A stretch of DNA of 64,000 bases. It comes from an uncultured virus (IMG/VR IMGVR_UViG_3300044506_000040). Its lineage: Duplodnaviria > Heunggongvirae > Uroviricota > Caudoviricetes. The position numbers were made by a program, and so were the translations under genes. The DNA lies in IMG/VR virus record IMGVR_UViG_3300044506_000040, one strand, 5' to 3'. The first letter of the stretch is position 1; every line of letters begins with the position of its first letter. Of the stretch, positions 1-64,000 are shown one piece after another. The notes beneath the pieces were generated by a model. The model had not been told where the DNA came from, did not search any database, and saw only the letters and a program-made list of their open reading frames with translations.

Positions 1-708
1 GAGACGATGCAGTCCCTGGCCAGTGCGATCAATGCCAGTGTGGCGAAGAATGGAAACCTGCAAGGCAGTCTCATGCAGATCCTGACCTCGGCCCATGCAG
101 CCGCGTCCAGTGCGACAGCCGCGTCCAGCTCCCAGGGTGCTGCCACAGCTTCTGCTACTGCCGCAAACACGTCCAAGACGAATGCAGCCAGTAGCGCCAG
201 TGGGGCATCCACGTCTGCCACCAATGCCGCAGCCTCAGCCACAACCGCCGCTACCGCGGTGACGAACGCAGGGAACTCGGCGAGCGCTGCCTCAACGTCT
301 GCCGGACAGGCTTCGACATCGGCGACCAATGCAGCGGGTTATGCAGCACGTACTGCGAACTTCAAGCAGGTGGCGCCGGCCAAGGGAGCGAGTTGGTTCA
401 GTGGTGCGAACACGGGAACCTTTACCGTGTCAGTCGCCATCACCGCTCCGGGCACTGGACACATCTTCGCCATCGGGATCATGAATGCGGCAGGCGTTGC
501 AGCTACTGCACCCACGGTTTCGTTTACGGCTAACGGTGCGCAGATCTGCGCTTCGGAAGTGTGCGGATTGAACGCCAAGCTGGAAGGTTCGGTGGCAGTC
601 AGTACAGGTCAGGCCATCACGCTGACGTTGTCAGTCGCATGCGGTGATCCCACGGAAGCAGCAGCGAGCATCTATGTGTTTGGCTTCTTTGTTCCGTCAG
701 CAAATTAA
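1..708 (+). CDS. Ala/Ser/Thr-rich tail fibre-like protein with C-terminal beta domain (probably 5'-truncated by window edge)
   Basis: Frame is open from base 1 (ATG at 7); Stf-like A/S/T coiled-coil repeats followed by a beta-rich C-terminus. Confidence 0.7.
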   Translation, partial: ETMQSLASAINASVAKNGNLQGSLMQILTSAHAAASSATAASSSQGAATASATAANTSKTNAASSASGASTSATNAAASATTAATAVTNAGNSASAASTSAGQASTSATNAAGYAARTANFKQVAPAKGASWFSGANTGTFTVSVAITAPGTGHIFAIGIMNAAGVAATAPTVSFTANGAQICASEVCGLNAKLEGSVAVSTGQAITLTLSVACGDPTEAAASIYVFGFFVPSAN

Positions 709-717
709 GGATTCGTT

Positions 718-1389
718 ATGGATACTCCATCAAAACAACTCGCAGACAACCTCAGTGGATTGACGGCTAGCCTTGCGGGGTTGGTGCCGGGGTTGGGTAG
801 CAATCAAGCTGCGGACATTGATGCTCAGGCACAAGCGGCAGCTGCAAAGATTGATGCGCAGAATGCATCGGCAGCTGCGACCGCGGCTTCACAAAGCGCC
901 ACCCTGTCGTCGGGCAGTGCGCAGCAAGCGTCGGGCTTTGCCACCAACGCCTCAGCCAGTGCCTTGGATGCCGAGACCAGTGCCTCGAAAGCCACGTACT
1001 TGGCGGCGCAAGCGATTGCAGCGAACAACGCAGCGACGACCAGTGCCAGCAATGCCGCGGCTTCAGCTACGGCTGCCGCAAGTAGCGCCCAGACGTCGCT
1101 GACCAATGCGGCGAGCGCCGCTCAGGCCGCGTCGTCCGCTGCGGTAGCGGCTGCTCAATTTAAGAACTCGGGTGCAGACCCGACAGCACTGAGCCTCACG
1201 CAATCTCCCTTCGTGTGGCAAGCGCCCGCAGATGGGATGGTGATTGTGGACGGCACGGGTATCACGCTGTCCTACACCCGCAACTCGACCACGCTGCCTC
1301 TGACGGCAGCAACGTTTCCGGTATTCAAGGGCGACACCATCACGGTGACGTTCGACGAAGCACCCACGATGAACTTCATCCAGAGGTAA
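718..1389 (+). CDS. Ala-rich short fibre protein
   Basis: RBS AAGGA upstream; A/S/T repeats and a small C-terminal beta domain. Confidence 0.7.
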   Translation: MDTPSKQLADNLSGLTASLAGLVPGLGSNQAADIDAQAQAAAAKIDAQNASAAATAASQSATLSSGSAQQASGFATNASASALDAETSASKATYLAAQAIAANNAATTSASNAAASATAAASSAQTSLTNAASAAQAASSAAVAAAQFKNSGADPTALSLTQSPFVWQAPADGMVIVDGTGITLSYTRNSTTLPLTAATFPVFKGDTITVTFDEAPTMNFIQR

Positions 1390-1392
1390 GTG

Positions 1393-4300
1393 ATGAGCAG
1401 TGATGGTACTTCTTCATCTGACTTGAGTGCACTGCTTACTTCGATTGCTGGCTTTACCACGATCTTTGAGGATCTGTTTGCCCTCGAAATCACAGCAGCG
1501 AACAGTGCAACCGTTCAGGCCCAAAACGCAAGCACCTTTGCGGCTGCTGCCGCGACGAGTGCTGCATCTGCCTCTTCGTTGGTAGCCACGGTCGCGAACG
1601 ATGCGACTGCTGCGCTTACGAATGCAACCAATGCAGGAACCAGTGCAACGACGGCGGCGTCTGCCGCGACTCAGGCTGCTGGTTCCGCAACGACGGCGAG
1701 CTCCGCTGCCACGACGGCACAAAACGCGGCCAATGCCGCCGCTGCTGTGCAGGCTCAACTGAATACGTTGTATGAGTTCAGTTCGACCGGTGGCTCCGTC
1801 ACACTCAGCGCTGCGCAGGCATCGGCTGGGATTATCTGGGTGCAGGGTAACCTCACCAGTAATCTGACGATCACACTGCCGGCCACCGTCCACACGTTCA
1901 TTCTGGATAACTCGACCACGGGTATCTACACCGTCACGGTGAACATGACAGGTGGAACGGCTTCGGTGGGTGTGGGTCAGGGCAACGCGAACCAGTTGTT
2001 CTGCGATGGCTCCACGGGTATCTACTCGGTGTCGTCGGTCTCGGGTCTTCAGTTCACAGGCGTTAAGCCGATCAGTGCCGCGACCAATGCGCTGACCAAT
2101 CAGTACCAAGGTGCCTACACGCCGATGACCAACGGCACGGGTGGCACCTACGTGGCAACGCTCCCGCAAGGCGCGACCATGGGTGTGGGTGGTGCAGTGT
2201 TCTTGGATGCGCTCTCCGGTAAGTGGAGTGTGAAACCCAACGGTTCGGACACGGCAGACTTTGGTACGGCCTTTGCGATGAGTCCCGCTGACAAAGCGAT
2301 GTTCACGTGGAACGGATCGAGCTGGCGTACGACGATGTACACGAACCAGAGCTCGCCGGTGTTCAGTGTCTCGTTGACGGTCCCGGTCGCCTACATCACC
2401 CGTGGTGTTTTCGGTGGTGTGAGTGATGACGGTACGACGGCATTGCAAGCCACGACGGGTCGGTTCACAACCAGCCTGACTGTGCCGACCATGACGCTGG
2501 GGGACAACAGCTTTAACGCGGCGAACACGGCGTTTGTGTATGCGGCGATCAATGCCCTCATCGGTGGTGCTCCGGGGAACCTGGATACCCTGAATGAGTT
2601 GGCAGCAGCGATCAACGATGACACCAGTTTCTCGGCGACCCTCACCAACCTGATTGCGACGAAAGCGGCGATCAGTGGTCAAACGTTCACGGGTGGTATC
2701 TCGGCCCCGACGGTGACCGCAACGACGTCGATGACGACGCAGGGTTATGGTGGGAATGCTGCAACCGGGATTATCTATCTGGGGAGCTCGGGCTCGAAGT
2801 ATCTGCTCTGGGACGGTACGAGCTATAACCTGCCGGGCGCGTCCCTGAAGGTGAACAGCTCGACTGTCTGGACCGCAGCCACGTTCAGTCCAACGAACTA
2901 CGCAGCGCTCGCAGCAAGCAATGCCTTCAGTGGTTGGATCTCCTCGACAGAATCGGGTGGTGGTCTCTCGGCTGCGATTGCAGCAGCGGCTAGCAACACG
3001 GCTATCCTGGGTAGCTACTCGACGGGTGCAGGACTTGCGCTGAAGAGTGCCGCGACGGCAGCAGACCAGTCGGTGTGGGACATCGGGGTCAATGGCACGA
3101 CGATGTGGATGCGGGCCGTGAATGACGCAGGCTCGGCCACGACTACGCTGATGGATGCGTACCGGACGGGCTACCAAGTCACGTACGTTTCGTTCATGCC
3201 TAATGGTGGTCGCGTGCTGCTGGGACCGAACGTGGTGGATGACACCTACACACCGGTTCAGGTGAGTGCAGCGCTCTCGGTACAACGGATCAGCGGCGGC
3301 GGTCAGGCGATCGCGATTATCCCCGCACCAGTGAACGTCATCTCGGGCTCCACTCAGACGAACAACGTCATCACGTCGTACTCGGCTACAGGCAATGCAA
3401 AGTACCTGATGCTGAACGCGACGACCGACACCCTGGATACGCCGCTCACTTCGGGTACGCTGGGGATTGCATTCTGTATCGCCAGCAAACAGATCGCGGA
3501 GTTCCTCGCATCAGGCAACCTGCTGATTGGTGGCACGTCTGACGATGGCAGCAACCGCATTCAGGTCTTTGGCGGCGGGATCGCCATCAAGGGGAGCGGG
3601 TACGGTCTGACCTTCCCGGATGGCACGACGCAGACAACCGCGTATGCAGTCACCGCTCCAAGCGTGCAGAACTACATCCCGGCGAACGGGGTGACGACCT
3701 TCCAGATTCAGAACTACGGTCTGGGGCAAGTCGTGGGCTTCTCGAACGGCGGCTTCATGGTGCCGGGGCAGGACTACACGGCGACCACGGGTAACAGCGT
3801 GACGCTGACGGCAGCTGCCAATGGTGTCACGCAGTACACGTTCATGACGGGTGCGCTCTTCAATGCATCCAACGTGCTGCAACCGCAAGTCGCTCAGGTC
3901 ACAGGGACGGTCGGCAACACGGCACTGACGCTGCCCTTCTCGGCCTTGGCGGGCTACCTCTGGATCTTCCAGGGCGGCTCGTGGTTGGTGCCGGGTGTAG
4001 ACTTCACCTTCAGTGGCGGCACAGCGGTGACGCTGACTGCTGCACCGACGCAGGCCACCGATAGCTTCACGGCAATCAGTCTGCAACCGGTGTCGTTTGC
4101 GAACTGTGCGACCCAGACCAATGTGCAGCAAGGTCAGTTGACGTTTGCAGCCGATACGGGTGTAGCGAACGCGTATGCAGTGGCGTACATCCCGGCTCTG
4201 ACAGCTGCACCGGTGAACGGTCAGCGCATGACGTTCCAGGTGAAGACGACCAACACAGGCGCCTCCACGCTTTCGTGTAACGGTGGGACGGCTTACCCGA

Positions 4301-5385
4301 TCTACGGTAATGGTCACAACGCCCTGACGGGCGGTGAGCTCGTGAACACGGGTTTTGTGGAAGTCGTGTTCAGTGCCGCGTTCGGTTGCTGGATCGTCTG
4401 CGACAGTACGGGCGGTGCCCAACAGCAAGGTGGTAACCTGAACTTCGTGGGAACGGGTCTGCGTATCACGGGCGATATGTCCAATGCGTCGTACTCGAAC
4501 CAGCTGGCGTTCCAGACGAGCACGCTCAATGGCTCCACCAACTTGAACGTGCTGCCCAATGGCACGGGTCCGTCTACGCAAGTGATCGCGTGGTTGAAGT
4601 CCGATCCAACCAATTCGTCCTACGCGCTGATGAACATCAGTTCGTCGGCAGCATCCATCTCCACGGGTGCATTGGGTACGGGTACGCAGTTGCCGCTGGT
4701 CTTCTGGACCAACAGTGCTGAGCGCATGCGCATCAACACCGCAGGCCAGATTTACCTGGGTGGTGTGACGGCGGTGGGTGCGGGTTCCTGGGGCTCGGGC
4801 GTCTTTAACCTGAGCACCACGGTCAACACAATCCGTCACTTGATTCAAGGCCACGCCAATAACCAAGGTTATGGTACGGTCTACATCAACGGCGCAGAGC
4901 AAAGCACCTACACCAACGCGGTCATGTTCTTGAACAGCAGCGGTACGACTGTCGGGAACATCACGGTGACGGCGAGCGCCACAGCGTTTAACACCACGTC
5001 GGATTATCGCCTGAAGGAAAACGTGAAGCGGATGACGGGCGCAATTGACCGCGTCATGCAGACTCCAGTGTACACGTATAACTTCATCAACGATGAACAG
5101 AAGGAAGAGCATGACGGCTTCCTCGCACACGAGCTGGCGAAGACCACGCCGCGTGCTGTCATCGGTGAGAAGGATCAGATGCATCGCTGGCCGGTGATGC
5201 GTAAGGGTCACGATCCGAAGGATGTGAAGCCGGAAGACGTGTTGGCGATCTCGGAGATCATCGACCCGCAACTGGTGGATCACTCGAAGGCTGTGCCTCT
5301 GCTGTGGGCGGCACTACAAGAAGCAGTACACGAGATCCGTCACCTGAAGAATGAGGTTGCGGAACTCAAGAAACAGAAACGATAA
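1393..5385 (+). CDS. Long tail fibre with C-terminal intramolecular chaperone (peptidase S74)
   Basis: Fibre motifs GDNS..ANTAFV and APGNLDTLNELAAAI; chaperone signature TSDYRLKENV...GFLAHEL...VDHSKAVPLLWAALQE plus terminal coiled coil. Confidence 0.88.
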   Translation: MSSDGTSSSDLSALLTSIAGFTTIFEDLFALEITAANSATVQAQNASTFAAAAATSAASASSLVATVANDATAALTNATNAGTSATTAASAATQAAGSATTASSAATTAQNAANAAAAVQAQLNTLYEFSSTGGSVTLSAAQASAGIIWVQGNLTSNLTITLPATVHTFILDNSTTGIYTVTVNMTGGTASVGVGQGNANQLFCDGSTGIYSVSSVSGLQFTGVKPISAATNALTNQYQGAYTPMTNGTGGTYVATLPQGATMGVGGAVFLDALSGKWSVKPNGSDTADFGTAFAMSPADKAMFTWNGSSWRTTMYTNQSSPVFSVSLTVPVAYITRGVFGGVSDDGTTALQATTGRFTTSLTVPTMTLGDNSFNAANTAFVYAAINALIGGAPGNLDTLNELAAAINDDTSFSATLTNLIATKAAISGQTFTGGISAPTVTATTSMTTQGYGGNAATGIIYLGSSGSKYLLWDGTSYNLPGASLKVNSSTVWTAATFSPTNYAALAASNAFSGWISSTESGGGLSAAIAAAASNTAILGSYSTGAGLALKSAATAADQSVWDIGVNGTTMWMRAVNDAGSATTTLMDAYRTGYQVTYVSFMPNGGRVLLGPNVVDDTYTPVQVSAALSVQRISGGGQAIAIIPAPVNVISGSTQTNNVITSYSATGNAKYLMLNATTDTLDTPLTSGTLGIAFCIASKQIAEFLASGNLLIGGTSDDGSNRIQVFGGGIAIKGSGYGLTFPDGTTQTTAYAVTAPSVQNYIPANGVTTFQIQNYGLGQVVGFSNGGFMVPGQDYTATTGNSVTLTAAANGVTQYTFMTGALFNASNVLQPQVAQVTGTVGNTALTLPFSALAGYLWIFQGGSWLVPGVDFTFSGGTAVTLTAAPTQATDSFTAISLQPVSFANCATQTNVQQGQLTFAADTGVANAYAVAYIPALTAAPVNGQRMTFQVKTTNTGASTLSCNGGTAYPIYGNGHNALTGGELVNTGFVEVVFSAAFGCWIVCDSTGGAQQQGGNLNFVGTGLRITGDMSNASYSNQLAFQTSTLNGSTNLNVLPNGTGPSTQVIAWLKSDPTNSSYALMNISSSAASISTGALGTGTQLPLVFWTNSAERMRINTAGQIYLGGVTAVGAGSWGSGVFNLSTTVNTIRHLIQGHANNQGYGTVYINGAEQSTYTNAVMFLNSSGTTVGNITVTASATAFNTTSDYRLKENVKRMTGAIDRVMQTPVYTYNFINDEQKEEHDGFLAHELAKTTPRAVIGEKDQMHRWPVMRKGHDPKDVKPEDVLAISEIIDPQLVDHSKAVPLLWAALQEAVHEIRHLKNEVAELKKQKR

Positions 5386-5397
5386 CATGCCCGTTTG

Positions 5398-5425
5398 AGT
5401 CCTCCCTTCGGGGAGGACTTATTTT
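5398..5425 (+). terminator. Intrinsic terminator with UUCG loop
   Basis: AGTCCTCCC-TTCG-GGGAGGACT followed by TATTTT. Confidence 0.8.
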
Positions 5426-5447
5426 CTGTTATCTCGGGGAATGAATC

Positions 5448-5633
5448 ATGACCGATTCAACTCAGCAGGACCTGGCGTCTCTCGTAGCGCTGGTGCAGGA
5501 ACTTCGTGGGGACGTTGTGTCGCTGAGAGAAACCTGTGAAAGTCAAGGGCGGCAGTTGCGCAATCACACGCGCCGCATCGAAGAACTCGAAGCGCGACTC
5601 AGTGTGTTGCGTGCATTAAAAAGGATGGAATGA
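5448..5633 (+). CDS. Small coiled-coil protein
   Basis: 61-aa ORF with heptad pattern and a GGGGA RBS. Confidence 0.6.
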   Translation: MTDSTQQDLASLVALVQELRGDVVSLRETCESQGRQLRNHTRRIEELEARLSVLRALKRME

Positions 5634-5636
5634 TTC

Positions 5637-6791
5637 ATGGGTACGTTTACACAGAACCTCGCCCTGCTCGTTGAGTTTCTCAAGGCATCGGCGAATGGGA
5701 ATATCCAATTCACCGGCACGTCCACGCTGGGTGGTAACGGTCTGGTCTTCCCCGATGGCAGCCTTCAGTATGCAGCTGCCTCCGGCAAGAACAAGGTAGT
5801 TAATGGTGACTGCCGAGTGCAGCAGTATCCTAGTGGGATTGCGTTGGCTTCAGCCGCGGGTTCGGGTTATGGTGGGGTGGATCGCTACAAGGCGACCAAC
5901 AGTGGGGCAACGGGCGGGGCGTTCACCCAGAGCGCGGGCACCATCAGCATTGGCGGAATCAGCTATCCCGCTGTCGTGCAAACCGTCAACACGGTCCCCA
6001 CTGCGCTCACGGGGATCAACTACTTCGGTGGCATCCAAACATTGATCGAAGGCTACAACGTCTACGACTTGTTGGGTGGCAATTGCTCGCTGCGCTTCCT
6101 GTTCTTTGCAACGGTCGCAGGCACCTACTCGATCTGTCTGTATGACTTCGCCGCCGGCTACTCGTACGTCACGAGCTTTGTGGCAACGGCGGGCGCCCAG
6201 CTGGTTCAGATTCAGAACATCCCGGTGTCATTGAGTTTGGCGTTGGCATCGAGTACCGCATCTGGGTTGGGCGTCTCGATCGGCTTCCTGAACCTGGGGA
6301 CGTATCTGACGAGCACACTGAATGTGTGGCAGTCGGGGATTGCACGAACGGCAGCAGGCTCGACGAACTGGGCAGCAACAATCGGGAATCAGATTGCGGT
6401 CTCGGACTTGCAGTTGGAAGCTGGTCCCGTCTGCACACCGATGGAGCGCAAGCTCTTTTCTGCGTCGCTCGCCGACTGCATGCGCTACTACGAATATCAG
6501 CCGAGCGGTCAGTTCGCAGCCGGTGGGGTGAATGGCGCAACGGTCGCTTACCTTCAGTTGCACTTCCAGCCCAAGCGTGTCACGCCGTCCAGTATCACGA
6601 GTGCCGCCGCTAACCAATTCACGATCTGGACTGCAACCACGGCGAACATCCAACCAAGCGCGCTGTCATTCAACGCGCAGAATTCGACCTCTGCTCTGGT
6701 GACAGCAACCATCGCGGGCGGTGTGGCGGGACAAGCGGCAATCCTGGAAAACAACGGATCCTCGTGGGTTGCGATTTCTGCGGAGATTTGA
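5637..6791 (+). CDS. Tail fibre/receptor-binding protein with carbohydrate-binding-like domain
   Basis: KNKVVNGDCRVQQ...DRY...LQLEAG...TPMERK...LADCMRYYE motif set typical of phage fibre domains. Confidence 0.75.
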   Translation: MGTFTQNLALLVEFLKASANGNIQFTGTSTLGGNGLVFPDGSLQYAAASGKNKVVNGDCRVQQYPSGIALASAAGSGYGGVDRYKATNSGATGGAFTQSAGTISIGGISYPAVVQTVNTVPTALTGINYFGGIQTLIEGYNVYDLLGGNCSLRFLFFATVAGTYSICLYDFAAGYSYVTSFVATAGAQLVQIQNIPVSLSLALASSTASGLGVSIGFLNLGTYLTSTLNVWQSGIARTAAGSTNWAATIGNQIAVSDLQLEAGPVCTPMERKLFSASLADCMRYYEYQPSGQFAAGGVNGATVAYLQLHFQPKRVTPSSITSAAANQFTIWTATTANIQPSALSFNAQNSTSALVTATIAGGVAGQAAILENNGSSWVAISAEI

Positions 6792-6800
6792 GGGAGCACT

Positions 6801-7358
6801 ATGACCACGTTTACGCAAAACCTTGCGTTGCTTGTGGAGCAGCTCAAGGCGGGCATCACTTACGTTACGACGTTGACGCCAGCCAAGGGCGACAACAGTA
6901 CGAACTTGGCGACCACCCAGTACGTCGATTCGAATCGCACAGCTAACAGCGCGGTTCAGTTCAAGAGCGCCTCGGTGTCAGTCGCAGTCAGTGCAGCCTG
7001 GGCAACCGTCGCGGCGATCCCCATCACGTTTCCGGCAAAGTCGGCAACGGGTGCGTTTCGCATCATGTTCATTGTCAATACCAACGGCAGTTGGGCAAAT
7101 ACGGGTGGAGTGCAACCGTACTGGTACGGACATCAAATCCTGGACGGGGCCAATTCCAATAACGGCATCGCCACGTCAGGCGGCACAAGTCAGATCATCA
7201 CACCCACTTCGGGCAGTGGGTTTGGCTACAGTGAGGTGATGGTCAGCCCCTATACGTACACACCGGGTGCAACAGTGACCTTTACCTTGCAAGCCTACAC
7301 CAACGCCAGCTGCACGATTGCGCAGTACAACGTGTCGGCGATTATCCTGGAGGCTTAA
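6801..7358 (+). CDS. Short tail fibre protein
   Basis: GDNSTNLATTQYV fibre motif; N-terminus nearly identical to that of the 5637 gene. Confidence 0.7.
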   Translation: MTTFTQNLALLVEQLKAGITYVTTLTPAKGDNSTNLATTQYVDSNRTANSAVQFKSASVSVAVSAAWATVAAIPITFPAKSATGAFRIMFIVNTNGSWANTGGVQPYWYGHQILDGANSNNGIATSGGTSQIITPTSGSGFGYSEVMVSPYTYTPGATVTFTLQAYTNASCTIAQYNVSAIILEA

Positions 7359-7964
7359 GTGGCTACGATCAATCAACTGATGGCCAGACTGGTCGACATC
7401 TTCGGGCCGGCTGCATCGGCCAATCCCACGAAGCTCTATGGGAACCTGATGGTGTCGCCCAACGGTAACATCCTCGTCGGCGGGACGACGGATAACGGCG
7501 TGCAGAAGTTGCAGGTGACCGGCAATGCGCTGGTGTCGGGCTACGCGGCCCGCACTCAGCAACCCGCCTTCTGCATGACGCAGTACACCTACACGGTGGT
7601 CAACTTCGCGACCAATCAGTCAGTGGTCATGGGTTCGAACACCTGGTCGGGTGTGACGATGCAGTGTAACGTCGGTGGCTACTTTAGCACGACCAGTGGG
7701 GTGTTCACCGCACCGATTGCAGGCACCTATGTGTTTGCAGCATCGCTTTCGTGTGATGGCGGCAATGCACGGATTGACTTGATCCACAATGGCACAGCTG
7801 TCACGCCTTATGGTCTCTTGAATTACGGGACGAACTGGATCACGGCAAGTGGCACGTGGGTGCTCAATCTGGCAGCGGGCGACACGGTCTACTGCACGAT
7901 GGCCGCCGTCAATAGCACGACGGTGAGCAGCTTCGGTAACTCGTTCTCGGGATGGCTGATGTAA
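7359..7964 (+). CDS. C1q-domain fibre protein
   Basis: FTAPIAGTYVF and terminal FSGWLM C1q signatures; GTG start. Confidence 0.8.
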   Translation: MATINQLMARLVDIFGPAASANPTKLYGNLMVSPNGNILVGGTTDNGVQKLQVTGNALVSGYAARTQQPAFCMTQYTYTVVNFATNQSVVMGSNTWSGVTMQCNVGGYFSTTSGVFTAPIAGTYVFAASLSCDGGNARIDLIHNGTAVTPYGLLNYGTNWITASGTWVLNLAAGDTVYCTMAAVNSTTVSSFGNSFSGWLM

Positions 7965-8575
7965 TGGCTACGCTCACCGAGTTGAAGGCGCGCTTGGTGG
8001 ATCTCTTCGGTCCAGCAGGCGCAGCTAACCCCGCTAAGCTCATGGGCAATCTGGAAGTCTCCCCCGCTGGAAATGTGCTGGTGGGGACGGGCACGGATAA
8101 CGGGATTCAGAAGCTGCAAGTCAACGGTAACATGGCCGTTTCCGGTTACTTGGCGCGGACATCGCAGGTGTCGTTTGCCGCGACTCAGTACTACTACCAA
8201 GTGAATAACTTCGCTGCCAATCAAGTGGTGACGATGTGTGACAATGCCGCTTGGAGTGGGACGACGGTTCAGGCCAATAACGGTAACGCTTTCAACGTTG
8301 CTAACGGTGCGTTCACTGCACCCGTGGCAGGCATCTATGTTTTCACTGCCTCACTCACCACCAGTGCAGGCACCACGTTCTTTCAGTTCTATAAGAACGG
8401 TGGCGCTGTTGGGAACCAGTGGCTGGTCTACACGGCATCGGGTGCTTGGTCAACCGGTGCAGCGACTTTCGTCTGTCAGATGAACGTCGGGGACTACATG
8501 CAGGTGGTGATGGGATCGAACAACGGCAACACCGCCGCGGGTTACGGGAACATGTTTTCAGGCTTTCTGTTGTAA
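7964..8575 (+). CDS. C1q-domain fibre protein (paralog of preceding gene)
   Basis: FTAPVAGIYVF and terminal FSGFLL; TAATG stop/start overlap. Confidence 0.82.
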   Translation: MATLTELKARLVDLFGPAGAANPAKLMGNLEVSPAGNVLVGTGTDNGIQKLQVNGNMAVSGYLARTSQVSFAATQYYYQVNNFAANQVVTMCDNAAWSGTTVQANNGNAFNVANGAFTAPVAGIYVFTASLTTSAGTTFFQFYKNGGAVGNQWLVYTASGAWSTGAATFVCQMNVGDYMQVVMGSNNGNTAAGYGNMFSGFLL

Positions 8576-8652
8576 GTTTTCCCAGGTAGTATATGTTATA
8601 CGGGAGGCGTGCTTTTCAGCGCACCTCCTGCTCCCCAACCCCTATGCCATGT

Positions 8653-8684
8653 GCTGAGCCGAGTGCTCAGCTTTTATGCCGTCA
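8653..8684 (+). terminator. Hairpin + TTTTATGCCGTCA element
   Basis: GCTGAGC-CGAGT-GCTCAGC followed by TTTTATGCCGTCA; the motif recurs in the window. Confidence 0.7.
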
Positions 8685-8740
8685 GGTAATTTTTGGCTCG
8701 AATCGTATGTGAATTTCTCCGAGAACAAGGGAAAACGGTT

Positions 8741-11700
8741 ATGGGCGTCCTTGACGATCTGAATAGAAATCTTCAAGCCATGGTCGCGTCGATTGAGGCG
8801 CTGGCACCGGTGATTGAAGAAGATGGCGGCTTGGCAGGTGGTAACGCAGCAGCTGCTGCTGCGACCGCCGCAGCGACTTCCGCCTCGCAGTCGGCAACGG
8901 CTGCACAAACGGCTGCGACCTCAGCTATTGCGGCAGGCACGCAAACCGCAGCTGACGTCACGGCAGCAGCAGGCTCGGCTACCGCGGCACAGAACGCAGC
9001 AACGGCTGCCATTGGCGCGGAAACGGCCGCTGCGGCCTCCGCCACGAATGCGGCAGCCTCGGACCAGGATGCGACTCAGCAAGCCACCCAAGCGGCTGCT
9101 AGCGCGACTGCGGCAGCTCAGAGCGCAGCGGCAGCACTGACGGATAAGAATTCCGCGGATGCTTCGGCGACCGCTGCGGCTTCGTCGATGAATGCAGCAC
9201 AAACGGCTGCTGCTTCGGCGATCGCACTCTACAACTCGTGGGGACAAGTCTTCCTGGGTGAATTGCCTGAAGACCCGACGCTGGACAATCAGGGCAACCC
9301 GTTGATCAACGGCGCGATGTACCTGAACATCACGGACAACCCGAACCTCATGCGGATCTATATCGCTGGGGCCTGGGAAGATCTGGATGAAGGTGGTCAG
9401 CTGGCAACGCAAGCAGCTCAGACCGCAGCTCAACAAGCAGCGAACTCGGCTACGAATGCAGCAACGTCCGCTGGCAATGCAGCAGATTCGGCAGCCACTT
9501 CGACGACTCAGGCTACTGCTGCCGCAGCTTCGGCTACGGACGCTGATACATCCGCTACGGCGGCAGCTACCAGTGCCAGTGCTGCTGCTGTGTCGGATAC
9601 GGATGCAGCATCTCAAGCAACCGCTGCGGCAGCCAGCGCAACCTTGGCTGAAGCCTGGGCTTCGCAGTCAGATGGTACGGTAGGTGGCACGACGTTCTAC
9701 TCGGCTGCTTACTACGCTCAAGAAGCTGTGAATGCAATGGACACCATTGCATCGCAGGCCGTGATTGCTCAGACGGGATCGAATAGCGCTGCGGCCTCCG
9801 CGAACTCCGCTTCGAACTCCGCTGCATCGGCTTCGACCAATGCGACCTCGGCTTCGCAAAGTGCGACTGCGTCGGCAGCTTCCGCAGGTAATGCTCAGAA
9901 CAGCGCGACCTCGGCCCTGAACGCCATGAATAGCGCGCAGGCTAATGCCACGTCGGCGGGGATCTCGGCGGCTCAGGCCAATGAATCCAACGGCATGGCG
10001 CAGAGCTACGCAACGAGCGCCAACAACGCAGCCTCGACAGCTGTCGCAAATGCCACAGTCTCGACCAATGCAGCGGCGCTGGCTGAAGACTGGGCCATCA
10101 AGTTGACGGGTGAAGTCGACGGGGTGGACTACTCTGCGAAGTACTGGGCACTGGCGGCTCAGTCGGCGGATACGGATGCACAGAACCAAGCGTCGACAGC
10201 GATGGCTCAAGCCACGGCTGCAACGACAGCAGCTACCACGGCAACCAATGCAGCAACCGATGCTCAGAACTGGGCAAGCTCTGCCGCGTTGGTAGATGGC
10301 ACGGATTACTCGGCCAAGTACTGGGCGGGTCAGGCATCGAACTCGGCAGCGGCAGCCAATACGTCGGCAGCCTCGATTACGGGTCAGGCTACGGCGGCGG
10401 CGCAAAGTGCTACGCTCGCTCAAGCCTGGGCCTCGGGTTCGGGTACGATCGGTGGGACCACGAGCTATTCGGCTCAGTACTACGCCATGCAAGCGCAGAG
10501 CGCAGATACGGACGCCCAGACGCAAGCAGCGAATGCAGCGACTTCGGCAACCGATGCTGCGGCTTCCGCTTCGACGGCCTCGGGGGCAGTGACGACGGTG
10601 CAGGCTGTGATGGCTGCATTCAACCAGTTGTTCCTGGGCACGTTCAGCACGCCGCCTACGACGGACAATCAAGGTGGAGCATTGGTCAACGGTGCGGAAT
10701 ACCTGGATAGTTCGCAAACGCCTGCTGTGCTGATGGCATGGGACGGCACGCAATGGGCAGTGGCATCTACCGGTGGGAGTTCGAACAATGCGACCCTGGC
10801 AGCATCTCAAGCAGCAGCTTCCGCAAGCCAAGCATCTGCTGCGGCTACAGCTGCGCAAACGAGTCAGACGAATGCAGCAACGTCTGCAACGAACGCGGCC
10901 AGCAGTGCAACGAACGCTGGCACTTCTGCTACTACTGCCGGTGCTGCTGCTACTGCTGCTGCGGGTAGTGCTACGAGTGCTGCTGCTGCCGATGCGGATT
11001 CTCAGACACAGGCAACGAATGCGGCGTCGTCTGCGACAAACGCTGCAAGTTCGGCGAGCGCAGCTTCTGCTTCGGCAGGCACGGCGTCGAGTGCAGCCAC
11101 ACTAGCCCAGAACTGGGCGAGCCAGCCGGTGGGTTATGTCAATGGCACGACCTACAACTCGGCATTTGTCTACGCAACGGCGGCACAAGCTGCATCGTCG
11201 ACAGCCTCGGCGGCACAAAACGCTTCGGCTACGTCGGCGACTCTGGCTCAGGCTTGGGCATCGCAGACGACGGGCGTCGTGAATGGCAGCCAGTACTACT
11301 CGTCGTACTACTACGCGAATCAAGCGTCGCTCAGTGCGACTACGTGTACGAATGCAGCGAGTAACGCACAGTCGGCGATGACTGCGGCTAATGCTTCGGC
11401 AACGGCTGCTGGCACGTCGGCAACCAATGCGGCCACGAGTGAATCCAACGCCGCAGCATCGGCCGTCACGGCAACGCAGCAAGCGAACAGCGCCAGCACA
11501 TCGGCGACCAATGCCGCAGCCTCTGCATCGAGTGCCGCGGGCTATGACACGGACGCTCAACTGCAAGCCACGAACGCTGAAGCGTCGGCCACCACGGCTC
11601 AGAACAGTGCCGCAGCTGCACAAACGGCTGCAACCAACGCCACCAGTGCAGCAACGGGTCTGGCGAACGCTCAGACGGCCGCTGCGGCCTCCGCGACGGC

Positions 11701-14700
11701 TGCGGCTACCAGCGCTAGTGCTGCGGCGGCGAGCGCCACGGCGGCCGCTACAAGCGCTACCAATGCAGCAACGGATGCCACGCAAGCAGCGGCTTCGGCA
11801 GCGGCGGCAGCAGAGAGTGCAGCGAACTCGGGTACGGGTTCGGGTGTCAGCTTGGCGCAGGTGCAAGCCATTGAAGCTCAGCTGAACGCGATGCTCACGT
11901 CGTTTGGTGCAGCCTGGCTTGGTGACCAGGACACGTTCCCGACGGTGGATCTGAATGGGAACCCGCTGGTGGAAGGTGCTTCGTTTTTGTACACGGGCGT
12001 GACACCGTACGAGTTGTTCGTGTATGTGGGCGGAGTCTGGACACCAACCAATGAGGACGCGTTGGCAGCGTCGACCAGTGCGACACTCGCGGCTTCTCAA
12101 GCGGCGGCTTCGGCTACCGCTGCGGGTCAATCGTCGGCACTGGCTTCGAGTGCCGCTGCGAATGCCCTGACGTACATGGATGGTGCTAACACGGCATTGA
12201 CCGGTGCGCAGGATGCAGACACGGATGCGCAAACTCAGGCAACCAATGCTGCTGCTTCGGCGAGTTCCGCAGGGGATGCAGCAACCGCAGCAGCGGCTTC
12301 CGCTACCCTGGCACAAGCTTGGGCGACGGAAAACGATTCGAACGTGAATGGCAGTGGGCAAGGCTCGGCACTGTATTATGCTGGCTTGGCTCAAGGCTAC
12401 TACTCGTCGATCACGAGTCTGAACACCACGGCTGCAACGAGTGCGTCCAGCGCTGCGGCTTCGGCCACGGCAGCAGCGGCATCGCTCACGCAGCTTAACA
12501 ACCAAGTGACCCTGGCTCAGTCGGCAGCAACGTCGGCACAAGGTCAGGCAAACAACGCTCAGAGTTCGGCTACGGCCGCAGCAGGTAGTGCGACCACAGC
12601 GAACAACAGTGCAGCTTCGGCAGCAACCTCAGCCAGTGCGGCGGCGAACAGTGCCACGACGGCTTCGAACAACGCCTCCTCGGCGAGTGCTTCGAATACG
12701 GCCGCACAGGCAGCCGCGACGTCTTCGGAGAACTACGCTGCACAAGCGCAGAGCTATCTGAATACGGCGAATGCGAATGTGGCCAACGTGTCGCAGTACG
12801 CAACGCTGGCACAGAACTGGGCCAGTCAAACCACGGGCGTGGTGAACGGCACGAGCTATTACTCGGCCTATTACTACGCTCAGGCTGCGCTGACCACGTA
12901 TAACAACACGGTCAATGCCGCAGCCACGGTAACGACTTCGACCACGGCCGCAACTACGGCTGCCACCAACGCCGCGACTTCCGCAGCATTGGCACAGTCG
13001 TGGGCTGCACAAGGCAGTGGGTTTGTGAACGGGACGACGTCTTACTCGGCGGCCTATTACGCAGGACAAGCAGCCACCTCAGCCACCAATGGAGCCACGA
13101 GTGCAACCGCTTCGGCAGCCTCGGCAACGCTCGCGCAAGCGTGGGCTACGCAGGCAACGGGAGTGGTGGGCACGAGCAGCTTGTACAGTGCTTACTGGTA
13201 CGCGAACCAAGCTGCGCTCTCTTCGAGCACGGCCACGACGCAAGCTGGGAATGCCTCGGCTTCAGCAACTGCGGCAGCTGCGAGTGCAACGAGTGCTCAG
13301 ACGAGTGCGAACAATGCAGCGACCTCCTACGCTCAAACGCAGGCAGTGATCGCTTCGTTCAGTAGCGCGTGGCTGGGTGCTTACTCGACGCCTCCGACGC
13401 AGACGCCTACGGGTGGTGCGTTGACCGTGGGTGCGCAGTACGAAGACATTTCGCAGAACCCGCCTGTCATCATGACGTATTACAACGGCGTGTGGAATGC
13501 TCCTTCGCAATCCGATCAGACAGCTTCGGCTAACGTGACGATTGCTGCCACTCAAGCAGCGGCCAGTGCCGCAACGGCATCGACCGCTGCAACGAACGCC
13601 GGTAACAGTGCAACGGCTGCCGCGAACTCGGCAACCGCAGCTGCTACGTCTGAAACCAATGCAGGAAATAGCGCTACGGCCGCAGGCACGTCCGCATCGC
13701 AAGCTTCGACCAGTGCATCGGCCGCAGCAGCATCGGACAGCGACGCACAGACGCAGGCTGAGAATGCGTTGGCTTCGGCGGCAACGGCTACGTCTCAAGC
13801 GACGGCTGCGAGTAACTCCGCAACCTTGGCTCAAGCGTGGGCGAGTCAACCGGCTGGGGTGGTGAACAACACCACGTATTACAGTGCATCGTACTACGCG
13901 ACCCAGGCGTCGACGCAGGCAACCAATGCCGGCACGCAGGCAACCAATGCTGCATCGTCGGCTACGGCCGCCGCAGCATCTGCTGCCGCAGCAGCAGCAC
14001 TCGTAGCAGGTCCTTCGGGCTCGGCTAACTACTACGCGCAGCAAGCCTCCACGGCAGCAGGCAATGCCAACACATCGGCAGGCCAAGCGGCTACGAGTGC
14101 CACGGCAGCAGCGACTTCTGCGTCTAACGCAGCGGCCTCGGCTACCCAAGTACTCACGGGGGTAAACAGTGCGGGGTCCAGCGCAACTGCGGCTGCGACG
14201 TCTGCAACGAATGCTGCCAACTCGGCAAGCGCGGCACAGACGTCGGCGAATACGGCTAACTCGGCAGCTTCGGCTGCGGGTACGTCGGCTTCGGCAGCAG
14301 CGGGTAGTGCGTCGGATGCAGCAGCCAGTGCAACGGCAGCCGCCGCCTCGGTGCCGAGTGCCCAGAGCGCAGCGACAGCCGCCGGGGCTTCGGCCGCAGC
14401 AGCCGCCGCCAGTGCAGCAAGCGCGTTGCAAAACGCGCGTATCAACATGTTCGTGAGTGGTCAGAATGGTGGCACAGTCTCGCAGCAGTGGGAACAACTC
14501 TTTGCTGAGACGACTGTCTTCCAGGCAGACTGGGGTGTGTCCAGTGGTTCGGGCTCCGTCGGTAACTGCCAGTTCTCGCAAGGTACGAGTGCGCTCTTCA
14601 ACATCTACGCATACAACCTGGCAAACCCGAACGGCACGTTGATCGCGCAGATCACGTTCACGGCGAACGGTAACACGATCAACAGCATGGCATCGGGCAC

Positions 14701-14827
14701 GGCTTCGTTCTCGACCATGAACACGTCCTTCACCTTCAATCCGGGTGACATGATGATTGTGGTGCCGCAAACCACCAACGTCTCGGCAGTGGCCGTCGCA
14801 TTCCGCGGCGCTTACCCGAACGCTTAA
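8741..14827 (+). CDS. Giant Ala/Ser/Thr-rich tail fibre (~2,030 aa)
   Basis: A/S/T coiled coil interrupted by 11 LAQxWA...YSAxYYA hinges and 4 (F/W)LG..PT.D..G..L..GA.Y domains; ATG at 8741 follows AAGGGA. Confidence 0.82.
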   Translation: MGVLDDLNRNLQAMVASIEALAPVIEEDGGLAGGNAAAAAATAAATSASQSATAAQTAATSAIAAGTQTAADVTAAAGSATAAQNAATAAIGAETAAAASATNAAASDQDATQQATQAAASATAAAQSAAAALTDKNSADASATAAASSMNAAQTAAASAIALYNSWGQVFLGELPEDPTLDNQGNPLINGAMYLNITDNPNLMRIYIAGAWEDLDEGGQLATQAAQTAAQQAANSATNAATSAGNAADSAATSTTQATAAAASATDADTSATAAATSASAAAVSDTDAASQATAAAASATLAEAWASQSDGTVGGTTFYSAAYYAQEAVNAMDTIASQAVIAQTGSNSAAASANSASNSAASASTNATSASQSATASAASAGNAQNSATSALNAMNSAQANATSAGISAAQANESNGMAQSYATSANNAASTAVANATVSTNAAALAEDWAIKLTGEVDGVDYSAKYWALAAQSADTDAQNQASTAMAQATAATTAATTATNAATDAQNWASSAALVDGTDYSAKYWAGQASNSAAAANTSAASITGQATAAAQSATLAQAWASGSGTIGGTTSYSAQYYAMQAQSADTDAQTQAANAATSATDAAASASTASGAVTTVQAVMAAFNQLFLGTFSTPPTTDNQGGALVNGAEYLDSSQTPAVLMAWDGTQWAVASTGGSSNNATLAASQAAASASQASAAATAAQTSQTNAATSATNAASSATNAGTSATTAGAAATAAAGSATSAAAADADSQTQATNAASSATNAASSASAASASAGTASSAATLAQNWASQPVGYVNGTTYNSAFVYATAAQAASSTASAAQNASATSATLAQAWASQTTGVVNGSQYYSSYYYANQASLSATTCTNAASNAQSAMTAANASATAAGTSATNAATSESNAAASAVTATQQANSASTSATNAAASASSAAGYDTDAQLQATNAEASATTAQNSAAAAQTAATNATSAATGLANAQTAAAASATAAATSASAAAASATAAATSATNAATDATQAAASAAAAAESAANSGTGSGVSLAQVQAIEAQLNAMLTSFGAAWLGDQDTFPTVDLNGNPLVEGASFLYTGVTPYELFVYVGGVWTPTNEDALAASTSATLAASQAAASATAAGQSSALASSAAANALTYMDGANTALTGAQDADTDAQTQATNAAASASSAGDAATAAAASATLAQAWATENDSNVNGSGQGSALYYAGLAQGYYSSITSLNTTAATSASSAAASATAAAASLTQLNNQVTLAQSAATSAQGQANNAQSSATAAAGSATTANNSAASAATSASAAANSATTASNNASSASASNTAAQAAATSSENYAAQAQSYLNTANANVANVSQYATLAQNWASQTTGVVNGTSYYSAYYYAQAALTTYNNTVNAAATVTTSTTAATTAATNAATSAALAQSWAAQGSGFVNGTTSYSAAYYAGQAATSATNGATSATASAASATLAQAWATQATGVVGTSSLYSAYWYANQAALSSSTATTQAGNASASATAAAASATSAQTSANNAATSYAQTQAVIASFSSAWLGAYSTPPTQTPTGGALTVGAQYEDISQNPPVIMTYYNGVWNAPSQSDQTASANVTIAATQAAASAATASTAATNAGNSATAAANSATAAATSETNAGNSATAAGTSASQASTSASAAAASDSDAQTQAENALASAATATSQATAASNSATLAQAWASQPAGVVNNTTYYSASYYATQASTQATNAGTQATNAASSATAAAASAAAAAALVAGPSGSANYYAQQASTAAGNANTSAGQAATSATAAATSASNAAASATQVLTGVNSAGSSATAAATSATNAANSASAAQTSANTANSAASAAGTSASAAAGSASDAAASATAAAASVPSAQSAATAAGASAAAAAASAASALQNARINMFVSGQNGGTVSQQWEQLFAETTVFQADWGVSSGSGSVGNCQFSQGTSALFNIYAYNLANPNGTLIAQITFTANGNTINSMASGTASFSTMNTSFTFNPGDMMIVVPQTTNVSAVAVAFRGAYPNA

Positions 14828-14843
14828 CCAGAAGGAAATGGAA

Positions 14844-16007
14844 ATGGCAACGCCTCAGTTTATTGTTGGAGCAGAGGGCTTCGACCGCTATCCAGCAGGG
14901 GCGTTGTCTCCTGTGTATCCGTGGGTGCAACTCAATACGAATAACACCGCTGCGATTGTGCCCACGTTCAGTTTGTTTAACAGTAATGCGCTGGGGGTCC
15001 CGCCCCTGGCAACGAATAGCTGTGGGTGGGTCTATGTGGTCCCATCCACCGCAGCGTTTCAGCGGAATAACACCAAGGCGGGTGGCACAGGCGCGTTTGG
15101 CTTCTGCGGTTACATTCGTCTGGGTAATCTCACGACGCAGGGCACCGATACGATGCTGGCGATGGGCTGCACGAATAACTCGTCACCCTCGTTCCCGATT
15201 CTGGGTCAGTCGTATTCCACGCTCTACGGGCAAAGCCTGGCCTTCCCGAGTCAAGTCTCGGGGCTGGGCACCAAGCCCTATCTCTACTCGGTCAAACCCA
15301 ACACCTGGGTCTGGGTAGGTATCTATTTCTCGTTCACCCCGACAGGGAAACTGCTGGCGACCTACTGTATCAACGGTAAGGCGATCTGGAAGGACGTGAC
15401 CATCAATTGGCTCACGGATCTCTTTGCTGCGGGCCAGACAGTGAACATGCTCAAGGTCTACAACGGCACCTTGGGCGAATGGTACATGGATGACATGGTG
15501 CTCCATGCGACATCCACGGCTGATGCGAATTGGCCAAACCCCACGGCATTGACTCCTGAAGTTCTCCCGCAATACCATCCGAAACAGATCACCCTGGCGC
15601 AGGCAACTGCGACGGCGTTCAACAGTGGCTTCTTCTCGATGACCACGGAGCCGGATTGGCAAGCGGTGACGGACCTCTCGGGTCAGAATTCAATCGGGGC
15701 GTATCAAACCACGGGCGGTGTGGGTTCCACAGGCGGTGACTCCTACGAGTACTACAACTGGACCCCACAAGCCCAAACGGGCATCAAGGCGCTCATCTAC
15801 CGGGGCCAATCGAGTAACCTGCTGCAAGTCTCCCCAGCCCAAGTCGTGGGTGGACAAGAGGCCACGATGGCCGTGAATAACAACGGTCCGCAGAACGTGG
15901 GCAACTCGGTGGGCATGTTTGTGGGCATCAGCGAGAACGACGGAACCAACCACTGGACGCAGGCGAGCATTGAAGCCGCGACGTTCGGGCAGTTCACGCA
16001 CAATTGA
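14844..16007 (+). CDS. ConA/LamG-like virion protein; propeller-less relative of the downstream array
   Basis: AEGFD N-terminal motif, YMDDMVL and C-terminal HWTQASIEA align with FxEGFE, IDDIYL and WTxAGLNA of the six paralogs. Confidence 0.65.
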   Translation: MATPQFIVGAEGFDRYPAGALSPVYPWVQLNTNNTAAIVPTFSLFNSNALGVPPLATNSCGWVYVVPSTAAFQRNNTKAGGTGAFGFCGYIRLGNLTTQGTDTMLAMGCTNNSSPSFPILGQSYSTLYGQSLAFPSQVSGLGTKPYLYSVKPNTWVWVGIYFSFTPTGKLLATYCINGKAIWKDVTINWLTDLFAAGQTVNMLKVYNGTLGEWYMDDMVLHATSTADANWPNPTALTPEVLPQYHPKQITLAQATATAFNSGFFSMTTEPDWQAVTDLSGQNSIGAYQTTGGVGSTGGDSYEYYNWTPQAQTGIKALIYRGQSSNLLQVSPAQVVGGQEATMAVNNNGPQNVGNSVGMFVGISENDGTNHWTQASIEAATFGQFTHN

Positions 16008-16016
16008 GAAACGGCT

Positions 16017-18389
16017 ATGTCGCTTTTATTTGCAGAAGGCTTTGAAACAGTCGCGGACACGCCGGACATGTACGCACGGGGTCTCATCCAGAACGTCACG
16101 ACGAATATCGGTGGCGCGAATGGACTCCCCTCGCCCTCCCGCACGGGCTATCCCGGCAAGGGCTGGTTCCTGCGCGCGGGTATTGCAGGCTACAGCATCT
16201 CGGGCGTGGCACCGCTGGGTGGTGCAGGCTACACTGACTACGGCATGATCCCGATGGGTCAGTCGATCTATTCCCTGTGGCAGGCCGGTGGCTTCTGTGT
16301 GGGTTTCAGCGCAAGCTTTAACTCCAGCTGCTACCTTCAGCCGGGCGCTGGGGAATCGCAACAGATCGTCTATGATGGCGCGCAGTACTACTGGTCGATC
16401 TGCTATTACTACAATGGCGCCACCTGGGTCTGGGGTGTGGCTTATTCGACGGACTTGAAGAACTGGAACCTGTCGATTACGCAACCTTCGGTCAATCAGA
16501 ACTCCACGATCACGGTCTCTGGTAGTGGACCGACGGCGATCATCATTGTCGGTAGCAGCAGCAACTTCAGTGCGCCAGCTTCGCAGTATTCCAACAACAT
16601 GGGGTTGACCTGGAATGCGATGTCGGGCAACGCTCTCTATCGGACGCCCGTCTACGTGAATGGCGCGAATGGGACCACGGCACTCTACGTCACGGTCACA
16701 GCCACGGGTAGCGGCAACCCCGAGCCAGCCTACTCCACGACCTGGACGGGCACGCCAGTGAGTCTGACCGCCGTGGGTGCGATCGCCCCTGCTTCATCCA
16801 CACAAGGCGCGTACTGCAAACAGGTGGGTAACTACATCTGCGCAATCGCCTTCACGGGCGGGGCGAGCCAGTGGGGGCCGAGTGCGGGGTGCACGAGCGG
16901 GATTGCGTTCTGTTCGACGAGCGCGGATCCGACGGTCGCGACCAATTGGACGAGGACGGCGACGCTGCCTTTCCAGATCATGGACCTGGTGGTCTTCAAT
17001 GGCAACTTCGTGGCAGTGGGCTACGGTGGTATCTACACCTGTCCGATTGCAAACCCAACGCAGTGGTATCCGACGAACGGGTTCTACAACACGAACGCAC
17101 CGGTGACCGCTGGCAACTTCGCGGTCTTCGCGATCGCCAGCAACGGCACAACGCTGATGGCAGTCGGTCAGGATCCCATCAATGTGCAGCTGGGTGCGAT
17201 CTACCTGTCTAAGGACGGTATCAACTGGACGAAGCAAAACCGCTACATCTACTTCAATGCCACCAATGCGAACACGGCGTTCCAAGCATTCACGATGGTG
17301 CTGTGGGACGGCAAGCAGTGGGTGGTGGCAGGTGGCGTGAACAACGGCATGATCATCACCTCCCCCGATGGTCTCGCGTGGGAAGTGCAGTATGTGTACG
17401 ACAACGGTGAGCAGGTCGATGCGACCAGTCTGAGTTTCCCAGGGTTCTATTCGGGGACGATGAACTACGCCGCGAACCTCTTCTCGCCCTGGAACACGGC
17501 AGCGAACACCTCGTTCTTCAACGGCTTGGGTGTCTCGGCAGGCGCACCGACCAATGGTCAGCGTCAGGTGGGGGTGTGTCAGAACTACAGCAATGGCATT
17601 GCGGTGTCCGACATCGGCAACACGGCTGGCTGGGGCACGACGGTTGCCTGTCCGACCATTCCTACAGGGAACAATCCGGGCTCAGCACTCACGCACTACT
17701 ACGAGTTGATCCTGACAGCGGGTGCCGCAGTCAACTCGTTCACGATCCAGTGGGCCATTGACGGTGTGGTGCAGCCCGTGACCAGTGCGGCGTATCAGTT
17801 TGCGCCGACCACCGATACCACGGGCGTCAATCAGATCTTCTTCAATCTGCCGCGGCAAGGTACGTTCGTGCAGATCGATGACATCTACTTGACGAACATG
17901 GACGGACATGGGGCGAGCGGGCGCTTGGGTCCGCAGAACATCTTCCCGCTGAGTATGGTGTCGGCCCTCACGAGCGGGATGACCAACAGCATCTCGGCCA
18001 ACAGTAACGCCCAGACGGTCAATAGCGAACTCTCCAATTCGGAAGGCTACGTCTATACCGCCACGAAGAATACGCAAGACGTGTATGGGACGAGCAACGT
18101 CGTACCGTCGAACTACAACGTGGTGGCAGTGCTGGCAGAGGCGTACTTCGGTCAGCTGGGTCAGGGCGTGGGAGTGGCAGGTGCGGTGGGACTGAAGAGC
18201 GGGTCCGCAACCAAGCAAGGTAGCGTGGTCTCCGCAGGCACGGGTGTGTTGAGCAACAACACGACGACGCCGCAAGCGAGCTGGCCGGCACGCAGCACGG
18301 TCCTCACGGAAACGGATCCCAAGACGGGTGCTGCCTTCACGCTGGCGAATTTGAATGCGCTGGATGTGACGGTGACGAAAACAACTTAA
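16017..18389 (+). CDS. Asp-box beta-propeller virion/adhesin protein, paralog 1
   Basis: FAEGFE start, repeated S/T-x-D-(G/L)-x-x-W Asp-boxes, THYYEL, IDDIYLTN, DPKTGAAFT. Confidence 0.78.
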   Translation: MSLLFAEGFETVADTPDMYARGLIQNVTTNIGGANGLPSPSRTGYPGKGWFLRAGIAGYSISGVAPLGGAGYTDYGMIPMGQSIYSLWQAGGFCVGFSASFNSSCYLQPGAGESQQIVYDGAQYYWSICYYYNGATWVWGVAYSTDLKNWNLSITQPSVNQNSTITVSGSGPTAIIIVGSSSNFSAPASQYSNNMGLTWNAMSGNALYRTPVYVNGANGTTALYVTVTATGSGNPEPAYSTTWTGTPVSLTAVGAIAPASSTQGAYCKQVGNYICAIAFTGGASQWGPSAGCTSGIAFCSTSADPTVATNWTRTATLPFQIMDLVVFNGNFVAVGYGGIYTCPIANPTQWYPTNGFYNTNAPVTAGNFAVFAIASNGTTLMAVGQDPINVQLGAIYLSKDGINWTKQNRYIYFNATNANTAFQAFTMVLWDGKQWVVAGGVNNGMIITSPDGLAWEVQYVYDNGEQVDATSLSFPGFYSGTMNYAANLFSPWNTAANTSFFNGLGVSAGAPTNGQRQVGVCQNYSNGIAVSDIGNTAGWGTTVACPTIPTGNNPGSALTHYYELILTAGAAVNSFTIQWAIDGVVQPVTSAAYQFAPTTDTTGVNQIFFNLPRQGTFVQIDDIYLTNMDGHGASGRLGPQNIFPLSMVSALTSGMTNSISANSNAQTVNSELSNSEGYVYTATKNTQDVYGTSNVVPSNYNVVAVLAEAYFGQLGQGVGVAGAVGLKSGSATKQGSVVSAGTGVLSNNTTTPQASWPARSTVLTETDPKTGAAFTLANLNALDVTVTKTT

Positions 18390-18402
18390 GGGTAGGTCCA
18401 CG

Positions 18403-20727
18403 ATGACTGCACTTTTCACTGAAGGCTTCGAAGCGATCCTGGACCAGATGGACCTGATCAATCGAGGCCTCTTGATTCAAAACGCGGCACCCACGCTGGG
18501 TTCCGTGTGTAGCCAGGCGATCCCGTCTCGCACGGGCTACCCTGGCAAGGCGTTGTATCTGCGCGGTCCTTACAGTACGCTCACGGCGCAGCAGCCGATG
18601 GCAGGCGCTAACTGGACGGACTTCGGCATGATTCCGATGGGCCAGAGCATCAATGCCCTCTGGCAAGCCGGTGGCTTTGTGGTCGGCTTCAGTGCGGCGT
18701 ATAACGCGCAACAGTTTCTGGAGATTGCCCCGGGTGGTGCGTGTCAGCTTGCCTACGACGGCGCCGTCAATTACTGGGCCATCACCCGGAACAGTAGCTC
18801 GGGTGCCTGGGGCATTGCGTACTCCAGCGACTTGCAAAACTGGAACATCCCGCTCAGCACACCGGGTATCAATCAGGGCAGCCAGATCTCGGTGGTGGGT
18901 TCGGGCATCAATGCGACCATCATCGTCGGTAACACGGGGACGTACTCGGGCGCTGCTGCGGTCTACTCCATCAACATGGGCATGACGTGGAACGCCACGA
19001 ATAGCTCGGGTAACTACCGTGCACCCTGCGTGGTGCCGCCGGGCAACGGGAACGCTGCCTACCTGAGCATCCAGATCAGCGGTACGGCACTCACGATTTG
19101 CCCGGTGACCGCGCCCACGATGACGGCTGCGGTGGTGCCACTCACTACGGTGAACACGATTCCCAACGCGACGTATGACGCGGGCTTCTGTAAGTGCGAC
19201 GGGAAGTACTTCTTCGCCGTGGGCTATTCGGGTGCCGGGGGTGTGACGCCGAACCTGAATGGTGGCTATCCCAATAACGGCGTGTCCTTCTGCCCGGTGG
19301 GCTCGGACGTGACCGTGGCCGCCAACTGGAAGTCGACCGGTTATGCATTGCCGGGGCAGATCAGTGACGTGATCGTCTTTAACAACAACATCGTTGTCGC
19401 GGGCGTCGGTGGGGTGTACTACACACCACTTGCGAATCCGACGCAATGGAATCCCTCGCCGAGCTTCTACGGAACCAACGCCAAGGGTGCAGGTGCCTTC
19501 AACACGTGGGGCATCTACTCGCTGGCAAGCAACGGTTCGGTTCTGATCGCGGCCGGGCAAGACTACGCAACGCCGTCGATTGGCGCGATCTACCTCTCAA
19601 CGGATGGCATTAACTGGACCAAGCAGAACCAGTTCTTCTATTCGGGCAGCAGCTCGGGTATGGCACCCACGACGACCTTCACCAATGTGATCTGGGACGG
19701 CGCGCAGTTTGTCATGACGGGTGGCGAGAACAACGGCATGGTAGTCGTGTCGCCCGACGGTAAGGCCTGGGAAACCAAGTACGTGACGGATTATCCCGAG
19801 CAAGCGGGCACTGCCACGCAGGGTATGGCAGGCGTGTTCTTCGGGACCGTGAATCCGGTGACCAACATCTTCACGCCCTGGAATGCAGCGGGCGTAGGGA
19901 ACTACGTCAACGGACTGGGGTTGGTGACGACGGCAGCTTCAGGCGGTGGTCGAACGACGGGCGTGGCTGCCAGCTATGGTGCTGCCAACTTCGTGGTCGA
20001 ACAGAATATCGCCATCCCGTGTCCCTCGATTCCGCTGGGACAGCAGCCCGGGAGCGCCCTCACCAATTACTACGAACTGATCTTCACGGCATCGACTGCG
20101 GTGAATACGTTTGTCGCACAGTGGGCGGTCAACGGCACGGTGCAGACCCTCGTCTCGGGTGCTTGGCAGCTTGCACCGCCGACCGATACGACTGGGGTCA
20201 CGCAGCTGTTCTTTAACCTGCCACGCCAGGGGAACTTCAATGTCATCGACGACATTTACTTGACGACGATGAATGGAGCGAACAACGTGGGACGACTGGG
20301 ACCGCAAAGTGTCTTCGCGGTGGATCCGTCGACCGTAGTGGGTACGCCTGGGTTCTCCAACACCACTGGCACGCTTACGAATGCGCAGGTGGTGGCAACA
20401 GAGCTCGGCAATGCGGAGAACTATCTCTACGCCACGACGAAGAACAAGGCGGACACCTACCACACGACGAACACGGTTCCAGCCACGTTCAATGTGCGGG
20501 CACTGCAAGTGGATGCTGCGATGGGGGCACAGGGTCCGGGGCCGGCGCCAGCAGGCACGGTGGGCGTGGTGAGTGGCTCCGTCTCCAAGCAGAGTAACTC
20601 AGTCACACCCATGGCGGGTCTCACGAGTCGAGCATCGCTCTTCATGGAAACCGATCCGAACACCAATGCTGCGTTCACGGCCGCTGGCCTGAGTGCGCTG
20701 GAACTTACGATCACGAAAACCAATTAG
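18403..20727 (+). CDS. Asp-box beta-propeller virion/adhesin protein, paralog 2
   Basis: Same motif set and architecture as paralog 1. Confidence 0.78.
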   Translation: MTALFTEGFEAILDQMDLINRGLLIQNAAPTLGSVCSQAIPSRTGYPGKALYLRGPYSTLTAQQPMAGANWTDFGMIPMGQSINALWQAGGFVVGFSAAYNAQQFLEIAPGGACQLAYDGAVNYWAITRNSSSGAWGIAYSSDLQNWNIPLSTPGINQGSQISVVGSGINATIIVGNTGTYSGAAAVYSINMGMTWNATNSSGNYRAPCVVPPGNGNAAYLSIQISGTALTICPVTAPTMTAAVVPLTTVNTIPNATYDAGFCKCDGKYFFAVGYSGAGGVTPNLNGGYPNNGVSFCPVGSDVTVAANWKSTGYALPGQISDVIVFNNNIVVAGVGGVYYTPLANPTQWNPSPSFYGTNAKGAGAFNTWGIYSLASNGSVLIAAGQDYATPSIGAIYLSTDGINWTKQNQFFYSGSSSGMAPTTTFTNVIWDGAQFVMTGGENNGMVVVSPDGKAWETKYVTDYPEQAGTATQGMAGVFFGTVNPVTNIFTPWNAAGVGNYVNGLGLVTTAASGGGRTTGVAASYGAANFVVEQNIAIPCPSIPLGQQPGSALTNYYELIFTASTAVNTFVAQWAVNGTVQTLVSGAWQLAPPTDTTGVTQLFFNLPRQGNFNVIDDIYLTTMNGANNVGRLGPQSVFAVDPSTVVGTPGFSNTTGTLTNAQVVATELGNAENYLYATTKNKADTYHTTNTVPATFNVRALQVDAAMGAQGPGPAPAGTVGVVSGSVSKQSNSVTPMAGLTSRASLFMETDPNTNAAFTAAGLSALELTITKTN

Positions 20728-20735
20728 AGGTCAGT

Positions 20736-23000
20736 ATGAGTGTTGTGTTTTGCGAAGGCTTCGAGACCTCTGCCGATCAACCAGATGTGTATGCCCGGGG
20801 GTTGCTCTCGAGCACAAACCCAGTCACCGTCTCGGGAATGGGTGTGCTGCCGCTGCCTTCGCGCAGTGGTGCAGCAGGCACAGGCTTGATGTTGCGGGGT
20901 CCATACTCGGCAGCCACCACCCTACCCTGCGTGGCTGCGGCGACGCCGGACTATGGACTGTTGTCGCTGAATCAATCGGTCAACGCGTTGTGGAATGCGG
21001 GTGGCTTTAGCCTGGGGTTCAGTGCGAGTTTTAATAGCCTGAACACCTTGCAGGTTGCGTCGACCTACCCGCGTCAGTTGGCCTACGACGGTGCTCAGTA
21101 CTACTGGGCCATCACGTACAACGGCAGTGCGTACGGGGTTGCGTATTCCACGGACCTGAAGAACTGGACACCGGTGACGGCGCCTGGTTTTGTGGGGGTG
21201 AACTCCAGCATTCAGATCGTGGGGTCGGGTTCGTCGGCCACATTGATCGTCAGTAGCTCGGCGTGTTCTGTGACGGAGCTGTCGTACTACTCGACGAACT
21301 TCGGCAGCACGTGGACGGCGTTTGCGCAGGCAGTGACGAACTCCAACTTCGCGTACGCTTACACGGGTAACGCCACGACGCCCTACATCTCGGTGTCGTA
21401 TAACGCGGGCTGGAAGGTCTTCCCGTTCACGTCGTTGGCTTCGGCCGCGGGGGCTGCACTCACCTCACCGATGCTGGTGACGGGTGTGGCGTATGGTAAC
21501 TCCATGATCAAGCTGGTCAATGGCGTCATCATCATCATGGGGACGAACACCCCGAGCAACCCGACCTATCCGACGACGGGTACATCGTACTTCAGTTCCT
21601 GTCTGAGCGCCAACAATCCGGCAACGCCGGCGAACTGGTCCGCCATCACGTCGTGTCCGGGACAGATGGCAGACGTTACCTTCTTCAACAACAAGTGGTT
21701 TGTGTCGGGCTACGGTGGTATCTATTCTTCACCTCAGCTGGGTACGCCGTCTGCGGTGCAAGGGCCGGCTGGCCCCTGGACACAGGTGTTCTCGACGACC
21801 ACGAACATCGCGTCTTCCATTGCGACGAATGGTTCCGTGATCATCGCAGTGGGTCAGGATGTGAACAGCCCGTACATTGGTGCGCTCTACACCTCGACGG
21901 ACGGTGTGACGTGGACCAAGTCGAATCGCTTCCAGCTTAACAGCGCCAACATCACCAATGGCGCCTGGATTCCGGTGGTGATGTGGGACGGTAGTCGCTT
22001 TGTCATGACGGGTGGCCTGAGCAACAACTGGATCGCGACCTCTCCCGATGCTATCAATTGGTCGGTGGTGTACGCCACCGATTATCCTGAGACGGCAGGC
22101 ACGGCCACGCTTTCGTTTCCGGGGGTGTACTCCGGCACGCAGAATCCGGCCACGGGCATCTTCACCCCGTGGGGTACGGCTGCTGGTAACGTCGCCGCAG
22201 TTGGGTTCACCTCGGGCGCGGCGGCCAGTAGTGCGCGTACGGTGACGGCCGCAACAGTGACTGCGGGGGCAAGTGCCAATAGTGCGCTGTCGACTTCGCT
22301 GTCGGCGGTGGGTGCAACGATCGGTCAGCAACCACCGAGTACCCTCACGCACTACTACGAGTTGGTGTTCACCCCGGTGCCGGGACAGCCGAACATGTTC
22401 GCGGTGCAGGCCGTTGTGGATAACAACGTGCTGGGCTACATGGGGAACTACCAGTTCGCGGCGCCTACGGACACGGGGCTGAGTCAGCTGTTCTTTAACC
22501 TGCCCCGTAACGGCAACTTCACGGTCATCGATGACATCTATCTGACCAATGCTCAAGGCACGTATCACAACAGTCGACTGGGGACGCAACATATCTACCC
22601 GGCGGTGGCGAGCTCCGATGTGCAGGATCAGTTGACGGCCTCGAGTGGTGCGAATAACGCCGCGGTGGCTGGTGCGCTGTCGAACTCCGAAGGCTATGTC
22701 TACGCTACTTCGGGTGTGGTGCAAGACATCTACGGCATTACGTCGAGTGCCCCGTCGAGTGGCGCATCCGTGAACGCGGTGCAGGTGGAGGGCTTCCTCT
22801 CCTCGTATGGCACGGGCACGTCGTCCAAGGGCCAAGTGGGACTGCAAAGTAATGGCCATCAAGCCGTGGGCAACATCGTCACCACGAACAACTCGCCAAC
22901 GCGAGCGATTGCCCTGGTGGAACTGGATCCGAATACGGGTCTGCCTTGGACGCTCGCAGCGGCGGCCGCTCTGGACCTCGTGGTGGGCAAGACTTCTTAA
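20736..23000 (+). CDS. Asp-box beta-propeller virion/adhesin protein, paralog 3
   Basis: Same motif set; own RBS GAGG. Confidence 0.78.
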   Translation: MSVVFCEGFETSADQPDVYARGLLSSTNPVTVSGMGVLPLPSRSGAAGTGLMLRGPYSAATTLPCVAAATPDYGLLSLNQSVNALWNAGGFSLGFSASFNSLNTLQVASTYPRQLAYDGAQYYWAITYNGSAYGVAYSTDLKNWTPVTAPGFVGVNSSIQIVGSGSSATLIVSSSACSVTELSYYSTNFGSTWTAFAQAVTNSNFAYAYTGNATTPYISVSYNAGWKVFPFTSLASAAGAALTSPMLVTGVAYGNSMIKLVNGVIIIMGTNTPSNPTYPTTGTSYFSSCLSANNPATPANWSAITSCPGQMADVTFFNNKWFVSGYGGIYSSPQLGTPSAVQGPAGPWTQVFSTTTNIASSIATNGSVIIAVGQDVNSPYIGALYTSTDGVTWTKSNRFQLNSANITNGAWIPVVMWDGSRFVMTGGLSNNWIATSPDAINWSVVYATDYPETAGTATLSFPGVYSGTQNPATGIFTPWGTAAGNVAAVGFTSGAAASSARTVTAATVTAGASANSALSTSLSAVGATIGQQPPSTLTHYYELVFTPVPGQPNMFAVQAVVDNNVLGYMGNYQFAAPTDTGLSQLFFNLPRNGNFTVIDDIYLTNAQGTYHNSRLGTQHIYPAVASSDVQDQLTASSGANNAAVAGALSNSEGYVYATSGVVQDIYGITSSAPSSGASVNAVQVEGFLSSYGTGTSSKGQVGLQSNGHQAVGNIVTTNNSPTRAIALVELDPNTGLPWTLAAAAALDLVVGKTS

Positions 23001-23012
23001 AGAGGAATCAAC

Positions 23013-25286
23013 ATGTCGGTTTTGTTTGTAGAAGGTTTTGAAACCTCAGCCGACCAGACGGACGTCAACAAGAAGGGCCTGCTCACCTGCACCACGGCAG
23101 CGCAGTCGGGGGCGGGCGTGATCCCGATCCCCTCTCGCACGGGTGTCGCGGGTATTGGTCTCTTCTTGCGCGGTCCCTATGGCGGTAACACGGGTCAACC
23201 GTGTAATGCAGCGACGGTCTCTGACTTCGGATTGATCTCGTTGAATCAAAGCGTGTACTCCCTGTGGCAAGCAGGGGGCTTTGCAGTCGGCGTCAACGCA
23301 AGCTTCAATAGCCTGAATACGTTTCAGGTGGCGCCCGGTGATGTGGGGCAGCTCGTCTATGACGGGGCAACCAATTACTGGGCCATCTGTTATACGGGGA
23401 GCGCCTATGTCGTGGCGTACTCGACGGACTTGAAGAACTGGACCCAGACGACGGCGCAGCCGGCGACTATCAACATCACGTCCTCGATCTGTGTGACGGG
23501 TAGCGGTAGCAGTGCGACCATCTTGGTGAACAACACCGCGTCGAGTTCGACGGGTACCAACACGTACTACTCGACGAATATGGGTGGCACGTGGGCAACC
23601 ATGAATCAGGTCAATGCCAACTGGGGCACGGTCATTCCGACCACCAACGCGAATGCTCCATTCGTGGGCCTGGCATGGGTCAACACGGTGGGCTACAAGC
23701 TCTACTTCTACACGTCGGTCAGTGGTTCGCAAACGCTGGTGGCCTCGTCCCCGGTGATTGTGGTGGCACCCTCGAACTTCATCTACGCCATTGGTAAACA
23801 GTCCAATGGCTTGATCATGCTCGCAGGTTCCAAGACGGCAGCCGGCGGTAACTTCCCAGTCACGGGGAACGTCTCGCAGGTCACGACCTGTTTGGCCTCG
23901 AACAATCCGTCGCTCGTGGGCAACTGGATTCAGTTGGCAGCCAGTCCCCAGATGCTTAACGATCTGATTTACTTCAATGGCTACGTCATTGGCGTGGGGT
24001 ATGGCGGACTCTGGTACAACAGCAACACAGCTGCATCCGCATGGACGCTGGGTACGGGCTTTGCGAGCGGTAGCACGAACGTGGTCTCTGCGATCGCCAC
24101 CAATGGTTCCATCGCGGTGGCTGTCGGAACCGATCCCACTGTGGCCGGTAGTGGCGCCATCTGGACGAGCACGAACGGGACGACCTGGACGAAGGCTAAC
24201 CGGTTTATCTTCAACGGAGCAGCAGCGACATCCAGTGCAGTCCTCACCAGTGTGACGTGGGATGGGACGCGCTTCATTGCCACGGGTGGCCTGAACAGTA
24301 ATGTGGTGGCGACATCCACGGATGGGATTTCGTGGTACGTCATCAGTGCGACGGATTACGCGGAAGCCGCAACGGGGTTGACGAGTATGGCGTTCCTGGG
24401 TGTGTTCTCGGGAACCCAGAGTCCATCGACCGGCATCTTTACGCCGTGGGGCACAGCGGCTGGCAATACGTCCGGCGCGGGCTTCACGTGTTCGACGTCG
24501 TCGGGTGGGACACGGACTGTCACTGCGGCTGCTGTCACAGCGAATGCCTTGGTGAATGGCTCGAGTCTGAGTGTGTCGGCTGTCGCCGCTGCGTTGGGTG
24601 CACAGCCTCCTGCCACGCTCTCGCACTACTACGAACTGGTCTTCACGGCTGTCGCGGGCACGCCTAACCTCTTTAACGTCGTGGCGTTGATCGATGGCGT
24701 GAGTGTGGGGACATTGGTGGGTCAGTTGCAGATGGCGGCGACTACCGATACGACGGGTGTTTCTCAGGCCTTCCTGAATCTGCCACGCTCGGGCTGCTTC
24801 ACCCAGGTGGATGACATCTATCTGACCAACTTCTCGGGGGCGTATCACAACGGTCGACTGGGCACGCAACGCATCTACCCGATCGTTGCAAGCTCGGATG
24901 TGAGCGATCAGCTGACCACGAGTAACAATGGCGCGACCAACTCCAACACGGTCAACGCCGAGCTCTCCAACGCGGAAGGGTATGTGTACTCGACTGCCAC
25001 CACAGCGCAAGACATCTATGGGACGACGAACGCAGTGCCGTCTTCTGGGGTGAGTATCAACGCGGTGCAGATGGAAGGGTTCCTGGCGACCTACAACGGG
25101 TCTTCGCCTTCCACGGGGCAGATTGGCGTGCAAAGCAATGGCAAGCAATCGCTGGGCGTGAGCCTCACAACCTCGGGGGCACCCACGCGCGCTGTGGCAC
25201 TTGTCGAGCTTGATCCGAACACCAATGCGCCTTGGACGAATTCTGGCTTAAATGCTGTGGATATCGTCGTCGCAAAGACTTCTTAA
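23013..25286 (+). CDS. Asp-box beta-propeller virion/adhesin protein, paralog 4
   Basis: Same motif set; own RBS GAGGA. Confidence 0.78.
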   Translation: MSVLFVEGFETSADQTDVNKKGLLTCTTAAQSGAGVIPIPSRTGVAGIGLFLRGPYGGNTGQPCNAATVSDFGLISLNQSVYSLWQAGGFAVGVNASFNSLNTFQVAPGDVGQLVYDGATNYWAICYTGSAYVVAYSTDLKNWTQTTAQPATINITSSICVTGSGSSATILVNNTASSSTGTNTYYSTNMGGTWATMNQVNANWGTVIPTTNANAPFVGLAWVNTVGYKLYFYTSVSGSQTLVASSPVIVVAPSNFIYAIGKQSNGLIMLAGSKTAAGGNFPVTGNVSQVTTCLASNNPSLVGNWIQLAASPQMLNDLIYFNGYVIGVGYGGLWYNSNTAASAWTLGTGFASGSTNVVSAIATNGSIAVAVGTDPTVAGSGAIWTSTNGTTWTKANRFIFNGAAATSSAVLTSVTWDGTRFIATGGLNSNVVATSTDGISWYVISATDYAEAATGLTSMAFLGVFSGTQSPSTGIFTPWGTAAGNTSGAGFTCSTSSGGTRTVTAAAVTANALVNGSSLSVSAVAAALGAQPPATLSHYYELVFTAVAGTPNLFNVVALIDGVSVGTLVGQLQMAATTDTTGVSQAFLNLPRSGCFTQVDDIYLTNFSGAYHNGRLGTQRIYPIVASSDVSDQLTTSNNGATNSNTVNAELSNAEGYVYSTATTAQDIYGTTNAVPSSGVSINAVQMEGFLATYNGSSPSTGQIGVQSNGKQSLGVSLTTSGAPTRAVALVELDPNTNAPWTNSGLNAVDIVVAKTS

Positions 25287-25298
25287 AGTGAGATCAAC

Positions 25299-27611
25299 AT
25301 GTCTGTTTTGTATTTCGAAGGGTTCGAGACGTGCGCGGATGAAACCGATGTGGTTTACCGCGGCTGGGATCTCGACCAGACTGCGAGCTTGAGCGGTCAG
25401 AACGTACTGCCGCTGCCCGCCCGTAACGGCGTGGCCAACACCATCGGGCTGATGCTGCGTGGTCCGTACACGACGGGCTCGCTCACCTACGCGCCGAACT
25501 CGGGCAACCCGGACTTCGGTCTGAAGGATCTGGGCCAGTCGATCTATTCGCTCTGGCAAGCGGGTGGTTTCTCCATCGGCTTCAATGCCACGTTCAACAA
25601 GACGATTCAGCTGCAAGTCGCGCCAAGCAACCCGCAGCAGATTCGTTACGATGGCAGCACGTATTACTGGGCGATCTGTCTGAATGCTGCCACCTACGTG
25701 GTGTGCTACTCGTCGGATCTCCAGAACTGGATTCAGTGCCCAACGCAGCCGACGGCCATTGGTCAGCAATCGACCATCACGATTTCGGGTTCGGGTTCGA
25801 GCGCGACGGTGATCGTGTCGAACAGCATGAACAGCTTGGCCAACGCCATCTACTACACGACCAACATGGGTCTGACGTGGACGGCCTCGGCTGCCATCAC
25901 CAACCCGAAGTACCTCGTGGCAACGGGCAACAGTGCTGCGCCCTTCATCCTGCCGTATTCGTCGGGCACGGGTCTGGGCGTAGGCTTGCTCTCGAGCGCG
26001 TTGGCATTTACGGCCATCAGTGCGACGCAGCTGGTCGCTACGGGTGCGAACTCGACCGGTGCTGCGAAGCTCGTCAATGGTGTCGTGATGACTTGGGGGA
26101 CGACGGGTACGGCCCTGACAAGCATCACGGGTGCAATCAACACGTACTTCTCGTGGATTCAGGCGAACAACTCGGGGATCGCAACCGCTGCGAACTGGAC
26201 GGCGGGCAGCTCACTGCCAGGCTTCCAGATTGCCGACATGACCTACATCAACGGCTACTGGGTAGCGGTGGGTTATGGTGGTATCTATATCGCCACGCAA
26301 TCGGGGACGGCCGGTAACGTGCTCGGACCGACGGCCGCTTGGTCGAACGTGGTGCAGGTAGCGAGCGCTGCGGTGTTCAGCTGCGATGTGAATACGGCAG
26401 GCACCGTGGCAGTGGCTGTGGGTCACGATGCCGTGACGAACGCCTCGGCTATCTACTACACGAACAACGGTACGAGCTGGACGAAGGTGGATCGCTTCCT
26501 CTTCCAAGAGCCGAGCGCCGTGCAGAACAACACGTTCACGAACGTCTTCTGGGACGGTCACCGCTTCGTGCTCACGGGTGGTTTGAACAACAACGTGATC
26601 GCCGTGTCGACCGACGGTATTGCGTGGAACGCGCTCTACTACCCGGACTACACGGAAGCCGCCGGCACGACCAGTGGTAACGTGGCAGGTGTCTACTCGG
26701 GTACGCTCACCGCGGGTACGTATCTGGACACGACCTCGTCGACGTCGAACGCGGGTTCGTTCGTGCCCTGGAGCACGGCCACGACCGCGGGCTTCGCTTC
26801 GGGTCTGGGCTTCACGGTAGGTGCAGCCACGCAGGGTCTGAACGTGATCACGCGTACGGTGCAGGGGATTGCGCTCGCAGGTGCTACGACTGGCATGACG
26901 CTGACCAACGTGGCCAACGCCGCGCAGAACATCCCGTGTACGGGTAACCTGACGAACTACTACGAGATCATCGCAACAGCGGTCCCGGGTACGACGAACC
27001 AGTTCACGGTGCAGTACGCCATCAACGGCGTGGTCCTGCCGGGTACGCAAACGGCACAGTTCGCGGCCACTACCGATACGACGGGTGCTTCTCGCCTGCT
27101 GTTCAACTTGCCGCAGACTGGTAACTTCGTGATGATCGACGACATCTATCTCACGAACTTCGCCGGGACGATCGGTGTGGGTCAGCTGGGTCCCCAGGTC
27201 GTGATGCCGCTGGCTTTGGCTGGCGACGTGAGCGACCAGCTCACCAACAGCATCAACGGCAACACCAACGCGAAGACGGTGAATACGCCGCTCTCGAACT
27301 CCGAGGGTTACGTGTACTCCAGCACGCCGGGGGTGAAGGACACCTACAGCACGAGCAACACCGTGCCGGCAAGTTACAAGATCAATGCCGTGCAGGTCGA
27401 AGGCTTCTTCGCTGCTTACGGTCCGATCGGCGCGAACTGCCAGATTCAGATGAGCAGCAACGGTCAGGTGGTCGCGGGTAACACGGTGGCTGCCAACAGT
27501 GCGACGCCGCTCTTCTCGGCTGCGCTCTCGCAGGTCGACCCGAACACTGGCGCGGCCTGGACCGCAGCGGGCTTGAACGCCTTGAATGTGGTGGCGAACA
27601 AGATCAACTAA
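25299..27611 (+). CDS. Asp-box beta-propeller virion/adhesin protein, paralog 5
   Basis: Same motif set. Confidence 0.78.
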   Translation: MSVLYFEGFETCADETDVVYRGWDLDQTASLSGQNVLPLPARNGVANTIGLMLRGPYTTGSLTYAPNSGNPDFGLKDLGQSIYSLWQAGGFSIGFNATFNKTIQLQVAPSNPQQIRYDGSTYYWAICLNAATYVVCYSSDLQNWIQCPTQPTAIGQQSTITISGSGSSATVIVSNSMNSLANAIYYTTNMGLTWTASAAITNPKYLVATGNSAAPFILPYSSGTGLGVGLLSSALAFTAISATQLVATGANSTGAAKLVNGVVMTWGTTGTALTSITGAINTYFSWIQANNSGIATAANWTAGSSLPGFQIADMTYINGYWVAVGYGGIYIATQSGTAGNVLGPTAAWSNVVQVASAAVFSCDVNTAGTVAVAVGHDAVTNASAIYYTNNGTSWTKVDRFLFQEPSAVQNNTFTNVFWDGHRFVLTGGLNNNVIAVSTDGIAWNALYYPDYTEAAGTTSGNVAGVYSGTLTAGTYLDTTSSTSNAGSFVPWSTATTAGFASGLGFTVGAATQGLNVITRTVQGIALAGATTGMTLTNVANAAQNIPCTGNLTNYYEIIATAVPGTTNQFTVQYAINGVVLPGTQTAQFAATTDTTGASRLLFNLPQTGNFVMIDDIYLTNFAGTIGVGQLGPQVVMPLALAGDVSDQLTNSINGNTNAKTVNTPLSNSEGYVYSSTPGVKDTYSTSNTVPASYKINAVQVEGFFAAYGPIGANCQIQMSSNGQVVAGNTVAANSATPLFSAALSQVDPNTGAAWTAAGLNALNVVANKIN

Positions 27612-27620
27612 GAGGTACGT

Positions 27621-29942
27621 ATGTCTTTAGTGATGGCGGAAGGCTTTGAGGCAACATTCGATCAAAGCGACCTGACTGCCGCGAAGGGGTGGATGACGTC
27701 ACAGTCCATCACCATCAACGGCAATACGGTAGTCGGCGTTCCGTCGCGCACTGGTGTTCCTGGCACGGGCCTGATGTTGAAGGGCCCGTACTCGAACAGC
27801 GCGGCGTTGCCGATGGCAACGGCGAACGCGCCTGACTTCGGAATGAATGCGCTCAACCAGAGTGTGTACGCCGCGTGGCAAAGCGGTGGTTTCGCAGTGG
27901 GCGTGGCCGCTACGTTTAACAAAGTGAGTCAGTTGGAAGTCGCACCGTACTACTGTAACCAGATTCAGTACGATGGTGCGGGCACCTACTGGGCTGTGGC
28001 CGTCTTGAATGGTACGACGGGTGTGGTGGTGCACTCCACCGATTTGCAGAACTGGACGCTCACCCAGGCCCAGCCTGCTGCCATCTCGCCGTATTCGAGC
28101 ATTGCGGTGTATGGCTCGGGGGCGAATGCTGCCATCGTGGTGTTTCAGAACAACACGGGTATCGGCACCGGTCAGTTCGTGATGGCGGGCTATGGCTCGA
28201 CCAACGGTGGCGTGTCGTGGACCGTCATGTTGAACACCACGAACTGGAACTCGTACATCGGCGTGGGAGCGATTACGCCTTTGCCTGGCGCGCCGAGCGG
28301 TTATGAGTTCTTCGCCTATCCGCCGACCAATGCAAACGGCTGGGTGCTGATTCCGGGCTTTGTTCCGGCTGTGGGTTCCGGCTACACGGTCTGGGGCGCA
28401 ACGTACTACTCGGGTACGACGGCCGTCACGAACACGTCGAATCGGCAATGGTACTCGATTGGTCGCACCAAATCGGGCTGGGCCTGCTTGACGGGCTTCT
28501 CGCCCACGTCCGGCGAGGCGATGCCGTATGCCCAGCAGGCGAAGACCACGCAATGGGCGATGACTCCGATTACGTCGTTGCAACAGCTGTATAGCTCGAC
28601 GATCCCGGCCACGCAGTTGGACATCTGCTACTTCGCGGGTGGTAACGTGTGGATCTCGGTGGGTTACGGCGGCATTTACACCATCGCCAATCCGGGCACG
28701 CCGAGCAGTATCCAGTGTCCGACTACGGGTGTGTGGGCACAGCCGCTCAATGTGGGCGGCGGCGTGGTGACTTCGGTGGACTGTAATGGCTCCATCGCGG
28801 TGGCCGTTGGTAGTGACCCTCTCACGGGTAACGGTTGTCTGTGGACTTCGAAGGACGGGGCCACGTGGTCGAAGTCCGATCGCTTCTTGTGGTCGGGCTC
28901 GGGCGGTTCCACCTTCACCGGGGTGTTCTGGGATGGTCTGCGCTTTGTCTTGACGGGCTGTCTGAGTAACGCCGTGCTTGCGGTCTCACCTGACGGTATT
29001 GCGTGGACGCCGATGTACTACCCGGACTACACCGAGCAAACGGTAGCAGGCACTGCATCGCTTCTGGGTGTCTACGGGGGCACGCAGTCCAACGGTGCCT
29101 TCGTGCCGTGGAACAACACCACTGGTCAAAACGTGGGGGCGGGCATCATGCCGGGGGCAGTGGCGGGTAGCGGGAACAACACCTATCGGCCCGTCTCGGC
29201 ATACCTGGCACCAGGCAGTGGGTCGGCCACTGCGCAGGGTAGCGCACAAAACGTGCCGATCGCTTCCGGGCTGACTCACTACTACGAACTGATCTTCACC
29301 TCGGTGGCGGGGCAACCCAATCAGTTCACGGTGCAGTGGGCGATTGACACGTCGATCATTGGTCCGCTCAATGGGGGCAGTCCAGTGCAACTCGCGCCTT
29401 CCGGGGACACGGGCGTCACGGGTCTCTACTTGAACCTGCCGCGTAACGGTCAGTTCACAGTTGTGGACGATATGTACACGACCAACATGACCAACGACCC
29501 GACGGGTGCGTACGGGCAACAGGGGACGATTAACATCATCCCTGATCCACTCAATGGCGATTCGAGTACGCAGTTCTCGACGTCCAATGCGGGCTCACAT
29601 GCGAGTATTGTGAACACCACGCTTTCCAATTCGGAAGGCTCGATCTACAGTGCCACGCAAGGGCAAACGGACGTCTTCAATACGAACCCGACTATCCCGG
29701 CCAACTACCGGGTGCAGGCTGTGATCGTGGAAGGCTACTTTGCAAAGTACTCGGGCGCGGGTGCTAACGGCGCGGTAGGGGTGGTGAGTGGCACGAAGAG
29801 TGTCCAGGGCTCGCAAGGGGCGGGCACAGGTTTCCAAACCGGATACAGTCAGTTGATTCAGACGACTGATCCGAATACGGGTGCTGCGTGGACCGCGGCC
29901 GGACTTCAATCGATGAAAGTGTCGGTCACTAAGACGACCTAA
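27621..29942 (+). CDS. Asp-box beta-propeller virion/adhesin protein, paralog 6
   Basis: Same motif set; own RBS GAGG. Confidence 0.78.
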   Translation: MSLVMAEGFEATFDQSDLTAAKGWMTSQSITINGNTVVGVPSRTGVPGTGLMLKGPYSNSAALPMATANAPDFGMNALNQSVYAAWQSGGFAVGVAATFNKVSQLEVAPYYCNQIQYDGAGTYWAVAVLNGTTGVVVHSTDLQNWTLTQAQPAAISPYSSIAVYGSGANAAIVVFQNNTGIGTGQFVMAGYGSTNGGVSWTVMLNTTNWNSYIGVGAITPLPGAPSGYEFFAYPPTNANGWVLIPGFVPAVGSGYTVWGATYYSGTTAVTNTSNRQWYSIGRTKSGWACLTGFSPTSGEAMPYAQQAKTTQWAMTPITSLQQLYSSTIPATQLDICYFAGGNVWISVGYGGIYTIANPGTPSSIQCPTTGVWAQPLNVGGGVVTSVDCNGSIAVAVGSDPLTGNGCLWTSKDGATWSKSDRFLWSGSGGSTFTGVFWDGLRFVLTGCLSNAVLAVSPDGIAWTPMYYPDYTEQTVAGTASLLGVYGGTQSNGAFVPWNNTTGQNVGAGIMPGAVAGSGNNTYRPVSAYLAPGSGSATAQGSAQNVPIASGLTHYYELIFTSVAGQPNQFTVQWAIDTSIIGPLNGGSPVQLAPSGDTGVTGLYLNLPRNGQFTVVDDMYTTNMTNDPTGAYGQQGTINIIPDPLNGDSSTQFSTSNAGSHASIVNTTLSNSEGSIYSATQGQTDVFNTNPTIPANYRVQAVIVEGYFAKYSGAGANGAVGVVSGTKSVQGSQGAGTGFQTGYSQLIQTTDPNTGAAWTAAGLQSMKVSVTKTT

Positions 29943-29953
29943 GGAGTCTAGCC

Positions 29954-31156
29954 GTGACTACGAGCATTCAGGTACAAGCTGTACGCGGGCAAGCGTTGGT
30001 TGGTAGCAAACCCGCGATGACGGCTCAAGCTGTGCGTGGTCAGGTAATGGTGGGTACGCTGCCCGGACTCAAAGCGCAATCGGTTCGTGCGCAAGTGATG
30101 ACAACCGCTATTCCGGGGTTGAAAGCACAGTCCGTGCAGGCACAGGTGATGGTGGGCTTACCACCTCAGCCCGTGGGTGCGAAGGGGATTGGTGGACAAG
30201 TTCTGCTCTCGAAGAAGGCAGCGCTCACGGTAGTGAACGTGCAGGCGCAAGCGCTCGCGGGTGGTATCCCGTCGTCCTCTCTTGCTGGTGTTGGTGGTCA
30301 GGTGCTCGTGGGCAGTACGCTTACGGCAGCGCAGTTTTCAGCCATTGGCGGTCAGGTGCTCATCGCCGCCCCTGCTCCCAAGATCACCGTACAGGCAGTC
30401 ACTGGTCAAGTGGTGGCGACCCAGAAGAGCTCGGCAGTAGCGCGCGCTATCACGGGTCAGATCCTCACGACCCTGAAGACAGCACGCAGTCTGACGGTGC
30501 AAGCCGTGACGGGTCAGGTGGTGGCAGCGTCTCCGCCTTCCACCCAGACACAGGCCATCGGCGGGCAGGTGCTGGTATCCAACGGGTATCGCAGTGCAAG
30601 CTCCCTGGGTACGGGCGGGCAGGTGTTGGTTGCGGTCCCGAGCAAGCTGACAGTGCAGAACGTGCAGGCTCAGGCACTGGCAACCATGCCGCCTTCGGCA
30701 ACACTGCAAGGGGTGGCAGGGCAGGTGATGGTCTCAGGGGTCAAGACCGCAAAGGCAATGGCGATTAAGGGTCAGGTACTGACACAACAAAAGCCCAGCG
30801 CCAAAGCGATGGCGATCCGAGGCCAGGTACTCTGTAACGGTAGTGGTGTGACGGGGATGTCGAACTTCGCAACGACCGCGCAGGTGATCCTGAAGCCGAA
30901 GCCCATGATGCAGTCGTACGCCGTGAACACCTCGATCATGATTCGCGCCTCGGGTGGGCTGACCACCAAGGGCATTCAATCGTTCCTGATCGTCAAGCCC
31001 ATTACCGGTTCGGCAGCCAAAGCTATTGCCGGTCAAGTGCTCACGCACAAGCAGCAGGTTATTACCGTGACAGCCGTCACGATGGAAGTACTGGGCGACC
31101 CGATTACAACGACGCTGGCTGAGCCGTCTCAGATCGAGACTTCTTGGTCTAGTTAA
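29954..31156 (+). CDS. Tandem beta-strand repeat protein (~22 repeats of ~17-19 aa), putative scaffold
   Basis: AAGGAG RBS with GTG start; repeats of x(Q/A/G)(A/S/G/N)(V/I)x(G/A)Q(V/A)(L/M/V) separated by short P/S/K/G linkers. Confidence 0.75.
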   Translation: MTTSIQVQAVRGQALVGSKPAMTAQAVRGQVMVGTLPGLKAQSVRAQVMTTAIPGLKAQSVQAQVMVGLPPQPVGAKGIGGQVLLSKKAALTVVNVQAQALAGGIPSSSLAGVGGQVLVGSTLTAAQFSAIGGQVLIAAPAPKITVQAVTGQVVATQKSSAVARAITGQILTTLKTARSLTVQAVTGQVVAASPPSTQTQAIGGQVLVSNGYRSASSLGTGGQVLVAVPSKLTVQNVQAQALATMPPSATLQGVAGQVMVSGVKTAKAMAIKGQVLTQQKPSAKAMAIRGQVLCNGSGVTGMSNFATTAQVILKPKPMMQSYAVNTSIMIRASGGLTTKGIQSFLIVKPITGSAAKAIAGQVLTHKQQVITVTAVTMEVLGDPITTTLAEPSQIETSWSS

Positions 31157-31181
31157 AAGTTATCGCCCGGGGGTATCTCAT

Positions 31182-31321
31182 GAGGAGAGTAAGTAGACCA
31201 CTCAGATCGCGCGCCCGCATGAGTGAGTTCGAAACTCTCCTTGGTTCCTTTTGTTGGTTTTCAGCTTTGCCTTTTCATTCACGTCCGCATCTTCCGCCCT
31301 CGGGAGGTGTGGGCTTTTTTT
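31182..31321 (+). ncRNA. Candidate small RNA / 3'-UTR RNA carrying an anti-leader sequence
   Basis: Stem 31182-31190 with 31234-31242 and inner stem 31199-31204 with 31220-31225; pyrimidine-rich tract complementary to the AACCAAGGAG leaders; ends in a terminator. Confidence 0.45.
31283..31321 (+). terminator. Intrinsic terminator closing the tail module
   Basis: 13-bp stem GTCCGCATCTTCC/GGGAGGTGTGGGC with 4 G-U pairs (works only on + strand), followed by T7. Confidence 0.75.
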
Positions 31322-31419
31322 CCGTTAGGTCAACAAAAAGGAGACAACCCGAAGTGTTCTCGTCAATTAAAACCAAAGTGGGTCATTCTCTGCGAGAGAG
31401 TATTGCCGGTTTCATCAGC

Positions 31420-31665
31420 ATGTTCACGCTCCCCTTTCCTTCGCGTCCCCGCAGTCTCATGACGTATGAAGACTTCCACGAATGGAAGGAGAAGTATTTC
31501 GCGCAGCACAAAGACCACCATGTGGAAGCCGGCGAAGCACTCGGCCGCGCTTTCTGTCAAGTCCACCTGATTCGCGACAGTGAGTTGGAAGCCTCGGAGA
31601 ATCGCATTCACTCCGAGTCGCTCATCCTCTCGCGTTACGTGGATCGTCACCGTGTTTTGAATTAA
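31420..31665 (+). CDS. Hypothetical protein
   Basis: Coding-like 3' part of ORF 31180-31665; the upstream part overlaps the terminator. Confidence 0.6.
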   Translation: MFTLPFPSRPRSLMTYEDFHEWKEKYFAQHKDHHVEAGEALGRAFCQVHLIRDSELEASENRIHSESLILSRYVDRHRVLN

Positions 31666-31667
31666 CC

Positions 31668-32054
31668 ATGCGAACTCCATCCACGATCATCTTCCCTATG
31701 CCCGATCGCGTCGCCGAGATGCAGCGCCTCTGGCGCAGTAACGATTTGTGTCTGGATGACCTGACGCTTGAGCGCTATACCGACGAAGTCATTGACGGTG
31801 TCGTGAGTTGCCTGGACCATCAGAACGTGGCACACACCCAACTCATGTCCTTGGCCGATAAGATCAAGCACCTTGAGGCGTACCACGGTCACGATGCTGC
31901 ATTCACCGTACGCAATGCCGGGGAAGTCTATAAGCTCGGGATGGATTTCCTGAACCTGTTTGAAGAACACAGACTGTACCTGAATGGCAAGTTTGATTAC
32001 GTCTATTCCGGCCGGTGCTCCAACAAAGAAATCATCTTGATTCATTACGCGTAA
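31668..32054 (+). CDS. Hypothetical protein, paralog of 36870-37271
   Basis: P..II N-terminus, ERYTDEVIDGV and LY..G...Y.Y motifs shared with the 36870 gene. Confidence 0.7.
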   Translation: MRTPSTIIFPMPDRVAEMQRLWRSNDLCLDDLTLERYTDEVIDGVVSCLDHQNVAHTQLMSLADKIKHLEAYHGHDAAFTVRNAGEVYKLGMDFLNLFEEHRLYLNGKFDYVYSGRCSNKEIILIHYA

Positions 32055-32064
32055 AAAAAGCGGA

Positions 32065-32091
32065 TTGAAAGCGAAAATAGCCACATATCAC
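32065..32091 (+). promoter_or_regulatory. Putative phage early promoter
   Basis: TTGAA-N14-CATATCAC, matching the 5-copy consensus. Confidence 0.65.
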
Positions 32092-32151
32092 GCCCATGGT
32101 AAATAGCACAACGCTATTACTACAATTAACCAAACTCCATGGGGTGTCATC

Positions 32152-32628
32152 ATGTTGCAAACCGCAAAGAACATTCGTGCAGCAGCTCAAGTCAACTTCG
32201 CGCTCTTCGTGATCGTGGGCATTCTGGGCGTCGGCATCTGGCCGGTCGTCTATCTGTTCAAGCGCGCGTCCAAGATCAACGAGGCCGTCGGTAAGGAAGT
32301 CATCGCCAGCTGGGTGCCCGTCACTCTGCTGGTCATGCTGATCATCTCGCTCGTATGCCGTTTCTTCGGCGAAAGCGACGACATCCAGGGCCTGGGCGTG
32401 CTGCTCTCGCTGGCCATGGGTGTGATCTACATCGTCTGGGCATTCGGTGCGAAGAAGACCCTCGAGTCGCTCGTCATCGACACGTGGGGCATCCGCTCGT
32501 ACAAGCTGAACGGTTTCTACACGTTCTTCTTCACGGTGTTCTACATCGTCTACTGCCTGAACGATCTGGAAACGTTCGTCTCGCGCAACGGCCCGGCCGT
32601 CGAACAACCCGTCGCAGCCCACGCGTAA
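32152..32628 (+). CDS. Four-TM inner membrane protein
   Basis: Four hydrophobic segments; host-like codon usage. Confidence 0.75.
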   Translation: MLQTAKNIRAAAQVNFALFVIVGILGVGIWPVVYLFKRASKINEAVGKEVIASWVPVTLLVMLIISLVCRFFGESDDIQGLGVLLSLAMGVIYIVWAFGAKKTLESLVIDTWGIRSYKLNGFYTFFFTVFYIVYCLNDLETFVSRNGPAVEQPVAAHA

Positions 32629-32635
32629 TCGCATG

Positions 32636-32664
32636 ACCGGCATAAGGGGAGCATTCCGCTCCCC
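32636..32664 (-). terminator. Hairpin + TTATGCCGG element (minus orientation)
   Basis: Reverse strand reads GGGGAGC-GGAAT-GCTCCCC-TTATGCCGGT. Confidence 0.55.
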
Positions 32665-32700
32665 GCCATAACTCTAAACCAAGACAGAGGGTACTCCAAA

Positions 32701-33987
32701 ATGAAGAAGGATAAATTCATGCTGCCGATTATCGCGATGCTTTTCGCGTTCCTCCTTTCGGCATGCGGTGGTGGTGGCGGTGGTTCCAGCAGCTCCGGCG
32801 GCGGTACCTCCACGGGCACCACGACTCCTCCGGCAGGCCAGGCCACCGAAATCACGATGGTCTCGCCGAACGCGAATGCACTCTCGAGCCTCTCGGAAGG
32901 CGGCGACTTCGCGACCGACAGCATCAACTACCTGAACGCGTTTCGCACGGCAGCGGGCCTGAATGTCCTGACCACGCTCCCGGCACTCACGACCACGGCG
33001 CAGAACCACGCGAACTACGAAGCAGCGGTGAGCCTCGTCACCCACGACGAAACGCAATCGCTCTCGCCTTCGACCTTCACGGGTGCGTCCGTCGACCAGC
33101 GCATTCAGGCAGCACACCCGACTTCGCTTGACGGCGAAATCACGGGTTCGGCTTTCGTGGTCGACACCCAGAAGGCAAACGGTGGCAGCGTGCTTTCGAT
33201 CACGGGGCTGCGCGATGCGCCGTTCCACCGCGAGAACATGTTCTACTGCTACCAGAACGTCGGTGCAGGCTCGGCCAATGGTGCCCAGGTCTTCAACGCG
33301 TTCTATAACAGCAACGTGTACACCGAGTACCTGAACGTCGACTTCGCCGATCCCTGCTCGGCGCGTCCTGCTGACACGCAAGTCGTTGTGTGGCCGTTCA
33401 ATGGTCAGACCGGTGTGCCGACCTCCTGGGCCGATACGGAAGCCGAACAACCGGCTGGTGGTGCAGTGACCAACGAACACGGAAGCGTGCTGGGCTACGC
33501 GGTGACGATGCAAGGCTACAACAACGCATCGTTCTCGGGCATGTCCTTCACGATCACCGATTCGTCGGGCTTCGTCGTCCCCTGTGCAGAATACGACTCG
33601 AGCAACAACTCGAACGCGCAAGCTGCCATGGCCGCGCAATGCGTGCCGCTCCTGCAACTGAAGCCGAATACGCTGTACACGGTGAAGGTGACGGGTACCA
33701 TGACGAACGCGAGCTTCACCGCTTCGCCGGTCAACCTGACGTGGACGTTCACCACGGGCGCACAGAACATCGTGAACACGGAGTTCATCGCCCCGAACCT
33801 GAACACCACGCCGAGCCAACCGGTCAACGGTCTGAACGCGACGAACACGGCTATCCTGCAAGCGCAGTACGCCTGCCAGCAATACGAACTGGCTAACCCG
33901 TCTGCCACGGCCCCGTGCTCGTGGCTGGCGAATGCAACTGTCGCCATGGGTAACACCAACGGCGCACAGACGGCTACGGCCAACTAA
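32701..33987 (+). CDS. CAP/SCP-domain lipoprotein with Ig-like C-terminal domain
   Basis: Lipobox LSAC + Gly linker; LNAFRTAAGL, AQNHANY, HDE, APFHRENMF CAP motifs; LKPNTLYTVKV...WTFTT Ig-like motif. Confidence 0.82.
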   Translation: MKKDKFMLPIIAMLFAFLLSACGGGGGGSSSSGGGTSTGTTTPPAGQATEITMVSPNANALSSLSEGGDFATDSINYLNAFRTAAGLNVLTTLPALTTTAQNHANYEAAVSLVTHDETQSLSPSTFTGASVDQRIQAAHPTSLDGEITGSAFVVDTQKANGGSVLSITGLRDAPFHRENMFYCYQNVGAGSANGAQVFNAFYNSNVYTEYLNVDFADPCSARPADTQVVVWPFNGQTGVPTSWADTEAEQPAGGAVTNEHGSVLGYAVTMQGYNNASFSGMSFTITDSSGFVVPCAEYDSSNNSNAQAAMAAQCVPLLQLKPNTLYTVKVTGTMTNASFTASPVNLTWTFTTGAQNIVNTEFIAPNLNTTPSQPVNGLNATNTAILQAQYACQQYELANPSATAPCSWLANATVAMGNTNGAQTATAN

Positions 33988-34001
33988 GCACATCCGTGCG
34001 G

Positions 34002-34029
34002 GAGAGGCTTCGGCCTCTCTTTCTTTTTT
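34002..34029 (+). terminator. Intrinsic terminator with UUCG loop
   Basis: GAGAGGC-TTCG-GCCTCTC followed by a T-rich tail. Confidence 0.85.
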
Positions 34030-34041
34030 CTTAAGGACAAC

Positions 34042-34338
34042 ATGACTATCTGGAAGTGGATTTTTGTCGGCTACGTGGGGCTCAGCTTCTTGCTGGACTT
34101 TGCTGTATTCATCGTCCTGATTCGCGAAGACATCCGGATGATTCGCGAGCCCTGGCGTTACAATCAGTCCAAGTTCGGATACAACCTGTTGCCGAATAAA
34201 GGTTGGAGCATGAAGTGGGGCTTGGGCTGGTGGTTCCTCGCAGCGTGCCTACCCATCATCAACATTCCCGTCGCCGTGATCGTATTGATTATCGCGATCC
34301 GCAACGGACTTGAGAACTGGAGGATGACCCATGAGTGA
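34042..34338 (+). CDS. Small membrane protein
   Basis: AAGGA RBS; two hydrophobic segments. Confidence 0.65.
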   Translation: MTIWKWIFVGYVGLSFLLDFAVFIVLIREDIRMIREPWRYNQSKFGYNLLPNKGWSMKWGLGWWFLAACLPIINIPVAVIVLIIAIRNGLENWRMTHE

Positions 34339-34666
34339 AGGTCTCTGCAAAGGCAACCGCGGCAAGTTCGGCTGCCAGGAAGTCGTCACCGACGGTGGCG
34401 AGGAAGACTCGGGCTTCTGCGAGAAGTGCTTCTGGCCGGGCATTGTTGAAGCCACGGACAAGTACGCGGAACTCATCTCGCAAGGCATGAGCCGCACGCA
34501 GGCCGAAGAGCACTCGGGTCTGCTCGAAGGTGAACGCCACCACCGTTTCGGAACGGTCCCCATCGAGAACGTCCAGCAAGACAACGCTGAGAACGATTTC
34601 GAAGAAGAATCGCATGACGTCGCGGGCAACCACATCCTCGATCAGGACGACGAGGACAACGGCTGA
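34331..34666 (+). CDS. Hypothetical acidic Cys-containing protein
   Basis: GGAGG RBS; four Cys including CxxC; acidic tail. Confidence 0.65.
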   Translation: MSEGLCKGNRGKFGCQEVVTDGGEEDSGFCEKCFWPGIVEATDKYAELISQGMSRTQAEEHSGLLEGERHHRFGTVPIENVQQDNAENDFEEESHDVAGNHILDQDDEDNG

Positions 34667-34726
34667 CTTCCGCATTACCTCTTTATAAAAGGACTCGCCT
34701 GGCCAAGAACTGGGCGAGCTAAAACA

Positions 34727-34981
34727 ATGACTACGACGTTTGGAAAGCGACGCTACGTGATGGATGTCTCGGTGATTTCATCGGGCATCGGTCGTCAACT
34801 CTTTCGCAAGAACGATTACGCCTTCGAATCCGCCCAGCAGGATTACGACGCGATCGCGAAGGACGGGAAGGATCAGTTCATTAAAGAATACAAGCCGAAG
34901 TTCGAAAGCGATCCGCAGATCGCCGCGCGCATCAATGGGGTGCGCTACAAGTTGCGGACCTTCCGGGTTCGCACCGCTTAA
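34727..34981 (+). CDS. Hypothetical protein
   Basis: 84-aa ORF in operon context. Confidence 0.6.
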   Translation: MTTTFGKRRYVMDVSVISSGIGRQLFRKNDYAFESAQQDYDAIAKDGKDQFIKEYKPKFESDPQIAARINGVRYKLRTFRVRTA

Positions 34982-34985
34982 AGAT

Positions 34986-35016
34986 GCCGGGCAGCCGCCC
35001 GGCTTTTATGCCGTCA
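34986..35016 (+). terminator. Hairpin + TTTTATGCCGTCA element
   Basis: GCCGGGC-AGCC-GCCCGGC followed by TTTTATGCCGTCA, tail identical to 8672-8684. Confidence 0.7.
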
Positions 35017-35041
35017 AATGTCATCACGCGAGGAGAGCAAG

Positions 35042-35797
35042 ATGAAACGACTGATAATCGGCGTTGCCTTGGCTTCGGCGAGCTTGCTCGCCATGGCTGA
35101 TGGACCGCGCTCGCAATACGAACAAGCCGCGGTGGACCAAGCCGCACTCGACCCCAACGAAGCCATTGTCAATGACGACGGCGCGGTGGAAGCTCCCAAT
35201 GCGAAGATGTCGGGCACGGCCCGCGCGTATCGCAACGGATACTACAACGGGAAGAAGTCCCAGAAGGAAGACGATGAACAAGCCAACAATCCTCCGCCTC
35301 TGCCGCCCGGGTACCCTGGGCAAGCCGCCCCGCCGCCCCGCGTCGTCGCCCAAGACGATCAGTCCCATTACACGACAATACCTGCGCAACCGCGCCGCCA
35401 ACCAGCGTATGCTCAGGGGTATGGAAGCGGACCGGATGAGGCGCCGTATCCTGCTCGACCAGTTCAACAGCCTGCACCCCCTGTAAACGTCTACGTCCAA
35501 CAGGTCCCGCAGACGCCGCAACAGGCCGTGCAAGATCCGAACTTCGATCCGTCGCAATGGGTCGCGCAACAGATGCAGCCGCAGCCGGTCTATGTGCCCC
35601 GTCCGCCGGTCTACGCGCCGCGCCCGGTACCCACATATACCCAGATGCCGCCGGAAGCCTACGAGCCGCCTCCTGGCCCGCCTGCATCAACGTATGTGGT
35701 AGTGCCGGGTGTTCCGCCCGCATTGGCCACGGGCTACTGGCCGGCATATCGTCCGGTCTACCGTCGCCCGCCGGTGTACTACTACCGCGGTTGGTAA
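35042..35797 (+). CDS. Secreted Pro/Gln/Tyr-rich disordered protein
   Basis: GAGGAG RBS; Sec signal MKRLIIGVALASASLLAMA; long P/Y/Q-rich tail. Confidence 0.72.
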   Translation: MKRLIIGVALASASLLAMADGPRSQYEQAAVDQAALDPNEAIVNDDGAVEAPNAKMSGTARAYRNGYYNGKKSQKEDDEQANNPPPLPPGYPGQAAPPPRVVAQDDQSHYTTIPAQPRRQPAYAQGYGSGPDEAPYPARPVQQPAPPVNVYVQQVPQTPQQAVQDPNFDPSQWVAQQMQPQPVYVPRPPVYAPRPVPTYTQMPPEAYEPPPGPPASTYVVVPGVPPALATGYWPAYRPVYRRPPVYYYRGW

Positions 35798-35857
35798 TGC
35801 CAGCGCGAGGAGACCACTTCGCTGGACTTTGAGTGACGACCGCCCCCACCCGGGGGT

Positions 35858-35882
35858 AGAGGGGTGGCGTCCCTCTTTTTTT
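35858..35882 (+). terminator. Intrinsic terminator
   Basis: AGAGGGG/TCCCTCT stem followed by a T run. Confidence 0.6.
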
Positions 35883-35963
35883 GTTTCCAATCACGATACC
35901 CGACGGTATTACTTTTTACACTGGGCTCTCATCTTCTGAGAAGAACCCCCTCCTAACAAAACC

Positions 35964-36518
35964 ATGAGTACTCCTCCTGCAATGGATCCGTATCCGGGGT
36001 CCCAGTCGTTACAACTCGTGCCGATCATGCAAGCGGTGTTTGCGGACGTTCAGAGTCGCAACATCCAGATTGGTCGAGCGAGCCTTGACTTCCAGACGAC
36101 GCCGTATCCGCCGCCTCCCACGGACACGGGCTTGGCGTACTTCCTGGCGATCAGCGAACGCTTCGCTCATGTGAAGTTCAGTCGCGTGAGTCCGAACGCG
36201 GAAGTCGAGCTGCTCTTTGGCACCGGTGGTTCGGTGTTCGGTCCGCGTCGCACGATGGGTCACATGGCGTTCTCGTCCACCTTTGTGGATTTGATGTCGC
36301 TCATGGTGGTCTGCTGGATCACGCGTGAGCTGAGCCAGATGGATCTCGTGCCGTGGGATTTAAACCGCATCAAGCAATACTACACGGCGACGTGTGCAGA
36401 CCCACGTTACACGAATTATCTGCGCACCTTCTGCTTCACCGTCCTCGGGATAGCAGAGAACGCTTTCATCAGTCAAACCAACAACGTCGGCTACGCAACC
36501 GACTACGATGACCAGTAA
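35964..36518 (+). CDS. Hypothetical protein
   Basis: 184-aa ORF with coding-like composition. Confidence 0.65.
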   Translation: MSTPPAMDPYPGSQSLQLVPIMQAVFADVQSRNIQIGRASLDFQTTPYPPPPTDTGLAYFLAISERFAHVKFSRVSPNAEVELLFGTGGSVFGPRRTMGHMAFSSTFVDLMSLMVVCWITRELSQMDLVPWDLNRIKQYYTATCADPRYTNYLRTFCFTVLGIAENAFISQTNNVGYATDYDDQ

Positions 36519-36531
36519 GAGGACTTGTAAG

Positions 36532-36873
36532 ATGTCTTATCAGATTGCTTTTGCGCGTGACGGGATTATCGTGGGCTACTTGGGCCGCGAGGGCATGGAC
36601 GGTGACGTCCTGCGTGAGGACAAGAAAGAAGGGATCGACATGTTCGACCTGAAGGCTTGCTCCAAGCGTGCTCAGGAGTTCAAGAAGGTCCGCCTGCCGA
36701 CGAATCTGAAGAACGCTGACCCGCGCTCGCTCCTGATGTTCCACGTGTGTGTGGGTGACCTGGAATTCGAAGACGGTCAGATGGTCGCGAAGTTTGCGGA
36801 CAAGTACGAAATCAAGGTGCTTTCGGCTGCGACGGGTGGCGCAGTGGAAACGTACCAGTACGTGCCGCAATGA
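36532..36873 (+). CDS. Hypothetical protein
   Basis: GAGGA RBS before ATG 36532. Confidence 0.65.
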   Translation: MSYQIAFARDGIIVGYLGREGMDGDVLREDKKEGIDMFDLKACSKRAQEFKKVRLPTNLKNADPRSLLMFHVCVGDLEFEDGQMVAKFADKYEIKVLSAATGGAVETYQYVPQ

Positions 36874-37271
36874 CAGTACCGGAAATCATTATCCTGGATG
36901 CGGTCGATGAAGTGAGTATCATCGACTCGTATCTGGGAATGTACGGCTTTAAGGAACAGTACACGGACAAGGTGATCCGCGACGTGTACGAGCATCTGCG
37001 GGAATTTAAGGATGCGGCCTTAAAGCTGGAACTGTATCTGCTGAAGATCCAGCGCGAAGAACAAGAGTACGGCGAACTGATCGTGCCCTGGATTCGCAAG
37101 CTGCATGAGGCAACGCTCCACCAGTTGCTTGACAAGCAGATCTATCGGCAGGACGGGATCCTTCCGTACCAGTACGAACGGCGTTTGGGCAATGACACGA
37201 TGTTCCTTTCGCTTAAAGGCGCGAATCGGGGATTGATTCGCTACAAGCTCTCGGGCTTGCCGCCTCGCTAG
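36870..37271 (+). CDS. Hypothetical protein, paralog of 31668-32054
   Basis: ATGA overlap; EQYTDKVIRDV and IY...G..PY.Y motifs. Confidence 0.7.
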   Translation: MTVPEIIILDAVDEVSIIDSYLGMYGFKEQYTDKVIRDVYEHLREFKDAALKLELYLLKIQREEQEYGELIVPWIRKLHEATLHQLLDKQIYRQDGILPYQYERRLGNDTMFLSLKGANRGLIRYKLSGLPPR

Positions 37272-37272
37272 A

Positions 37273-37299
37273 CTGAAGCACGAAACAACCATATATCAC
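37273..37299 (+). promoter_or_regulatory. Putative phage early promoter
   Basis: CTGAA-N14-TATATCAC. Confidence 0.7.
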
Positions 37300-37326
37300 C
37301 TAACTGGACCATTAGGTAGAACAAAA

Positions 37327-37509
37327 GTGCACGCACTCGAACATAAACTCATAATTGCAACGATTGTACTCGTCTGTTTCGCCCTCGCGACACTGCGGGG
37401 GCATCGAAAGGTCATCACGATTCCGCGCTACGTCGCGATTGTGGTGAGCGCCGCGGTATGGGGCATGTACCTGGGACGCGCTGAAGTTCTCTACCACTGG
37501 ATTCAGTGA
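37327..37509 (+). CDS. Small membrane protein
   Basis: 60 aa, two hydrophobic segments, GTG start after TAGGT. Confidence 0.55.
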   Translation: MHALEHKLIIATIVLVCFALATLRGHRKVITIPRYVAIVVSAAVWGMYLGRAEVLYHWIQ

Positions 37510-37530
37510 CAGATTTCTCCAGAAGCGGTT

Positions 37531-37714
37531 GTACCCCGGGCATGCTTGGGCTGGTCGTCGTGGGACGATAGGCCTGGGACTCCTTTAAGTTACCGGTACC
37601 GCGGTAAGCAATGCTCTAGCACGTTTCTGAGTCTCGCCGCTTTGAAAACGTTTGAACGGGATTCAGCTCGAACGAGGGACAGTTGCGCCAACAACTGGAC
37701 GCGCCGTGGGGTAC
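37531..37714 (+). ncRNA. Candidate multi-stem structured RNA
   Basis: Closing stem GTACCCC/GGGGTAC encloses at least four hairpins in a 275-nt gap between genes. Confidence 0.45.
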
Positions 37715-37784
37715 GTGAATTCATGACGGACATGCTAGGGAACGGTAGTAGTACTGGCCCATACACACAACGAAGGGATAACAA

Positions 37785-38180
37785 ATGAGCAGCAGATATC
37801 TGGAAGAGCAAGAGCGCCTCACACGCAAGCATCGCTTAAATCCCGAAGCCGGTGATTACTGGTCGGACCATTTCACTCCGATGATGCTGGTGCTCGCTGC
37901 CACCGATACACACGTCACCTTGGTTCGCGACCGGGTGATGCTCCCCCACAATCACTGGGACTGGGACTACGATAAGGTCCAGGTCACGACCCGTGAAGAC
38001 TTCGCGAAAATCCCCCTGTACAACAAGGACTGTGAAGGTCCGCTCGGTGACAAGTGCTTCTGTCAAGTGTCGCCTGGCAAGATGATGCAAGATGTAATCG
38101 AGTGGCGCAACAATCCACGGCCGAAGAAGATTCTCCTGGACAATGCGCACATTTCCCAACGCTTCCTGGAGGTCGTATGA
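37785..38180 (+). CDS. Hypothetical protein
   Basis: AAGGGA RBS; 131 aa. Confidence 0.7.
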   Translation: MSSRYLEEQERLTRKHRLNPEAGDYWSDHFTPMMLVLAATDTHVTLVRDRVMLPHNHWDWDYDKVQVTTREDFAKIPLYNKDCEGPLGDKCFCQVSPGKMMQDVIEWRNNPRPKKILLDNAHISQRFLEVV

Positions 38181-38503
38181 GCCGCTCATCTGAGCGCCGT
38201 ATGCGTCAAGTGAAACGTCGTGTCGGTCGTCGTCCCGAACACCTCATCGTGGCGGCGATCTACTTCGATGGCAAGTTCTTCTTTCACTTCCGTAAAGAGC
38301 CGGTGTACGTGGTCGAACTCACCGACAAGAACAACATCGTCAAGCGCGAGATCGAAAAGAACTACTGGCGCGAGTTCCTGGAAGAGAAAGGCTGCTACTA
38401 CCAGAAGCTGATCGGTGCAGAAGGCTGGTTCAATCGCCGTGCCACGCTCGAAGACATCGTCAAGGTCGGTGTCCAGAAAGTTACCCTCGTCCCCACGAAG
38501 TAA
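38177..38503 (+). CDS. Hypothetical basic protein
   Basis: GGAGG RBS, ATGA overlap. Confidence 0.65.
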   Translation: MSRSSERRMRQVKRRVGRRPEHLIVAAIYFDGKFFFHFRKEPVYVVELTDKNNIVKREIEKNYWREFLEEKGCYYQKLIGAEGWFNRRATLEDIVKVGVQKVTLVPTK

Positions 38504-38525
38504 AATCCAAGGAAATAAAAAACCC

Positions 38526-39374
38526 ATGACTTGCATTGTTTGGCACAAGAACCGGTTGTACGCAGACAGCGCGATTAACAAGGACGGCGAGGTACTTCAC
38601 TCGTTAACCAAGATCCAGCAGATCTTGACTCCCTTTCGCATCAAAAGCGAAAAGGAAGGCTTCGTCTTTGATGATATCGTGCACGGCTGGTCGGGGACCG
38701 GCGCGTTTATGCCGATGGTGAAATTTGTGGAGTCGTTGGAAGACGATGCCCGTGCCGATTCGGATAGCAGTACGGCGCTTCTCTTCTACACGATCGCCGC
38801 CGAAAAGGACCTGGTCGTGGCCATGGGGAACCTCTTCGAAGTGCTCCTGATCGGTGAACAGTTCAACCATTCGTTCCGTTTCGACGAGGCTGGCTTTTCG
38901 TACAAGAAGTACGAGAAGAACGAGATCGTCTGCATGGGCGGTGGGGCGCAGCTGTGCTTGAACAACATCAAGCGCGCACCGGAAGATGCGAAGGTCGACG
39001 TCATCCGGGCGATGTTCGATACGTTCTACCACGATGGCAACTCGGGTGGCTTCATCGACATCTGGGAAATGGCGGAGCATCCTGACGACAAGCGGCCGAT
39101 CTTCCGTCGCTACGGACTGCACCACGAAATCCCGAAGGACCTGCTCATTGGGGTGATGGAGAAGGTCTACCCGAATGGCAGGAAGATTGAACCCTCGTTC
39201 TTGCGGCGTGAGCTGATGTACCAACCGCTCCTGAACCTGGATAAGGAAAATCAAGCCTTGACCGCTGAGCTTAACACGCTCAAGGCCAAGCTGAAGCGTT
39301 ACGAGAAGCGTCTGGGGATTGTCCCGAAGGCGCCGCGTAAGAAGGCAGCATCCAAGCAGTCAACCACTAACTAA
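38526..39374 (+). CDS. Ntn-hydrolase (proteasome-beta/HslV-like) protein with C-terminal coiled coil
   Basis: N-terminus MTCIVW...LYADS; CMGGG and DGNSGGFID motifs parallel Thr1...ADS, IGSG and DxxSGG. Confidence 0.6.
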   Translation: MTCIVWHKNRLYADSAINKDGEVLHSLTKIQQILTPFRIKSEKEGFVFDDIVHGWSGTGAFMPMVKFVESLEDDARADSDSSTALLFYTIAAEKDLVVAMGNLFEVLLIGEQFNHSFRFDEAGFSYKKYEKNEIVCMGGGAQLCLNNIKRAPEDAKVDVIRAMFDTFYHDGNSGGFIDIWEMAEHPDDKRPIFRRYGLHHEIPKDLLIGVMEKVYPNGRKIEPSFLRRELMYQPLLNLDKENQALTAELNTLKAKLKRYEKRLGIVPKAPRKKAASKQSTTN

Positions 39375-39389
39375 GAAAGGACCGTAGTC

Positions 39390-39767
39390 ATGAACCTCGT
39401 AGTCGAATACCTGAAGAAAGCATTCGAAGGCCGCAAGCTGTCGGAAGACGCACAGAAGCTGGAGATCCCGGTCGAGAAGCTCGTCGCGCTGCTCGAAGGC
39501 GATCTGCACATCACGCTCGATTTTGCGAAGTCCCTCGAAGACAAGATCAGCTCGATCGTCGCGAAGGACCTGCTCGCCGCACAAGTCGAACAGTCGAAAG
39601 CTGAAGCCGTCGCCGCGGGCGCCGTCGATGTTGCCGCACAAGCCGCGCGCGTCGAAAAGCCGGCCGCCGCTGTCCAGGCACCGGTGCGCCAGGGCCGTAC
39701 GGGCCAGAGCAGCTCGCAGCCGAGCTTCCAGAAGACGCAGGCTATCCGTAGCCGCACGATCTATTGA
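39390..39767 (+). CDS. HigA/XRE-like HTH protein
   Basis: AQKLEIPVEKLVALLEGDLHITLDFAKSLE resembles the HigA HTH. Confidence 0.55.
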   Translation: MNLVVEYLKKAFEGRKLSEDAQKLEIPVEKLVALLEGDLHITLDFAKSLEDKISSIVAKDLLAAQVEQSKAEAVAAGAVDVAAQAARVEKPAAAVQAPVRQGRTGQSSSQPSFQKTQAIRSRTIY

Positions 39768-39778
39768 TCGGGGGCAGC

Positions 39779-40045
39779 ATGAGTCTGCAAACCGTGAACG
39801 CCGCGCTGAACGACCCGAACTTCTTCTATGGGGCCGCCGTCATGGGTATCCTCATGACGATCCTGATGTTCTACGCCGCGTACATGCGGGTGCAGACTCT
39901 GTACCTCATCGCGAAGAACAAGGGTCGTGAGAAGATCGGCGACAAGTTCTATTACATCGTGGAAGAGAAAGAGTATCTCGAACTCACTCTTCCACATCTG
40001 CCGAAGTTTGGCAACGAAGGAGAAGAAGATGAGCATCCTGAGTGA
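39779..40045 (+). CDS. Small membrane protein
   Basis: Single TM segment; GGGGG RBS. Confidence 0.6.
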
Positions 40046-40817
40046 CAAGCAGATCCGGGCACGCTCGCTCGTCCCCACGCACAGCTACCTGCCGCCGAAC
40101 TACAAGCGGATGTTCTTCACGCTCGTGGGCGACCAGTTGTACAACACGGAAACGGGCGCGCTCTTCAACGTCAACAGCGTGGCCGACTGGCTGAAGTCGG
40201 ATCGGGTCAAGGAAATGACCGAGTCGGAAATCGCCGGCTACTGTGTTGGGCATCCGCGCATGATCACGCCGTTCTCGCCCGATCTGGTGCGCACGCGTGA
40301 GAACTGGTCGAAGTGCAACGGGATTCCGCTCGACAACATCGTCGAAAAGATTGTCAGCTACGGCACGAGCAGCTACGGCTACGACGTGCGCTGTGCGGAC
40401 GAGTTCAAGATCTTCACGAACATCAATTCGACGATCGTGGATCCGAAGAACTTCGACGAACGCAACTTCGTCACGCACAAGGGCGACTACTGCATCATCC
40501 CGCCGAACTCGTTCGCTCTTGCCCGTACGGTCGAGCGCATGAAGATCCCGCGTGACATGATGACGGTGTGCCTGGGCAAGTCGACCTACGCGCGCTGCGG
40601 TATCATCGTGAACGTGACGCCTTTCGAGCCGGAATGGGAAGGCTACGTGACGCTGGAATTCAGCAACACGACGCCGCTGCCCGCGAAGATCTACGCGAAC
40701 GAAGGTTGCGCGCAGGTGCTCTTCTTCAAGGCCGATGACACGTGCGAAGTCTCGTACGCTGACCGTGGTGGCAAGTACCAGGGTCAGGGTGCGGAAGTCG
40801 TCTGCCCGAAGGTGTAA
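40029..40817 (+). CDS. dcd: dCTP deaminase
   Basis: [53 protein letters not shown]. Confidence 0.95.
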
Positions 40818-40819
40818 CC

Positions 40820-41059
40820 ATGAGCGTCCCAGCAACCATGCTGCTCATGCAAGTTGCTCGGAGTAATTATCGTGGAGGCGGTGGCTGGATGCCGCCTGAC
40901 GACGAGGAAACCAAAAAGAAGAAGCGTCGCCGCGCCATCATTGCAGCAGTGGTGGCGACGCTCTTTGGCATTGGCGTGGGCTGCTATTTGGCCTACTCGT
41001 ATCACGAATCAGCCGAGCGCCTGAAGTTCATGTACGCACCGCAGCAGACGAGGGCTTAG
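40820..41059 (+). CDS. Small membrane protein
   Basis: Basic cluster followed by a TM helix. Confidence 0.55.
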   Translation: MSVPATMLLMQVARSNYRGGGGWMPPDDEETKKKKRRRAIIAAVVATLFGIGVGCYLAYSYHESAERLKFMYAPQQTRA

Positions 41060-41061
41060 CC

Positions 41062-41313
41062 ATGTGGTGGTACGATCAGGAAGAGAAAGAAATCCAGTAC
41101 GATGCTCAGTACTGGGCAGCGAAGGCTACGCTGCATCAGGCGCATGTTCGTGCGTATGACGACATGCGCCTGGACAAGAAGTGGGAGGCGTTGGGATTTC
41201 GACGGGTAACGAACTGGGGTTGCTCGCGCGAAGAGCTCAAAGTGCAGCCGATGTTTAAGCCGATCCCAGAGCTGCCCATCCTGCGCTATATTCAATCGCC
41301 AGTGGGGTTGTAA
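41062..41313 (+). CDS. Hypothetical protein
   Basis: 83-aa ORF, GAGG RBS. Confidence 0.55.
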   Translation: MWWYDQEEKEIQYDAQYWAAKATLHQAHVRAYDDMRLDKKWEALGFRRVTNWGCSREELKVQPMFKPIPELPILRYIQSPVGL

Positions 41314-41315
41314 CC

Positions 41316-41585
41316 ATGAGTCAGTCCGCAAAGCTTCGAGTCTGTGCTAGTTGTGAGTGGGTCTTCTCCATTGACGATCAACATCCACAGTACGGCGGTT
41401 GTCCGAAGTGCGGGTTTGGTCATTATGGGGCGCGTTACGTGTATGGCAATGCAGCGTACACCTACGCGAAAACGCAGAAGCCGTGGTTTGATAAGAAGAT
41501 GTTGGCGGAGGCGTGTCGACTCGATGCTGAGATTCGAGCAGCTTCTGTCAATTCACGTAAGCGTAGTTCTCTTTTAACGGGGTAA
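41316..41585 (+). CDS. Zn-ribbon protein
   Basis: CASC...CPKC. Confidence 0.65.
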   Translation: MSQSAKLRVCASCEWVFSIDDQHPQYGGCPKCGFGHYGARYVYGNAAYTYAKTQKPWFDKKMLAEACRLDAEIRAASVNSRKRSSLLTG

Positions 41586-41588
41586 GCA

Positions 41589-41933
41589 GTGTCTGTCAAA
41601 CAAGAAGCAAAAGAAGTTGGCACATTTCTGATCTGGGGCACCATCATCATCGTGGTGATCGCCATCCTCGGATTCGTCGCGAACTACGCGGGGTATGTGA
41701 ACCTCAAGTTCTTCGCGCCGCGTGTGGAGCAAGTGCGCCACAACACGTTCGAGTGTTCCGACTCGCACGTGGATAGCCTCACGCGCGAACTGCGTCAAAT
41801 CCGCGAGCAGTGGAATCATGCGGACGCCGCAGGCAAGGCAGCTCTGGCCGATACGTTCAAGCACGAGTACGACGGGTTCACGTGCGGACAACTCCCGGCT
41901 GATGTGCAGTCGTTCTACAACGCAATCCAATAA
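41589..41933 (+). CDS. Membrane-anchored protein
   Basis: N-terminal TM helix and helical exported domain with two Cys. Confidence 0.65.
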   Translation: MSVKQEAKEVGTFLIWGTIIIVVIAILGFVANYAGYVNLKFFAPRVEQVRHNTFECSDSHVDSLTRELRQIREQWNHADAAGKAALADTFKHEYDGFTCGQLPADVQSFYNAIQ

Positions 41934-41939
41934 CAAGTC

Positions 41940-42470
41940 ATGAAGAAGAACAATCTCCTGAAAGTTTCTGCCCTGGCGCTCGCCGCCTTCTTCGTCCTCA
42001 CCGCGGAATCGTGCGACGGCCAGACCGACGCGACCAAGCGTGAAGCCGCTGCGCAAGAGCGCATGCAGTCGGAATCGCAAGCGGCCGTCGGCATGCCCGC
42101 GATCCTGAACTGGACCGAAAAGAAGATCTTCAAGCTGATCTTCGAGAAGCGCGACCAACCGAACCTGCAAACCTACACGTACTTCGTGGGGATGCACAAC
42201 GAGCACACGCCGCTGTGTCGCTCGATTGGTTTCGGCATTCCGGAATCGGAGCAGTACACGAATCCGCAGATGGTCGGCTACGCTTCGTCGCAAGTCGGCG
42301 TCGGTATCCTGCCGCAAGCAGATCCGAACGGTCTGTTCTCCTCGCCGTCGGCCAACGGTACGTGGGTGCTGTGTCTGTACAAGGACGGCACGACGGAGCC
42401 GGTGCGCTCGGAGCCGAACGTGGTCACGCTCACCAAGCCCTGGTCGGAACTGAACCAGGACGGCATGTAA
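41940..42470 (+). CDS. Exported protein / probable lipoprotein
   Basis: Signal peptide ending LTAESC; SIGFGIP...QYTNP...PQADPNGLFS...GTWVLC motifs. Confidence 0.7.
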   Translation: MKKNNLLKVSALALAAFFVLTAESCDGQTDATKREAAAQERMQSESQAAVGMPAILNWTEKKIFKLIFEKRDQPNLQTYTYFVGMHNEHTPLCRSIGFGIPESEQYTNPQMVGYASSQVGVGILPQADPNGLFSSPSANGTWVLCLYKDGTTEPVRSEPNVVTLTKPWSELNQDGM

Positions 42471-42480
42471 GGAGTGCGGC

Positions 42481-42678
42481 ATGGTCTTCGTGATTGGCTT
42501 GATCTGTTTCCTGGTCGGCGTTGTCATGATTCGCTTCTTTGGCACGAACGCCATGGAGCGGCTGGTGAAGCGCAAGCAGCACAACAAGTGGGACTACATC
42601 GGCGCGGTGCTCTTCTTCCTGGGCATCATCCTGATGATCGTCTCGATCTGCATCAAGCTCTGGCATTACATGCCGTAA
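42481..42678 (+). CDS. Small membrane protein
   Basis: AAGGAG RBS; two TM segments. Confidence 0.6.
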   Translation: MVFVIGLICFLVGVVMIRFFGTNAMERLVKRKQHNKWDYIGAVLFFLGIILMIVSICIKLWHYMP

Positions 42679-42707
42679 GCGAAACAACGAAAACGGATTA
42701 GAACGAA

Positions 42708-43598
42708 ATGCTGAAAGTATTTGCTGTCCACAGCAGCGGTCACACGCTGACTGGTGAACCCGTAACCGGTCGTCAAGAACTCGACGTGAAAACGATCAAG
42801 TTCAAGGGTGGCGAAATGCACCCGACGGTGTACCCCAATGGCAAGCCCGTGGCGGTCCACATCCAGGTGCATCTGACCGGTGGCGACGACGTCATGGAAC
42901 TGCTGCTCGTGACCGACGCCGTCAAACGTCTGTACCCGATGCTGCCGATCACGCTCATCATGCCCTACGTGCCGTACGCGCGCCAGGACCGTGTGGCGAA
43001 CCACGGTGAAGCGCATGGCCTGAAGGTCTTCTGCAAGCTGATCAACGATCAAGGCTACGCGCGCGTGGTCGTGCAAGATCCGCACAGCGACGTGGCGACG
43101 GCTCTGCTCGACAATGTGGTGGTCGACGAAGCGTACAGCGCGATCGAAGAAGCCGTACGGAAGATCGAAGCGCGCTACGGCGTGCTGCCGGCACTGGTGT
43201 CGCCGGACGCAGGTGCGCGCAAGCGTACGCTGAAGATCGCGCACTACCTGGGCGGTCTGCAAGTCGTCTTCGCGGACAAGGTGCGTGACACCAAGACGCT
43301 GGAGATCACAGCGACCGAGATCCACGGTGACATGCCCGATGCACCGCTGCTGGTGGTCGATGACATCTGCGACGGGGGTCGCACCTTCATCGAACTGGCG
43401 AAGGCTGTGCGCAAGCTCGAAGCTGTGGAAACGACGGCTGGTGAAACGGCACTCGAAGCCACGTGGCCGATGCGCCCGATGTTCCTGTACGTGACGCACG
43501 GCATCTTCAGCTACGGCGCTGAACTGCTGCTCGAACACTACACGAGCGTCTTCACCCGCAACAACTGGACCGACGACACGCGCGTCATCGACGTTTAA
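42708..43598 (+). CDS. PRPP-synthetase-like protein; probable ADPR-PP synthetase (Adps) of NARP1
   Basis: FKGGE, MPYVPYARQDR, DPHS, VSPDAGA, VVDDICDGGRTF, YVTHGIFS; adjacent to a Nampt-like gene. Confidence 0.9.
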   Translation: MLKVFAVHSSGHTLTGEPVTGRQELDVKTIKFKGGEMHPTVYPNGKPVAVHIQVHLTGGDDVMELLLVTDAVKRLYPMLPITLIMPYVPYARQDRVANHGEAHGLKVFCKLINDQGYARVVVQDPHSDVATALLDNVVVDEAYSAIEEAVRKIEARYGVLPALVSPDAGARKRTLKIAHYLGGLQVVFADKVRDTKTLEITATEIHGDMPDAPLLVVDDICDGGRTFIELAKAVRKLEAVETTAGETALEATWPMRPMFLYVTHGIFSYGAELLLEHYTSVFTRNNWTDDTRVIDV

Positions 43599-43623
43599 AC
43601 AAGAAGAAAGGAAGAAGAACGAA

Positions 43624-45498
43624 ATGGAAGCTGTTGCACTCGAAAAGAATGGCGTTGTCCCCTTCAACCTCGCGGACTTCTACAAGACCGGTCACCCGGG
43701 CATGTACCCCGAAGGCATGAGCAAGCTGGTGGCGAACTTCACACCGCGCTCGTCCAAGCACGCGCCGGTGTTGCGCGAGCTGTTCGACGAAAAGGTCGTC
43801 TGGTACGGCCTGACGGGCTTCATGCAGGAATTCCTGGTTGACCTGTTCAACCGCGAGTTCTTCAACGCCCCGGACAAGGAAGCCGCGATCCGCAAGTATC
43901 GTCGCCGTATGAACAACGCGCTCGGCAAGGGCTCGGTGAACACGGCCAAGGTCGCCGCACTGCATGACCTCGGCTACCTGCCGCTGGAAATCCGTGCGTT
44001 GCCCGAAGGCTGTCGCGTGAACATCAAGGTGCCGCCGGTGATCTTCATCAGCACGCATGACGACTTCGCGTGGGTGGTGACGTACATCGAGACGCTGTTC
44101 AGCTGCGAAATGTGGAAGCCGGCGACGGTGGCGACGATTGCGTTCGAATTCCGCAAGCTCGCAACGTACTTCGCGAAGCTCACGGGCGCACCGCTCGACT
44201 TCATCTACTGGCAGATCCACGACTTCTCGATGCGCGGCATGTCGGGCGTGCACGATGCTGCTCGCTGTGGTTCGGGCGTACTCCTGTCGTTCTTCGGCAC
44301 GGACACGATCCCGGCAATCGATTACCACGAAGACTTCTACGGCGCGGACAGCGACCGTGAACTCATCGGTGGCTCGATCCCGGCAACCGAACACAGCGTG
44401 ATGACGCTGCGCATTCTGCTCGTGATGAAGCGTCTGGCCATGGGTCAGATCCACGGCGACCTGTCCACGTCCTACGTCTCGAAGCTCACGGGCGAAGAGC
44501 GCGACGCGATGATCAAGACGCTGCAAGCCGAACTCGACCAGATCGCCATGGGCGGTGAAGTCGACGAACGGACGATGACGGCCGAGCAAGCGGCAGCGAT
44601 CGCCAAGCGTGCACGTGACCTGCGCAAGCTCGCCGAGAAGGAAGTCATTCGTCAGCTGATCGAAGAAGACTTCCCGGAAGGCATGCTCTCGATCGTGGCC
44701 GACTCGTTCGACTACTGGGCAACCATCACGGAAGTCGCACCGGCTCTCGCCGACAAGATCAAGGCACGTCGCCCGAACGAACTCGGCATGGCGAAGATCG
44801 TCTTCCGTCCGGACTCGGGCGATCCTGTCAAGATTCTGACGGGCTACTTCGACGACGAACTCGTCTGCGATGCAAGCGACAAGCCGATCGTCTTCCCGGA
44901 CGGTCTGTACCGCGCACTGCACGACGGCGTGAAGGTCACGGAACACGAGCGCAAGGGTTCGGTCCAGTGCCTCTACGAATCGTTCGGTGGCACGGAAACG
45001 GACAAGGGCTTCAAGGTGCTGCACGAGCGCGTCGGTCTCATCTACGGCGACTCGATCAGCCTGGTGCGCGCACTCCAGATCTTCCTGCGTCTGGCTCGCA
45101 AGGGTTTCGCTTCCTGCAACGTCGTCTTCGGCGTCGGCTCGTACACGTACAACATGCTTTCGCGTGACACGTTCGGCTGGGCCATGAAGGCGCTGTACGC
45201 AGAAGTCGAAGCCATGTACGGCAAGGATCGCATCGAGATCTACAAGGATCCGGCAACCGACGACGGTACGAAGAAGTCGGCCAAGGGCCTGGTGCGTGTC
45301 GAGAAGGAAGGCGACGACTACGTGCTGTACGACCAGCAAACGCTCGAGCAGTTCGAGCAAGGCGAGTACAAGACGGTGTTCCGCAACAGCGTGATCACGG
45401 TTCGCCCGACGCTGGCCGGCATGCGTGGCAACCTGATGGACTCGTGGACCTGCCCGGATCCGGAAACGAATCCGATCGAATGGCGTCAAGCAGCGTAA
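43624..45498 (+). CDS. Nicotinamide phosphoribosyltransferase-like protein; probable Namat of NARP1
   Basis: DFYKTGH, HDFSMRG, GTDT, ATEHSVM, RPDSGDP, IYGDSI, FGVGS, RDTFGWAMKA, KDPATDDGTKKSAKG. Confidence 0.92.
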   Translation: MEAVALEKNGVVPFNLADFYKTGHPGMYPEGMSKLVANFTPRSSKHAPVLRELFDEKVVWYGLTGFMQEFLVDLFNREFFNAPDKEAAIRKYRRRMNNALGKGSVNTAKVAALHDLGYLPLEIRALPEGCRVNIKVPPVIFISTHDDFAWVVTYIETLFSCEMWKPATVATIAFEFRKLATYFAKLTGAPLDFIYWQIHDFSMRGMSGVHDAARCGSGVLLSFFGTDTIPAIDYHEDFYGADSDRELIGGSIPATEHSVMTLRILLVMKRLAMGQIHGDLSTSYVSKLTGEERDAMIKTLQAELDQIAMGGEVDERTMTAEQAAAIAKRARDLRKLAEKEVIRQLIEEDFPEGMLSIVADSFDYWATITEVAPALADKIKARRPNELGMAKIVFRPDSGDPVKILTGYFDDELVCDASDKPIVFPDGLYRALHDGVKVTEHERKGSVQCLYESFGGTETDKGFKVLHERVGLIYGDSISLVRALQIFLRLARKGFASCNVVFGVGSYTYNMLSRDTFGWAMKALYAEVEAMYGKDRIEIYKDPATDDGTKKSAKGLVRVEKEGDDYVLYDQQTLEQFEQGEYKTVFRNSVITVRPTLAGMRGNLMDSWTCPDPETNPIEWRQAA

Positions 45499-45511
45499 GC
45501 TGCGCGTGAAG

Positions 45512-45531
45512 CCGGGGGCAACTGCCCCCGG
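45512..45531. other. GC-rich hairpin after the NARP1 pair
   Basis: CCGGGGGCA-AC-TGCCCCCGG; no U tail, so possibly an mRNA-stabilising or processing stem. Confidence 0.5.
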
Positions 45532-45550
45532 TGTACTAATGGGGAGTTAG

Positions 45551-45913
45551 ATGGAGCCAGAAGACGTAGGGGATATTGACGACCTCTTCGAGTTCGTCCG
45601 GGAAAACACCCCAGGGGAAGCAGATGTGGCGCGATTTGGTGTGGCATTGAACCAGGTGATGATGCCGTACCAGGGCAGCTACATGGTGTTGAAGTACGCT
45701 GAAGGGGAGATGACGTTGCCGCCGTATGCACGCCGGACCGGCGAGCCTGACACGGTGAGGGCTGCGGAATTCATCTTCCACATCAACGAGTTTGAAAATC
45801 CAGGGTTTCGTTTTGGTCTCGACAAACATGGGCAGATTCTCTGCTGCGTGGCGCGTGACCCGGACGCGCCCCTTGACACGCTTGGTGCACCAAAGGGTGC
45901 CACCATTCATTAA
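45551..45913 (+). CDS. Hypothetical protein
   Basis: GGGGAG RBS; 120 aa. Confidence 0.65.
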   Translation: MEPEDVGDIDDLFEFVRENTPGEADVARFGVALNQVMMPYQGSYMVLKYAEGEMTLPPYARRTGEPDTVRAAEFIFHINEFENPGFRFGLDKHGQILCCVARDPDAPLDTLGAPKGATIH

Positions 45914-45935
45914 CTAAGCTGGAAGGAAGAAGAGC

Positions 45936-46745
45936 ATGAACCAGACCAAAACCAACAAGCGTTCGCACAATGGCCACAACAAGCACGAGGCCAAGAAGTC
46001 GTTCGCACCTCGGGGTCCCAAGGCACGCGTGATCAACCTGCGCGCCAAGGGCTATCACGGTGACACGCTCACCGAGCACGCAATTCCGGAAGTCAAGCGT
46101 TTCTACCAGATCATCGACGTGCTGCGCCTGGGCAACTACAAGACCGGCTTCAACACGTACCAGCATGGCCTGATCATCGTCGACGGCTTCACGATCAACC
46201 GCATCGCTGACGGCGGCTTCGTCAAGGTCACGGGCACCCTCTTCGGTCTGGTGAAGGCCGAGGACTACCTGCGCCTGCAAAACGCGAAGGGCGAGCCGGC
46301 ACTGGCCGACTACGTGCAAGCCGTGTTCATCGAAGACGGCCGCGTCATGTTCGCCGACGGCGACGTGACGAAGATCGCGCTCACGAAGTTCAAGACCGCG
46401 GAAGCGTCGAAGGAACTCTCCTTCAACTACCAAGGCCTCGAGCAGTTCGTCGCGCAACTCGTCGGTGAACTCTTCGCGCTGGACATCATGCCCCAGTTCG
46501 TGAAGAAGGAAGAAGCGAAGAAGGGTGGCAAGCAGCCGCGCGCTGCTGAAGCCAAGGACCTGCGTACGCCGAAGGCTGCGGACATCCGCCCGCGCGGCGC
46601 GCAAGAAGCCAAGCCCGAAATGCACGAAACGGCACTCGGTTCGGCCCTGAAGGCTGCAACCGACAACCGTCGTCCGGGCAAGAAGACGAGCGTGCCGCTC
46701 GACGAAGAAGCGGCTCGTGACGAGACCTTCGCTCTCCAGGCCTAA
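45936..46745 (+). CDS. Hypothetical protein with basic termini
   Basis: 269 aa, strong codon bias, AAGGAAG RBS. Confidence 0.75.
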   Translation: MNQTKTNKRSHNGHNKHEAKKSFAPRGPKARVINLRAKGYHGDTLTEHAIPEVKRFYQIIDVLRLGNYKTGFNTYQHGLIIVDGFTINRIADGGFVKVTGTLFGLVKAEDYLRLQNAKGEPALADYVQAVFIEDGRVMFADGDVTKIALTKFKTAEASKELSFNYQGLEQFVAQLVGELFALDIMPQFVKKEEAKKGGKQPRAAEAKDLRTPKAADIRPRGAQEAKPEMHETALGSALKAATDNRRPGKKTSVPLDEEAARDETFALQA

Positions 46746-46764
46746 ATGGCTTAAGTGCATAGAT

Positions 46765-46794
46765 GCCCGGGGTGGTCCCGGGCGTTTATGCTGA
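46765..46794 (+). terminator. Hairpin + TTTATGCTGA element
   Basis: GCCCGGG-GTGGT-CCCGGGC-G-TTTATGCTGA. Confidence 0.6.
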
Positions 46795-46818
46795 TCAGGT
46801 AATACCAGGACTAAAGTA

Positions 46819-47232
46819 ATGACAACGAAAACCGCAACGGGGATTTGGCGTTTCTTGACCGGCAATCCGGAAGCAAACATCGTGGACGGCTACGAGAAGG
46901 TCTTTGACTGGATCGTGGAGCATACGCCGACTGAAGAGGAAGCACTCTTCGATGTGCTGATGGTGCGCACGCATGAAGCCCTTCAATCGTTCAAGCGCTT
47001 TGGACAGGGTCCGCTCGACTTCAATATGAAGCTCAGCCTGAACCCGTGTCTCGTGCTCTTCTTCGATACGAAGGGACCGTTCCCCAATCCGGGCCTGCAC
47101 ACGCATGGCTTCGAAGGTGTCATCGAAGTGAACCAGGAGCATGGCGGGGAAAAGGTAGGCAAGCGACCTTTCTTCTTGGCTATGAAAGACGAGAAGATCT
47201 GCGGTATTTACGCGAAACCGCTTGCGTTGTGA
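46819..47232 (+). CDS. Hypothetical protein
   Basis: AGGA RBS; 137 aa. Confidence 0.65.
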   Translation: MTTKTATGIWRFLTGNPEANIVDGYEKVFDWIVEHTPTEEEALFDVLMVRTHEALQSFKRFGQGPLDFNMKLSLNPCLVLFFDTKGPFPNPGLHTHGFEGVIEVNQEHGGEKVGKRPFFLAMKDEKICGIYAKPLAL

Positions 47233-47259
47233 TTCAAAAGCAGGACAGACCTATATAAC
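47233..47259 (+). promoter_or_regulatory. Putative phage early promoter
   Basis: TTCAA-N14-TATATAAC. Confidence 0.7.
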
Positions 47260-47309
47260 ACCCGTGAGCTACATCCCGTAGTTTCATCAACCAAACCAAA
47301 GGAACAGTC

Positions 47310-48143
47310 ATGAACACGAACACTACGAAAGCAGTCGCAGTCGCAGCCATGAACCGCATCAACAGCGTGAAGCTCCTGATCATCGGCTATGCGCTGATGC
47401 ACAAGGACGGCTATCAATCGCCTGCGGGTCTGTTGCTCGAACCGCTCCACGTCATCTCGGAAGAGCTGGATCTCGCCACGCGCGACGAGATTCGCGAAGA
47501 GTTCTCTTCGCTGCTCGAAGCCGACGTCATCGAAATCGTCACCCAGGAAGACAAGACTGCACCTGCACGCTTCCGTCTGAAGACGAGCAGCCAGCAACTC
47601 GTCGATCAGCTCGCGCCCAGCCAGGCCGGTGACCCGAGCTTGCCGTTCAACAAGTTCGTCACCGCACTCAACACGGGCGTCGGCAAGTTCCGTGACGAGC
47701 TCGCGCCGAGCCGCTTCAAGCTGCTGCTCCAGCCGCCATTCACGAACACGCAAGGCTTCGGCCTGCTGCGCTCCGAAGGCTATCCGGCAGCACAGGGTCC
47801 GAGCATGGCAGCACCTGGTCGCCGTGGCTGGGCACCCAATGCGTACTACCCGTTCGTCTCCCCGATGGGCGAAGCACAGCCCGAAGGCAGCGAAGTCGAA
47901 ACTTACGCGAACGAAGCCGCGCAGATCCCGAGCACGAACCTGGTCGAGCGCAGCACGTACATCCGTGGCGTGAAGATCGAACCGGCGGACGCACGCCTTC
48001 TGGCATTCAAGCTGGCGCGCTTCCTGAACGCGGCGCAACAAATGCAGGGTCTCGAAGACAACACCTTCCAGATCCACGTCACGTTCAAGGGCATGGAGTT
48101 CAGTGTCATGGAAGCCCGCGAAGTCCTCGAGACGTTGCAGTAA
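47310..48143 (+). CDS. Hypothetical early protein (possible N-terminal winged helix)
   Basis: Downstream of the promoter and an AACCAAAGGA leader; 277 aa. Confidence 0.75.
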   Translation: MNTNTTKAVAVAAMNRINSVKLLIIGYALMHKDGYQSPAGLLLEPLHVISEELDLATRDEIREEFSSLLEADVIEIVTQEDKTAPARFRLKTSSQQLVDQLAPSQAGDPSLPFNKFVTALNTGVGKFRDELAPSRFKLLLQPPFTNTQGFGLLRSEGYPAAQGPSMAAPGRRGWAPNAYYPFVSPMGEAQPEGSEVETYANEAAQIPSTNLVERSTYIRGVKIEPADARLLAFKLARFLNAAQQMQGLEDNTFQIHVTFKGMEFSVMEAREVLETLQ

Positions 48144-48182
48144 GCAGCATCTTGTGAGACGGTCCACCTGAGGTAGCACGGC

Positions 48183-48216
48183 AAAAAGAAGGGGGTGACC
48201 CCTCCTTCTTTTTTTT
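48183..48216 (+). terminator. Intrinsic (likely bidirectional) terminator
   Basis: AAAAAGAAGGGGG...CCTCCTTC followed by a long T run. Confidence 0.75.
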
Positions 48217-48252
48217 GTTTCAAGGACCGCCCACAACGACAAGAGGCAGGGT

Positions 48253-48807
48253 ATGTGGTTACAACGCGGGGATGTTCCGGAGGAGTATCGCTCAGTGAGA
48301 CATCTGGGCAGTACACTTCTGAATGTGACGAAGGCGGCTGGCTTTCGTTACAAGGACGACAATCAGCTAGACTTGTCGCAATGCATAGGCTTCTCGCAGC
48401 ATGAGACGCTCATGGTACGGCTCGAAGAAGAGGGCTTGAAGAAAGTCACAGGTACCGTCATCGGCCTGATTACGGAGCGTTCTGCTTCGATGAAGTTGAG
48501 TGACATCGCACAGAACAAAATCTCCAAAGAAGTCCTGCGTATTCAAGCGCACCACTACGTCGTGATTCCTGACCAAAAGCGCGACCGTGAGCAGACGCTG
48601 CAAATGCAGTACTACATGAAACTGTGGGCCGTGGCAGCGCACCAACCCGGCTCGTATCGCACCAATCTCTGGGGCGAATTCCTCTCGCACATGCTTCAGA
48701 CGATCTTCCGGATGGACCATCCGACCGATCGCAGCGTCGAGTTGGAAGCCGGTGCCCTCTTGGACGTCGTCATGCAAAAGGCCAAAGGCGTATGGCCAGC
48801 GGAGTAG
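48253..48807 (+). CDS. Hypothetical protein
   Basis: GAGG RBS; 184 aa. Confidence 0.65.
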   Translation: MWLQRGDVPEEYRSVRHLGSTLLNVTKAAGFRYKDDNQLDLSQCIGFSQHETLMVRLEEEGLKKVTGTVIGLITERSASMKLSDIAQNKISKEVLRIQAHHYVVIPDQKRDREQTLQMQYYMKLWAVAAHQPGSYRTNLWGEFLSHMLQTIFRMDHPTDRSVELEAGALLDVVMQKAKGVWPAE

Positions 48808-48896
48808 GAAAAGACTAACCGAGTAATCGTGTGACGGGGAATGCCGTTATCACACTTCTTTCTTTTCCATACTTAGAAAGCAGCACGAGGTGTAGC

Positions 48897-49268
48897 ATGA
48901 TGAACATGCCTGAAGAAGAATCCGGTGCCGATATCATCGAGGTTCTCATGGAGCATATGGACAGCGAAGAGCTTGTTGATCGCTTTGACCATTTCGCCAC
49001 GCATGCCACTCTCAGCTTGGAGGATTTTGACGACGATGAACTTGAAGACAAAGGTGTCGAGTATTGCGTGATCGCCAAAAAGGCCGATCTCGCCATCAAC
49101 GGAAAAGAAGCTCACGGTATTTACGTTGCCATCTGGCCAGTGACCCTGGCTGGCGATAGCGACTTCTTGCCGACGCATTTGAGCCGCGAGCGTCACGCGC
49201 GGTTCCTCGAGATCGACCCTGAAACCGATCTCGTGTGCGACATGCATCCTCTACCGACGTTGCACTAA
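48897..49268 (+). CDS. Hypothetical acidic protein
   Basis: GAGGTG RBS before ATG 48897. Confidence 0.65.
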   Translation: MMNMPEEESGADIIEVLMEHMDSEELVDRFDHFATHATLSLEDFDDDELEDKGVEYCVIAKKADLAINGKEAHGIYVAIWPVTLAGDSDFLPTHLSRERHARFLEIDPETDLVCDMHPLPTLH

Positions 49269-49293
49269 GTAGTATCCGCATTCTTTTATTACT

Positions 49294-49336
49294 GCCTAGG
49301 CGTATCCTACAGGGTGCGACCTAGGCTTTATGCTGT
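49294..49336 (+). terminator. Hairpin + TTTATGCTGT element
   Basis: GCCTAGG...CCTAGGC with an inner stem, then TTTATGCTGT. Confidence 0.6.
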
Positions 49337-49385
49337 TGACTTACATTCTAGAACCAACTAAAATGGGGGTGTCTCAAAAACACGA

Positions 49386-49412
49386 TTCAAAAGAAAAACA
49401 GACTTATATAAC
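49386..49412 (+). promoter_or_regulatory. Putative phage early promoter
   Basis: TTCAA-N14-TATATAAC. Confidence 0.7.
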
Positions 49413-49475
49413 TCCCCCGAGCGCACAAACGTGAAGCTCACTATAACCAACAAACCAAAACCAAGGAGCAGAAGT

Positions 49476-51080
49476 ATGTTGAACGATAACGGTACAATCG
49501 GCAATGCCATGGGTGACATTCGCAATCTGTACAAGTCTCAAAATCAACGGGGTAAGTTTGGAATGAAGCATTCCTTTTTGCCGACCACTGTGGTCGAAAC
49601 GCCGGACACCACGATCACGATGGAAGATGACATCGACGTGGCGATCGTGAAGTTGATGATGTCGTACAAGGGTTACACGGGCGACGACGTGTGCCAGCAG
49701 CTGAAGGGCCGGGTCAACGATCTGGACGCGGTGAAGCCGACGATTTTCATGCTCAACATGAATGGCTTCTTCGACGTGCGGACCATCAAGGACGAACCGG
49801 TCTACACGCTGCGCCGTGGCAAGCAGATCACTGATCTGGAAGCCGTCGCTCGCAAGACCAAGGTGCGGGCCTTCAAGGCGCCGGAAGTGCATGTCGTCGA
49901 CCCCAACGGCGTCGTGCGTGCGGACGAAGGCGTGGACATCGGCATCTGGAAGGCGATGAGCGATCGCAAGTGGCGTGCGCTGCGTGAAGTCGTTCAGATC
50001 CTGAAGGAATTCGGGCTCGACTTCCGTGCAGTGGATCGCCGTCTGGACACGATGGTGCGTTCGAATCGCTGGTTCGATCGTCAGGGTACGGGCGGCAATA
50101 CGTTCTACCGCCTGAAGGCTCACATCGAATGCCCGGTGATGGAGCAGCCGAAGGACGACGTCAAGGCACAGTTCACCGAAGAAGCTCCGCAGGCAGCAGC
50201 GCCCGCGCAGATCACGGTGGCCAACCCGACCACGCTGCACGATCTCGTCAAGGACACCCCCAATGCCTGGACGATTCCGCCGCAAACGGAAGCAGCCGAA
50301 ACCGTGCCGCCTGTGAAGGCCCACGAAGACATTCTGCCGGGCGACAGCTTGAACGTCGCAATCTGGAAGGTGATGTCGGACCGCGAAGAATACACGGTCA
50401 ACGAAATCGGTTTGCTCTTGGCAGACTACGGCCTCACCATGGGTTCTGTCTCGCCCACGATGTCGTTGTTCTCGCAGAAGGGCTACGCCGATCGTCGTGA
50501 AGTCAAGCCGGAAGCAGGTCGCTCCTACTTCGTGTACCGTCTGAAGGACATTCCGATGCCGGACTTCCCCACGTCCAGCCGTACGAAGTTCGCTCAGGCT
50601 CCGGTCACGAGTGTGTCCACCGACGCGCAATTGAAGGACGCCGTCGAGCAGTTCAATCAGACGCCTGCGCAGCCGGAACCGGTTGCACAAGCAGCAGCAC
50701 AAACCACAACCAACGAAACGAAGGAACAGGAAAACATGAGCAAGTCCGCACAGGCAGCAGCAGCAACGTCGGCAGCATCCGCAGCAGCATCGGCTCAGGC
50801 GCCGCTCCTCTCGATCGTCGAGAAGAACCTGACCGATCTCGTGCCGCTGCTGTCGATGTCGATCGAAATCAAGGGCATCTCGATTACGCTCTCGGAATTC
50901 GGTCAGCTGTACAAGGGTCTGCGCGCAGAAGGTTTCCAGGCAGGTGGCCACGCGCCCAAGGGTCTGCTGGAAAAGACGTACGCGATCAAGGGCACCACAT
51001 TCACGCATGACGAACTGAACAAGCTCGTCGGCATGATGAGTGACCTGGGCCTGAATTTCCAGAAGGCCGTCACGCTGTAA
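49476..51080 (+). CDS. Protein with three tandem winged-helix-like repeats
   Basis: Repeats VAIVKLMM / IGIWKAMSDR / VAIWKVMSDR, each ending YTLR/YRLK; AAGGAG RBS. Confidence 0.7.
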   Translation: MLNDNGTIGNAMGDIRNLYKSQNQRGKFGMKHSFLPTTVVETPDTTITMEDDIDVAIVKLMMSYKGYTGDDVCQQLKGRVNDLDAVKPTIFMLNMNGFFDVRTIKDEPVYTLRRGKQITDLEAVARKTKVRAFKAPEVHVVDPNGVVRADEGVDIGIWKAMSDRKWRALREVVQILKEFGLDFRAVDRRLDTMVRSNRWFDRQGTGGNTFYRLKAHIECPVMEQPKDDVKAQFTEEAPQAAAPAQITVANPTTLHDLVKDTPNAWTIPPQTEAAETVPPVKAHEDILPGDSLNVAIWKVMSDREEYTVNEIGLLLADYGLTMGSVSPTMSLFSQKGYADRREVKPEAGRSYFVYRLKDIPMPDFPTSSRTKFAQAPVTSVSTDAQLKDAVEQFNQTPAQPEPVAQAAAQTTTNETKEQENMSKSAQAAAATSAASAAASAQAPLLSIVEKNLTDLVPLLSMSIEIKGISITLSEFGQLYKGLRAEGFQAGGHAPKGLLEKTYAIKGTTFTHDELNKLVGMMSDLGLNFQKAVTL

Positions 51081-51145
51081 GAGTAGCACCCCGGGGGACT
51101 ACGGTCCCCTATCACTTAAACTAGAAACCAAGGAACTGAAACAAG

Positions 51146-51586
51146 ATGGGTATCAAAGAAACGAAAGTCACGCTGATGCGTAAAGACAGTCAAGGTCTGG
51201 CCGGCACGGTCGCCAACGCGGAACACCACGCGAACGACATCCTGCCGTTCATCGAATCGATGTCGGGTGCTGTGAAGCATCTGGGCTTCAAGGAATGGAA
51301 GCAGGGTCACAACGTGCACGAGTTCATCACGCACGACGGCCGCTCGTTCGTGCTGCGCCCGATCGTCAAGGACGGCGAGAACGGTGAAGTGCATTACTTC
51401 GGCCTGCGCCTCTCCATGAAGCTCGGTCGCAAGATGGAAGACCAGCATCGCCTGATGGACATCGGCTCGATCAGCGACGTCGGTCGCCTGCTCGACATGC
51501 TGCACCAGCTGGCCGGTGCGGAAAAGGGTCGCCTGAATACCGGCGAAGAAGCCCGCCGTGCACGTGCTGCGAAGGCCAAGGCCTAA
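51146..51586 (+). CDS. Hypothetical protein
   Basis: AACCAAGGA leader; 146 aa. Confidence 0.72.
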   Translation: MGIKETKVTLMRKDSQGLAGTVANAEHHANDILPFIESMSGAVKHLGFKEWKQGHNVHEFITHDGRSFVLRPIVKDGENGEVHYFGLRLSMKLGRKMEDQHRLMDIGSISDVGRLLDMLHQLAGAEKGRLNTGEEARRARAAKAKA

Positions 51587-51602
51587 GCATTCAGCGTTGA
51601 AG

Positions 51603-51635
51603 AAAAGAAGAGCCCTTTGCGGTTCTTCTTTTTTT
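51603..51635 (+). terminator. Intrinsic terminator
   Basis: AAAAGAAGAGCC/GGTTCTTCTTTT stem with T tail. Confidence 0.72.
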
Positions 51636-51658
51636 GCCCGTAGCCTCAGGAGAAACTC

Positions 51659-51991
51659 ATGACTTTGCTCAACGCTGCTCGCTTTGTCGCTGGTGTACTC
51701 TGTCTCGGTATTTACTGCTGGATGCTCACCCACAAGGTGTCCAGCCGCATTCGCAACAGCCGCTACTGGCCCATTGGCTGGTTGGGTGCGTTGCTGATCC
51801 TCTCGATGGGTGGCAAGCTGCTCATCCCCTTCTTCGATTACCTCCCCATCGACGACGAGGTGGCGGTCCCGCTCCTCTTTGGCACGATGGTGTTCCTGAT
51901 CATCATCGCCTTCAGCTGGCAGATGTATAAGCTCAAGCGCCAGATCAACAATCCCCCGGAAATACTCTTCATCTTCAAGGAAAAGAAATGA
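51659..51991 (+). CDS. Three-TM membrane protein
   Basis: AGGAG RBS; hydrophobic segments. Confidence 0.65.
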   Translation: MTLLNAARFVAGVLCLGIYCWMLTHKVSSRIRNSRYWPIGWLGALLILSMGGKLLIPFFDYLPIDDEVAVPLLFGTMVFLIIIAFSWQMYKLKRQINNPPEILFIFKEKK

Positions 51992-52434
51992 GCGACGCCA
52001 AAGAAGGCAAGCTGAAGTTCATGGTCGCGATGCTCTTTCCCAACGGCTCGTGCTGGTGGATCAGCAAGAACGAAGGGCAAGCCATTCTCTTCACGAACAG
52101 CGAGATCATCGACAATCATCGCTGGGAGTTCGAAGATGAGCACGCAGCGCGTTCGGCGATGCTCAACCTGATCGATGCGACGTACGTGCTGGATCAGTCG
52201 CCCATGCAGTTGGGTGGTATTCTTCTGCGTAAGTTCCGGCTGCTGCATGAAGACGTGATCGACAACGGGGACGCGATTAACTTCCGTTTCCGTCGTGGCG
52301 TGCATCTCCAGCTGTATAAGGCGATGGTCTACCGCAACGGCGAGATCCTGCTCAAGGAACCGATCGGCGAGCCGAAGCAGTTCAGCTGGAAGACCATCAA
52401 GAAAAAGGAACCGGACTATGCCATCGCCAGCTGA
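51988..52434 (+). CDS. Hypothetical protein
   Basis: ATGA overlap; 148 aa. Confidence 0.65.
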   Translation: MSDAKEGKLKFMVAMLFPNGSCWWISKNEGQAILFTNSEIIDNHRWEFEDEHAARSAMLNLIDATYVLDQSPMQLGGILLRKFRLLHEDVIDNGDAINFRFRRGVHLQLYKAMVYRNGEILLKEPIGEPKQFSWKTIKKKEPDYAIAS

Positions 52435-52654
52435 CGAGCGCACGGTTGCTGTTCCGCTCGATGCCTACGATAAGTTGGTTAAGCGCACGATGCGGCTGAT
52501 GTATCCGGCGCCGTCTGACTACTCGCCGGAGTTGGCAGCGCGTCACTACCACTGCTTGGAAACCGCCTGCATCACGAAGCCGGAATTCTTGCTGGATGAC
52601 TTGCACATGCTCCTTGAGCGTCTGGAGGCCAAGCATGCCGCGGAAGCTGTTTAA
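52418..52654 (+). CDS. Hypothetical protein
   Basis: Overlapping operon ORF with AAGGA upstream. Confidence 0.5.
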   Translation: MPSPADERTVAVPLDAYDKLVKRTMRLMYPAPSDYSPELAARHYHCLETACITKPEFLLDDLHMLLERLEAKHAAEAV

Positions 52655-52994
52655 GTGGGAAGACGGTCGTCAGAATACTGGCTACCGTATCTTCACCATG
52701 CTCAACTCCAACCATCTCGCGATGGACATGCATCTGATCGCCTACCCCACGGGCAGCCTGATTCCCCCGCACAAAGACCCCATGCTCTTTGGTCAGCGCC
52801 ACTATCGGCTGAACATCGAAGTCAAACGCCCGGAAAAGGGCGGGGTGTTCCAGTGTGGTAAGTGTCTCTTTCGTTGGTGGCGCATTGCGTTCTTCCGGCC
52901 GGACTTGGAAGAGCACAGTGTCACCAAGATCGAAGCCGGTAGTCGTTACGTTCTCAGCTTCGGCTGGAAGCGCCCTCCCCTCCCCCAAGGATAA
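52635..52994 (+). CDS. Minimal 2OG-Fe(II) oxygenase
   Basis: YPTGSLIPPHKD (HxD), GGVF, FRPDLEEHSV (distal His), RYVLS (2OG Arg). Confidence 0.78.
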   Translation: MPRKLFKWEDGRQNTGYRIFTMLNSNHLAMDMHLIAYPTGSLIPPHKDPMLFGQRHYRLNIEVKRPEKGGVFQCGKCLFRWWRIAFFRPDLEEHSVTKIEAGSRYVLSFGWKRPPLPQG

Positions 52995-52997
52995 CAA

Positions 52998-53426
52998 ATG
53001 AACAGCAGGATCTATCCGTGTCCCCACGAACGTTGCGGCGGCTCCATCCAGATCGGTGAAGGATACGTTCGTAACATCTTGGCCTCGAACGCCGACAACA
53101 AAGGGCCGGCTAGCACCACCTGTGTGGCGTGCAATAAGGGCGTCTTCTTCTATACGGCGTCGACCGGTGACGAGCTCGAGGCACGAGCCACGGGTCCGGT
53201 CAACAAGCTGAAGATCGCCCACTCGATCACGTCGCTGTTTGAGCACGCGATTCGTGAAGCGATCAACCAGCGCGTGCATGTGGAACTGAAGACGATCGTC
53301 GAAGACGGCAGGCTGGCGCGTTATGAATTGCAAGCATGCCACAAAGCCACACCTGGTGGCGAGAACAGCAAGGACACGTACGTGCTGCTCATGAACGTGC
53401 CGTACTACAGGGAAGACGTCCAGTGA
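52998..53426 (+). CDS. Zn-binding hypothetical protein
   Basis: CPHERC and CVAC. Confidence 0.6.
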   Translation: MNSRIYPCPHERCGGSIQIGEGYVRNILASNADNKGPASTTCVACNKGVFFYTASTGDELEARATGPVNKLKIAHSITSLFEHAIREAINQRVHVELKTIVEDGRLARYELQACHKATPGGENSKDTYVLLMNVPYYREDVQ

Positions 53427-53986
53427 GCGAGTACTGGATTCCGCCTGACGAAGATTGGGTGCGCGCACAGGCGCGCATCGCCATGATCGGGTATGAGCCA
53501 CCCGAGATCACCCCCGAGATGATCGGGGTGTATTGCAACGGACCGCGTCCTGACCCCAAGGACATGGCCATGAATCCCCACTACATCACGCCCGAGCAAT
53601 TCGGGTACAAGGAGAAGGAAATGAGCAAACAGAAGATCCGCGTGCGCGTCATGTACCATCTGGCTGATCCGGTCCTGATGGGCACGCATGACAGTCTCGC
53701 CCGTGAATACTCGTACGAGACGGAAATCGACACGGCAGCTGCTACCCACAGCCGCTTCAATCCCATGGAATTCGAAGCGCGCAATCGCGTGGCGGTCCAT
53801 CTGGAAGACCAGCGCGACGAACACGGCAATGCGCCGTGGGTGGAAATCGACCAGATCGCGTACCAGTATCCGGAAGAAGGCCTCATGGATCGCTGGTACT
53901 ACGTCACGCTGATGAACCTGCGGGACCTGATCGCGATGTACCAGCAGCAGTATCTGGAAGCCACCGTCACGCCGAACACGTGGTAA
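53423..53986 (+). CDS. Hypothetical protein (alternative start 53621)
   Basis: GTGA overlap start; strong internal in-frame RBS/ATG. Confidence 0.55.
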   Translation: MSEYWIPPDEDWVRAQARIAMIGYEPPEITPEMIGVYCNGPRPDPKDMAMNPHYITPEQFGYKEKEMSKQKIRVRVMYHLADPVLMGTHDSLAREYSYETEIDTAAATHSRFNPMEFEARNRVAVHLEDQRDEHGNAPWVEIDQIAYQYPEEGLMDRWYYVTLMNLRDLIAMYQQQYLEATVTPNTW

Positions 53987-54090
53987 AGCCGTAAAGTAGT
54001 AAATTACTGCCTCGAGGTATGCTTATGGCGTGCCAAGAGGCAGCAGTAGTATCGTAAAACCAAAACACAACGAAGGATAAAGAAAAGCAA

Positions 54091-55794
54091 ATGGAAAACG
54101 TTTTGAACGCATTGACGCCGAACACGCTGTCGCTCGGCGATGACAACGATTACGCAGCATTTGTCGAACACCTGAAGAAGACGCTGCTTCTGAATAAGCG
54201 CGCCTTCGGCAAGTCGCTGTTTCAAACCGCAAAGAACGCGCGCGGTGTGCCGGGTGCTACCGAAGACGGCCCGATCGATCTCAAGCAGATCTTCCTGTCG
54301 GCCTTCCCGGATTCGCGTCGCCAGCACTACACCTGCCGTTGCTGCACCACGTTCGTGGACCGCTTCGGCTCGCTCGTCTACATCGACGACGAAGGCAAGC
54401 TGCGCTCGGCCATCTGGGACGCCGCGACCTTCAACTCGGACAACTTCTTCTACTCGATCGTCGCGCTCATGCAGTCGATCGTCGAGTCGGGCACCGTGAC
54501 GGGCTCGTTCAAGACGCAGCACATGGTCTTGGGCGCACCGGTGTCGGGCGGCTGGAATCACATGTACGTGGAAATGGAACGTGACATGCTCGCGTTCATG
54601 CCGCACAAGTCGCCGGAGCAACAAGCCGCAATCGTGGCCGAGGACTTCAAGATGCTGACCTACCGTCTGGGTCTGCCGGAGTACTCGCTGGCGAACCTGA
54701 CGAAGCTGCAAACGATCCTCGAAGCCGACGTGCTGCAAAACCAGAACGTCATCAAGGGGCCGGCAACGTTCCTCTTCCGTCTGGCAAAGGCGCGCGAAGC
54801 CACGAAGAACACGAACGTGCAGAACAACCTCGTCTGGAAGGCCGCTTCGACGGCGTCGGCGGGTCTCATGCACTCGGACGTGTGCGACAACGTGCTCGAA
54901 ATGCTGAACAAGGGTGCGGACTTCGACGCGATCAAGAAGCGCTTCGGCAAGATCACGCAAGCGGACACGTACCGTCGTTCGCAAGCGCCGGCGGCCGATG
55001 GTGCCATCGAAGCAGCGGAAAAGTTCTTCACGGAAAACGGCTACGCCGATTCGCTGCGTCGTCGTCTGGCGCTGCCGGCGGACATCCCGGAAGCGGAAGT
55101 GATCTGGCGTCCGAAGGAAGTCGCAGCAGCGGTGGCAACGACTGCGTCGCTGTTCGGTCACATGAAGCAGGAAAAGAAGGCGGCTGCGCAAGAAGCCACC
55201 ATCGACCTGCCGCGTACGAACATGTCGTGGAACAAGTTCGTCGAAGAAGTCCTGCCGAAGGCGCTGAAGCTCGAGATCAAGGTCCCGGCTCACGAGTTCT
55301 TCGCAGGTCTGGCTACGGCGGCTGTTGCCGAATCGCCGGTGCTGTACTTCTACGAGAACCACGTTTCGCCGTACGCGAAGATGGGCAAGGACCGCTGGAC
55401 CGAGAAGCCGCTGCCGGTTCCGGCTGAAAACTGGAACCTCACGCCGAATTCGTGGCACCCGGTGGACTCGCTCATCCCGATGCCGCACATGTGGGGTGGC
55501 CAGAAGCACGCGCACATGAAGGAGCAGCTCCTCTTCGTGTTGCCGGGCGCGTACGACGTGTCGGCAGTGGATCACGGTCAAGTCGGCTCGGCGGTGTTCC
55601 CGCAGCTGCTGAAGCCGGAATTCCACGAGTACTCGGCAGTCATCAACCAGTTCTCGAACACGGCGGCTTTCGAAGCGACGACGAAGGAACAGGTTGCCGG
55701 TCTGGCAATCACGCGTTCGGCGACGGAACAACGTCTGCTGCGCGTGACGACGGAACTCGGCCAGCGTGAAGTGCTGATCGATCGCTGGGAATAA
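54091..55794 (+). CDS. Large hypothetical protein with Cys/His motif
   Basis: 567 aa; QHYTCRCCTTFV and GGWNHM suggest a metal site; strong codon bias. Confidence 0.8.
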   Translation: MENVLNALTPNTLSLGDDNDYAAFVEHLKKTLLLNKRAFGKSLFQTAKNARGVPGATEDGPIDLKQIFLSAFPDSRRQHYTCRCCTTFVDRFGSLVYIDDEGKLRSAIWDAATFNSDNFFYSIVALMQSIVESGTVTGSFKTQHMVLGAPVSGGWNHMYVEMERDMLAFMPHKSPEQQAAIVAEDFKMLTYRLGLPEYSLANLTKLQTILEADVLQNQNVIKGPATFLFRLAKAREATKNTNVQNNLVWKAASTASAGLMHSDVCDNVLEMLNKGADFDAIKKRFGKITQADTYRRSQAPAADGAIEAAEKFFTENGYADSLRRRLALPADIPEAEVIWRPKEVAAAVATTASLFGHMKQEKKAAAQEATIDLPRTNMSWNKFVEEVLPKALKLEIKVPAHEFFAGLATAAVAESPVLYFYENHVSPYAKMGKDRWTEKPLPVPAENWNLTPNSWHPVDSLIPMPHMWGGQKHAHMKEQLLFVLPGAYDVSAVDHGQVGSAVFPQLLKPEFHEYSAVINQFSNTAAFEATTKEQVAGLAITRSATEQRLLRVTTELGQREVLIDRWE

Positions 55795-55807
55795 GAAGAA
55801 CTACATG

Positions 55808-55854
55808 AAGCACGGTCCGGGGAGCGGTTTGCCCTGGGCCGGGCTTTATGCCTT
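55808..55854 (+). terminator. Hairpin + TTTATGCCT element
   Basis: Imperfect GC stem CGGTCCGGG/CCTGGGCCG, then GCTTTATGCCT. Confidence 0.55.
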
Positions 55855-55877
55855 TAACTAATAAACCAAGGAGCAGC

Positions 55878-56270
55878 ATGAATACCCCCGACAAGAAGCA
55901 CCCCCTTGTAACGGCAGTTGAAGCCACTCTCCCCAGGCGTGAGGCGCGGTTCGACTTCATGCGTGCTTACGATGATGGCATTCGCGATTCGGTCAAGGCG
56001 CTGGAAACCGCCCTGCTCGAATTGCATACCAACATGTCCTTTGGTTGGGTCGTGCGCCGTCGCTACAAAGATGGCGATCAACACAAATTTCTGTACATGC
56101 GCTGCGGTGATGGCGCGTGGCGTGACGACATGATCGGCCGGCACTGGAGTAACGTGCCCTCGGATGCCGAGATCTTCCCCACGGATTTCATGGTGACTGT
56201 GTTGGAGAAGTTGCAGGAAGTGCTCCCGCATGAGCGCTGCGAAGCCATCGAACTGTTCACTGCCATTTAA
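55878..56270 (+). CDS. Hypothetical protein
   Basis: AACCAAGGAG leader before ATG 55878. Confidence 0.68.
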   Translation: MNTPDKKHPLVTAVEATLPRREARFDFMRAYDDGIRDSVKALETALLELHTNMSFGWVVRRRYKDGDQHKFLYMRCGDGAWRDDMIGRHWSNVPSDAEIFPTDFMVTVLEKLQEVLPHERCEAIELFTAI

Positions 56271-56280
56271 GGAGAATACC

Positions 56281-56688
56281 GTGGCCGTTTCTATGGCCGA
56301 GCTCGACATGTTGATTGAGGACGATACAGCGAAGATTTTCGAATACGTTCTCGATCACGGCATTGAGCCGGAAAAGCAAGCGCAGTACATCCATGGACGC
56401 TTGACTGCGTTCTACGCACGGGCAGCCGCCTTGCCCGATTTCAGTCACGACTGGGGTTGTGGGGTTGCGTTGTCGGTGCGTACCCAGCTGGAGCTCACGG
56501 AAGGCAGCGAAGCCTATGGGCACGTGATCTTCTGGAAGGGCGGGCCGACGATGTACGACGTGGGTGAGTGTCGTCGCACCTACGCCGAGAAGATGAACAT
56601 CGGCGTGATTCTGCTGGAATGCAATCCGGCGGGCAGGATCATCGATTGCCGGGAACTGAATGTTAACAAACGAATCTTCTTCGAATAA
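56281..56688 (+). CDS. Hypothetical protein
   Basis: TAAGGAG RBS before GTG 56281. Confidence 0.62.
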   Translation: MAVSMAELDMLIEDDTAKIFEYVLDHGIEPEKQAQYIHGRLTAFYARAAALPDFSHDWGCGVALSVRTQLELTEGSEAYGHVIFWKGGPTMYDVGECRRTYAEKMNIGVILLECNPAGRIIDCRELNVNKRIFFE

Positions 56689-56697
56689 GGGGGATGT

Positions 56698-57318
56698 GTG
56701 GCACGTATATCTAGTCTGATTCTCCGCACACCGGAGGAGTTCACCAAAGCACGGGAATACAGCGACAAGCTGATGGAGCCGCTCCGGGCTGACCACAGCG
56801 CGATGATGAGCGCGGCATGGGATGCCTATCGGGCAACCGGCGAGAAGATCCCGTACATGTGCAGCATGGCCACGCTCGACGGGGCGCCGACTCGTGTCTT
56901 GCAACGCGGGTTGGACATCTGGCGCGATCTGCACAAGCGTGGTATCTACATCACGACGCACTGCAAGGGTTTCTTGGATCACACCAAGGCGATGTCGGCA
57001 GATACGGAAGTGTCGGAAGACATCAACAACTTCGCAGTGACCGTGACCGCGGCTGCCCTGAAGAGTGCCACGAATGTACCGTTGCATGTGGATGTCGACT
57101 TCGTGATTCGCATGACGCCGGCGACCTTCCTCATGACGGACACGACACAGCGGGCGAAGCGGGGCTGGCGATTTGACATGCTGGCTACCATCGGTCATGA
57201 GTCGGTGGATGCCTACTGTTATTTCGAAACGCGCTTCGATGGCAAGATCGTGGCGCTGCATCTGGAAGACGACGTGCGTTGCTGGACCGAAACGCGTACC
57301 TACATCGTGCAAGCATAA
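56698..57318 (+). CDS. Hypothetical protein
   Basis: AAGGGGG RBS, GTG start. Confidence 0.65.
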   Translation: MARISSLILRTPEEFTKAREYSDKLMEPLRADHSAMMSAAWDAYRATGEKIPYMCSMATLDGAPTRVLQRGLDIWRDLHKRGIYITTHCKGFLDHTKAMSADTEVSEDINNFAVTVTAAALKSATNVPLHVDVDFVIRMTPATFLMTDTTQRAKRGWRFDMLATIGHESVDAYCYFETRFDGKIVALHLEDDVRCWTETRTYIVQA

Positions 57319-57328
57319 GGAGAACGCA

Positions 57329-57667
57329 ATGCCGCGACACTTTCACCCCCAAGAGCGCAAGCTCTTTGAACTCCTGCGTGAAGAGCGGGAACTGCTGCAA
57401 GGGTTTCTGAATCGGCCGCCTAAGGGTCCGAAGCGCTTGGGTCAACTCGAAGTCCTGATCTTCACGATCACCAAGCGCGTCGCGCCGTTCTATAAGGAAG
57501 GCCAAGGCATGGCTGCCCCCGACCTTGTCCTGATTGATCAGGCGACCGAACTGCTCTCCGGTCTGGAAGATGCCATGGACGCAGCCAAGCAGCGTGCGTA
57601 TCGGGCGCGCATGAACTGCAACCTGATGTACACCGGTGCCGGCGCAGTACAACACCCTGAAGAATAA
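57329..57667 (+). CDS. Hypothetical protein
   Basis: TAAGGAG RBS before ATG 57329. Confidence 0.65.
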   Translation: MPRHFHPQERKLFELLREERELLQGFLNRPPKGPKRLGQLEVLIFTITKRVAPFYKEGQGMAAPDLVLIDQATELLSGLEDAMDAAKQRAYRARMNCNLMYTGAGAVQHPEE

Positions 57668-57679
57668 AGGAGAACCAAG

Positions 57680-58021
57680 ATGGCAATCGAAGAACTGAAA
57701 AGTATCGACGACCTGAAGGTGTGGCTCAAAGCGCACTGCAATGAGCCGCGTATCACCGACTATCTGGATGGCTTCACGCAGGGTGTGGTAGAGAGTCTTT
57801 CGAATGCGGGCGCCACCAAGGTCGAGTTCCAGTTCATTCTGGAAGAAACGAAACGCAACAATGGTCAGGTGGCTGGTTACTTGTTGTTGTTGAAAGCTCT
57901 TGCCGATACGAATAAGACCCCGACCGGCTCGGAATCCGTCTGGCCCGTGCGTTCACACGTGGTCTACTATCTAGTGGATAACAACGAGAAGATCATTGGT
58001 TATCTCCTGCCGCCGCGCTAA
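57680..58021 (+). CDS. Hypothetical protein
   Basis: AAGGAG RBS. Confidence 0.65.
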   Translation: MAIEELKSIDDLKVWLKAHCNEPRITDYLDGFTQGVVESLSNAGATKVEFQFILEETKRNNGQVAGYLLLLKALADTNKTPTGSESVWPVRSHVVYYLVDNNEKIIGYLLPPR

Positions 58022-58049
58022 CGGCATAAAGCCCGGGGAAACCCCGGGC
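58021..58049 (-). terminator. Hairpin + TTTATGCCGT element downstream of the protease gene
   Basis: Reverse strand reads GCCCGGGG-TTT-CCCCGGGC-TTTATGCCGT, between convergent genes. Confidence 0.72.
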
Positions 58050-58065
58050 GGTACTTCAGGCTAGC

Positions 58066-58902
58066 TTAGCCAGCGATCGACGTGATGACCCAGAAGTCTT
58101 CAGCGAGTTCCGGGTTCATCATGAACTCGTACGGCAGCCAGAACGAACCGGTTTCTGCCGAACCCGGCCATGCCGGCGGATAGACGTTGCCCCAGCTGTT
58201 ACGCACGAGGAACGCTTGCTTGGCATCGTCGTAACCCACGACGAGCACAGCGTGACCACCCATGCATTGTTCGAGCATGGTGTTGGGCATCGGAATCATA
58301 CCCGTCGACATCGCCGAGTCGGACTCGAACGATTCGTAGACCGTGATACCGATCACGATCGGACGGTTGAACACAGCCAGCACGTGCTTGAACGACGCGA
58401 GCGTTTGCGGCACGGCTTGGTATTGCAGGGCCTTGTGCTTCAGACCTTCCGCGTAGGCTTCGAGCGACGGCTTCACCGTGAACTGCGTGGGACCATCGTC
58501 GTACGGCCACGTGGCTTCGAGCGGCGCACCGTATTGGCCGGCAACCTTGATCACATCGCGGATTTCCCCACCCGCGTCTTGACCGATGTCGCCTTCGAGC
58601 GCACGTTCGTTGTAGTACAGGAACAGACGCGACAGCTGCACTGCCGAGTCGTTGTTGTTCTGGATGTTCTCTTCGTACTCGAGAGCACCCGCGCAGGCGT
58701 TGGCCGTGCAGGAGCCGAGGTTGCCCTGATCGAAGACCGGACCGCAGTGCGGCGTGAGGTCGACTTTCGGAGGAACCGCAGCAGCACCGAACGTCAGGTG
58801 ACCGTGATACTTGTGGTCACGCACATCGAGCGTCTTCTTCTTGCGATTGTAGACGCGCGTGGCTTTCGTCGGTGCAACAGGAGTCTTTTGCTCGTGATGC
58901 AT
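58066..58902 (-). CDS. C1 (papain-family) cysteine protease
   Basis: DQGNLGSCTANA (Cys), SRLFLYY, GGHAVLVVGYD (His), FLVRNSWG (Asn); TAAGGA RBS. Confidence 0.92.
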   Translation of the reverse strand: MHHEQKTPVAPTKATRVYNRKKKTLDVRDHKYHGHLTFGAAAVPPKVDLTPHCGPVFDQGNLGSCTANACAGALEYEENIQNNNDSAVQLSRLFLYYNERALEGDIGQDAGGEIRDVIKVAGQYGAPLEATWPYDDGPTQFTVKPSLEAYAEGLKHKALQYQAVPQTLASFKHVLAVFNRPIVIGITVYESFESDSAMSTGMIPMPNTMLEQCMGGHAVLVVGYDDAKQAFLVRNSWGNVYPPAWPGSAETGSFWLPYEFMMNPELAEDFWVITSIAG

Positions 58903-58990
58903 GAAACAGTCCTTACGGTTGTAAAGGGGCTGGTGAATATCACCACATGATTTTAGTATTTTAATAACCTACAAACCAAGGAGCTTCATC

Positions 58991-59416
58991 GTGACCAAGC
59001 AAGAACAACTCGCATGGCAGTTTCTGTTTCGCCGCATCCGCACGGCACTTAGTCACATGCACGAAGGTGGAGCACTCAATTCCATCATGAGTGAGCGCGA
59101 TCAGCTCGCCAACCGCACCAACGAAAAACTGTTCGCGAAGACGGACGAGGAACTGATTGCACGTGGCATGGATATCGAGCAGATCATCAGGTACACGGCT
59201 AATCTGGAAGCACAGGTCTCAGCCTTACTCTACGAGGCTATTCGCACGCACGACATGTCAGTGTCTATAGTCGCTGCGAGCTGTAGGAAGACTACGCTTT
59301 GGGTTCGCGAACAGATCAAATGGCGAGAACGGGTGCTGCTCGTGAATGCCGCTCTCGAAACACAACACAACCGCAGCGAACTCATGGCGCTTGCTTGGGC
59401 CATTGCTCACAACTAG
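58991..59416 (+). CDS. Hypothetical protein
   Basis: AACCAAGGAG leader, GTG start. Confidence 0.65.
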   Translation: MTKQEQLAWQFLFRRIRTALSHMHEGGALNSIMSERDQLANRTNEKLFAKTDEELIARGMDIEQIIRYTANLEAQVSALLYEAIRTHDMSVSIVAASCRKTTLWVREQIKWRERVLLVNAALETQHNRSELMALAWAIAHN

Positions 59417-59424
59417 GAGCCGAC

Positions 59425-59799
59425 ATGAAAGAGTTCAATGTGCAGGCACTGCTGGATCAGATTGAAGCCACTGTGGTGCCAGAACTTCCCCACGATCATC
59501 ACCCCATCCAGCTGGAGCGTTACGTCGCTGCTGTACTCAGTCAGATCATCCTCGTCACGAGCGAGGAAGAGCGCAAGCATCTGTGTCTGACGGCGTTGCT
59601 CGAAGCCCAGCGTCTGAACCAGAGCATGATGGAATTCACGACGTATGTGGGCAACATCACCATCGACAAGTTCAATAAGTTCTCGGATGAACAAAAAGTG
59701 GCGATGACGCATCTGAATACGCTCGTGCAACGTAGCGCAGCGATTGCGCACGTGTACGTCCTCACCATGGCCGCTGTGATCGGCAAGCCCATCAAATAA
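59425..59799 (+). CDS. Hypothetical protein, paralog of 62451-62840
   Basis: AGGAG RBS; IEATVVPELP and VQRSxAI shared. Confidence 0.7.
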   Translation: MKEFNVQALLDQIEATVVPELPHDHHPIQLERYVAAVLSQIILVTSEEERKHLCLTALLEAQRLNQSMMEFTTYVGNITIDKFNKFSDEQKVAMTHLNTLVQRSAAIAHVYVLTMAAVIGKPIK

Positions 59800-59808
59800 G
59801 GAGTCAGT

Positions 59809-60231
59809 ATGTCGACGGTAGAAAAGAAACTGGTCATCGGCAATGTGTTGCAGGCCTACAAGGACTTCCTCGCCTTCTTCCCGCTGAAGGTCATCCGTAC
59901 GCCGGAAGAGTACAACGTGATGGTGCAGCACGCCAATGGTCTCGTCGATTTGGGCGCGCATGTGGAAGGACACGAACTGCACGATCTGTACGTGATCGCC
60001 ACGGAACTGATCTACGGCTGGGACAAGCAGAGTGAACCGCCTGTCGCAACGCCGCGTGAACTCCTGAAGTACCTGATGGATGCGCACAAGCTCAAGCAGA
60101 AGGATCTGTCGGACTGCATGCATCCGTCGGTCGTCAGTGACTTCCTGAGCGGGCGTCGTAACCTGAGCAAGGCTTCGGCGATCAAGTTGGCTGCACGCTT
60201 CTGTGTTTCCGTGGACGCTTTTTTGGAGTAA
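59809..60231 (+). CDS. HigA-like antitoxin / XRE HTH protein
   Basis: IRTPEEY...PRELLKYLMDAHKLKQKDL...SVVSDFLSGRRNLS...KLAARFCVSVDAF. Confidence 0.82.
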   Translation: MSTVEKKLVIGNVLQAYKDFLAFFPLKVIRTPEEYNVMVQHANGLVDLGAHVEGHELHDLYVIATELIYGWDKQSEPPVATPRELLKYLMDAHKLKQKDLSDCMHPSVVSDFLSGRRNLSKASAIKLAARFCVSVDAFLE

Positions 60232-60234
60232 GGA

Positions 60235-60513
60235 ATGCCGGCAACAATTGCTTGGATCTTCGGGATCTGTTTTACCTGCGGGATTGTGAGTATGGGCATG
60301 TACATCCGCGCGGACTTTAAGCGCGAGTTGAGCGTGGTGTCATATTCGGAAACGATCACGTACGGCATGCGGCAAGTCACCACGAGTCACGTGGACATCG
60401 AAGAGAATGAACCCCCGGGGAATAAGCACAAGCGCTATGCGTGGTTTAGCACCGGCATGATCTTTCTGCTTAGCGGTATCGTCGCGCTCGCCTTATCACA
60501 ACCAAATATCTAA
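60235..60513 (+). CDS. Small membrane protein
   Basis: Two TM segments. Confidence 0.55.
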   Translation: MPATIAWIFGICFTCGIVSMGMYIRADFKRELSVVSYSETITYGMRQVTTSHVDIEENEPPGNKHKRYAWFSTGMIFLLSGIVALALSQPNI

Positions 60514-60526
60514 GGAGTAAGAACAA

Positions 60527-61144
60527 ATGGCTGCAATCAGTGGCGAATTTTCAACCTGGCTGTACAACAACAAGCCATATTCGGTCGAGGGCAGCCTCCC
60601 GTTCGAGCTGGGTAAGTCGTATCCGCGCCGCGACGGCAAGATGGTGAAGATCATCGGCATCAACACTCAACGCGGCTACGAGACGATTCAAGGCGATGAC
60701 GCAGAAGCTGATGCGCTGGGTTGGCGCTACAACCGCGACTCCGACCGTGGCCGTTGCACGGGTTCACTCAGCGATGACCCGCACAACCTGCTCCCCGACT
60801 TTGCCCCCGGTAGCTTGCACAACGGCAAGGGCTTCTTCATCAAAGTTTCGATGATGGGGGCGAACAAGAGCGAGTACGAGCGTAACATCTTCCGTCAGAT
60901 GCTCAACCTCGAACACGAGTTGACGGACATCCGTTACGCAGCTAAGACGCCCGAGGACTGGAAGGCGGCCTACGCAAAGGTCTTCACAGGAGGGATGTGC
61001 AGCCGCTTCTGGCAGCTGTGTGAGGCCATGGAGTGGAATTTCACGTGGTGCGATCCGGACTCGGACTACGATGATGACGTACGCGCTTACACGTGGGCGG
61101 TCACCGAATTCCTCGAAGACAAGCGGGCGTTCTACTCGGTATGA
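60527..61144 (+). CDS. Hypothetical two-domain protein
   Basis: TAAGGAG RBS; ELGKSYPRRDG and WCDPDSDYDDDVRAY motifs. Confidence 0.7.
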   Translation: MAAISGEFSTWLYNNKPYSVEGSLPFELGKSYPRRDGKMVKIIGINTQRGYETIQGDDAEADALGWRYNRDSDRGRCTGSLSDDPHNLLPDFAPGSLHNGKGFFIKVSMMGANKSEYERNIFRQMLNLEHELTDIRYAAKTPEDWKAAYAKVFTGGMCSRFWQLCEAMEWNFTWCDPDSDYDDDVRAYTWAVTEFLEDKRAFYSV

Positions 61145-61275
61145 GCTTCTACCGTCGCCGCTGGTACGACGTAGTCGGGGACATCCTCGCCTACGCGTGC
61201 CTCATTGAAGCCAGCGGGCTTCTCTCCTTGCTCGTGATCTTTCTCGGGTTGCTCGTCTACTGGATTTTCTCATAA
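61141..61275 (+). CDS. Small membrane peptide
   Basis: ATGA overlap; hydrophobic C-terminus. Confidence 0.45.
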   Translation: MSFYRRRWYDVVGDILAYACLIEASGLLSLLVIFLGLLVYWIFS

Positions 61276-61280
61276 CCAAC

Positions 61281-61793
61281 ATGGAACAGATTCAAATCAA
61301 CCACACCAAGATCTTCGGGGACATCGACATGATGTTCACGTATCTCTTGGAAATGCAGTTGCCGGTGAAGATGCGTCTTGCTACCGCCACGGGAACCAAG
61401 ATTCGTCTGGCCACCGATGTGATTGAAGTCTCACTCACGGCGATCGATTCGAACAGCCCGGGGGCGGTCGCCGGTATTACGTTCTACTACCCGCCTCGTG
61501 CCCCGGTAGATGCGCCTCTGCAAATGCGTTTCTATCTGAACGCTGCTCGCGAACACCAATGCATCGAATGGCGGGTGCCGCCCCACAGTCATCGCGCCAT
61601 GGCAGTGCTCGTGGCATGGTGGTTCCTGACGTCGACGTATGCACCCAACGTCCGCACAGATGTGGCGACGCTCTTCAAGCAGGACAACATGCCACCTGTG
61701 CGCAACGAAGAACGTAACGAAATCCGCACCTTTGTCCAACTCCTCGACGCTTACATTTCCGGTGAGCGCCAAAAACAAAAGGAAGTCGCATGA
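61281..61793 (+). CDS. Hypothetical protein
   Basis: 170-aa ORF in operon. Confidence 0.62.
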   Translation: MEQIQINHTKIFGDIDMMFTYLLEMQLPVKMRLATATGTKIRLATDVIEVSLTAIDSNSPGAVAGITFYYPPRAPVDAPLQMRFYLNAAREHQCIEWRVPPHSHRAMAVLVAWWFLTSTYAPNVRTDVATLFKQDNMPPVRNEERNEIRTFVQLLDAYISGERQKQKEVA

Positions 61794-62377
61794 GCATCAT
61801 TCGCAGCTACAACGCATTTCTGAACGACTCGATCCACGAGATCATCATGGACATCGAGGAACGCGGCAAGATCTACGGTCTGCCCAACATCGGCATGTTC
61901 GAGAACAACTCGAACCTCATTGTGCGCGGCGAGCCGATCACGTCGATTAGCATGATGCCCGACGACATCCATGCCATGGCCAACATTGGCGACGGCCAGA
62001 TGGCTAGCGAGATGACCATCAACATCTCGTTTTACAAGAAGCGCACCGATCTGCCGCCGGGCAAGCAGGAATGGAAGTGCGTGACGCGTATCAAGTCCGA
62101 ACAGGGCAATCTCTCGCGTGCGTCGCTTGTCATGGCGATGATGTTCTTCGACATGCGTGGCTGGTTCGACTCGACCGAAGAAGCCGTGTCGCATGAGCGT
62201 GCGCGTGATTGGGCCGAGAAGTATTTCCCGGGCTACGAGGACGACGCCGAGATGTTGCTTGAAGGAATCGCCAAGCTCAGCGTGGACTACAACCGCTGGA
62301 GCGACGGCACGCTCACGAACAAGGAAGGCAATACGAAGATGCCCGGTTTCCACCACGGCATTTTCTTCTTCGAATAA
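61790..62377 (+). CDS. Hypothetical protein
   Basis: ATGA overlap; 195 aa. Confidence 0.68.
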   Translation: MSIIRSYNAFLNDSIHEIIMDIEERGKIYGLPNIGMFENNSNLIVRGEPITSISMMPDDIHAMANIGDGQMASEMTINISFYKKRTDLPPGKQEWKCVTRIKSEQGNLSRASLVMAMMFFDMRGWFDSTEEAVSHERARDWAEKYFPGYEDDAEMLLEGIAKLSVDYNRWSDGTLTNKEGNTKMPGFHHGIFFFE

Positions 62378-62379
62378 GG

Positions 62380-62406
62380 CTCAAAGCAGACTGAGCCATA
62401 TATCAC
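62380..62406 (+). promoter_or_regulatory. Putative phage early promoter
   Basis: CTCAA-N14-TATATCAC. Confidence 0.7.
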
Positions 62407-62450
62407 CAACATGAGCATCAATTCCGGTGCTCTATTACAGGACAGACATC

Positions 62451-62840
62451 ATGACGTTCGACGTAAACGAATTGGTTGCGAAGATCGAAGCGACGGTAGT
62501 CCCTGAGCTGCCGGAAGAACTGAACCACGCCATCTTGCGCCTGCATGTGAGCTCGCGCTTGGCAGTCGTGGGCGCTATCAGCAACGACAAGTTGAAGATG
62601 CACATGCTGGTGAACAACATCCGGGAGGCTTCGCGTATGACCGCGGAGCTTCTCGTGTTCTCGCATTACTTTGCCAACATCAGTGGCAAGAAGTTCGTCT
62701 CGCTTCCGCCGGATACGCAAACGGGTCTCGAGTCCCTCTCGATTCACGTCCAGCGTTCGACGGCGATTGTCGAGACGTACACCGATACGCTGCTCAAGAT
62801 GCACGAAATGGTCAAGACGCGTATCGAGGCTCAGAAGTAG
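62451..62840 (+). CDS. Hypothetical protein, paralog of 59425-59799
   Basis: AGGA RBS; FDVNELVAKIEATVVPELP. Confidence 0.7.
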   Translation: MTFDVNELVAKIEATVVPELPEELNHAILRLHVSSRLAVVGAISNDKLKMHMLVNNIREASRMTAELLVFSHYFANISGKKFVSLPPDTQTGLESLSIHVQRSTAIVETYTDTLLKMHEMVKTRIEAQK

Positions 62841-62867
62841 TTCATTAACAATAAACCAAGGAAAGCA

Positions 62868-63071
62868 ATGACGTCTCAGACTTTGCAAGAGAAGATCCTG
62901 CTCGAACACGCCATTCGTGCGGTGACGGATCACTTCAACGACTTCATCGGTCAGTGCATGGATGAAAACGGCAAGCCCAAGGCGCCGTCCATGGGCGACC
63001 TGATGAAGGCGCGCGCCTGCCTGCCGACTCGCTGCCCCCACGCGTTCGTGCCGAAGGAGAAGAAGAAATGA
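62868..63071 (+). CDS. Hypothetical protein
   Basis: AACCAAGGA leader. Confidence 0.62.
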   Translation: MTSQTLQEKILLEHAIRAVTDHFNDFIGQCMDENGKPKAPSMGDLMKARACLPTRCPHAFVPKEKKK

Positions 63072-63586
63072 AGATCGGTAACTTCGGTCTCGATCGCCCA
63101 CGTGCCGAACAACTCTTTGACATGATCTGTCAAGAGCTCGACCGCCGCATGGGTCCGGAAGTCGGCTGGTCGGTGCTCCCCAATAACCTGCCCTTTGTCG
63201 ACCCGGTGTTCGCTTCGCGCATGCTGAACAATCAGCTGCTGGGGCTCTCGGCGTACGTCGCGTACGGGCAAGAGGGTGAGCTCAACCTGATGATGGTCGA
63301 GCAAGAAGTGGCCAAGGGCGGGGACTTCAATCTGAAGCTCTATCGTTACGGCCATCCGGAACTGATGTTCGTGTTCTGCTGCAAGAACGTGACGGCTGCC
63401 CAAGCGCCGCTCGCGGCTCGTCGGGTGTACGAGTTCTTCTACAGCAAGTTCTACAGCGAGCACAAGCGTTACGAATCGCTTAACAGCACTCAGCTGCCGG
63501 CGGTTCACAACGCAGTAAAGCAGGCATTCCCCGACCTCGACAACGCGCGTACGCTGGAAATGCATACGCTCGATCTGTCGCATTAA
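63068..63586 (+). CDS. Hypothetical protein
   Basis: ATGA overlap; AAGGAG RBS. Confidence 0.65.
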   Translation: MKIGNFGLDRPRAEQLFDMICQELDRRMGPEVGWSVLPNNLPFVDPVFASRMLNNQLLGLSAYVAYGQEGELNLMMVEQEVAKGGDFNLKLYRYGHPELMFVFCCKNVTAAQAPLAARRVYEFFYSKFYSEHKRYESLNSTQLPAVHNAVKQAFPDLDNARTLEMHTLDLSH

Positions 63587-63611
63587 ACGCACTACAACCA
63601 AGGAGCCGTAC

Positions 63612-63977
63612 ATGAAGCTGATTCTCACGAACCACTACCCGTTCCCGTATCCGGAAAACATCTCCGAAGAACACGGCGAGCGTCTGTCGAGCGAATCGAC
63701 GGATCGTCAACTCGAACTGCACAACGTGATCCACTTCGAGCAGAAGCACACGACGACGGTGGAGTTCGGCGATCTGGAAGCGTACACGGAAGCCAAGCAG
63801 AAGACTGGCTGGAAGCCGTGGGGCACGGAAGGCACCGAGCAGTTTATCCTCGAAGCGCCGGTGAGCTCGGATGACGGCTATGGTCCGTACGCGGCGATCA
63901 TCGTCAAGAACGAAGCGTGGTGCGGCACCATCTTGGCGGCGGACGTGGAAACGTACACCAAGGTCACGCACGACTAA
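63612..63977 (+). CDS. Hypothetical protein
   Basis: AACCAAGGAG leader. Confidence 0.68.
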   Translation: MKLILTNHYPFPYPENISEEHGERLSSESTDRQLELHNVIHFEQKHTTTVEFGDLEAYTEAKQKTGWKPWGTEGTEQFILEAPVSSDDGYGPYAAIIVKNEAWCGTILAADVETYTKVTHD

Positions 63978-64000
63978 GGCAGTGGGCGGGCTTCGGTCCG

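Follow-up and report, generated by a model that had tools for sequence, protein, structure and literature searches.

A candidate β-rich rod for head-only receptor-binding proteins of a phiRSL1-like jumbo phage

Introduction

Receptor-binding proteins decide phage host range, and engineering them requires knowing how their heads are attached. The DNA analysed here, a stretch of 64,000 nucleotides from the uncultured virus IMGVR_UViG_3300044506_000040 (Caudoviricetes; hereafter the window), raises this question directly: it encodes seven receptor-binding-type proteins that lack an anchor of their own, followed by a protein made of short β repeats. How would such heads be held on the virion, and what does the repeat protein do? 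An earlier note on this locus had proposed donor-strand complementation, in which each repeat gives the missing last strand to one paralog, so that one chain carries about 20 subunits. Here, we compare the operon with related and distant loci and analyze predicted structures of its proteins. At a probability of roughly 45%, we favor a reading in which the repeat protein, rep400, is a regular β-rich rod mounting or linking the head-only proteins, a reading for which we infer the rod fold, binding, virion presence, and stoichiometry.

Organization of the tail-fibre operon

The operon in the window is a tail-fibre operon; it belongs to a phiRSL1-like jumbo phage with a genome of ~325 kb. All genes of the block lie on the + strand, in the order 2044-aa fibre, p1, six propeller paralogs, rep400, and terminator. 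The block opens with a long, Ala/Ser/Thr-rich tail fibre of 2044 aa (8693..14827, +), which matches phrog_38058 (tail fiber protein, E 9.9e-59) and further tail-fibre PHROGs. By synteny, its counterparts are a 2023-aa fibre in the related locus L006 and ORF182 in phiRSL1. The fibre gene is followed by p1 (387 aa; 14844..16007, +), a propeller-less protein with two domains, a jelly-roll and a C-terminal domain. The six long paralogs come next, all on the + strand: p2 (790 aa; 16017..18389), p3 (774 aa; 18403..20727), p4 (754 aa; 20736..23000), p5 (757 aa; 23013..25286), p6 (770 aa; 25299..27611), and p7 (773 aa; 27621..29942). The rep400 gene (400 aa; 29954..31156, +) has a GTG start, with the Shine-Dalgarno sequence AGGAG (29943..29947, +) read 7 nt 5′ of it. 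An intrinsic terminator with a 14-bp stem, eight G-C pairs, and a T run (31283..31321, +) stands 3′ of rep400, which makes rep400 the final gene of the operon. Because this terminator sits inside it, the 161-aa ORF called by the program at 31180-31665 is probably no gene. A near-identical record, G001, served as the comparison genome for the window proteins.

Six propeller-bearing heads and a short remote relative

The six long paralogs consist of a lectin-type jelly-roll with an inserted Asp-box propeller and a C-terminal domain, as assigned by alignment and by matches to phrog_30887 (E 2.3e-41 for p2) and, for p6, by AlphaFold2 and Foldseek. Paralogs p3–p7 are 36–48% identical to the first paralog in the alignment. 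All six match phrog_30887 over its full length (profile positions 18–771 of 771, E 1.1e-31 to 2.4e-57), and four of the six also match phrog_2448 over their C-terminal half (E 5e-8 to 7e-11). A profile of 12 single-chain members of the family, searched in G001, retrieved exactly the six paralogs (E 1e-13 to 1e-18). These two PHROG families and their repeat partner carry the label ‘unknown function’ in all records examined.

The AlphaFold2 model of p6, built from 41 sequences, has a pLDDT of 84.5 and a pTM of 0.85. A Foldseek comparison with the PDB returned GH43, GH74, trans-sialidase, and sortilin, which are enzymes and receptors combining propeller and β-sandwich (E 3e-9 to 1e-6); propellers fill the match lists of the model as a whole. 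The six sequences also share conserved Asp-box-like motifs (YSTDLKNW, STNMGxTW, TSTDGxTWTK, SPDGIAW). Together, the fold matches and the motifs identify the inserted domain, at the level of models, as an Asp-box (BNR) β-propeller. Against BFVD, the p6 model matches phage proteins of ~320–365 aa (TM 0.5–0.65 by target). By sequence, no structure of the family was found in the PDB: the profile of the long paralogs found nothing there, and the single-chain profile found marginal concanavalin-like or lectin jelly-roll matches (E 0.004–0.1) and none else.

The modelled p6 fold begins at residue 2 (first strand 2–7) and finishes two residues short of the stop (last strand 762–768 of 770). The paralogs and p1 are read here as ‘head-only’ receptor-binding-type proteins: they have neither a shaft nor an N-terminal anchor, by which ordinary tail fibres and spikes are attached to the virion. 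Comparison with G001 revealed where these heads vary. In p3, residues ~450–600 are 60–88% identical to the G001 copy and the remainder 94–100%. The p4 copies are 86% identical overall. They diverge in a mosaic fashion over the first ~100 aa and over residues ~300–550, and are 98–100% identical in the last 150 aa; across all paralogs, the last 150 aa are 94–100% identical to G001. In p3 and p4, the divergence lies in jelly-roll and propeller, a pattern expected if binding heads vary and the structural domain that carries them is under constraint.

The short protein p1 had been counted as a seventh paralog. It does end at the equivalent position, 15 residues after the WT, and it shares with the paralogs an N-terminal GAEGFD and a DD motif; its kinship proved weak. 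BLASTP between p1 and the paralogs gave no match, and single-sequence hhalign gave a probability of 0.1%. The profile-profile comparison reached 22.8% (E 9e-4), with p1 170–381 colinear with paralog residues 552–764, and p1 did not reach the phrog_2448-type profile of the 12 single-chain members at E 0.001. These alignments tie p1 only weakly to the six paralogs, as a remote relative. Homologues of p1 occupy the equivalent position in L006, BcepSaruman, BCSR5, L012-L014, L024, and L028-L031.

The C-terminal domain is modelled as a complete unit

The donor-strand proposal concerns the C-terminal domain. The shared ending described for the six long paralogs was confirmed: DP(N/K)T..(W/F)T is followed by 15 residues closing with K(T/I)x. 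The premise that this ending lacks a terminal strand found no support in the alignments. Single-chain homologues (12/12, from eight records) stop 13–15 residues past the WT motif, and long homologues (41/41) stop exactly 16 residues past the W/F. Because single-chain and long homologues share the same end point, no strand is lacking relative to the single-chain kin. The ‘VTQVxVEV’ strand named as the missing element exists as a motif, repeated three times in a separate 69-aa protein of phiCbK, but is not the terminal strand of the domain.

Nor does the domain appear incomplete in the predictions. In the p6 model, it is confidently predicted as a complete unit without a partner, at a pLDDT of 85–93, with ~8 strands that include its own final strand at 762–768; an incomplete Ig-like fold was looked for in the model and in the homologue ends, and none was seen. 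The ESM Atlas neighbours of residues 625–770 are viral clusters of 140–159 aa. A complex prediction of full-length p6 (one copy) with rep400 residues 171–400, run without controls, scored 0.00 twice, a result that favours neither binding nor non-binding.

Several observations do speak for strand donation. The repeats are short amphipathic strands, the ‘TQxTVEVI’ motif does occur beside the phiCbK homologue, the partner relation between repeat protein and heads is itself supported (see below), and the fixed C-terminus of the 41 long homologues could mark the C-terminal edge of the domain as an interface. Set against the common end point and the confident model, they leave strand donation by the repeats very improbable.

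rep400 is predicted to form a regular β-rich rod

The description of the operon’s last gene as a 400-aa protein of about 22 β repeats was borne out. A self-built unit profile finds 19 β-hairpin repeats of ~17 residues in rep400, and three further degenerate or E-type units were added by eye. Consecutive units stand 17–19 residues apart; the spacing is exactly 17 in 39/53 intervals and 17–19 in 49/53. The repeat consensus is ..A.AV.GQVLV.., the last unit reads ITVTAVTMEVLG, and the protein closes with a conserved, Trp-containing C-terminal tail ending TSWSS. The gene contains no tandem repeat at the DNA level. Its G001 copy is 98.5% identical and differs by 40 synonymous codon changes against 6 non-synonymous ones, so rep400 is a real gene under purifying selection. 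The N-terminus MTTSI(Q/E)VQAV is kept in the related locus L009. A super-repeat of three or four units was considered and rejected: units share on average 4.2–5.5 of 17 residues at each offset from 1 to 11, and offsets 3 and 4 do not stand out.

Database searches with rep400 returned little. It matches no Pfam family and no PHROG at E 0.01, and Pfam searches of the operon proteins at E 0.1 gave chance-level matches only. A word-indexed search and tblastn against 50,697 phage records found no homologue, and an exhaustive phmmer search found four matches. One of these is a C-terminal fragment of 55 aa, and another is a protein of 383 aa that combines GGQYL/GEFLETV repeats with DUF7941. The relatives described below were recovered only via synteny.

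AlphaFold2 models rep400 as all-β (pLDDT 60.7, pTM 0.53), and the ESM Atlas model is an all-β solenoid (pTM 0.59). VIA-align matched the AlphaFold2 model to the Pam1 tailspike (Z 22.7), CsgA (Z 20.8), and a Ca-dependent antifreeze β-helix (Z 17.9), and the solenoid matches an RTX roll cluster model with a TM of 0.78. Two predictors thus suggest, with moderate confidence, that rep400 is a self-stacking β-solenoid. This likeness to narrow β-solenoids (CsgA, RTX β-roll, antifreeze proteins, tailspike β-helices) consists of a strand-turn-strand unit with conserved Gly and Gln. It differs from a family relationship in being a resemblance of fold only, in a model of pLDDT 60.7, with neither a sequence family match nor a calcium motif of the RTX type. 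The 17-residue period, which hardly varies, and the conserved Gly-Gln turn appear to fit a regular rod better than freely linked strands; they suggest self-stacking in place of strand donation and count against a floppy string of donor strands. The repeat proteins of relatives with 3–6 repeats may be too short for stable monomeric solenoids.

A regular rod could also stand on its own. In this alternative, rep400 is a solenoid or a trimeric β-spiral that forms an independent fibre, needle, or whisker without binding the paralogs, and its adjacency to them reflects a shared late tail operon. The triple β-spiral shaft of adenovirus and reovirus fibres is a homotrimer of two-strand repeats of 15–20 residues. 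The rep400 pattern of two short strands, a Gly turn, and a Pro-rich loop within 15–20 residues presumably resembles these shaft repeats, which counts for an independent fibre, as do the solenoid models from two predictors and the regular period. With its conserved C-terminal Trp tail, such a fibre could dock onto either the baseplate or the long fibre. An independent fibre would, however, leave the heads still requiring attachment, and the comparative evidence below weighs further against it; we regard it as unlikely.

The repeat gene is a conserved partner of the head family

The earlier note had proposed looking for co-occurrence of repeat genes and paralogs in other phages, and such pairs were found. 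A repeat protein that has a rep400-type unit and ends in a T/S-W-(W/F/S) tail adjoins the paralog(s) in 14/14 phiRSL1-like loci with visible flank (window, G001, L009, L006, L013, L024, L028, L029, L030, L031, phiRSL1 ORF185, BcepSaruman gp277, RsoM2USA gp420, and BCSR5 QRE00316). L031 has two paralogs, and a separate repeat gene follows each of them. When 2343 six-frame ORFs of 26 loci were ranked with a 15-position profile built from the window repeats alone, the first eight places went to the syntenic ORFs, with E 9e-24 for L009, 9e-5 for L030, 0.009 for L029, and marginal scores for the others. In most relatives, the repeat proteins are small (70–136 aa).

The pairing extends to loci of distant single-chain homologues, where a repeat gene or a fused repeat region lies alongside in 5/8. 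In phiCbK, D865_gp315 belongs to phrog_2448 (E 4.6e-87) and is preceded by D865_gp316, the protein of 69 aa in which the 17-residue ‘TQxTVEVI’ repeat occurs three times and which represents phrog_13560. In a Mesorhizobium phage, the paralogs are followed by a repeat protein of 103 aa, and in a 595-kb megaphage an 80-aa gene of four repeats adjoins two homologues. In two Brevundimonas phages, a lectin-like, glycine-rich protein beside the homologues bears the repeats as a C-terminal fusion. Such proteins speak for a structural element that is displayed; a fusion of repeats to the C-terminal domain, which would have suited strand donation, was not seen. In the remaining three distant loci (TvV-S20, Pam4, and Salmonella SLP-22), no repeat gene lies within the 2.5–4-kb flanks.

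At the profile level, rep400 does not reach phrog_13560, and its G001 copy has no match to that family at E 1. This family matches the repeat proteins of L024 (E 2.3e-4) and L006 (E 1.2e-3) via E-type repeats, matches that are weak because the phrog_13560 model also fires in 5/14 control genomes. What likens rep400 to phrog_13560 is the period of 17 residues, together with the motif and the synteny.

From gene order, the repeat protein appears to be a conserved partner gene of the head family, a pairing newly described here; the two proteins may bind physically. Of the link drawn previously between repeat protein and paralogs, the partnership is broadly supported, by adjacency, distant recurrence, and length scaling, and the strand-donation mechanism is not. 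Recurrence of the pairing in unrelated tail modules (the siphovirus phiCbK, the megaphage, and alphaproteobacterial phages) speaks against an independent fibre that merely shares a late operon.

Partnership alone would also suit an assembly chaperone that aids folding or oligomerisation of the heads and is missing from the virion or present there in substoichiometric amounts. Assembly chaperones are classically encoded by a small gene just after a fibre gene, and repeat genes lie directly 3′ of the head gene(s); in L031, there is one for each head. Small size in most relatives and fast evolution (42% identity between the window and L009 copies of rep400, where the paralogs are ~72% identical) point the same way. 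In the available portion of the phiCbK virion study, proteins were identified from gel bands only, and neither the gp315-type head nor the repeat protein is among them (PMC3556154), as a chaperone would lead one to expect. Against this, growth to 22 repeats with head number, the strict period, and the lectin-like fusion are more natural for a structural element, and searches of Pfam and PHROGs with rep400 and eight relatives gave no match to a Tfa-, gp38-, or gp57A-type family. On balance, a chaperone role seems improbable, at about the same level as an independent fibre.

Published work on relatives adds little on this pair. The available part of the RsoM2USA paper reports other ORFs and not the head/repeat pair (PMC8504454). 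We found no statement on head or repeat proteins in the accessible portions of the literature on RSL1 virion proteins, RSL1 ORF182-185, BcepSaruman/Sauron, and the phiCbK virion, or in those of the phiMatilda preprint.

Repeat number and head number rise together

Summed repeat-protein length correlates with head-gene number (rho 0.82, permutation p 0.001, n=12) across loci that are not phylogenetically independent. By-eye counts of Q-type repeats against propeller paralogs give a rho of 0.81. For scaling with propeller paralogs alone, rho is 0.47 (p 0.06), and 0.29 without the window. The comparison of L006 with the window is instructive: the long fibres are nearly equal (2023 vs 2044 aa), the paralogs number 3 vs 6, and the repeats 11 vs 22. 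Repeats that double with the paralogs at equal fibre length are a further point against an independent fibre.

Comparative by-eye counts give ~1.5–4 repeats per head gene. Strand donation would require one, and the earlier figure of about 20 subunits per chain does not agree with these counts. Two Ralstonia phages (two paralogs with 3–4 repeats) and L030 (two paralogs with 12 repeats) are exceptions that break a 3:1 rule of repeats per head, which we rejected. A second candidate rule, that E-type repeats accompany the propeller-less protein, was likewise discarded, since L031 has two E-type triplets and one p1-like gene.

In the favored reading, the repeats would stack into a rod: one chain could form a solenoid with ~22 rungs (~10 nm), or three chains could form a shaft of the β-spiral type. 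This rod may serve as a stalk or adaptor bearing the heads, or as a linker to the 2044-aa fibre or the baseplate, and would spend roughly 2–4 repeats on each head. Amplification of heads from one to six would have been accompanied by amplification of repeats from about 5–7 to 22. If the repeat chain mounts the heads, it would explain how anchor-less proteins attach to the virion, and a modular rule would follow, in which more repeats give more heads, for the multi-specific adsorption organs of jumbo phages.

A bolder version is tentative, and we hold it to be fairly unlikely. Here, one 22-repeat chain would be an encoded ruler or scaffold for seven different heads in fixed order, at ~3 repeats per head, and the combination of a repeat stalk with a phrog_2448-type head in trans would be a widespread and so far undescribed arrangement, from phiCbK to 600-kb megaphages.

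Comparison with known systems

Branched multi-tailspike phages (CBA120, G7C, K64-1/RaK2) carry several receptor-binding proteins of differing specificity through adaptor contacts. In these phages, the N-terminal adaptor domain of each spike docks on another spike. The operon studied here differs in that a trans-encoded repeat chain would mount the heads, and its proteins gave no multi-tailspike-type Pfam or PHROG match. The likeness to a chaperone-usher pilus or a cellulosome scaffoldin is conceptual only, as one chain serving many subunits. Unlike the cellulosome, the operon shows no cohesin or dockerin in the Pfam search, and the unit spacing is fixed at 17–19 residues.

Compared by description, the tandem paralogs, the jumbo-phage tail module, and the propeller heads resemble the phiKZ system. 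According to the accessible portion of the phiKZ study, gp131 and its paralogs gp132-135 join in one fibre complex, gp131 has a C-terminal seven-bladed propeller, and the paralogs have N-terminal attachment domains of their own and are joined by a six-helix bundle (PMC13250141). The heads of the window, in contrast, are without an N-terminal attachment part, and the candidate for joining them is a repeat protein encoded separately.

The closest counterparts are the two-domain proteins of phrog_2448/30887, such as phiCbK gp315, which belong to the same family as the paralogs and have the same kind of 17-residue-repeat neighbour. On Caulobacter, phiCbK offers a tractable version with three repeats and one head. 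Relative to it, the window system has a propeller inserted into the head, six such copies plus one plain protein, and 22 repeat units vs 3.

Organization of the tail-fibre operon

The window is part of a jumbo phage and has numerous genes for tail fibres and for NAD salvage, besides a dCTP deaminase; the nearest record compared is a 323,678-bp viral contig (G001) whose copy of the operon's last gene is 98% identical. The operon occupies positions 8693–31156 on the + strand, with gaps of 8–16 nt between genes. It encodes a long fibre of 2044 aa (8693–14827) matching tail-fibre PHROGs, the 387-aa protein p1 (14844–16007), six paralogs of 754–790 aa each (p2–p7), and a 400-aa repeat protein (29954–31156). 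A strong terminator at 31283–31314 closes the block; the 161-aa mechanical ORF that spans it (31180–31665) has no family match in Pfam or PHROG and is probably not a gene. At 27–32% identity, the paralogs have named relatives in Ralstonia phages phiRSL1 and RsoM2USA and in Burkholderia phages BcepSaruman, BcepSauron and BCSR5.

Ala, Ser, Thr, Asn and Gln make up ~70% of the 2044-aa fibre, in which many 'LAQxWA(S/T)..G.V.G..YSA.YYA' modules and five 'FLG..P..D..G..L..GA.Y' segments can be read. Upstream of the operon (1–8575) lie more tail-fibre genes. Among them are two neighbouring phrog_15750 paralogs and a gene for a protein of 1331 aa that matches several tail-fibre PHROGs over its C-terminal ~300 aa. 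Auxiliary metabolism genes at 38415–45498 encode an HslV-like peptidase, dCTP deaminase, ribose-phosphate pyrophosphokinase and nicotinamide phosphoribosyltransferase (E down to 3e-167).

The paralogs are predicted to be head-only proteins

The six long proteins, 36–48% identical to the first of them, match phrog_30887 end to end and, as the earlier note described, all stop 15 residues after the motif DP(N/K)T..(W/F)T. Protein p1, which had been counted as a seventh, short paralog, shares with them an N-terminal motif, the DD motif and the end point after WT, but is a much weaker relative, with no BLASTP signal against the six and a profile–profile probability of 22.8% (E 9e-4). An AlphaFold2 model of paralog p6, based on 41 sequences, reached a pLDDT of 84.5 and a pTM of 0.85. 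Foldseek matched this model to propeller-plus-β-sandwich proteins in the PDB and to many propeller-less phage proteins of ~320–365 aa in BFVD (TM 0.5–0.65 by target). A profile built from 12 such single-chain proteins matched exactly the six paralog copies in G001 (E 1e-13 to 1e-18) and gave marginal matches to concanavalin-like jelly-rolls in the PDB. Based on the model, the Foldseek matches and the single-chain profile, each paralog is predicted to combine a lectin-type jelly-roll with a ~135-aa C-terminal sandwich and an inserted Asp-box propeller. In the model, the first strand starts at residue 2 and the chain stops two residues past the last strand, leaving a predicted head with neither anchor nor shaft.

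The earlier note had proposed that the paralogs lack their last strand and that each repeat of the 400-aa protein supplies it in trans, building a multivalent scaffold. Strand donation requires an incomplete C-terminal domain, whereas AlphaFold2 predicts this domain with confidence and gives it a terminal strand of its own. All 12 single-chain homologues stop 13–15 residues past WT, and all 41 long homologues stop exactly 16 residues past W/F; because of this common end point, the paralogs have no deficit relative to their relatives. We regard strand donation as very improbable.

A repeat protein with near-invariant spacing

The 400-aa protein indeed consists of 22 units with a period of 17–19 residues (19 found by profile, two degenerate units and one 'MEVLG' unit by eye), which come in two flavours, '..A.AV.GQVLV' and '..V.MEVLG'. 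A good Shine-Dalgarno sequence, a conserved N-terminus and an excess of synonymous over non-synonymous codon differences from the G001 copy (40 versus 6) argue that the gene is real and under constraint. Across the window's protein and its divergent relatives in L006 and L009, unit spacing is nearly invariant, at exactly 17 residues in 39 of 53 intervals. Independently of any model, this spacing and the conserved Gly-Gln turn point to a regular stacked structure and speak against repeats acting as strands on free linkers. AlphaFold2 (pLDDT 60.7, pTM 0.53) and an Atlas model (pTM 0.59) both give a single-chain β-solenoid resembling tailspike helices, curli CsgA and RTX-type rolls; because model confidence is moderate, we treat this fold as a lead, not a result.

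Searches for relatives in Pfam, in PHROGs, by tblastn on phage records and by word-indexed and phmmer methods found almost none. The sole non-trivial full-database match, a 383-aa metagenomic protein (P0007), has alternating N-terminal 'GGQYL' and 'GEFLETV' repeats followed by a DUF7941 domain, so the repeats may be joined to other head types as well.

The repeat protein accompanies heads across phages

Reading the flanks of relatives located a repeat protein built from a similar unit, with a (T/S)W(W/F/S) tail at its C-terminus, directly adjoining the paralog(s) in 14 of 14 phiRSL1-like loci with a visible flank, a count that leaves out BcepSauron and four contigs ending inside or right after the paralog. 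It measures 400 aa in the window and G001, 121 aa in BcepSaruman, 120 aa in BCSR5 and L028, 85 aa in phiRSL1 (ORF185) and 70 aa in RsoM2USA, where it lies between two paralogs. In the other contigs compared it has 380 (L009), 221 (L030), 204 (L006), 136 (L024), 132 (L013, between two paralogs) and 105 aa (L029), and L031 carries proteins of 109 and 122 aa, one behind each paralog. Those of L006 and L009 are 34–42% identical to the window's protein where aligned. When 2343 six-frame ORFs from 26 loci were ranked with a profile of the window's units alone, these repeat ORFs took the first eight places. By its sequence and position, the repeat protein appears to be a conserved partner of the paralogs.

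In L024 (Caballeronia arationis NZ_FCOG02000034.1), what is left of a second paralog (12257–12670; 137 aa) separates the full paralog from the repeat protein. The module belongs to a 74-kb contig from a bacterial assembly, so that it is either prophage or co-sequenced phage DNA, a hint that the clade infects Burkholderiaceae.

A repeat gene or fused repeat region also lies beside the head gene in five of eight distant single-chain loci (phiCbK, a Mesorhizobium phage, a 595-kb megaphage and two Brevundimonas phages); none was seen within flanks of 2.5–4 kb in TvV-S20, Pam4 or Salmonella SLP-22. In phiCbK, a 69-aa protein (phrog_13560) of three 17-residue 'TQxTVEVI' units, of the '..V.MEVLG' flavour, immediately precedes the phrog_2448 head. 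The 69-position phrog_13560 profile also gives matches at E up to 1 in five of 14 control bacterial genomes, so its weak matches alone should not be taken as homology. In the Brevundimonas phages, a glycine-rich lectin-like protein carries the repeats at its C-terminus. These ALK_LTK_GRD-type proteins of Leszy (L019:6005–7354) and Kikimora (L022:2490–3563; PF12810, E 1e-9 and 3e-16, respectively) end in ~10 and 3 17-residue repeats beside phrog_2448-type genes, a fusion linking the repeats with a lectin-like, displayed head. The unannotated megaphage (LR756511.1) has an 80-aa ORF (L023:4412–4654, − strand) with four 'VRITQQPVEVLG' units, divergent to neighbouring single-chain homologues of 340 and 363 aa.

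Repeat content and a proposed role

Summed repeat-protein length follows the number of head genes (rho 0.82, permutation p 0.001, n=12; 0.76 without the window) and follows propeller paralogs alone less closely (rho 0.47, p 0.06; 0.29 without the window). Hand-counted Q-type units against paralogs give a rho of 0.81, at 1.5–4 units per paralog. Because the loci are related, these figures indicate trends and do not amount to independent tests. The clearest comparison is between L006 and the window, with fibres of 2023 and 2044 aa, 3 and 6 paralogs, and 11 and 22 repeats. Two stricter rules, exactly three repeats per head and E-type units tied to p1, each fail on several loci.

The reading we favour, at a probability of roughly 45%, is that the repeat chain folds into a regular β-rich rod. 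The rod would serve as a stalk or adaptor carrying head-only receptor-binding proteins or, alternatively, would use its Trp tail to connect the heads with the baseplate or the long fibre; on this reading, the lineage amplified heads and repeats together. Two other roles for the gene adjoining the heads, an assembly chaperone and a fibre part making no contact with them, each seem rather unlikely. The simplest system for separating these readings is phiCbK.

Adsorption organs with multiple heads are already known in phages, as are paralogous propeller fibres; phiKZ gp131–135 (PMC13250141) is one example. What appears undescribed is that the phrog_2448/30887 head family is paired with a partner made of 17-residue repeats, and that this pair has expanded here to 7 heads and 22 repeats: a literature search on these heads and repeat proteins found no account, and phiRSL1 proteome and cryo-EM work could bear on this novelty.

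Divergence of two paralogs

Compared with G001, p3 and p4 (18403–23000) contain diverged patches in their jelly-roll and propeller parts, with 58–88% identity per 50 aa, at residues ~450–600 of p3 and in the first ~100 aa and ~300–550 of p4. The other paralogs are 97–99% identical, and the C-terminal domains of all are 94–100% identical. The pattern suggests that the putative binding parts have undergone recombination or diversifying change.

Follow-up and report, generated by a model that had tools for sequence, protein, structure and literature searches.

In phage T4, the Shine-Dalgarno (SD) sequences of the lysozyme gene e, soc and 49 are sequestered on read-through transcripts, and the common start regions of early mRNAs are the targets of two early phage shut-off factors, RegA and RegB, the latter of which cuts GGAG. 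DapZ, a GcvB-like sRNA derived from a 3′UTR, carries a G/U-rich seed. In nucleus-forming phages, transcription and translation are separated, and how gene expression is timed once an mRNA has left the phage nucleus is poorly understood. Translational enhancers of C/A-rich (ACA) sequence adjoining the SD are silenced by GcvB (PMC3879156), and intergenic ncRNA candidates bounded by terminators have been described for phiKZ, PAK_P3 and 201phi2-1 (PMC10914365, PMC11512511). Catalogues of such short RNAs exist for phiKZ-like phages, with no function assigned to them. Here we analyzed a 64,000-nt stretch of an uncultured virus (IMG/VR IMGVR_UViG_3300044506_000040), hereafter the window, in which a late sRNA antisense to the shared leader of early genes had been predicted just after the tail operon. 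We favor, at a probability of roughly 40%, the reading that the region 31157-31353 is a conserved cis-acting intercistronic RNA element that ends the tail-fibre transcript and gates the two genes behind it.

Judged from its genes, the source is an uncultured, deeply branching, nucleus-forming giant phage, because it encodes chimallin and multisubunit RNA polymerases and its cultured relatives are distant (26.7% and 27%): the nearest cultured chimallin, that of Burkholderia phage FLC9, is 26.7% identical (cultured phages overall, 23-27%), and the tail-module paralogues match Ralstonia and Burkholderia jumbo phages at 27%. The window is spanned by a 323,678-bp IMG/VR record, G002, from a 95%-identical relative, in which AACCAAGGA leaders precede, among others, the genes for a homologue of the nuclear-shell protein chimallin (PHROG 4795, 5.5e-55), for a DNA polymerase and for two beta-type subunits of multisubunit RNA polymerase. 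The source is soil metagenomes: the sequence was found in three soil DNA contig sets only, and the RNA runs searched for it gave no match. The blastn and tblastn searches of the phage collection matched neither the element nor its flanking genes (blastn, 50,697 phage records), pattern and profile scans of viral contigs returned only G002 and one spurious 24-residue match, and scans of genome contigs gave none. The metagenome scan for relatives led to a single locus, L022. The region 31157-31353 is identical (0 mismatches) in G002 and in a further contig, X3; this identity is uninformative, because 13 of the 24 intergenic segments of at least 60 nt are equally identical to G002. Intergenic DNA is more conserved against G002 than coding DNA overall (97.3% versus 94.9%), and two stretches free of genes according to our own gene caller, 37272-37784 (513 nt) and 5386-5636 (251 nt), show 0 mismatches to G002, where coding DNA differs by 5%. 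The window also holds an auxiliary NAD-salvage gene, for nicotinamide phosphoribosyltransferase, at 43624-45498 (PHROG 448, 2.8e-167).

The interval 31157-31353 is non-coding, and the called genes around it are all on the + strand (gene starts were taken from our own crude gene caller; Table 1). Six tandem paralogues of 754-790 aa, with 34-52% pairwise identity (PHROG 30887), occupy 16017-29942, and the 400-aa gene comes next; this array and the 400-aa gene are an expanded tail-fibre or spike array. Downstream, the start of the 103-aa gene is placed at GTG 31354, because the N-termini of its five homologues (101-103 aa, 61-76% identity) all begin MFxxIKTK, and the same homologue starts rule out the 161-aa ORF opened by ATG 31180 (31180-31665) as a gene. 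Over 21 codons, the frame from ATG 31180 differs from L022 by 2 non-synonymous changes and by no synonymous one, and in L022 it ends after 32 codons, with a stop at codon 33. A coding small ORF was rejected, as a conserved frame with a synonymous excess was not seen and the end of the minus-strand ORF also differs in L022. The 103-aa and 128-aa proteins had no match in Pfam, PHROGs or the ESM Atlas, and the AlphaFold model of the former has a mean pLDDT of 50.

Table 1. Coordinates of the features discussed, in window numbering unless another record is named.
Feature	Coordinates	Strand	Basis or remark
400-aa gene, last of the tail-fibre module	29954..31156	+	ORF list; stop TAA 31154-31156; G002 homologue 98% identical
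SL1, long imperfect hairpin	31166..31251	+	MFE and pair probabilities
SL1 lower stem	31169-31173 with 31247-31251; 31175-31177 with 31243-31245	+	
SL1 middle stem	31182-31190 with 31234-31242	+	
SL1 upper stem	31196-31204 with 31220-31229	+	
SL1 cap	31209-31211 with 31216-31218	+	
'Anti-leader' U/G-rich tract (proposed seed)	31237..31261	+	Reads CTCCTTGGTTCCTTTTGTTGGTTTT
Block B, conserved and single-stranded, GGTTTTCAGCTTTGCCTT	31256..31273	+	L022 identical save one extra T
Intrinsic terminator, 14-bp hairpin 31283-31314 and T7	31283..31321	+	Without the TATG of the phage's other terminators
Leader and SD of the 103-aa gene, CAACAAAAAGGAG	31331..31343	+	Putative cis partner of 31246-31256; pair probabilities 0.22-0.99
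Conserved 103-aa gene, no assigned function, GTG start	31354..31665	+	Five homologues
Island II, 33 nt, codons 4-15 of the 103-aa gene	31365..31397	+	33/33 identical in L022; includes AAAACCAA 31369-31376
128-aa gene, no assigned function, without a promoter-like motif of its own	31668..32054	+	ORF list; L022 homologue
Early-type promoter-like motif TTGAAA-N13-CATATCAC, starts the next unit	32065..32091	+	3 copies in window, 9 in G002
Best proposed trans target, leader AACCAACAAACCAAAACCAAGGAG before ATG 49476	49445..49468	+	Early-type motif 49386-49412, 33 nt upstream
AACCAAGGAG before ATG 55878	55864..55873	+	Hairpin+TTATGCC motif 18 nt upstream
AACCAAGGAG before GTG 58991	58974..58983	+	
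AACCAAGGAG before ATG 63612	63596..63605	+	
Chimallin homologue and two RNA-polymerase beta-type subunits	G002 record 51634-53364, 62766-67082		Loci L005, L006

Conservation in relatives, one of the checks proposed with the original prediction, was assessed against L022, a metagenome contig with flanks 72.8% identical over 1,628 columns. The SL1 core, the terminator and the start of the next gene are kept, but the proposed seed is altered. Conservation sets in abruptly at 31165, 9 nt 3′ of the stop codon (63-67% upstream); in 30-nt windows it is 0.93-1.00 over SL1 and 0.5-0.8 in the flanks, and the SL1 core 31166-31242 is identical at 74 of 76 positions, loops included, against ~72% for the flanks. 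In the 103-aa gene, synonymous changes among codons for identical residues number 0 of 16 up to codon 25 and 32 of 54 afterwards. Because SL1, the terminator and these synonymous-free codons are conserved, constraint acts at the RNA level from just past the tail-gene stop, across the SD, to ~75 nt into the 103-aa gene. As only two diverged sequences are compared, no helix outside the terminator shows a true compensatory change.

The SL1 lower stem has four one-sided changes relative to L022, with all pairs kept and none broken, and an A inserted in L022 is predicted to pair with a U left unpaired in the window, giving an extra lower-stem pair. In the terminated RNA, SL1 is predicted to extend downward, AUC pairing with GGU and GGGGG with CCUUU. 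The internal loop of SL1 (31191-31195 opposite 31230-31233), with AGUA facing GAA, is invariant in L022, where its closing U-A pair has become A-G. SL1 is a single copy by blastn and by a covariance model; the matches of this model were the three sequences that it was built from or that are identical to it, and two further ones (21 bits, antisense to a coding region, and 12.9 bits), which we judged to be chance. No Rfam family reached its gathering score over the window, nor did any appear at E up to 10 over 31120-31360, and the tRNA/tmRNA search found none; a tRNA-like reading of GAGTTCGAAACTC, considered by eye, was dropped, since it lacks an acceptor partner and ARAGORN was negative. In the predicted folds inspected, no convincing antiterminator pairing with a terminator arm was seen.

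Both structures described in the original prediction, a stem-loop on the 5′ side and a terminator whose stem has four G-U pairs, were found, and on the + strand only; no terminator hairpin forms on the minus strand. Against L022, all 14 pairs of the 31283-31314 stem are kept, with two compensatory and three one-sided changes and none broken (two sequences only), and 31283-31321 is a genuine plus-strand intrinsic terminator. With all neighbouring genes on the + strand and a terminator that covaries and folds on + only, the proposal that + is the transcribed sense probably holds. The form hairpin-TTTATGCCGTC is common to 12 terminator-type sites in G002, and TATGCCG is present in ten; the terminator studied here carries TTTTTTTCCGT in place of TATG, also in L022. 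In phiKZ, late promoters are defined by TATG, whose G is the start site (PMC4666361), and by analogy the hairpin-TTTATGCCGTC sites may be combined terminator/late-promoter modules. Within the window they lie at 8653-8681, 34986-35015 and 55820-55853. The 12-mer TTGGTTCCTTTT has a second + copy in G002 (reverse-complement 75689-75700, ~1.2 kb past the window end), which lies directly 3′ of a terminator hairpin and touches the SD (AAGG) of the next gene, and similar TTGGTTC tracts occur also 3′ of another terminator, at 263220.

Since the hairpin+TATG site at 8653-8681 precedes the tail-fibre genes and no other convincing + strand terminator was found between 8671 and 31283, a late tail-fibre unit of ~22.6 kb would run from ~8674. 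The predicted position at the end of late genes was thus borne out in the sense of the 3′ end of a long tail-fibre unit with a phiKZ late-type start, its timing resting on motifs. A second type of motif, with the extended consensus GATTSAAA-N13-YATATMAC-nCCC in nine copies, stands before the chimallin cluster, the 49476 gene and the unit starting at 32152, and is a candidate early (virion RNA polymerase) promoter. Its copies in the window are at 32065-32091, 47233-47259 and 49386-49412, with six more in G002. The 103-aa and 128-aa genes are placed between the terminator and the motif at 32065, which is the next one; neither the late TATG type nor the early type was found before them.

According to the favored cis-acting reading, the tail-fibre transcript (~22.6 kb, from the hairpin+TATG near 8674) would mostly stop at 31283-31321, and SL1 with the terminator hairpin would give it a structured 3′ end. 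Only read-through would reach the 103-aa and 128-aa genes, because neither promoter-like motif precedes them. In the terminated RNA, the anti-leader tract would be the 3′ strand of the SL1 lower stem; in the read-through RNA, its 3′ half would pair with the neighbour's leader and SD (31246-31256 with 31331-31342) and damp translation of the 103-aa gene. The tract would be antisense-like to leaders generally because this neighbouring leader is a typical A/C-rich AAGGAG leader. As transcription and translation are separated in nucleus-forming phages, any masking would act on exported RNA, not as ribosome-coupled attenuation. We infer the read-through, the promoter absence and the 'late' timing from motifs.

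Pairing in cis had been offered in the original prediction as an alternative, and both partners named there are present, CAACAAAAAGGA at 31331-31342 and AAAACCAA at 31369-31376. It fits at least as well as pairing in trans: the helix 31246-31256:31331-31342, of 11 bp with one bulge, belongs to the MFE fold of the window, and four of five sampled pairs have probabilities of 0.80-0.99. The second half of the proposal fared worse, with a pair probability of 0.00 for UUGGUUUU:AAAACCAA in nested folding; this pairing would cross the other helix. The cis helix raises the opening energy from SD to start from 5.6 to 7.8 kcal/mol (+2.2) in the window. In L022, it consists by eye of 4 + 5 bp around a 3x1 loop, is absent from the MFE and raises the opening energy from 7.5 to 8.6 (+1.1). 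The predicted cis masking of the 103-aa gene is therefore modest, and weaker in L022. A duplex between SL1 and island II, at -44 kcal/mol, is predicted to be not clearly better than shuffles (-35.8 +/- 4.6; 14 of 300 reach it). When start regions are ranked as partners, that of the 103-aa gene comes only 141st of 361 with the complete tract and 53rd of 361 with the 3′ half of the tract. The perfect GGTT/AACC match to the extended ribosome-binding motif described below is not accounted for by the neighbour's leader, and the cis model gives no reason for the near-invariance of the SL1 sequence beyond its fold.

The main claim of the original prediction was a trans-acting anti-leader sRNA. In the form weighed here, a tail-fibre 3′-end RNA of ~140-165 nt, processed or terminated, would pair with the A/C-rich AACCAAGGAG leaders of many phage genes, including those of the cluster that ends with chimallin, and block ribosome binding late. 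We consider this, the main rival of the cis reading, rather unlikely, although the matches on which it was built are all there. The tract after the tail operon reads CTCCTTGGTTCCTTTTGTTGGTTTT, just as claimed, and its exact 10-nt complement AACCAAGGAG stands on the + strand at 49459, 55864, 58974 and 63596, before the starts at 49476, 55878, 58991 and 63612. The 9-nt matches before 51146 and 62868 are AACCAAGGA at 51126 and 62854, and a second 10-bp helix with the 49476 leader is provided by 31250-31259, the exact complement of 49445-49454. Five copies of AACCAAGGAG occur in the window (four on +, each 4-9 nt before a start, and one on -, at 31237-31246), against 0.04 expected, and 0 of 100 shuffles reach five; the 9-mer AACCAAGGA has seven matches against 0.36 expected. 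In G002, AACCAAGGAG has 15 gene-sense copies, all 4-9 nt before a called start, and one antisense copy, and the tract is a 10/10 complement before 15 genes and a 9/9 complement before 29.

The 'shared leader' of early genes was only partly recovered, as the AACCAAGGAG 10-mer is common to them but upstream of it only A/C-richness is. AAGGAG lies no more than 22 nt before the start in 51 called genes, with AACC in front of it in 15 and the next commonest 4-mer in three; judged by these occurrences, what AACCAAGGAG represents is a ribosome-binding motif in extended form rather than a leader common to these genes. The AACC of AACCAAGGAG presumably should not pair with the 16S 3′ end, so that these four extra bases leave the AACC-AAGGAG motif without an explanation of its own; an enhancer or a site for a factor is conceivable. 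The 'early regulon' was likewise half right: two regions opened by an early-type motif account for 11 of the 15 AACCAAGGAG genes (seven in the 264-270 kb chimallin cluster, which ends at chimallin, and four at 49-64 kb of the window), but three have a late-type TATGCC directly upstream, so the targets are probably not one temporal class.

The proposed comparison with shuffled controls came out in favor of the complementarity. Across 361 start regions (-35 to +12), 95 pair with the tract at or below the threshold of -16 kcal/mol, a number reached by 0 of 60 shuffles in each of two schemes (full shuffles, mean 51 and maximum 88; CUCCUU-keeping shuffles, mean 58 and maximum 93). In addition, by a 5-mer log-odds model trained on true leaders, the reverse complement of the tract ranks 1 of 320,144 among the antisense-strand 25-mer windows of G002 for leader-likeness, above 99.4% of true leaders (0.6% score as high). 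In L022, too, no antisense window of the locus is more leader-like than the tract, although its score drops from 36.4 to 25.2. Of the 8-mers of the 197-nt element with a complement in at least three start regions, 14 of 15 start within 31234-31255, ending by 31262, and the remaining one begins at 31272. The RNA has an sRNA-like architecture, in that a predicted U-rich single-stranded stretch leads into a terminator with U7, and the silencing of C/A-rich enhancers beside the SD described for GcvB provides a precedent (PMC3879156).

The comparison with L022 and, less clearly, the predicted energies argue against a seed acting in trans. The energies of the targets form a continuum with no outlier, and those of the block B region (31258-31282) are no better than shuffles over the start regions (lowest energy -20.4; mean of the shuffle minima -20.8). 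The 5′ part of the tract is the 3′ strand of SL1 and the 3′ part can pair with 31331-31342; the predicted probabilities of being unpaired are 0.15 for 31237-31246, 0.47 for 31247-31261 and 0.77 for 31262-31282. Opening is predicted to cost 7.5 kcal/mol for 31237-31246 and 4.5 kcal/mol for 31247-31261, values that a chaperone or processing could alter. The 10-bp seed duplex yields -14.7 kcal/mol, target opening costs a further 1.2-4.2, and the net energy for the 10-mer targets is only ~-3 to -6 kcal/mol. Among these targets, a comfortably favorable duplex is predicted only with the 49476 leader, where the two helices give -28.4 kcal/mol against 11.6 for opening.

In L022, three 1-nt insertions and substitutions fall in 31243-31256, and an inserted A interrupts the 10-mer (CTCCTTGGTT becomes CTCCTTAGGTT; the matching leader form would be AACCTAAGGAG), weakening its duplex from -14.7 to -10.9. 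Judged from this alignment, the proposed seed is the least conserved of the conserved parts, below the hairpin core, block B, the terminator and the next gene's start, and the changes in the tract appear to favor intramolecular pairing. A broader hypothesis, in which the late G/U-rich RNA from the tail-fibre 3′ end shuts off the chimallin-cluster and early-promoter genes in the cytoplasm through AACCAAGGAG while the same tract doubles as the cis mask of its neighbour, is in our view a little less probable again.

A third reading takes SL1 as a sequence-specific protein-binding, processing or stabilizing element of the mRNA 3′ end, the likeness to leaders having no regulatory role. The near-invariance of 76 nt, loops included, is consistent with it, as is the AGUA/GAA internal loop, which may resemble the bulged-G (loop E/sarcin-ricin) protein-binding motif. 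U-rich tracts with TTGGTTC recur beside other terminators, and the second and fourth best antisense leader-like windows lie just 3′ of terminators. However, the exact 10-mer, the first rank among 320,144 windows and the conserved first 25 codons are left unaccounted for, and as a single copy SL1 would not be a general processing signal, which makes this reading doubtful. Improbable, in turn, is an independent short transcript from an unrecognized promoter of its own at ~31157-31180 that is ended by premature termination. Such an RNA need not be late, since it would match the 5′UTR-derived ncRNAs of phiKZ, for which those reports list 17 candidates, with 8 in 201phi2-1 and one conserved upstream of a tail gene (PMC10914365, PMC11512511). 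The abrupt onset of conservation at 31165, 9 nt after the stop, points in this direction, but neither definable promoter-like motif lies upstream, where conservation is only 63-67%. That the tract serves as leader to a minus-strand gene or is a relic thereof, or that the region encodes a small protein, is very improbable, for although the minus-strand tract outscores 99.4% of true leaders and both strands have ATG-initiated frames, the first ATG lies 16 nt past GGAG (4-9 nt in the 15 real copies), the minus ORF has 23 codons in the window and another end in L022, and the plus uORF differs in extent and in its 0 synonymous and 2 non-synonymous changes.

The element, as a cis-acting intercistronic RNA or otherwise, is an unusually clear candidate for study: its core is conserved far above the genes around it, its terminator covaries, the start of the next gene is under RNA-level constraint, and its antisense leader match is the strongest in the genome. 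Like the ncRNAs described in phiKZ and 201phi2-1 (PMC10914365, PMC11512511), it is a putative short structured intergenic RNA with an intrinsic terminator, conserved among relatives, without an assigned function, and in or beside the tail module of a nucleus-forming phage. Most of those described in these reports have a mapped start site directly upstream, whereas no promoter motif is seen here. With GcvB and DapZ, as they are described, it shares a G/U-rich tract that is complementary, in many mRNAs, to the A/C-rich stretch directly ahead of the SD and to the SD itself, together with a candidate 3′UTR origin, a terminator and a U-tail. It differs in that the GcvB seed is reported to be best conserved and accessible, whereas the tract here is the least conserved part and is predicted to be largely paired, and in that the putative targets are the phage's own genes. 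Among the papers listed by our full-text literature search, none was on a phage RNA aimed at SD leaders that the phage's early genes have in common. If the tract does act in trans, it would be a new way to switch off phage early genes and an RNA counterpart of T4 RegA and RegB, which are proteins. If it acts in cis, it would be a tidy case of translation gated after export, at the junction of a late operon and two genes without a recognizable promoter motif. As in T4 e, soc and 49, an upstream segment of the transcript would then pair with the ribosome-binding site of the next gene and make its translation dependent on the RNA species; in T4, however, a promoter inside or after the masking segment yields a translatable RNA, and none is seen here.
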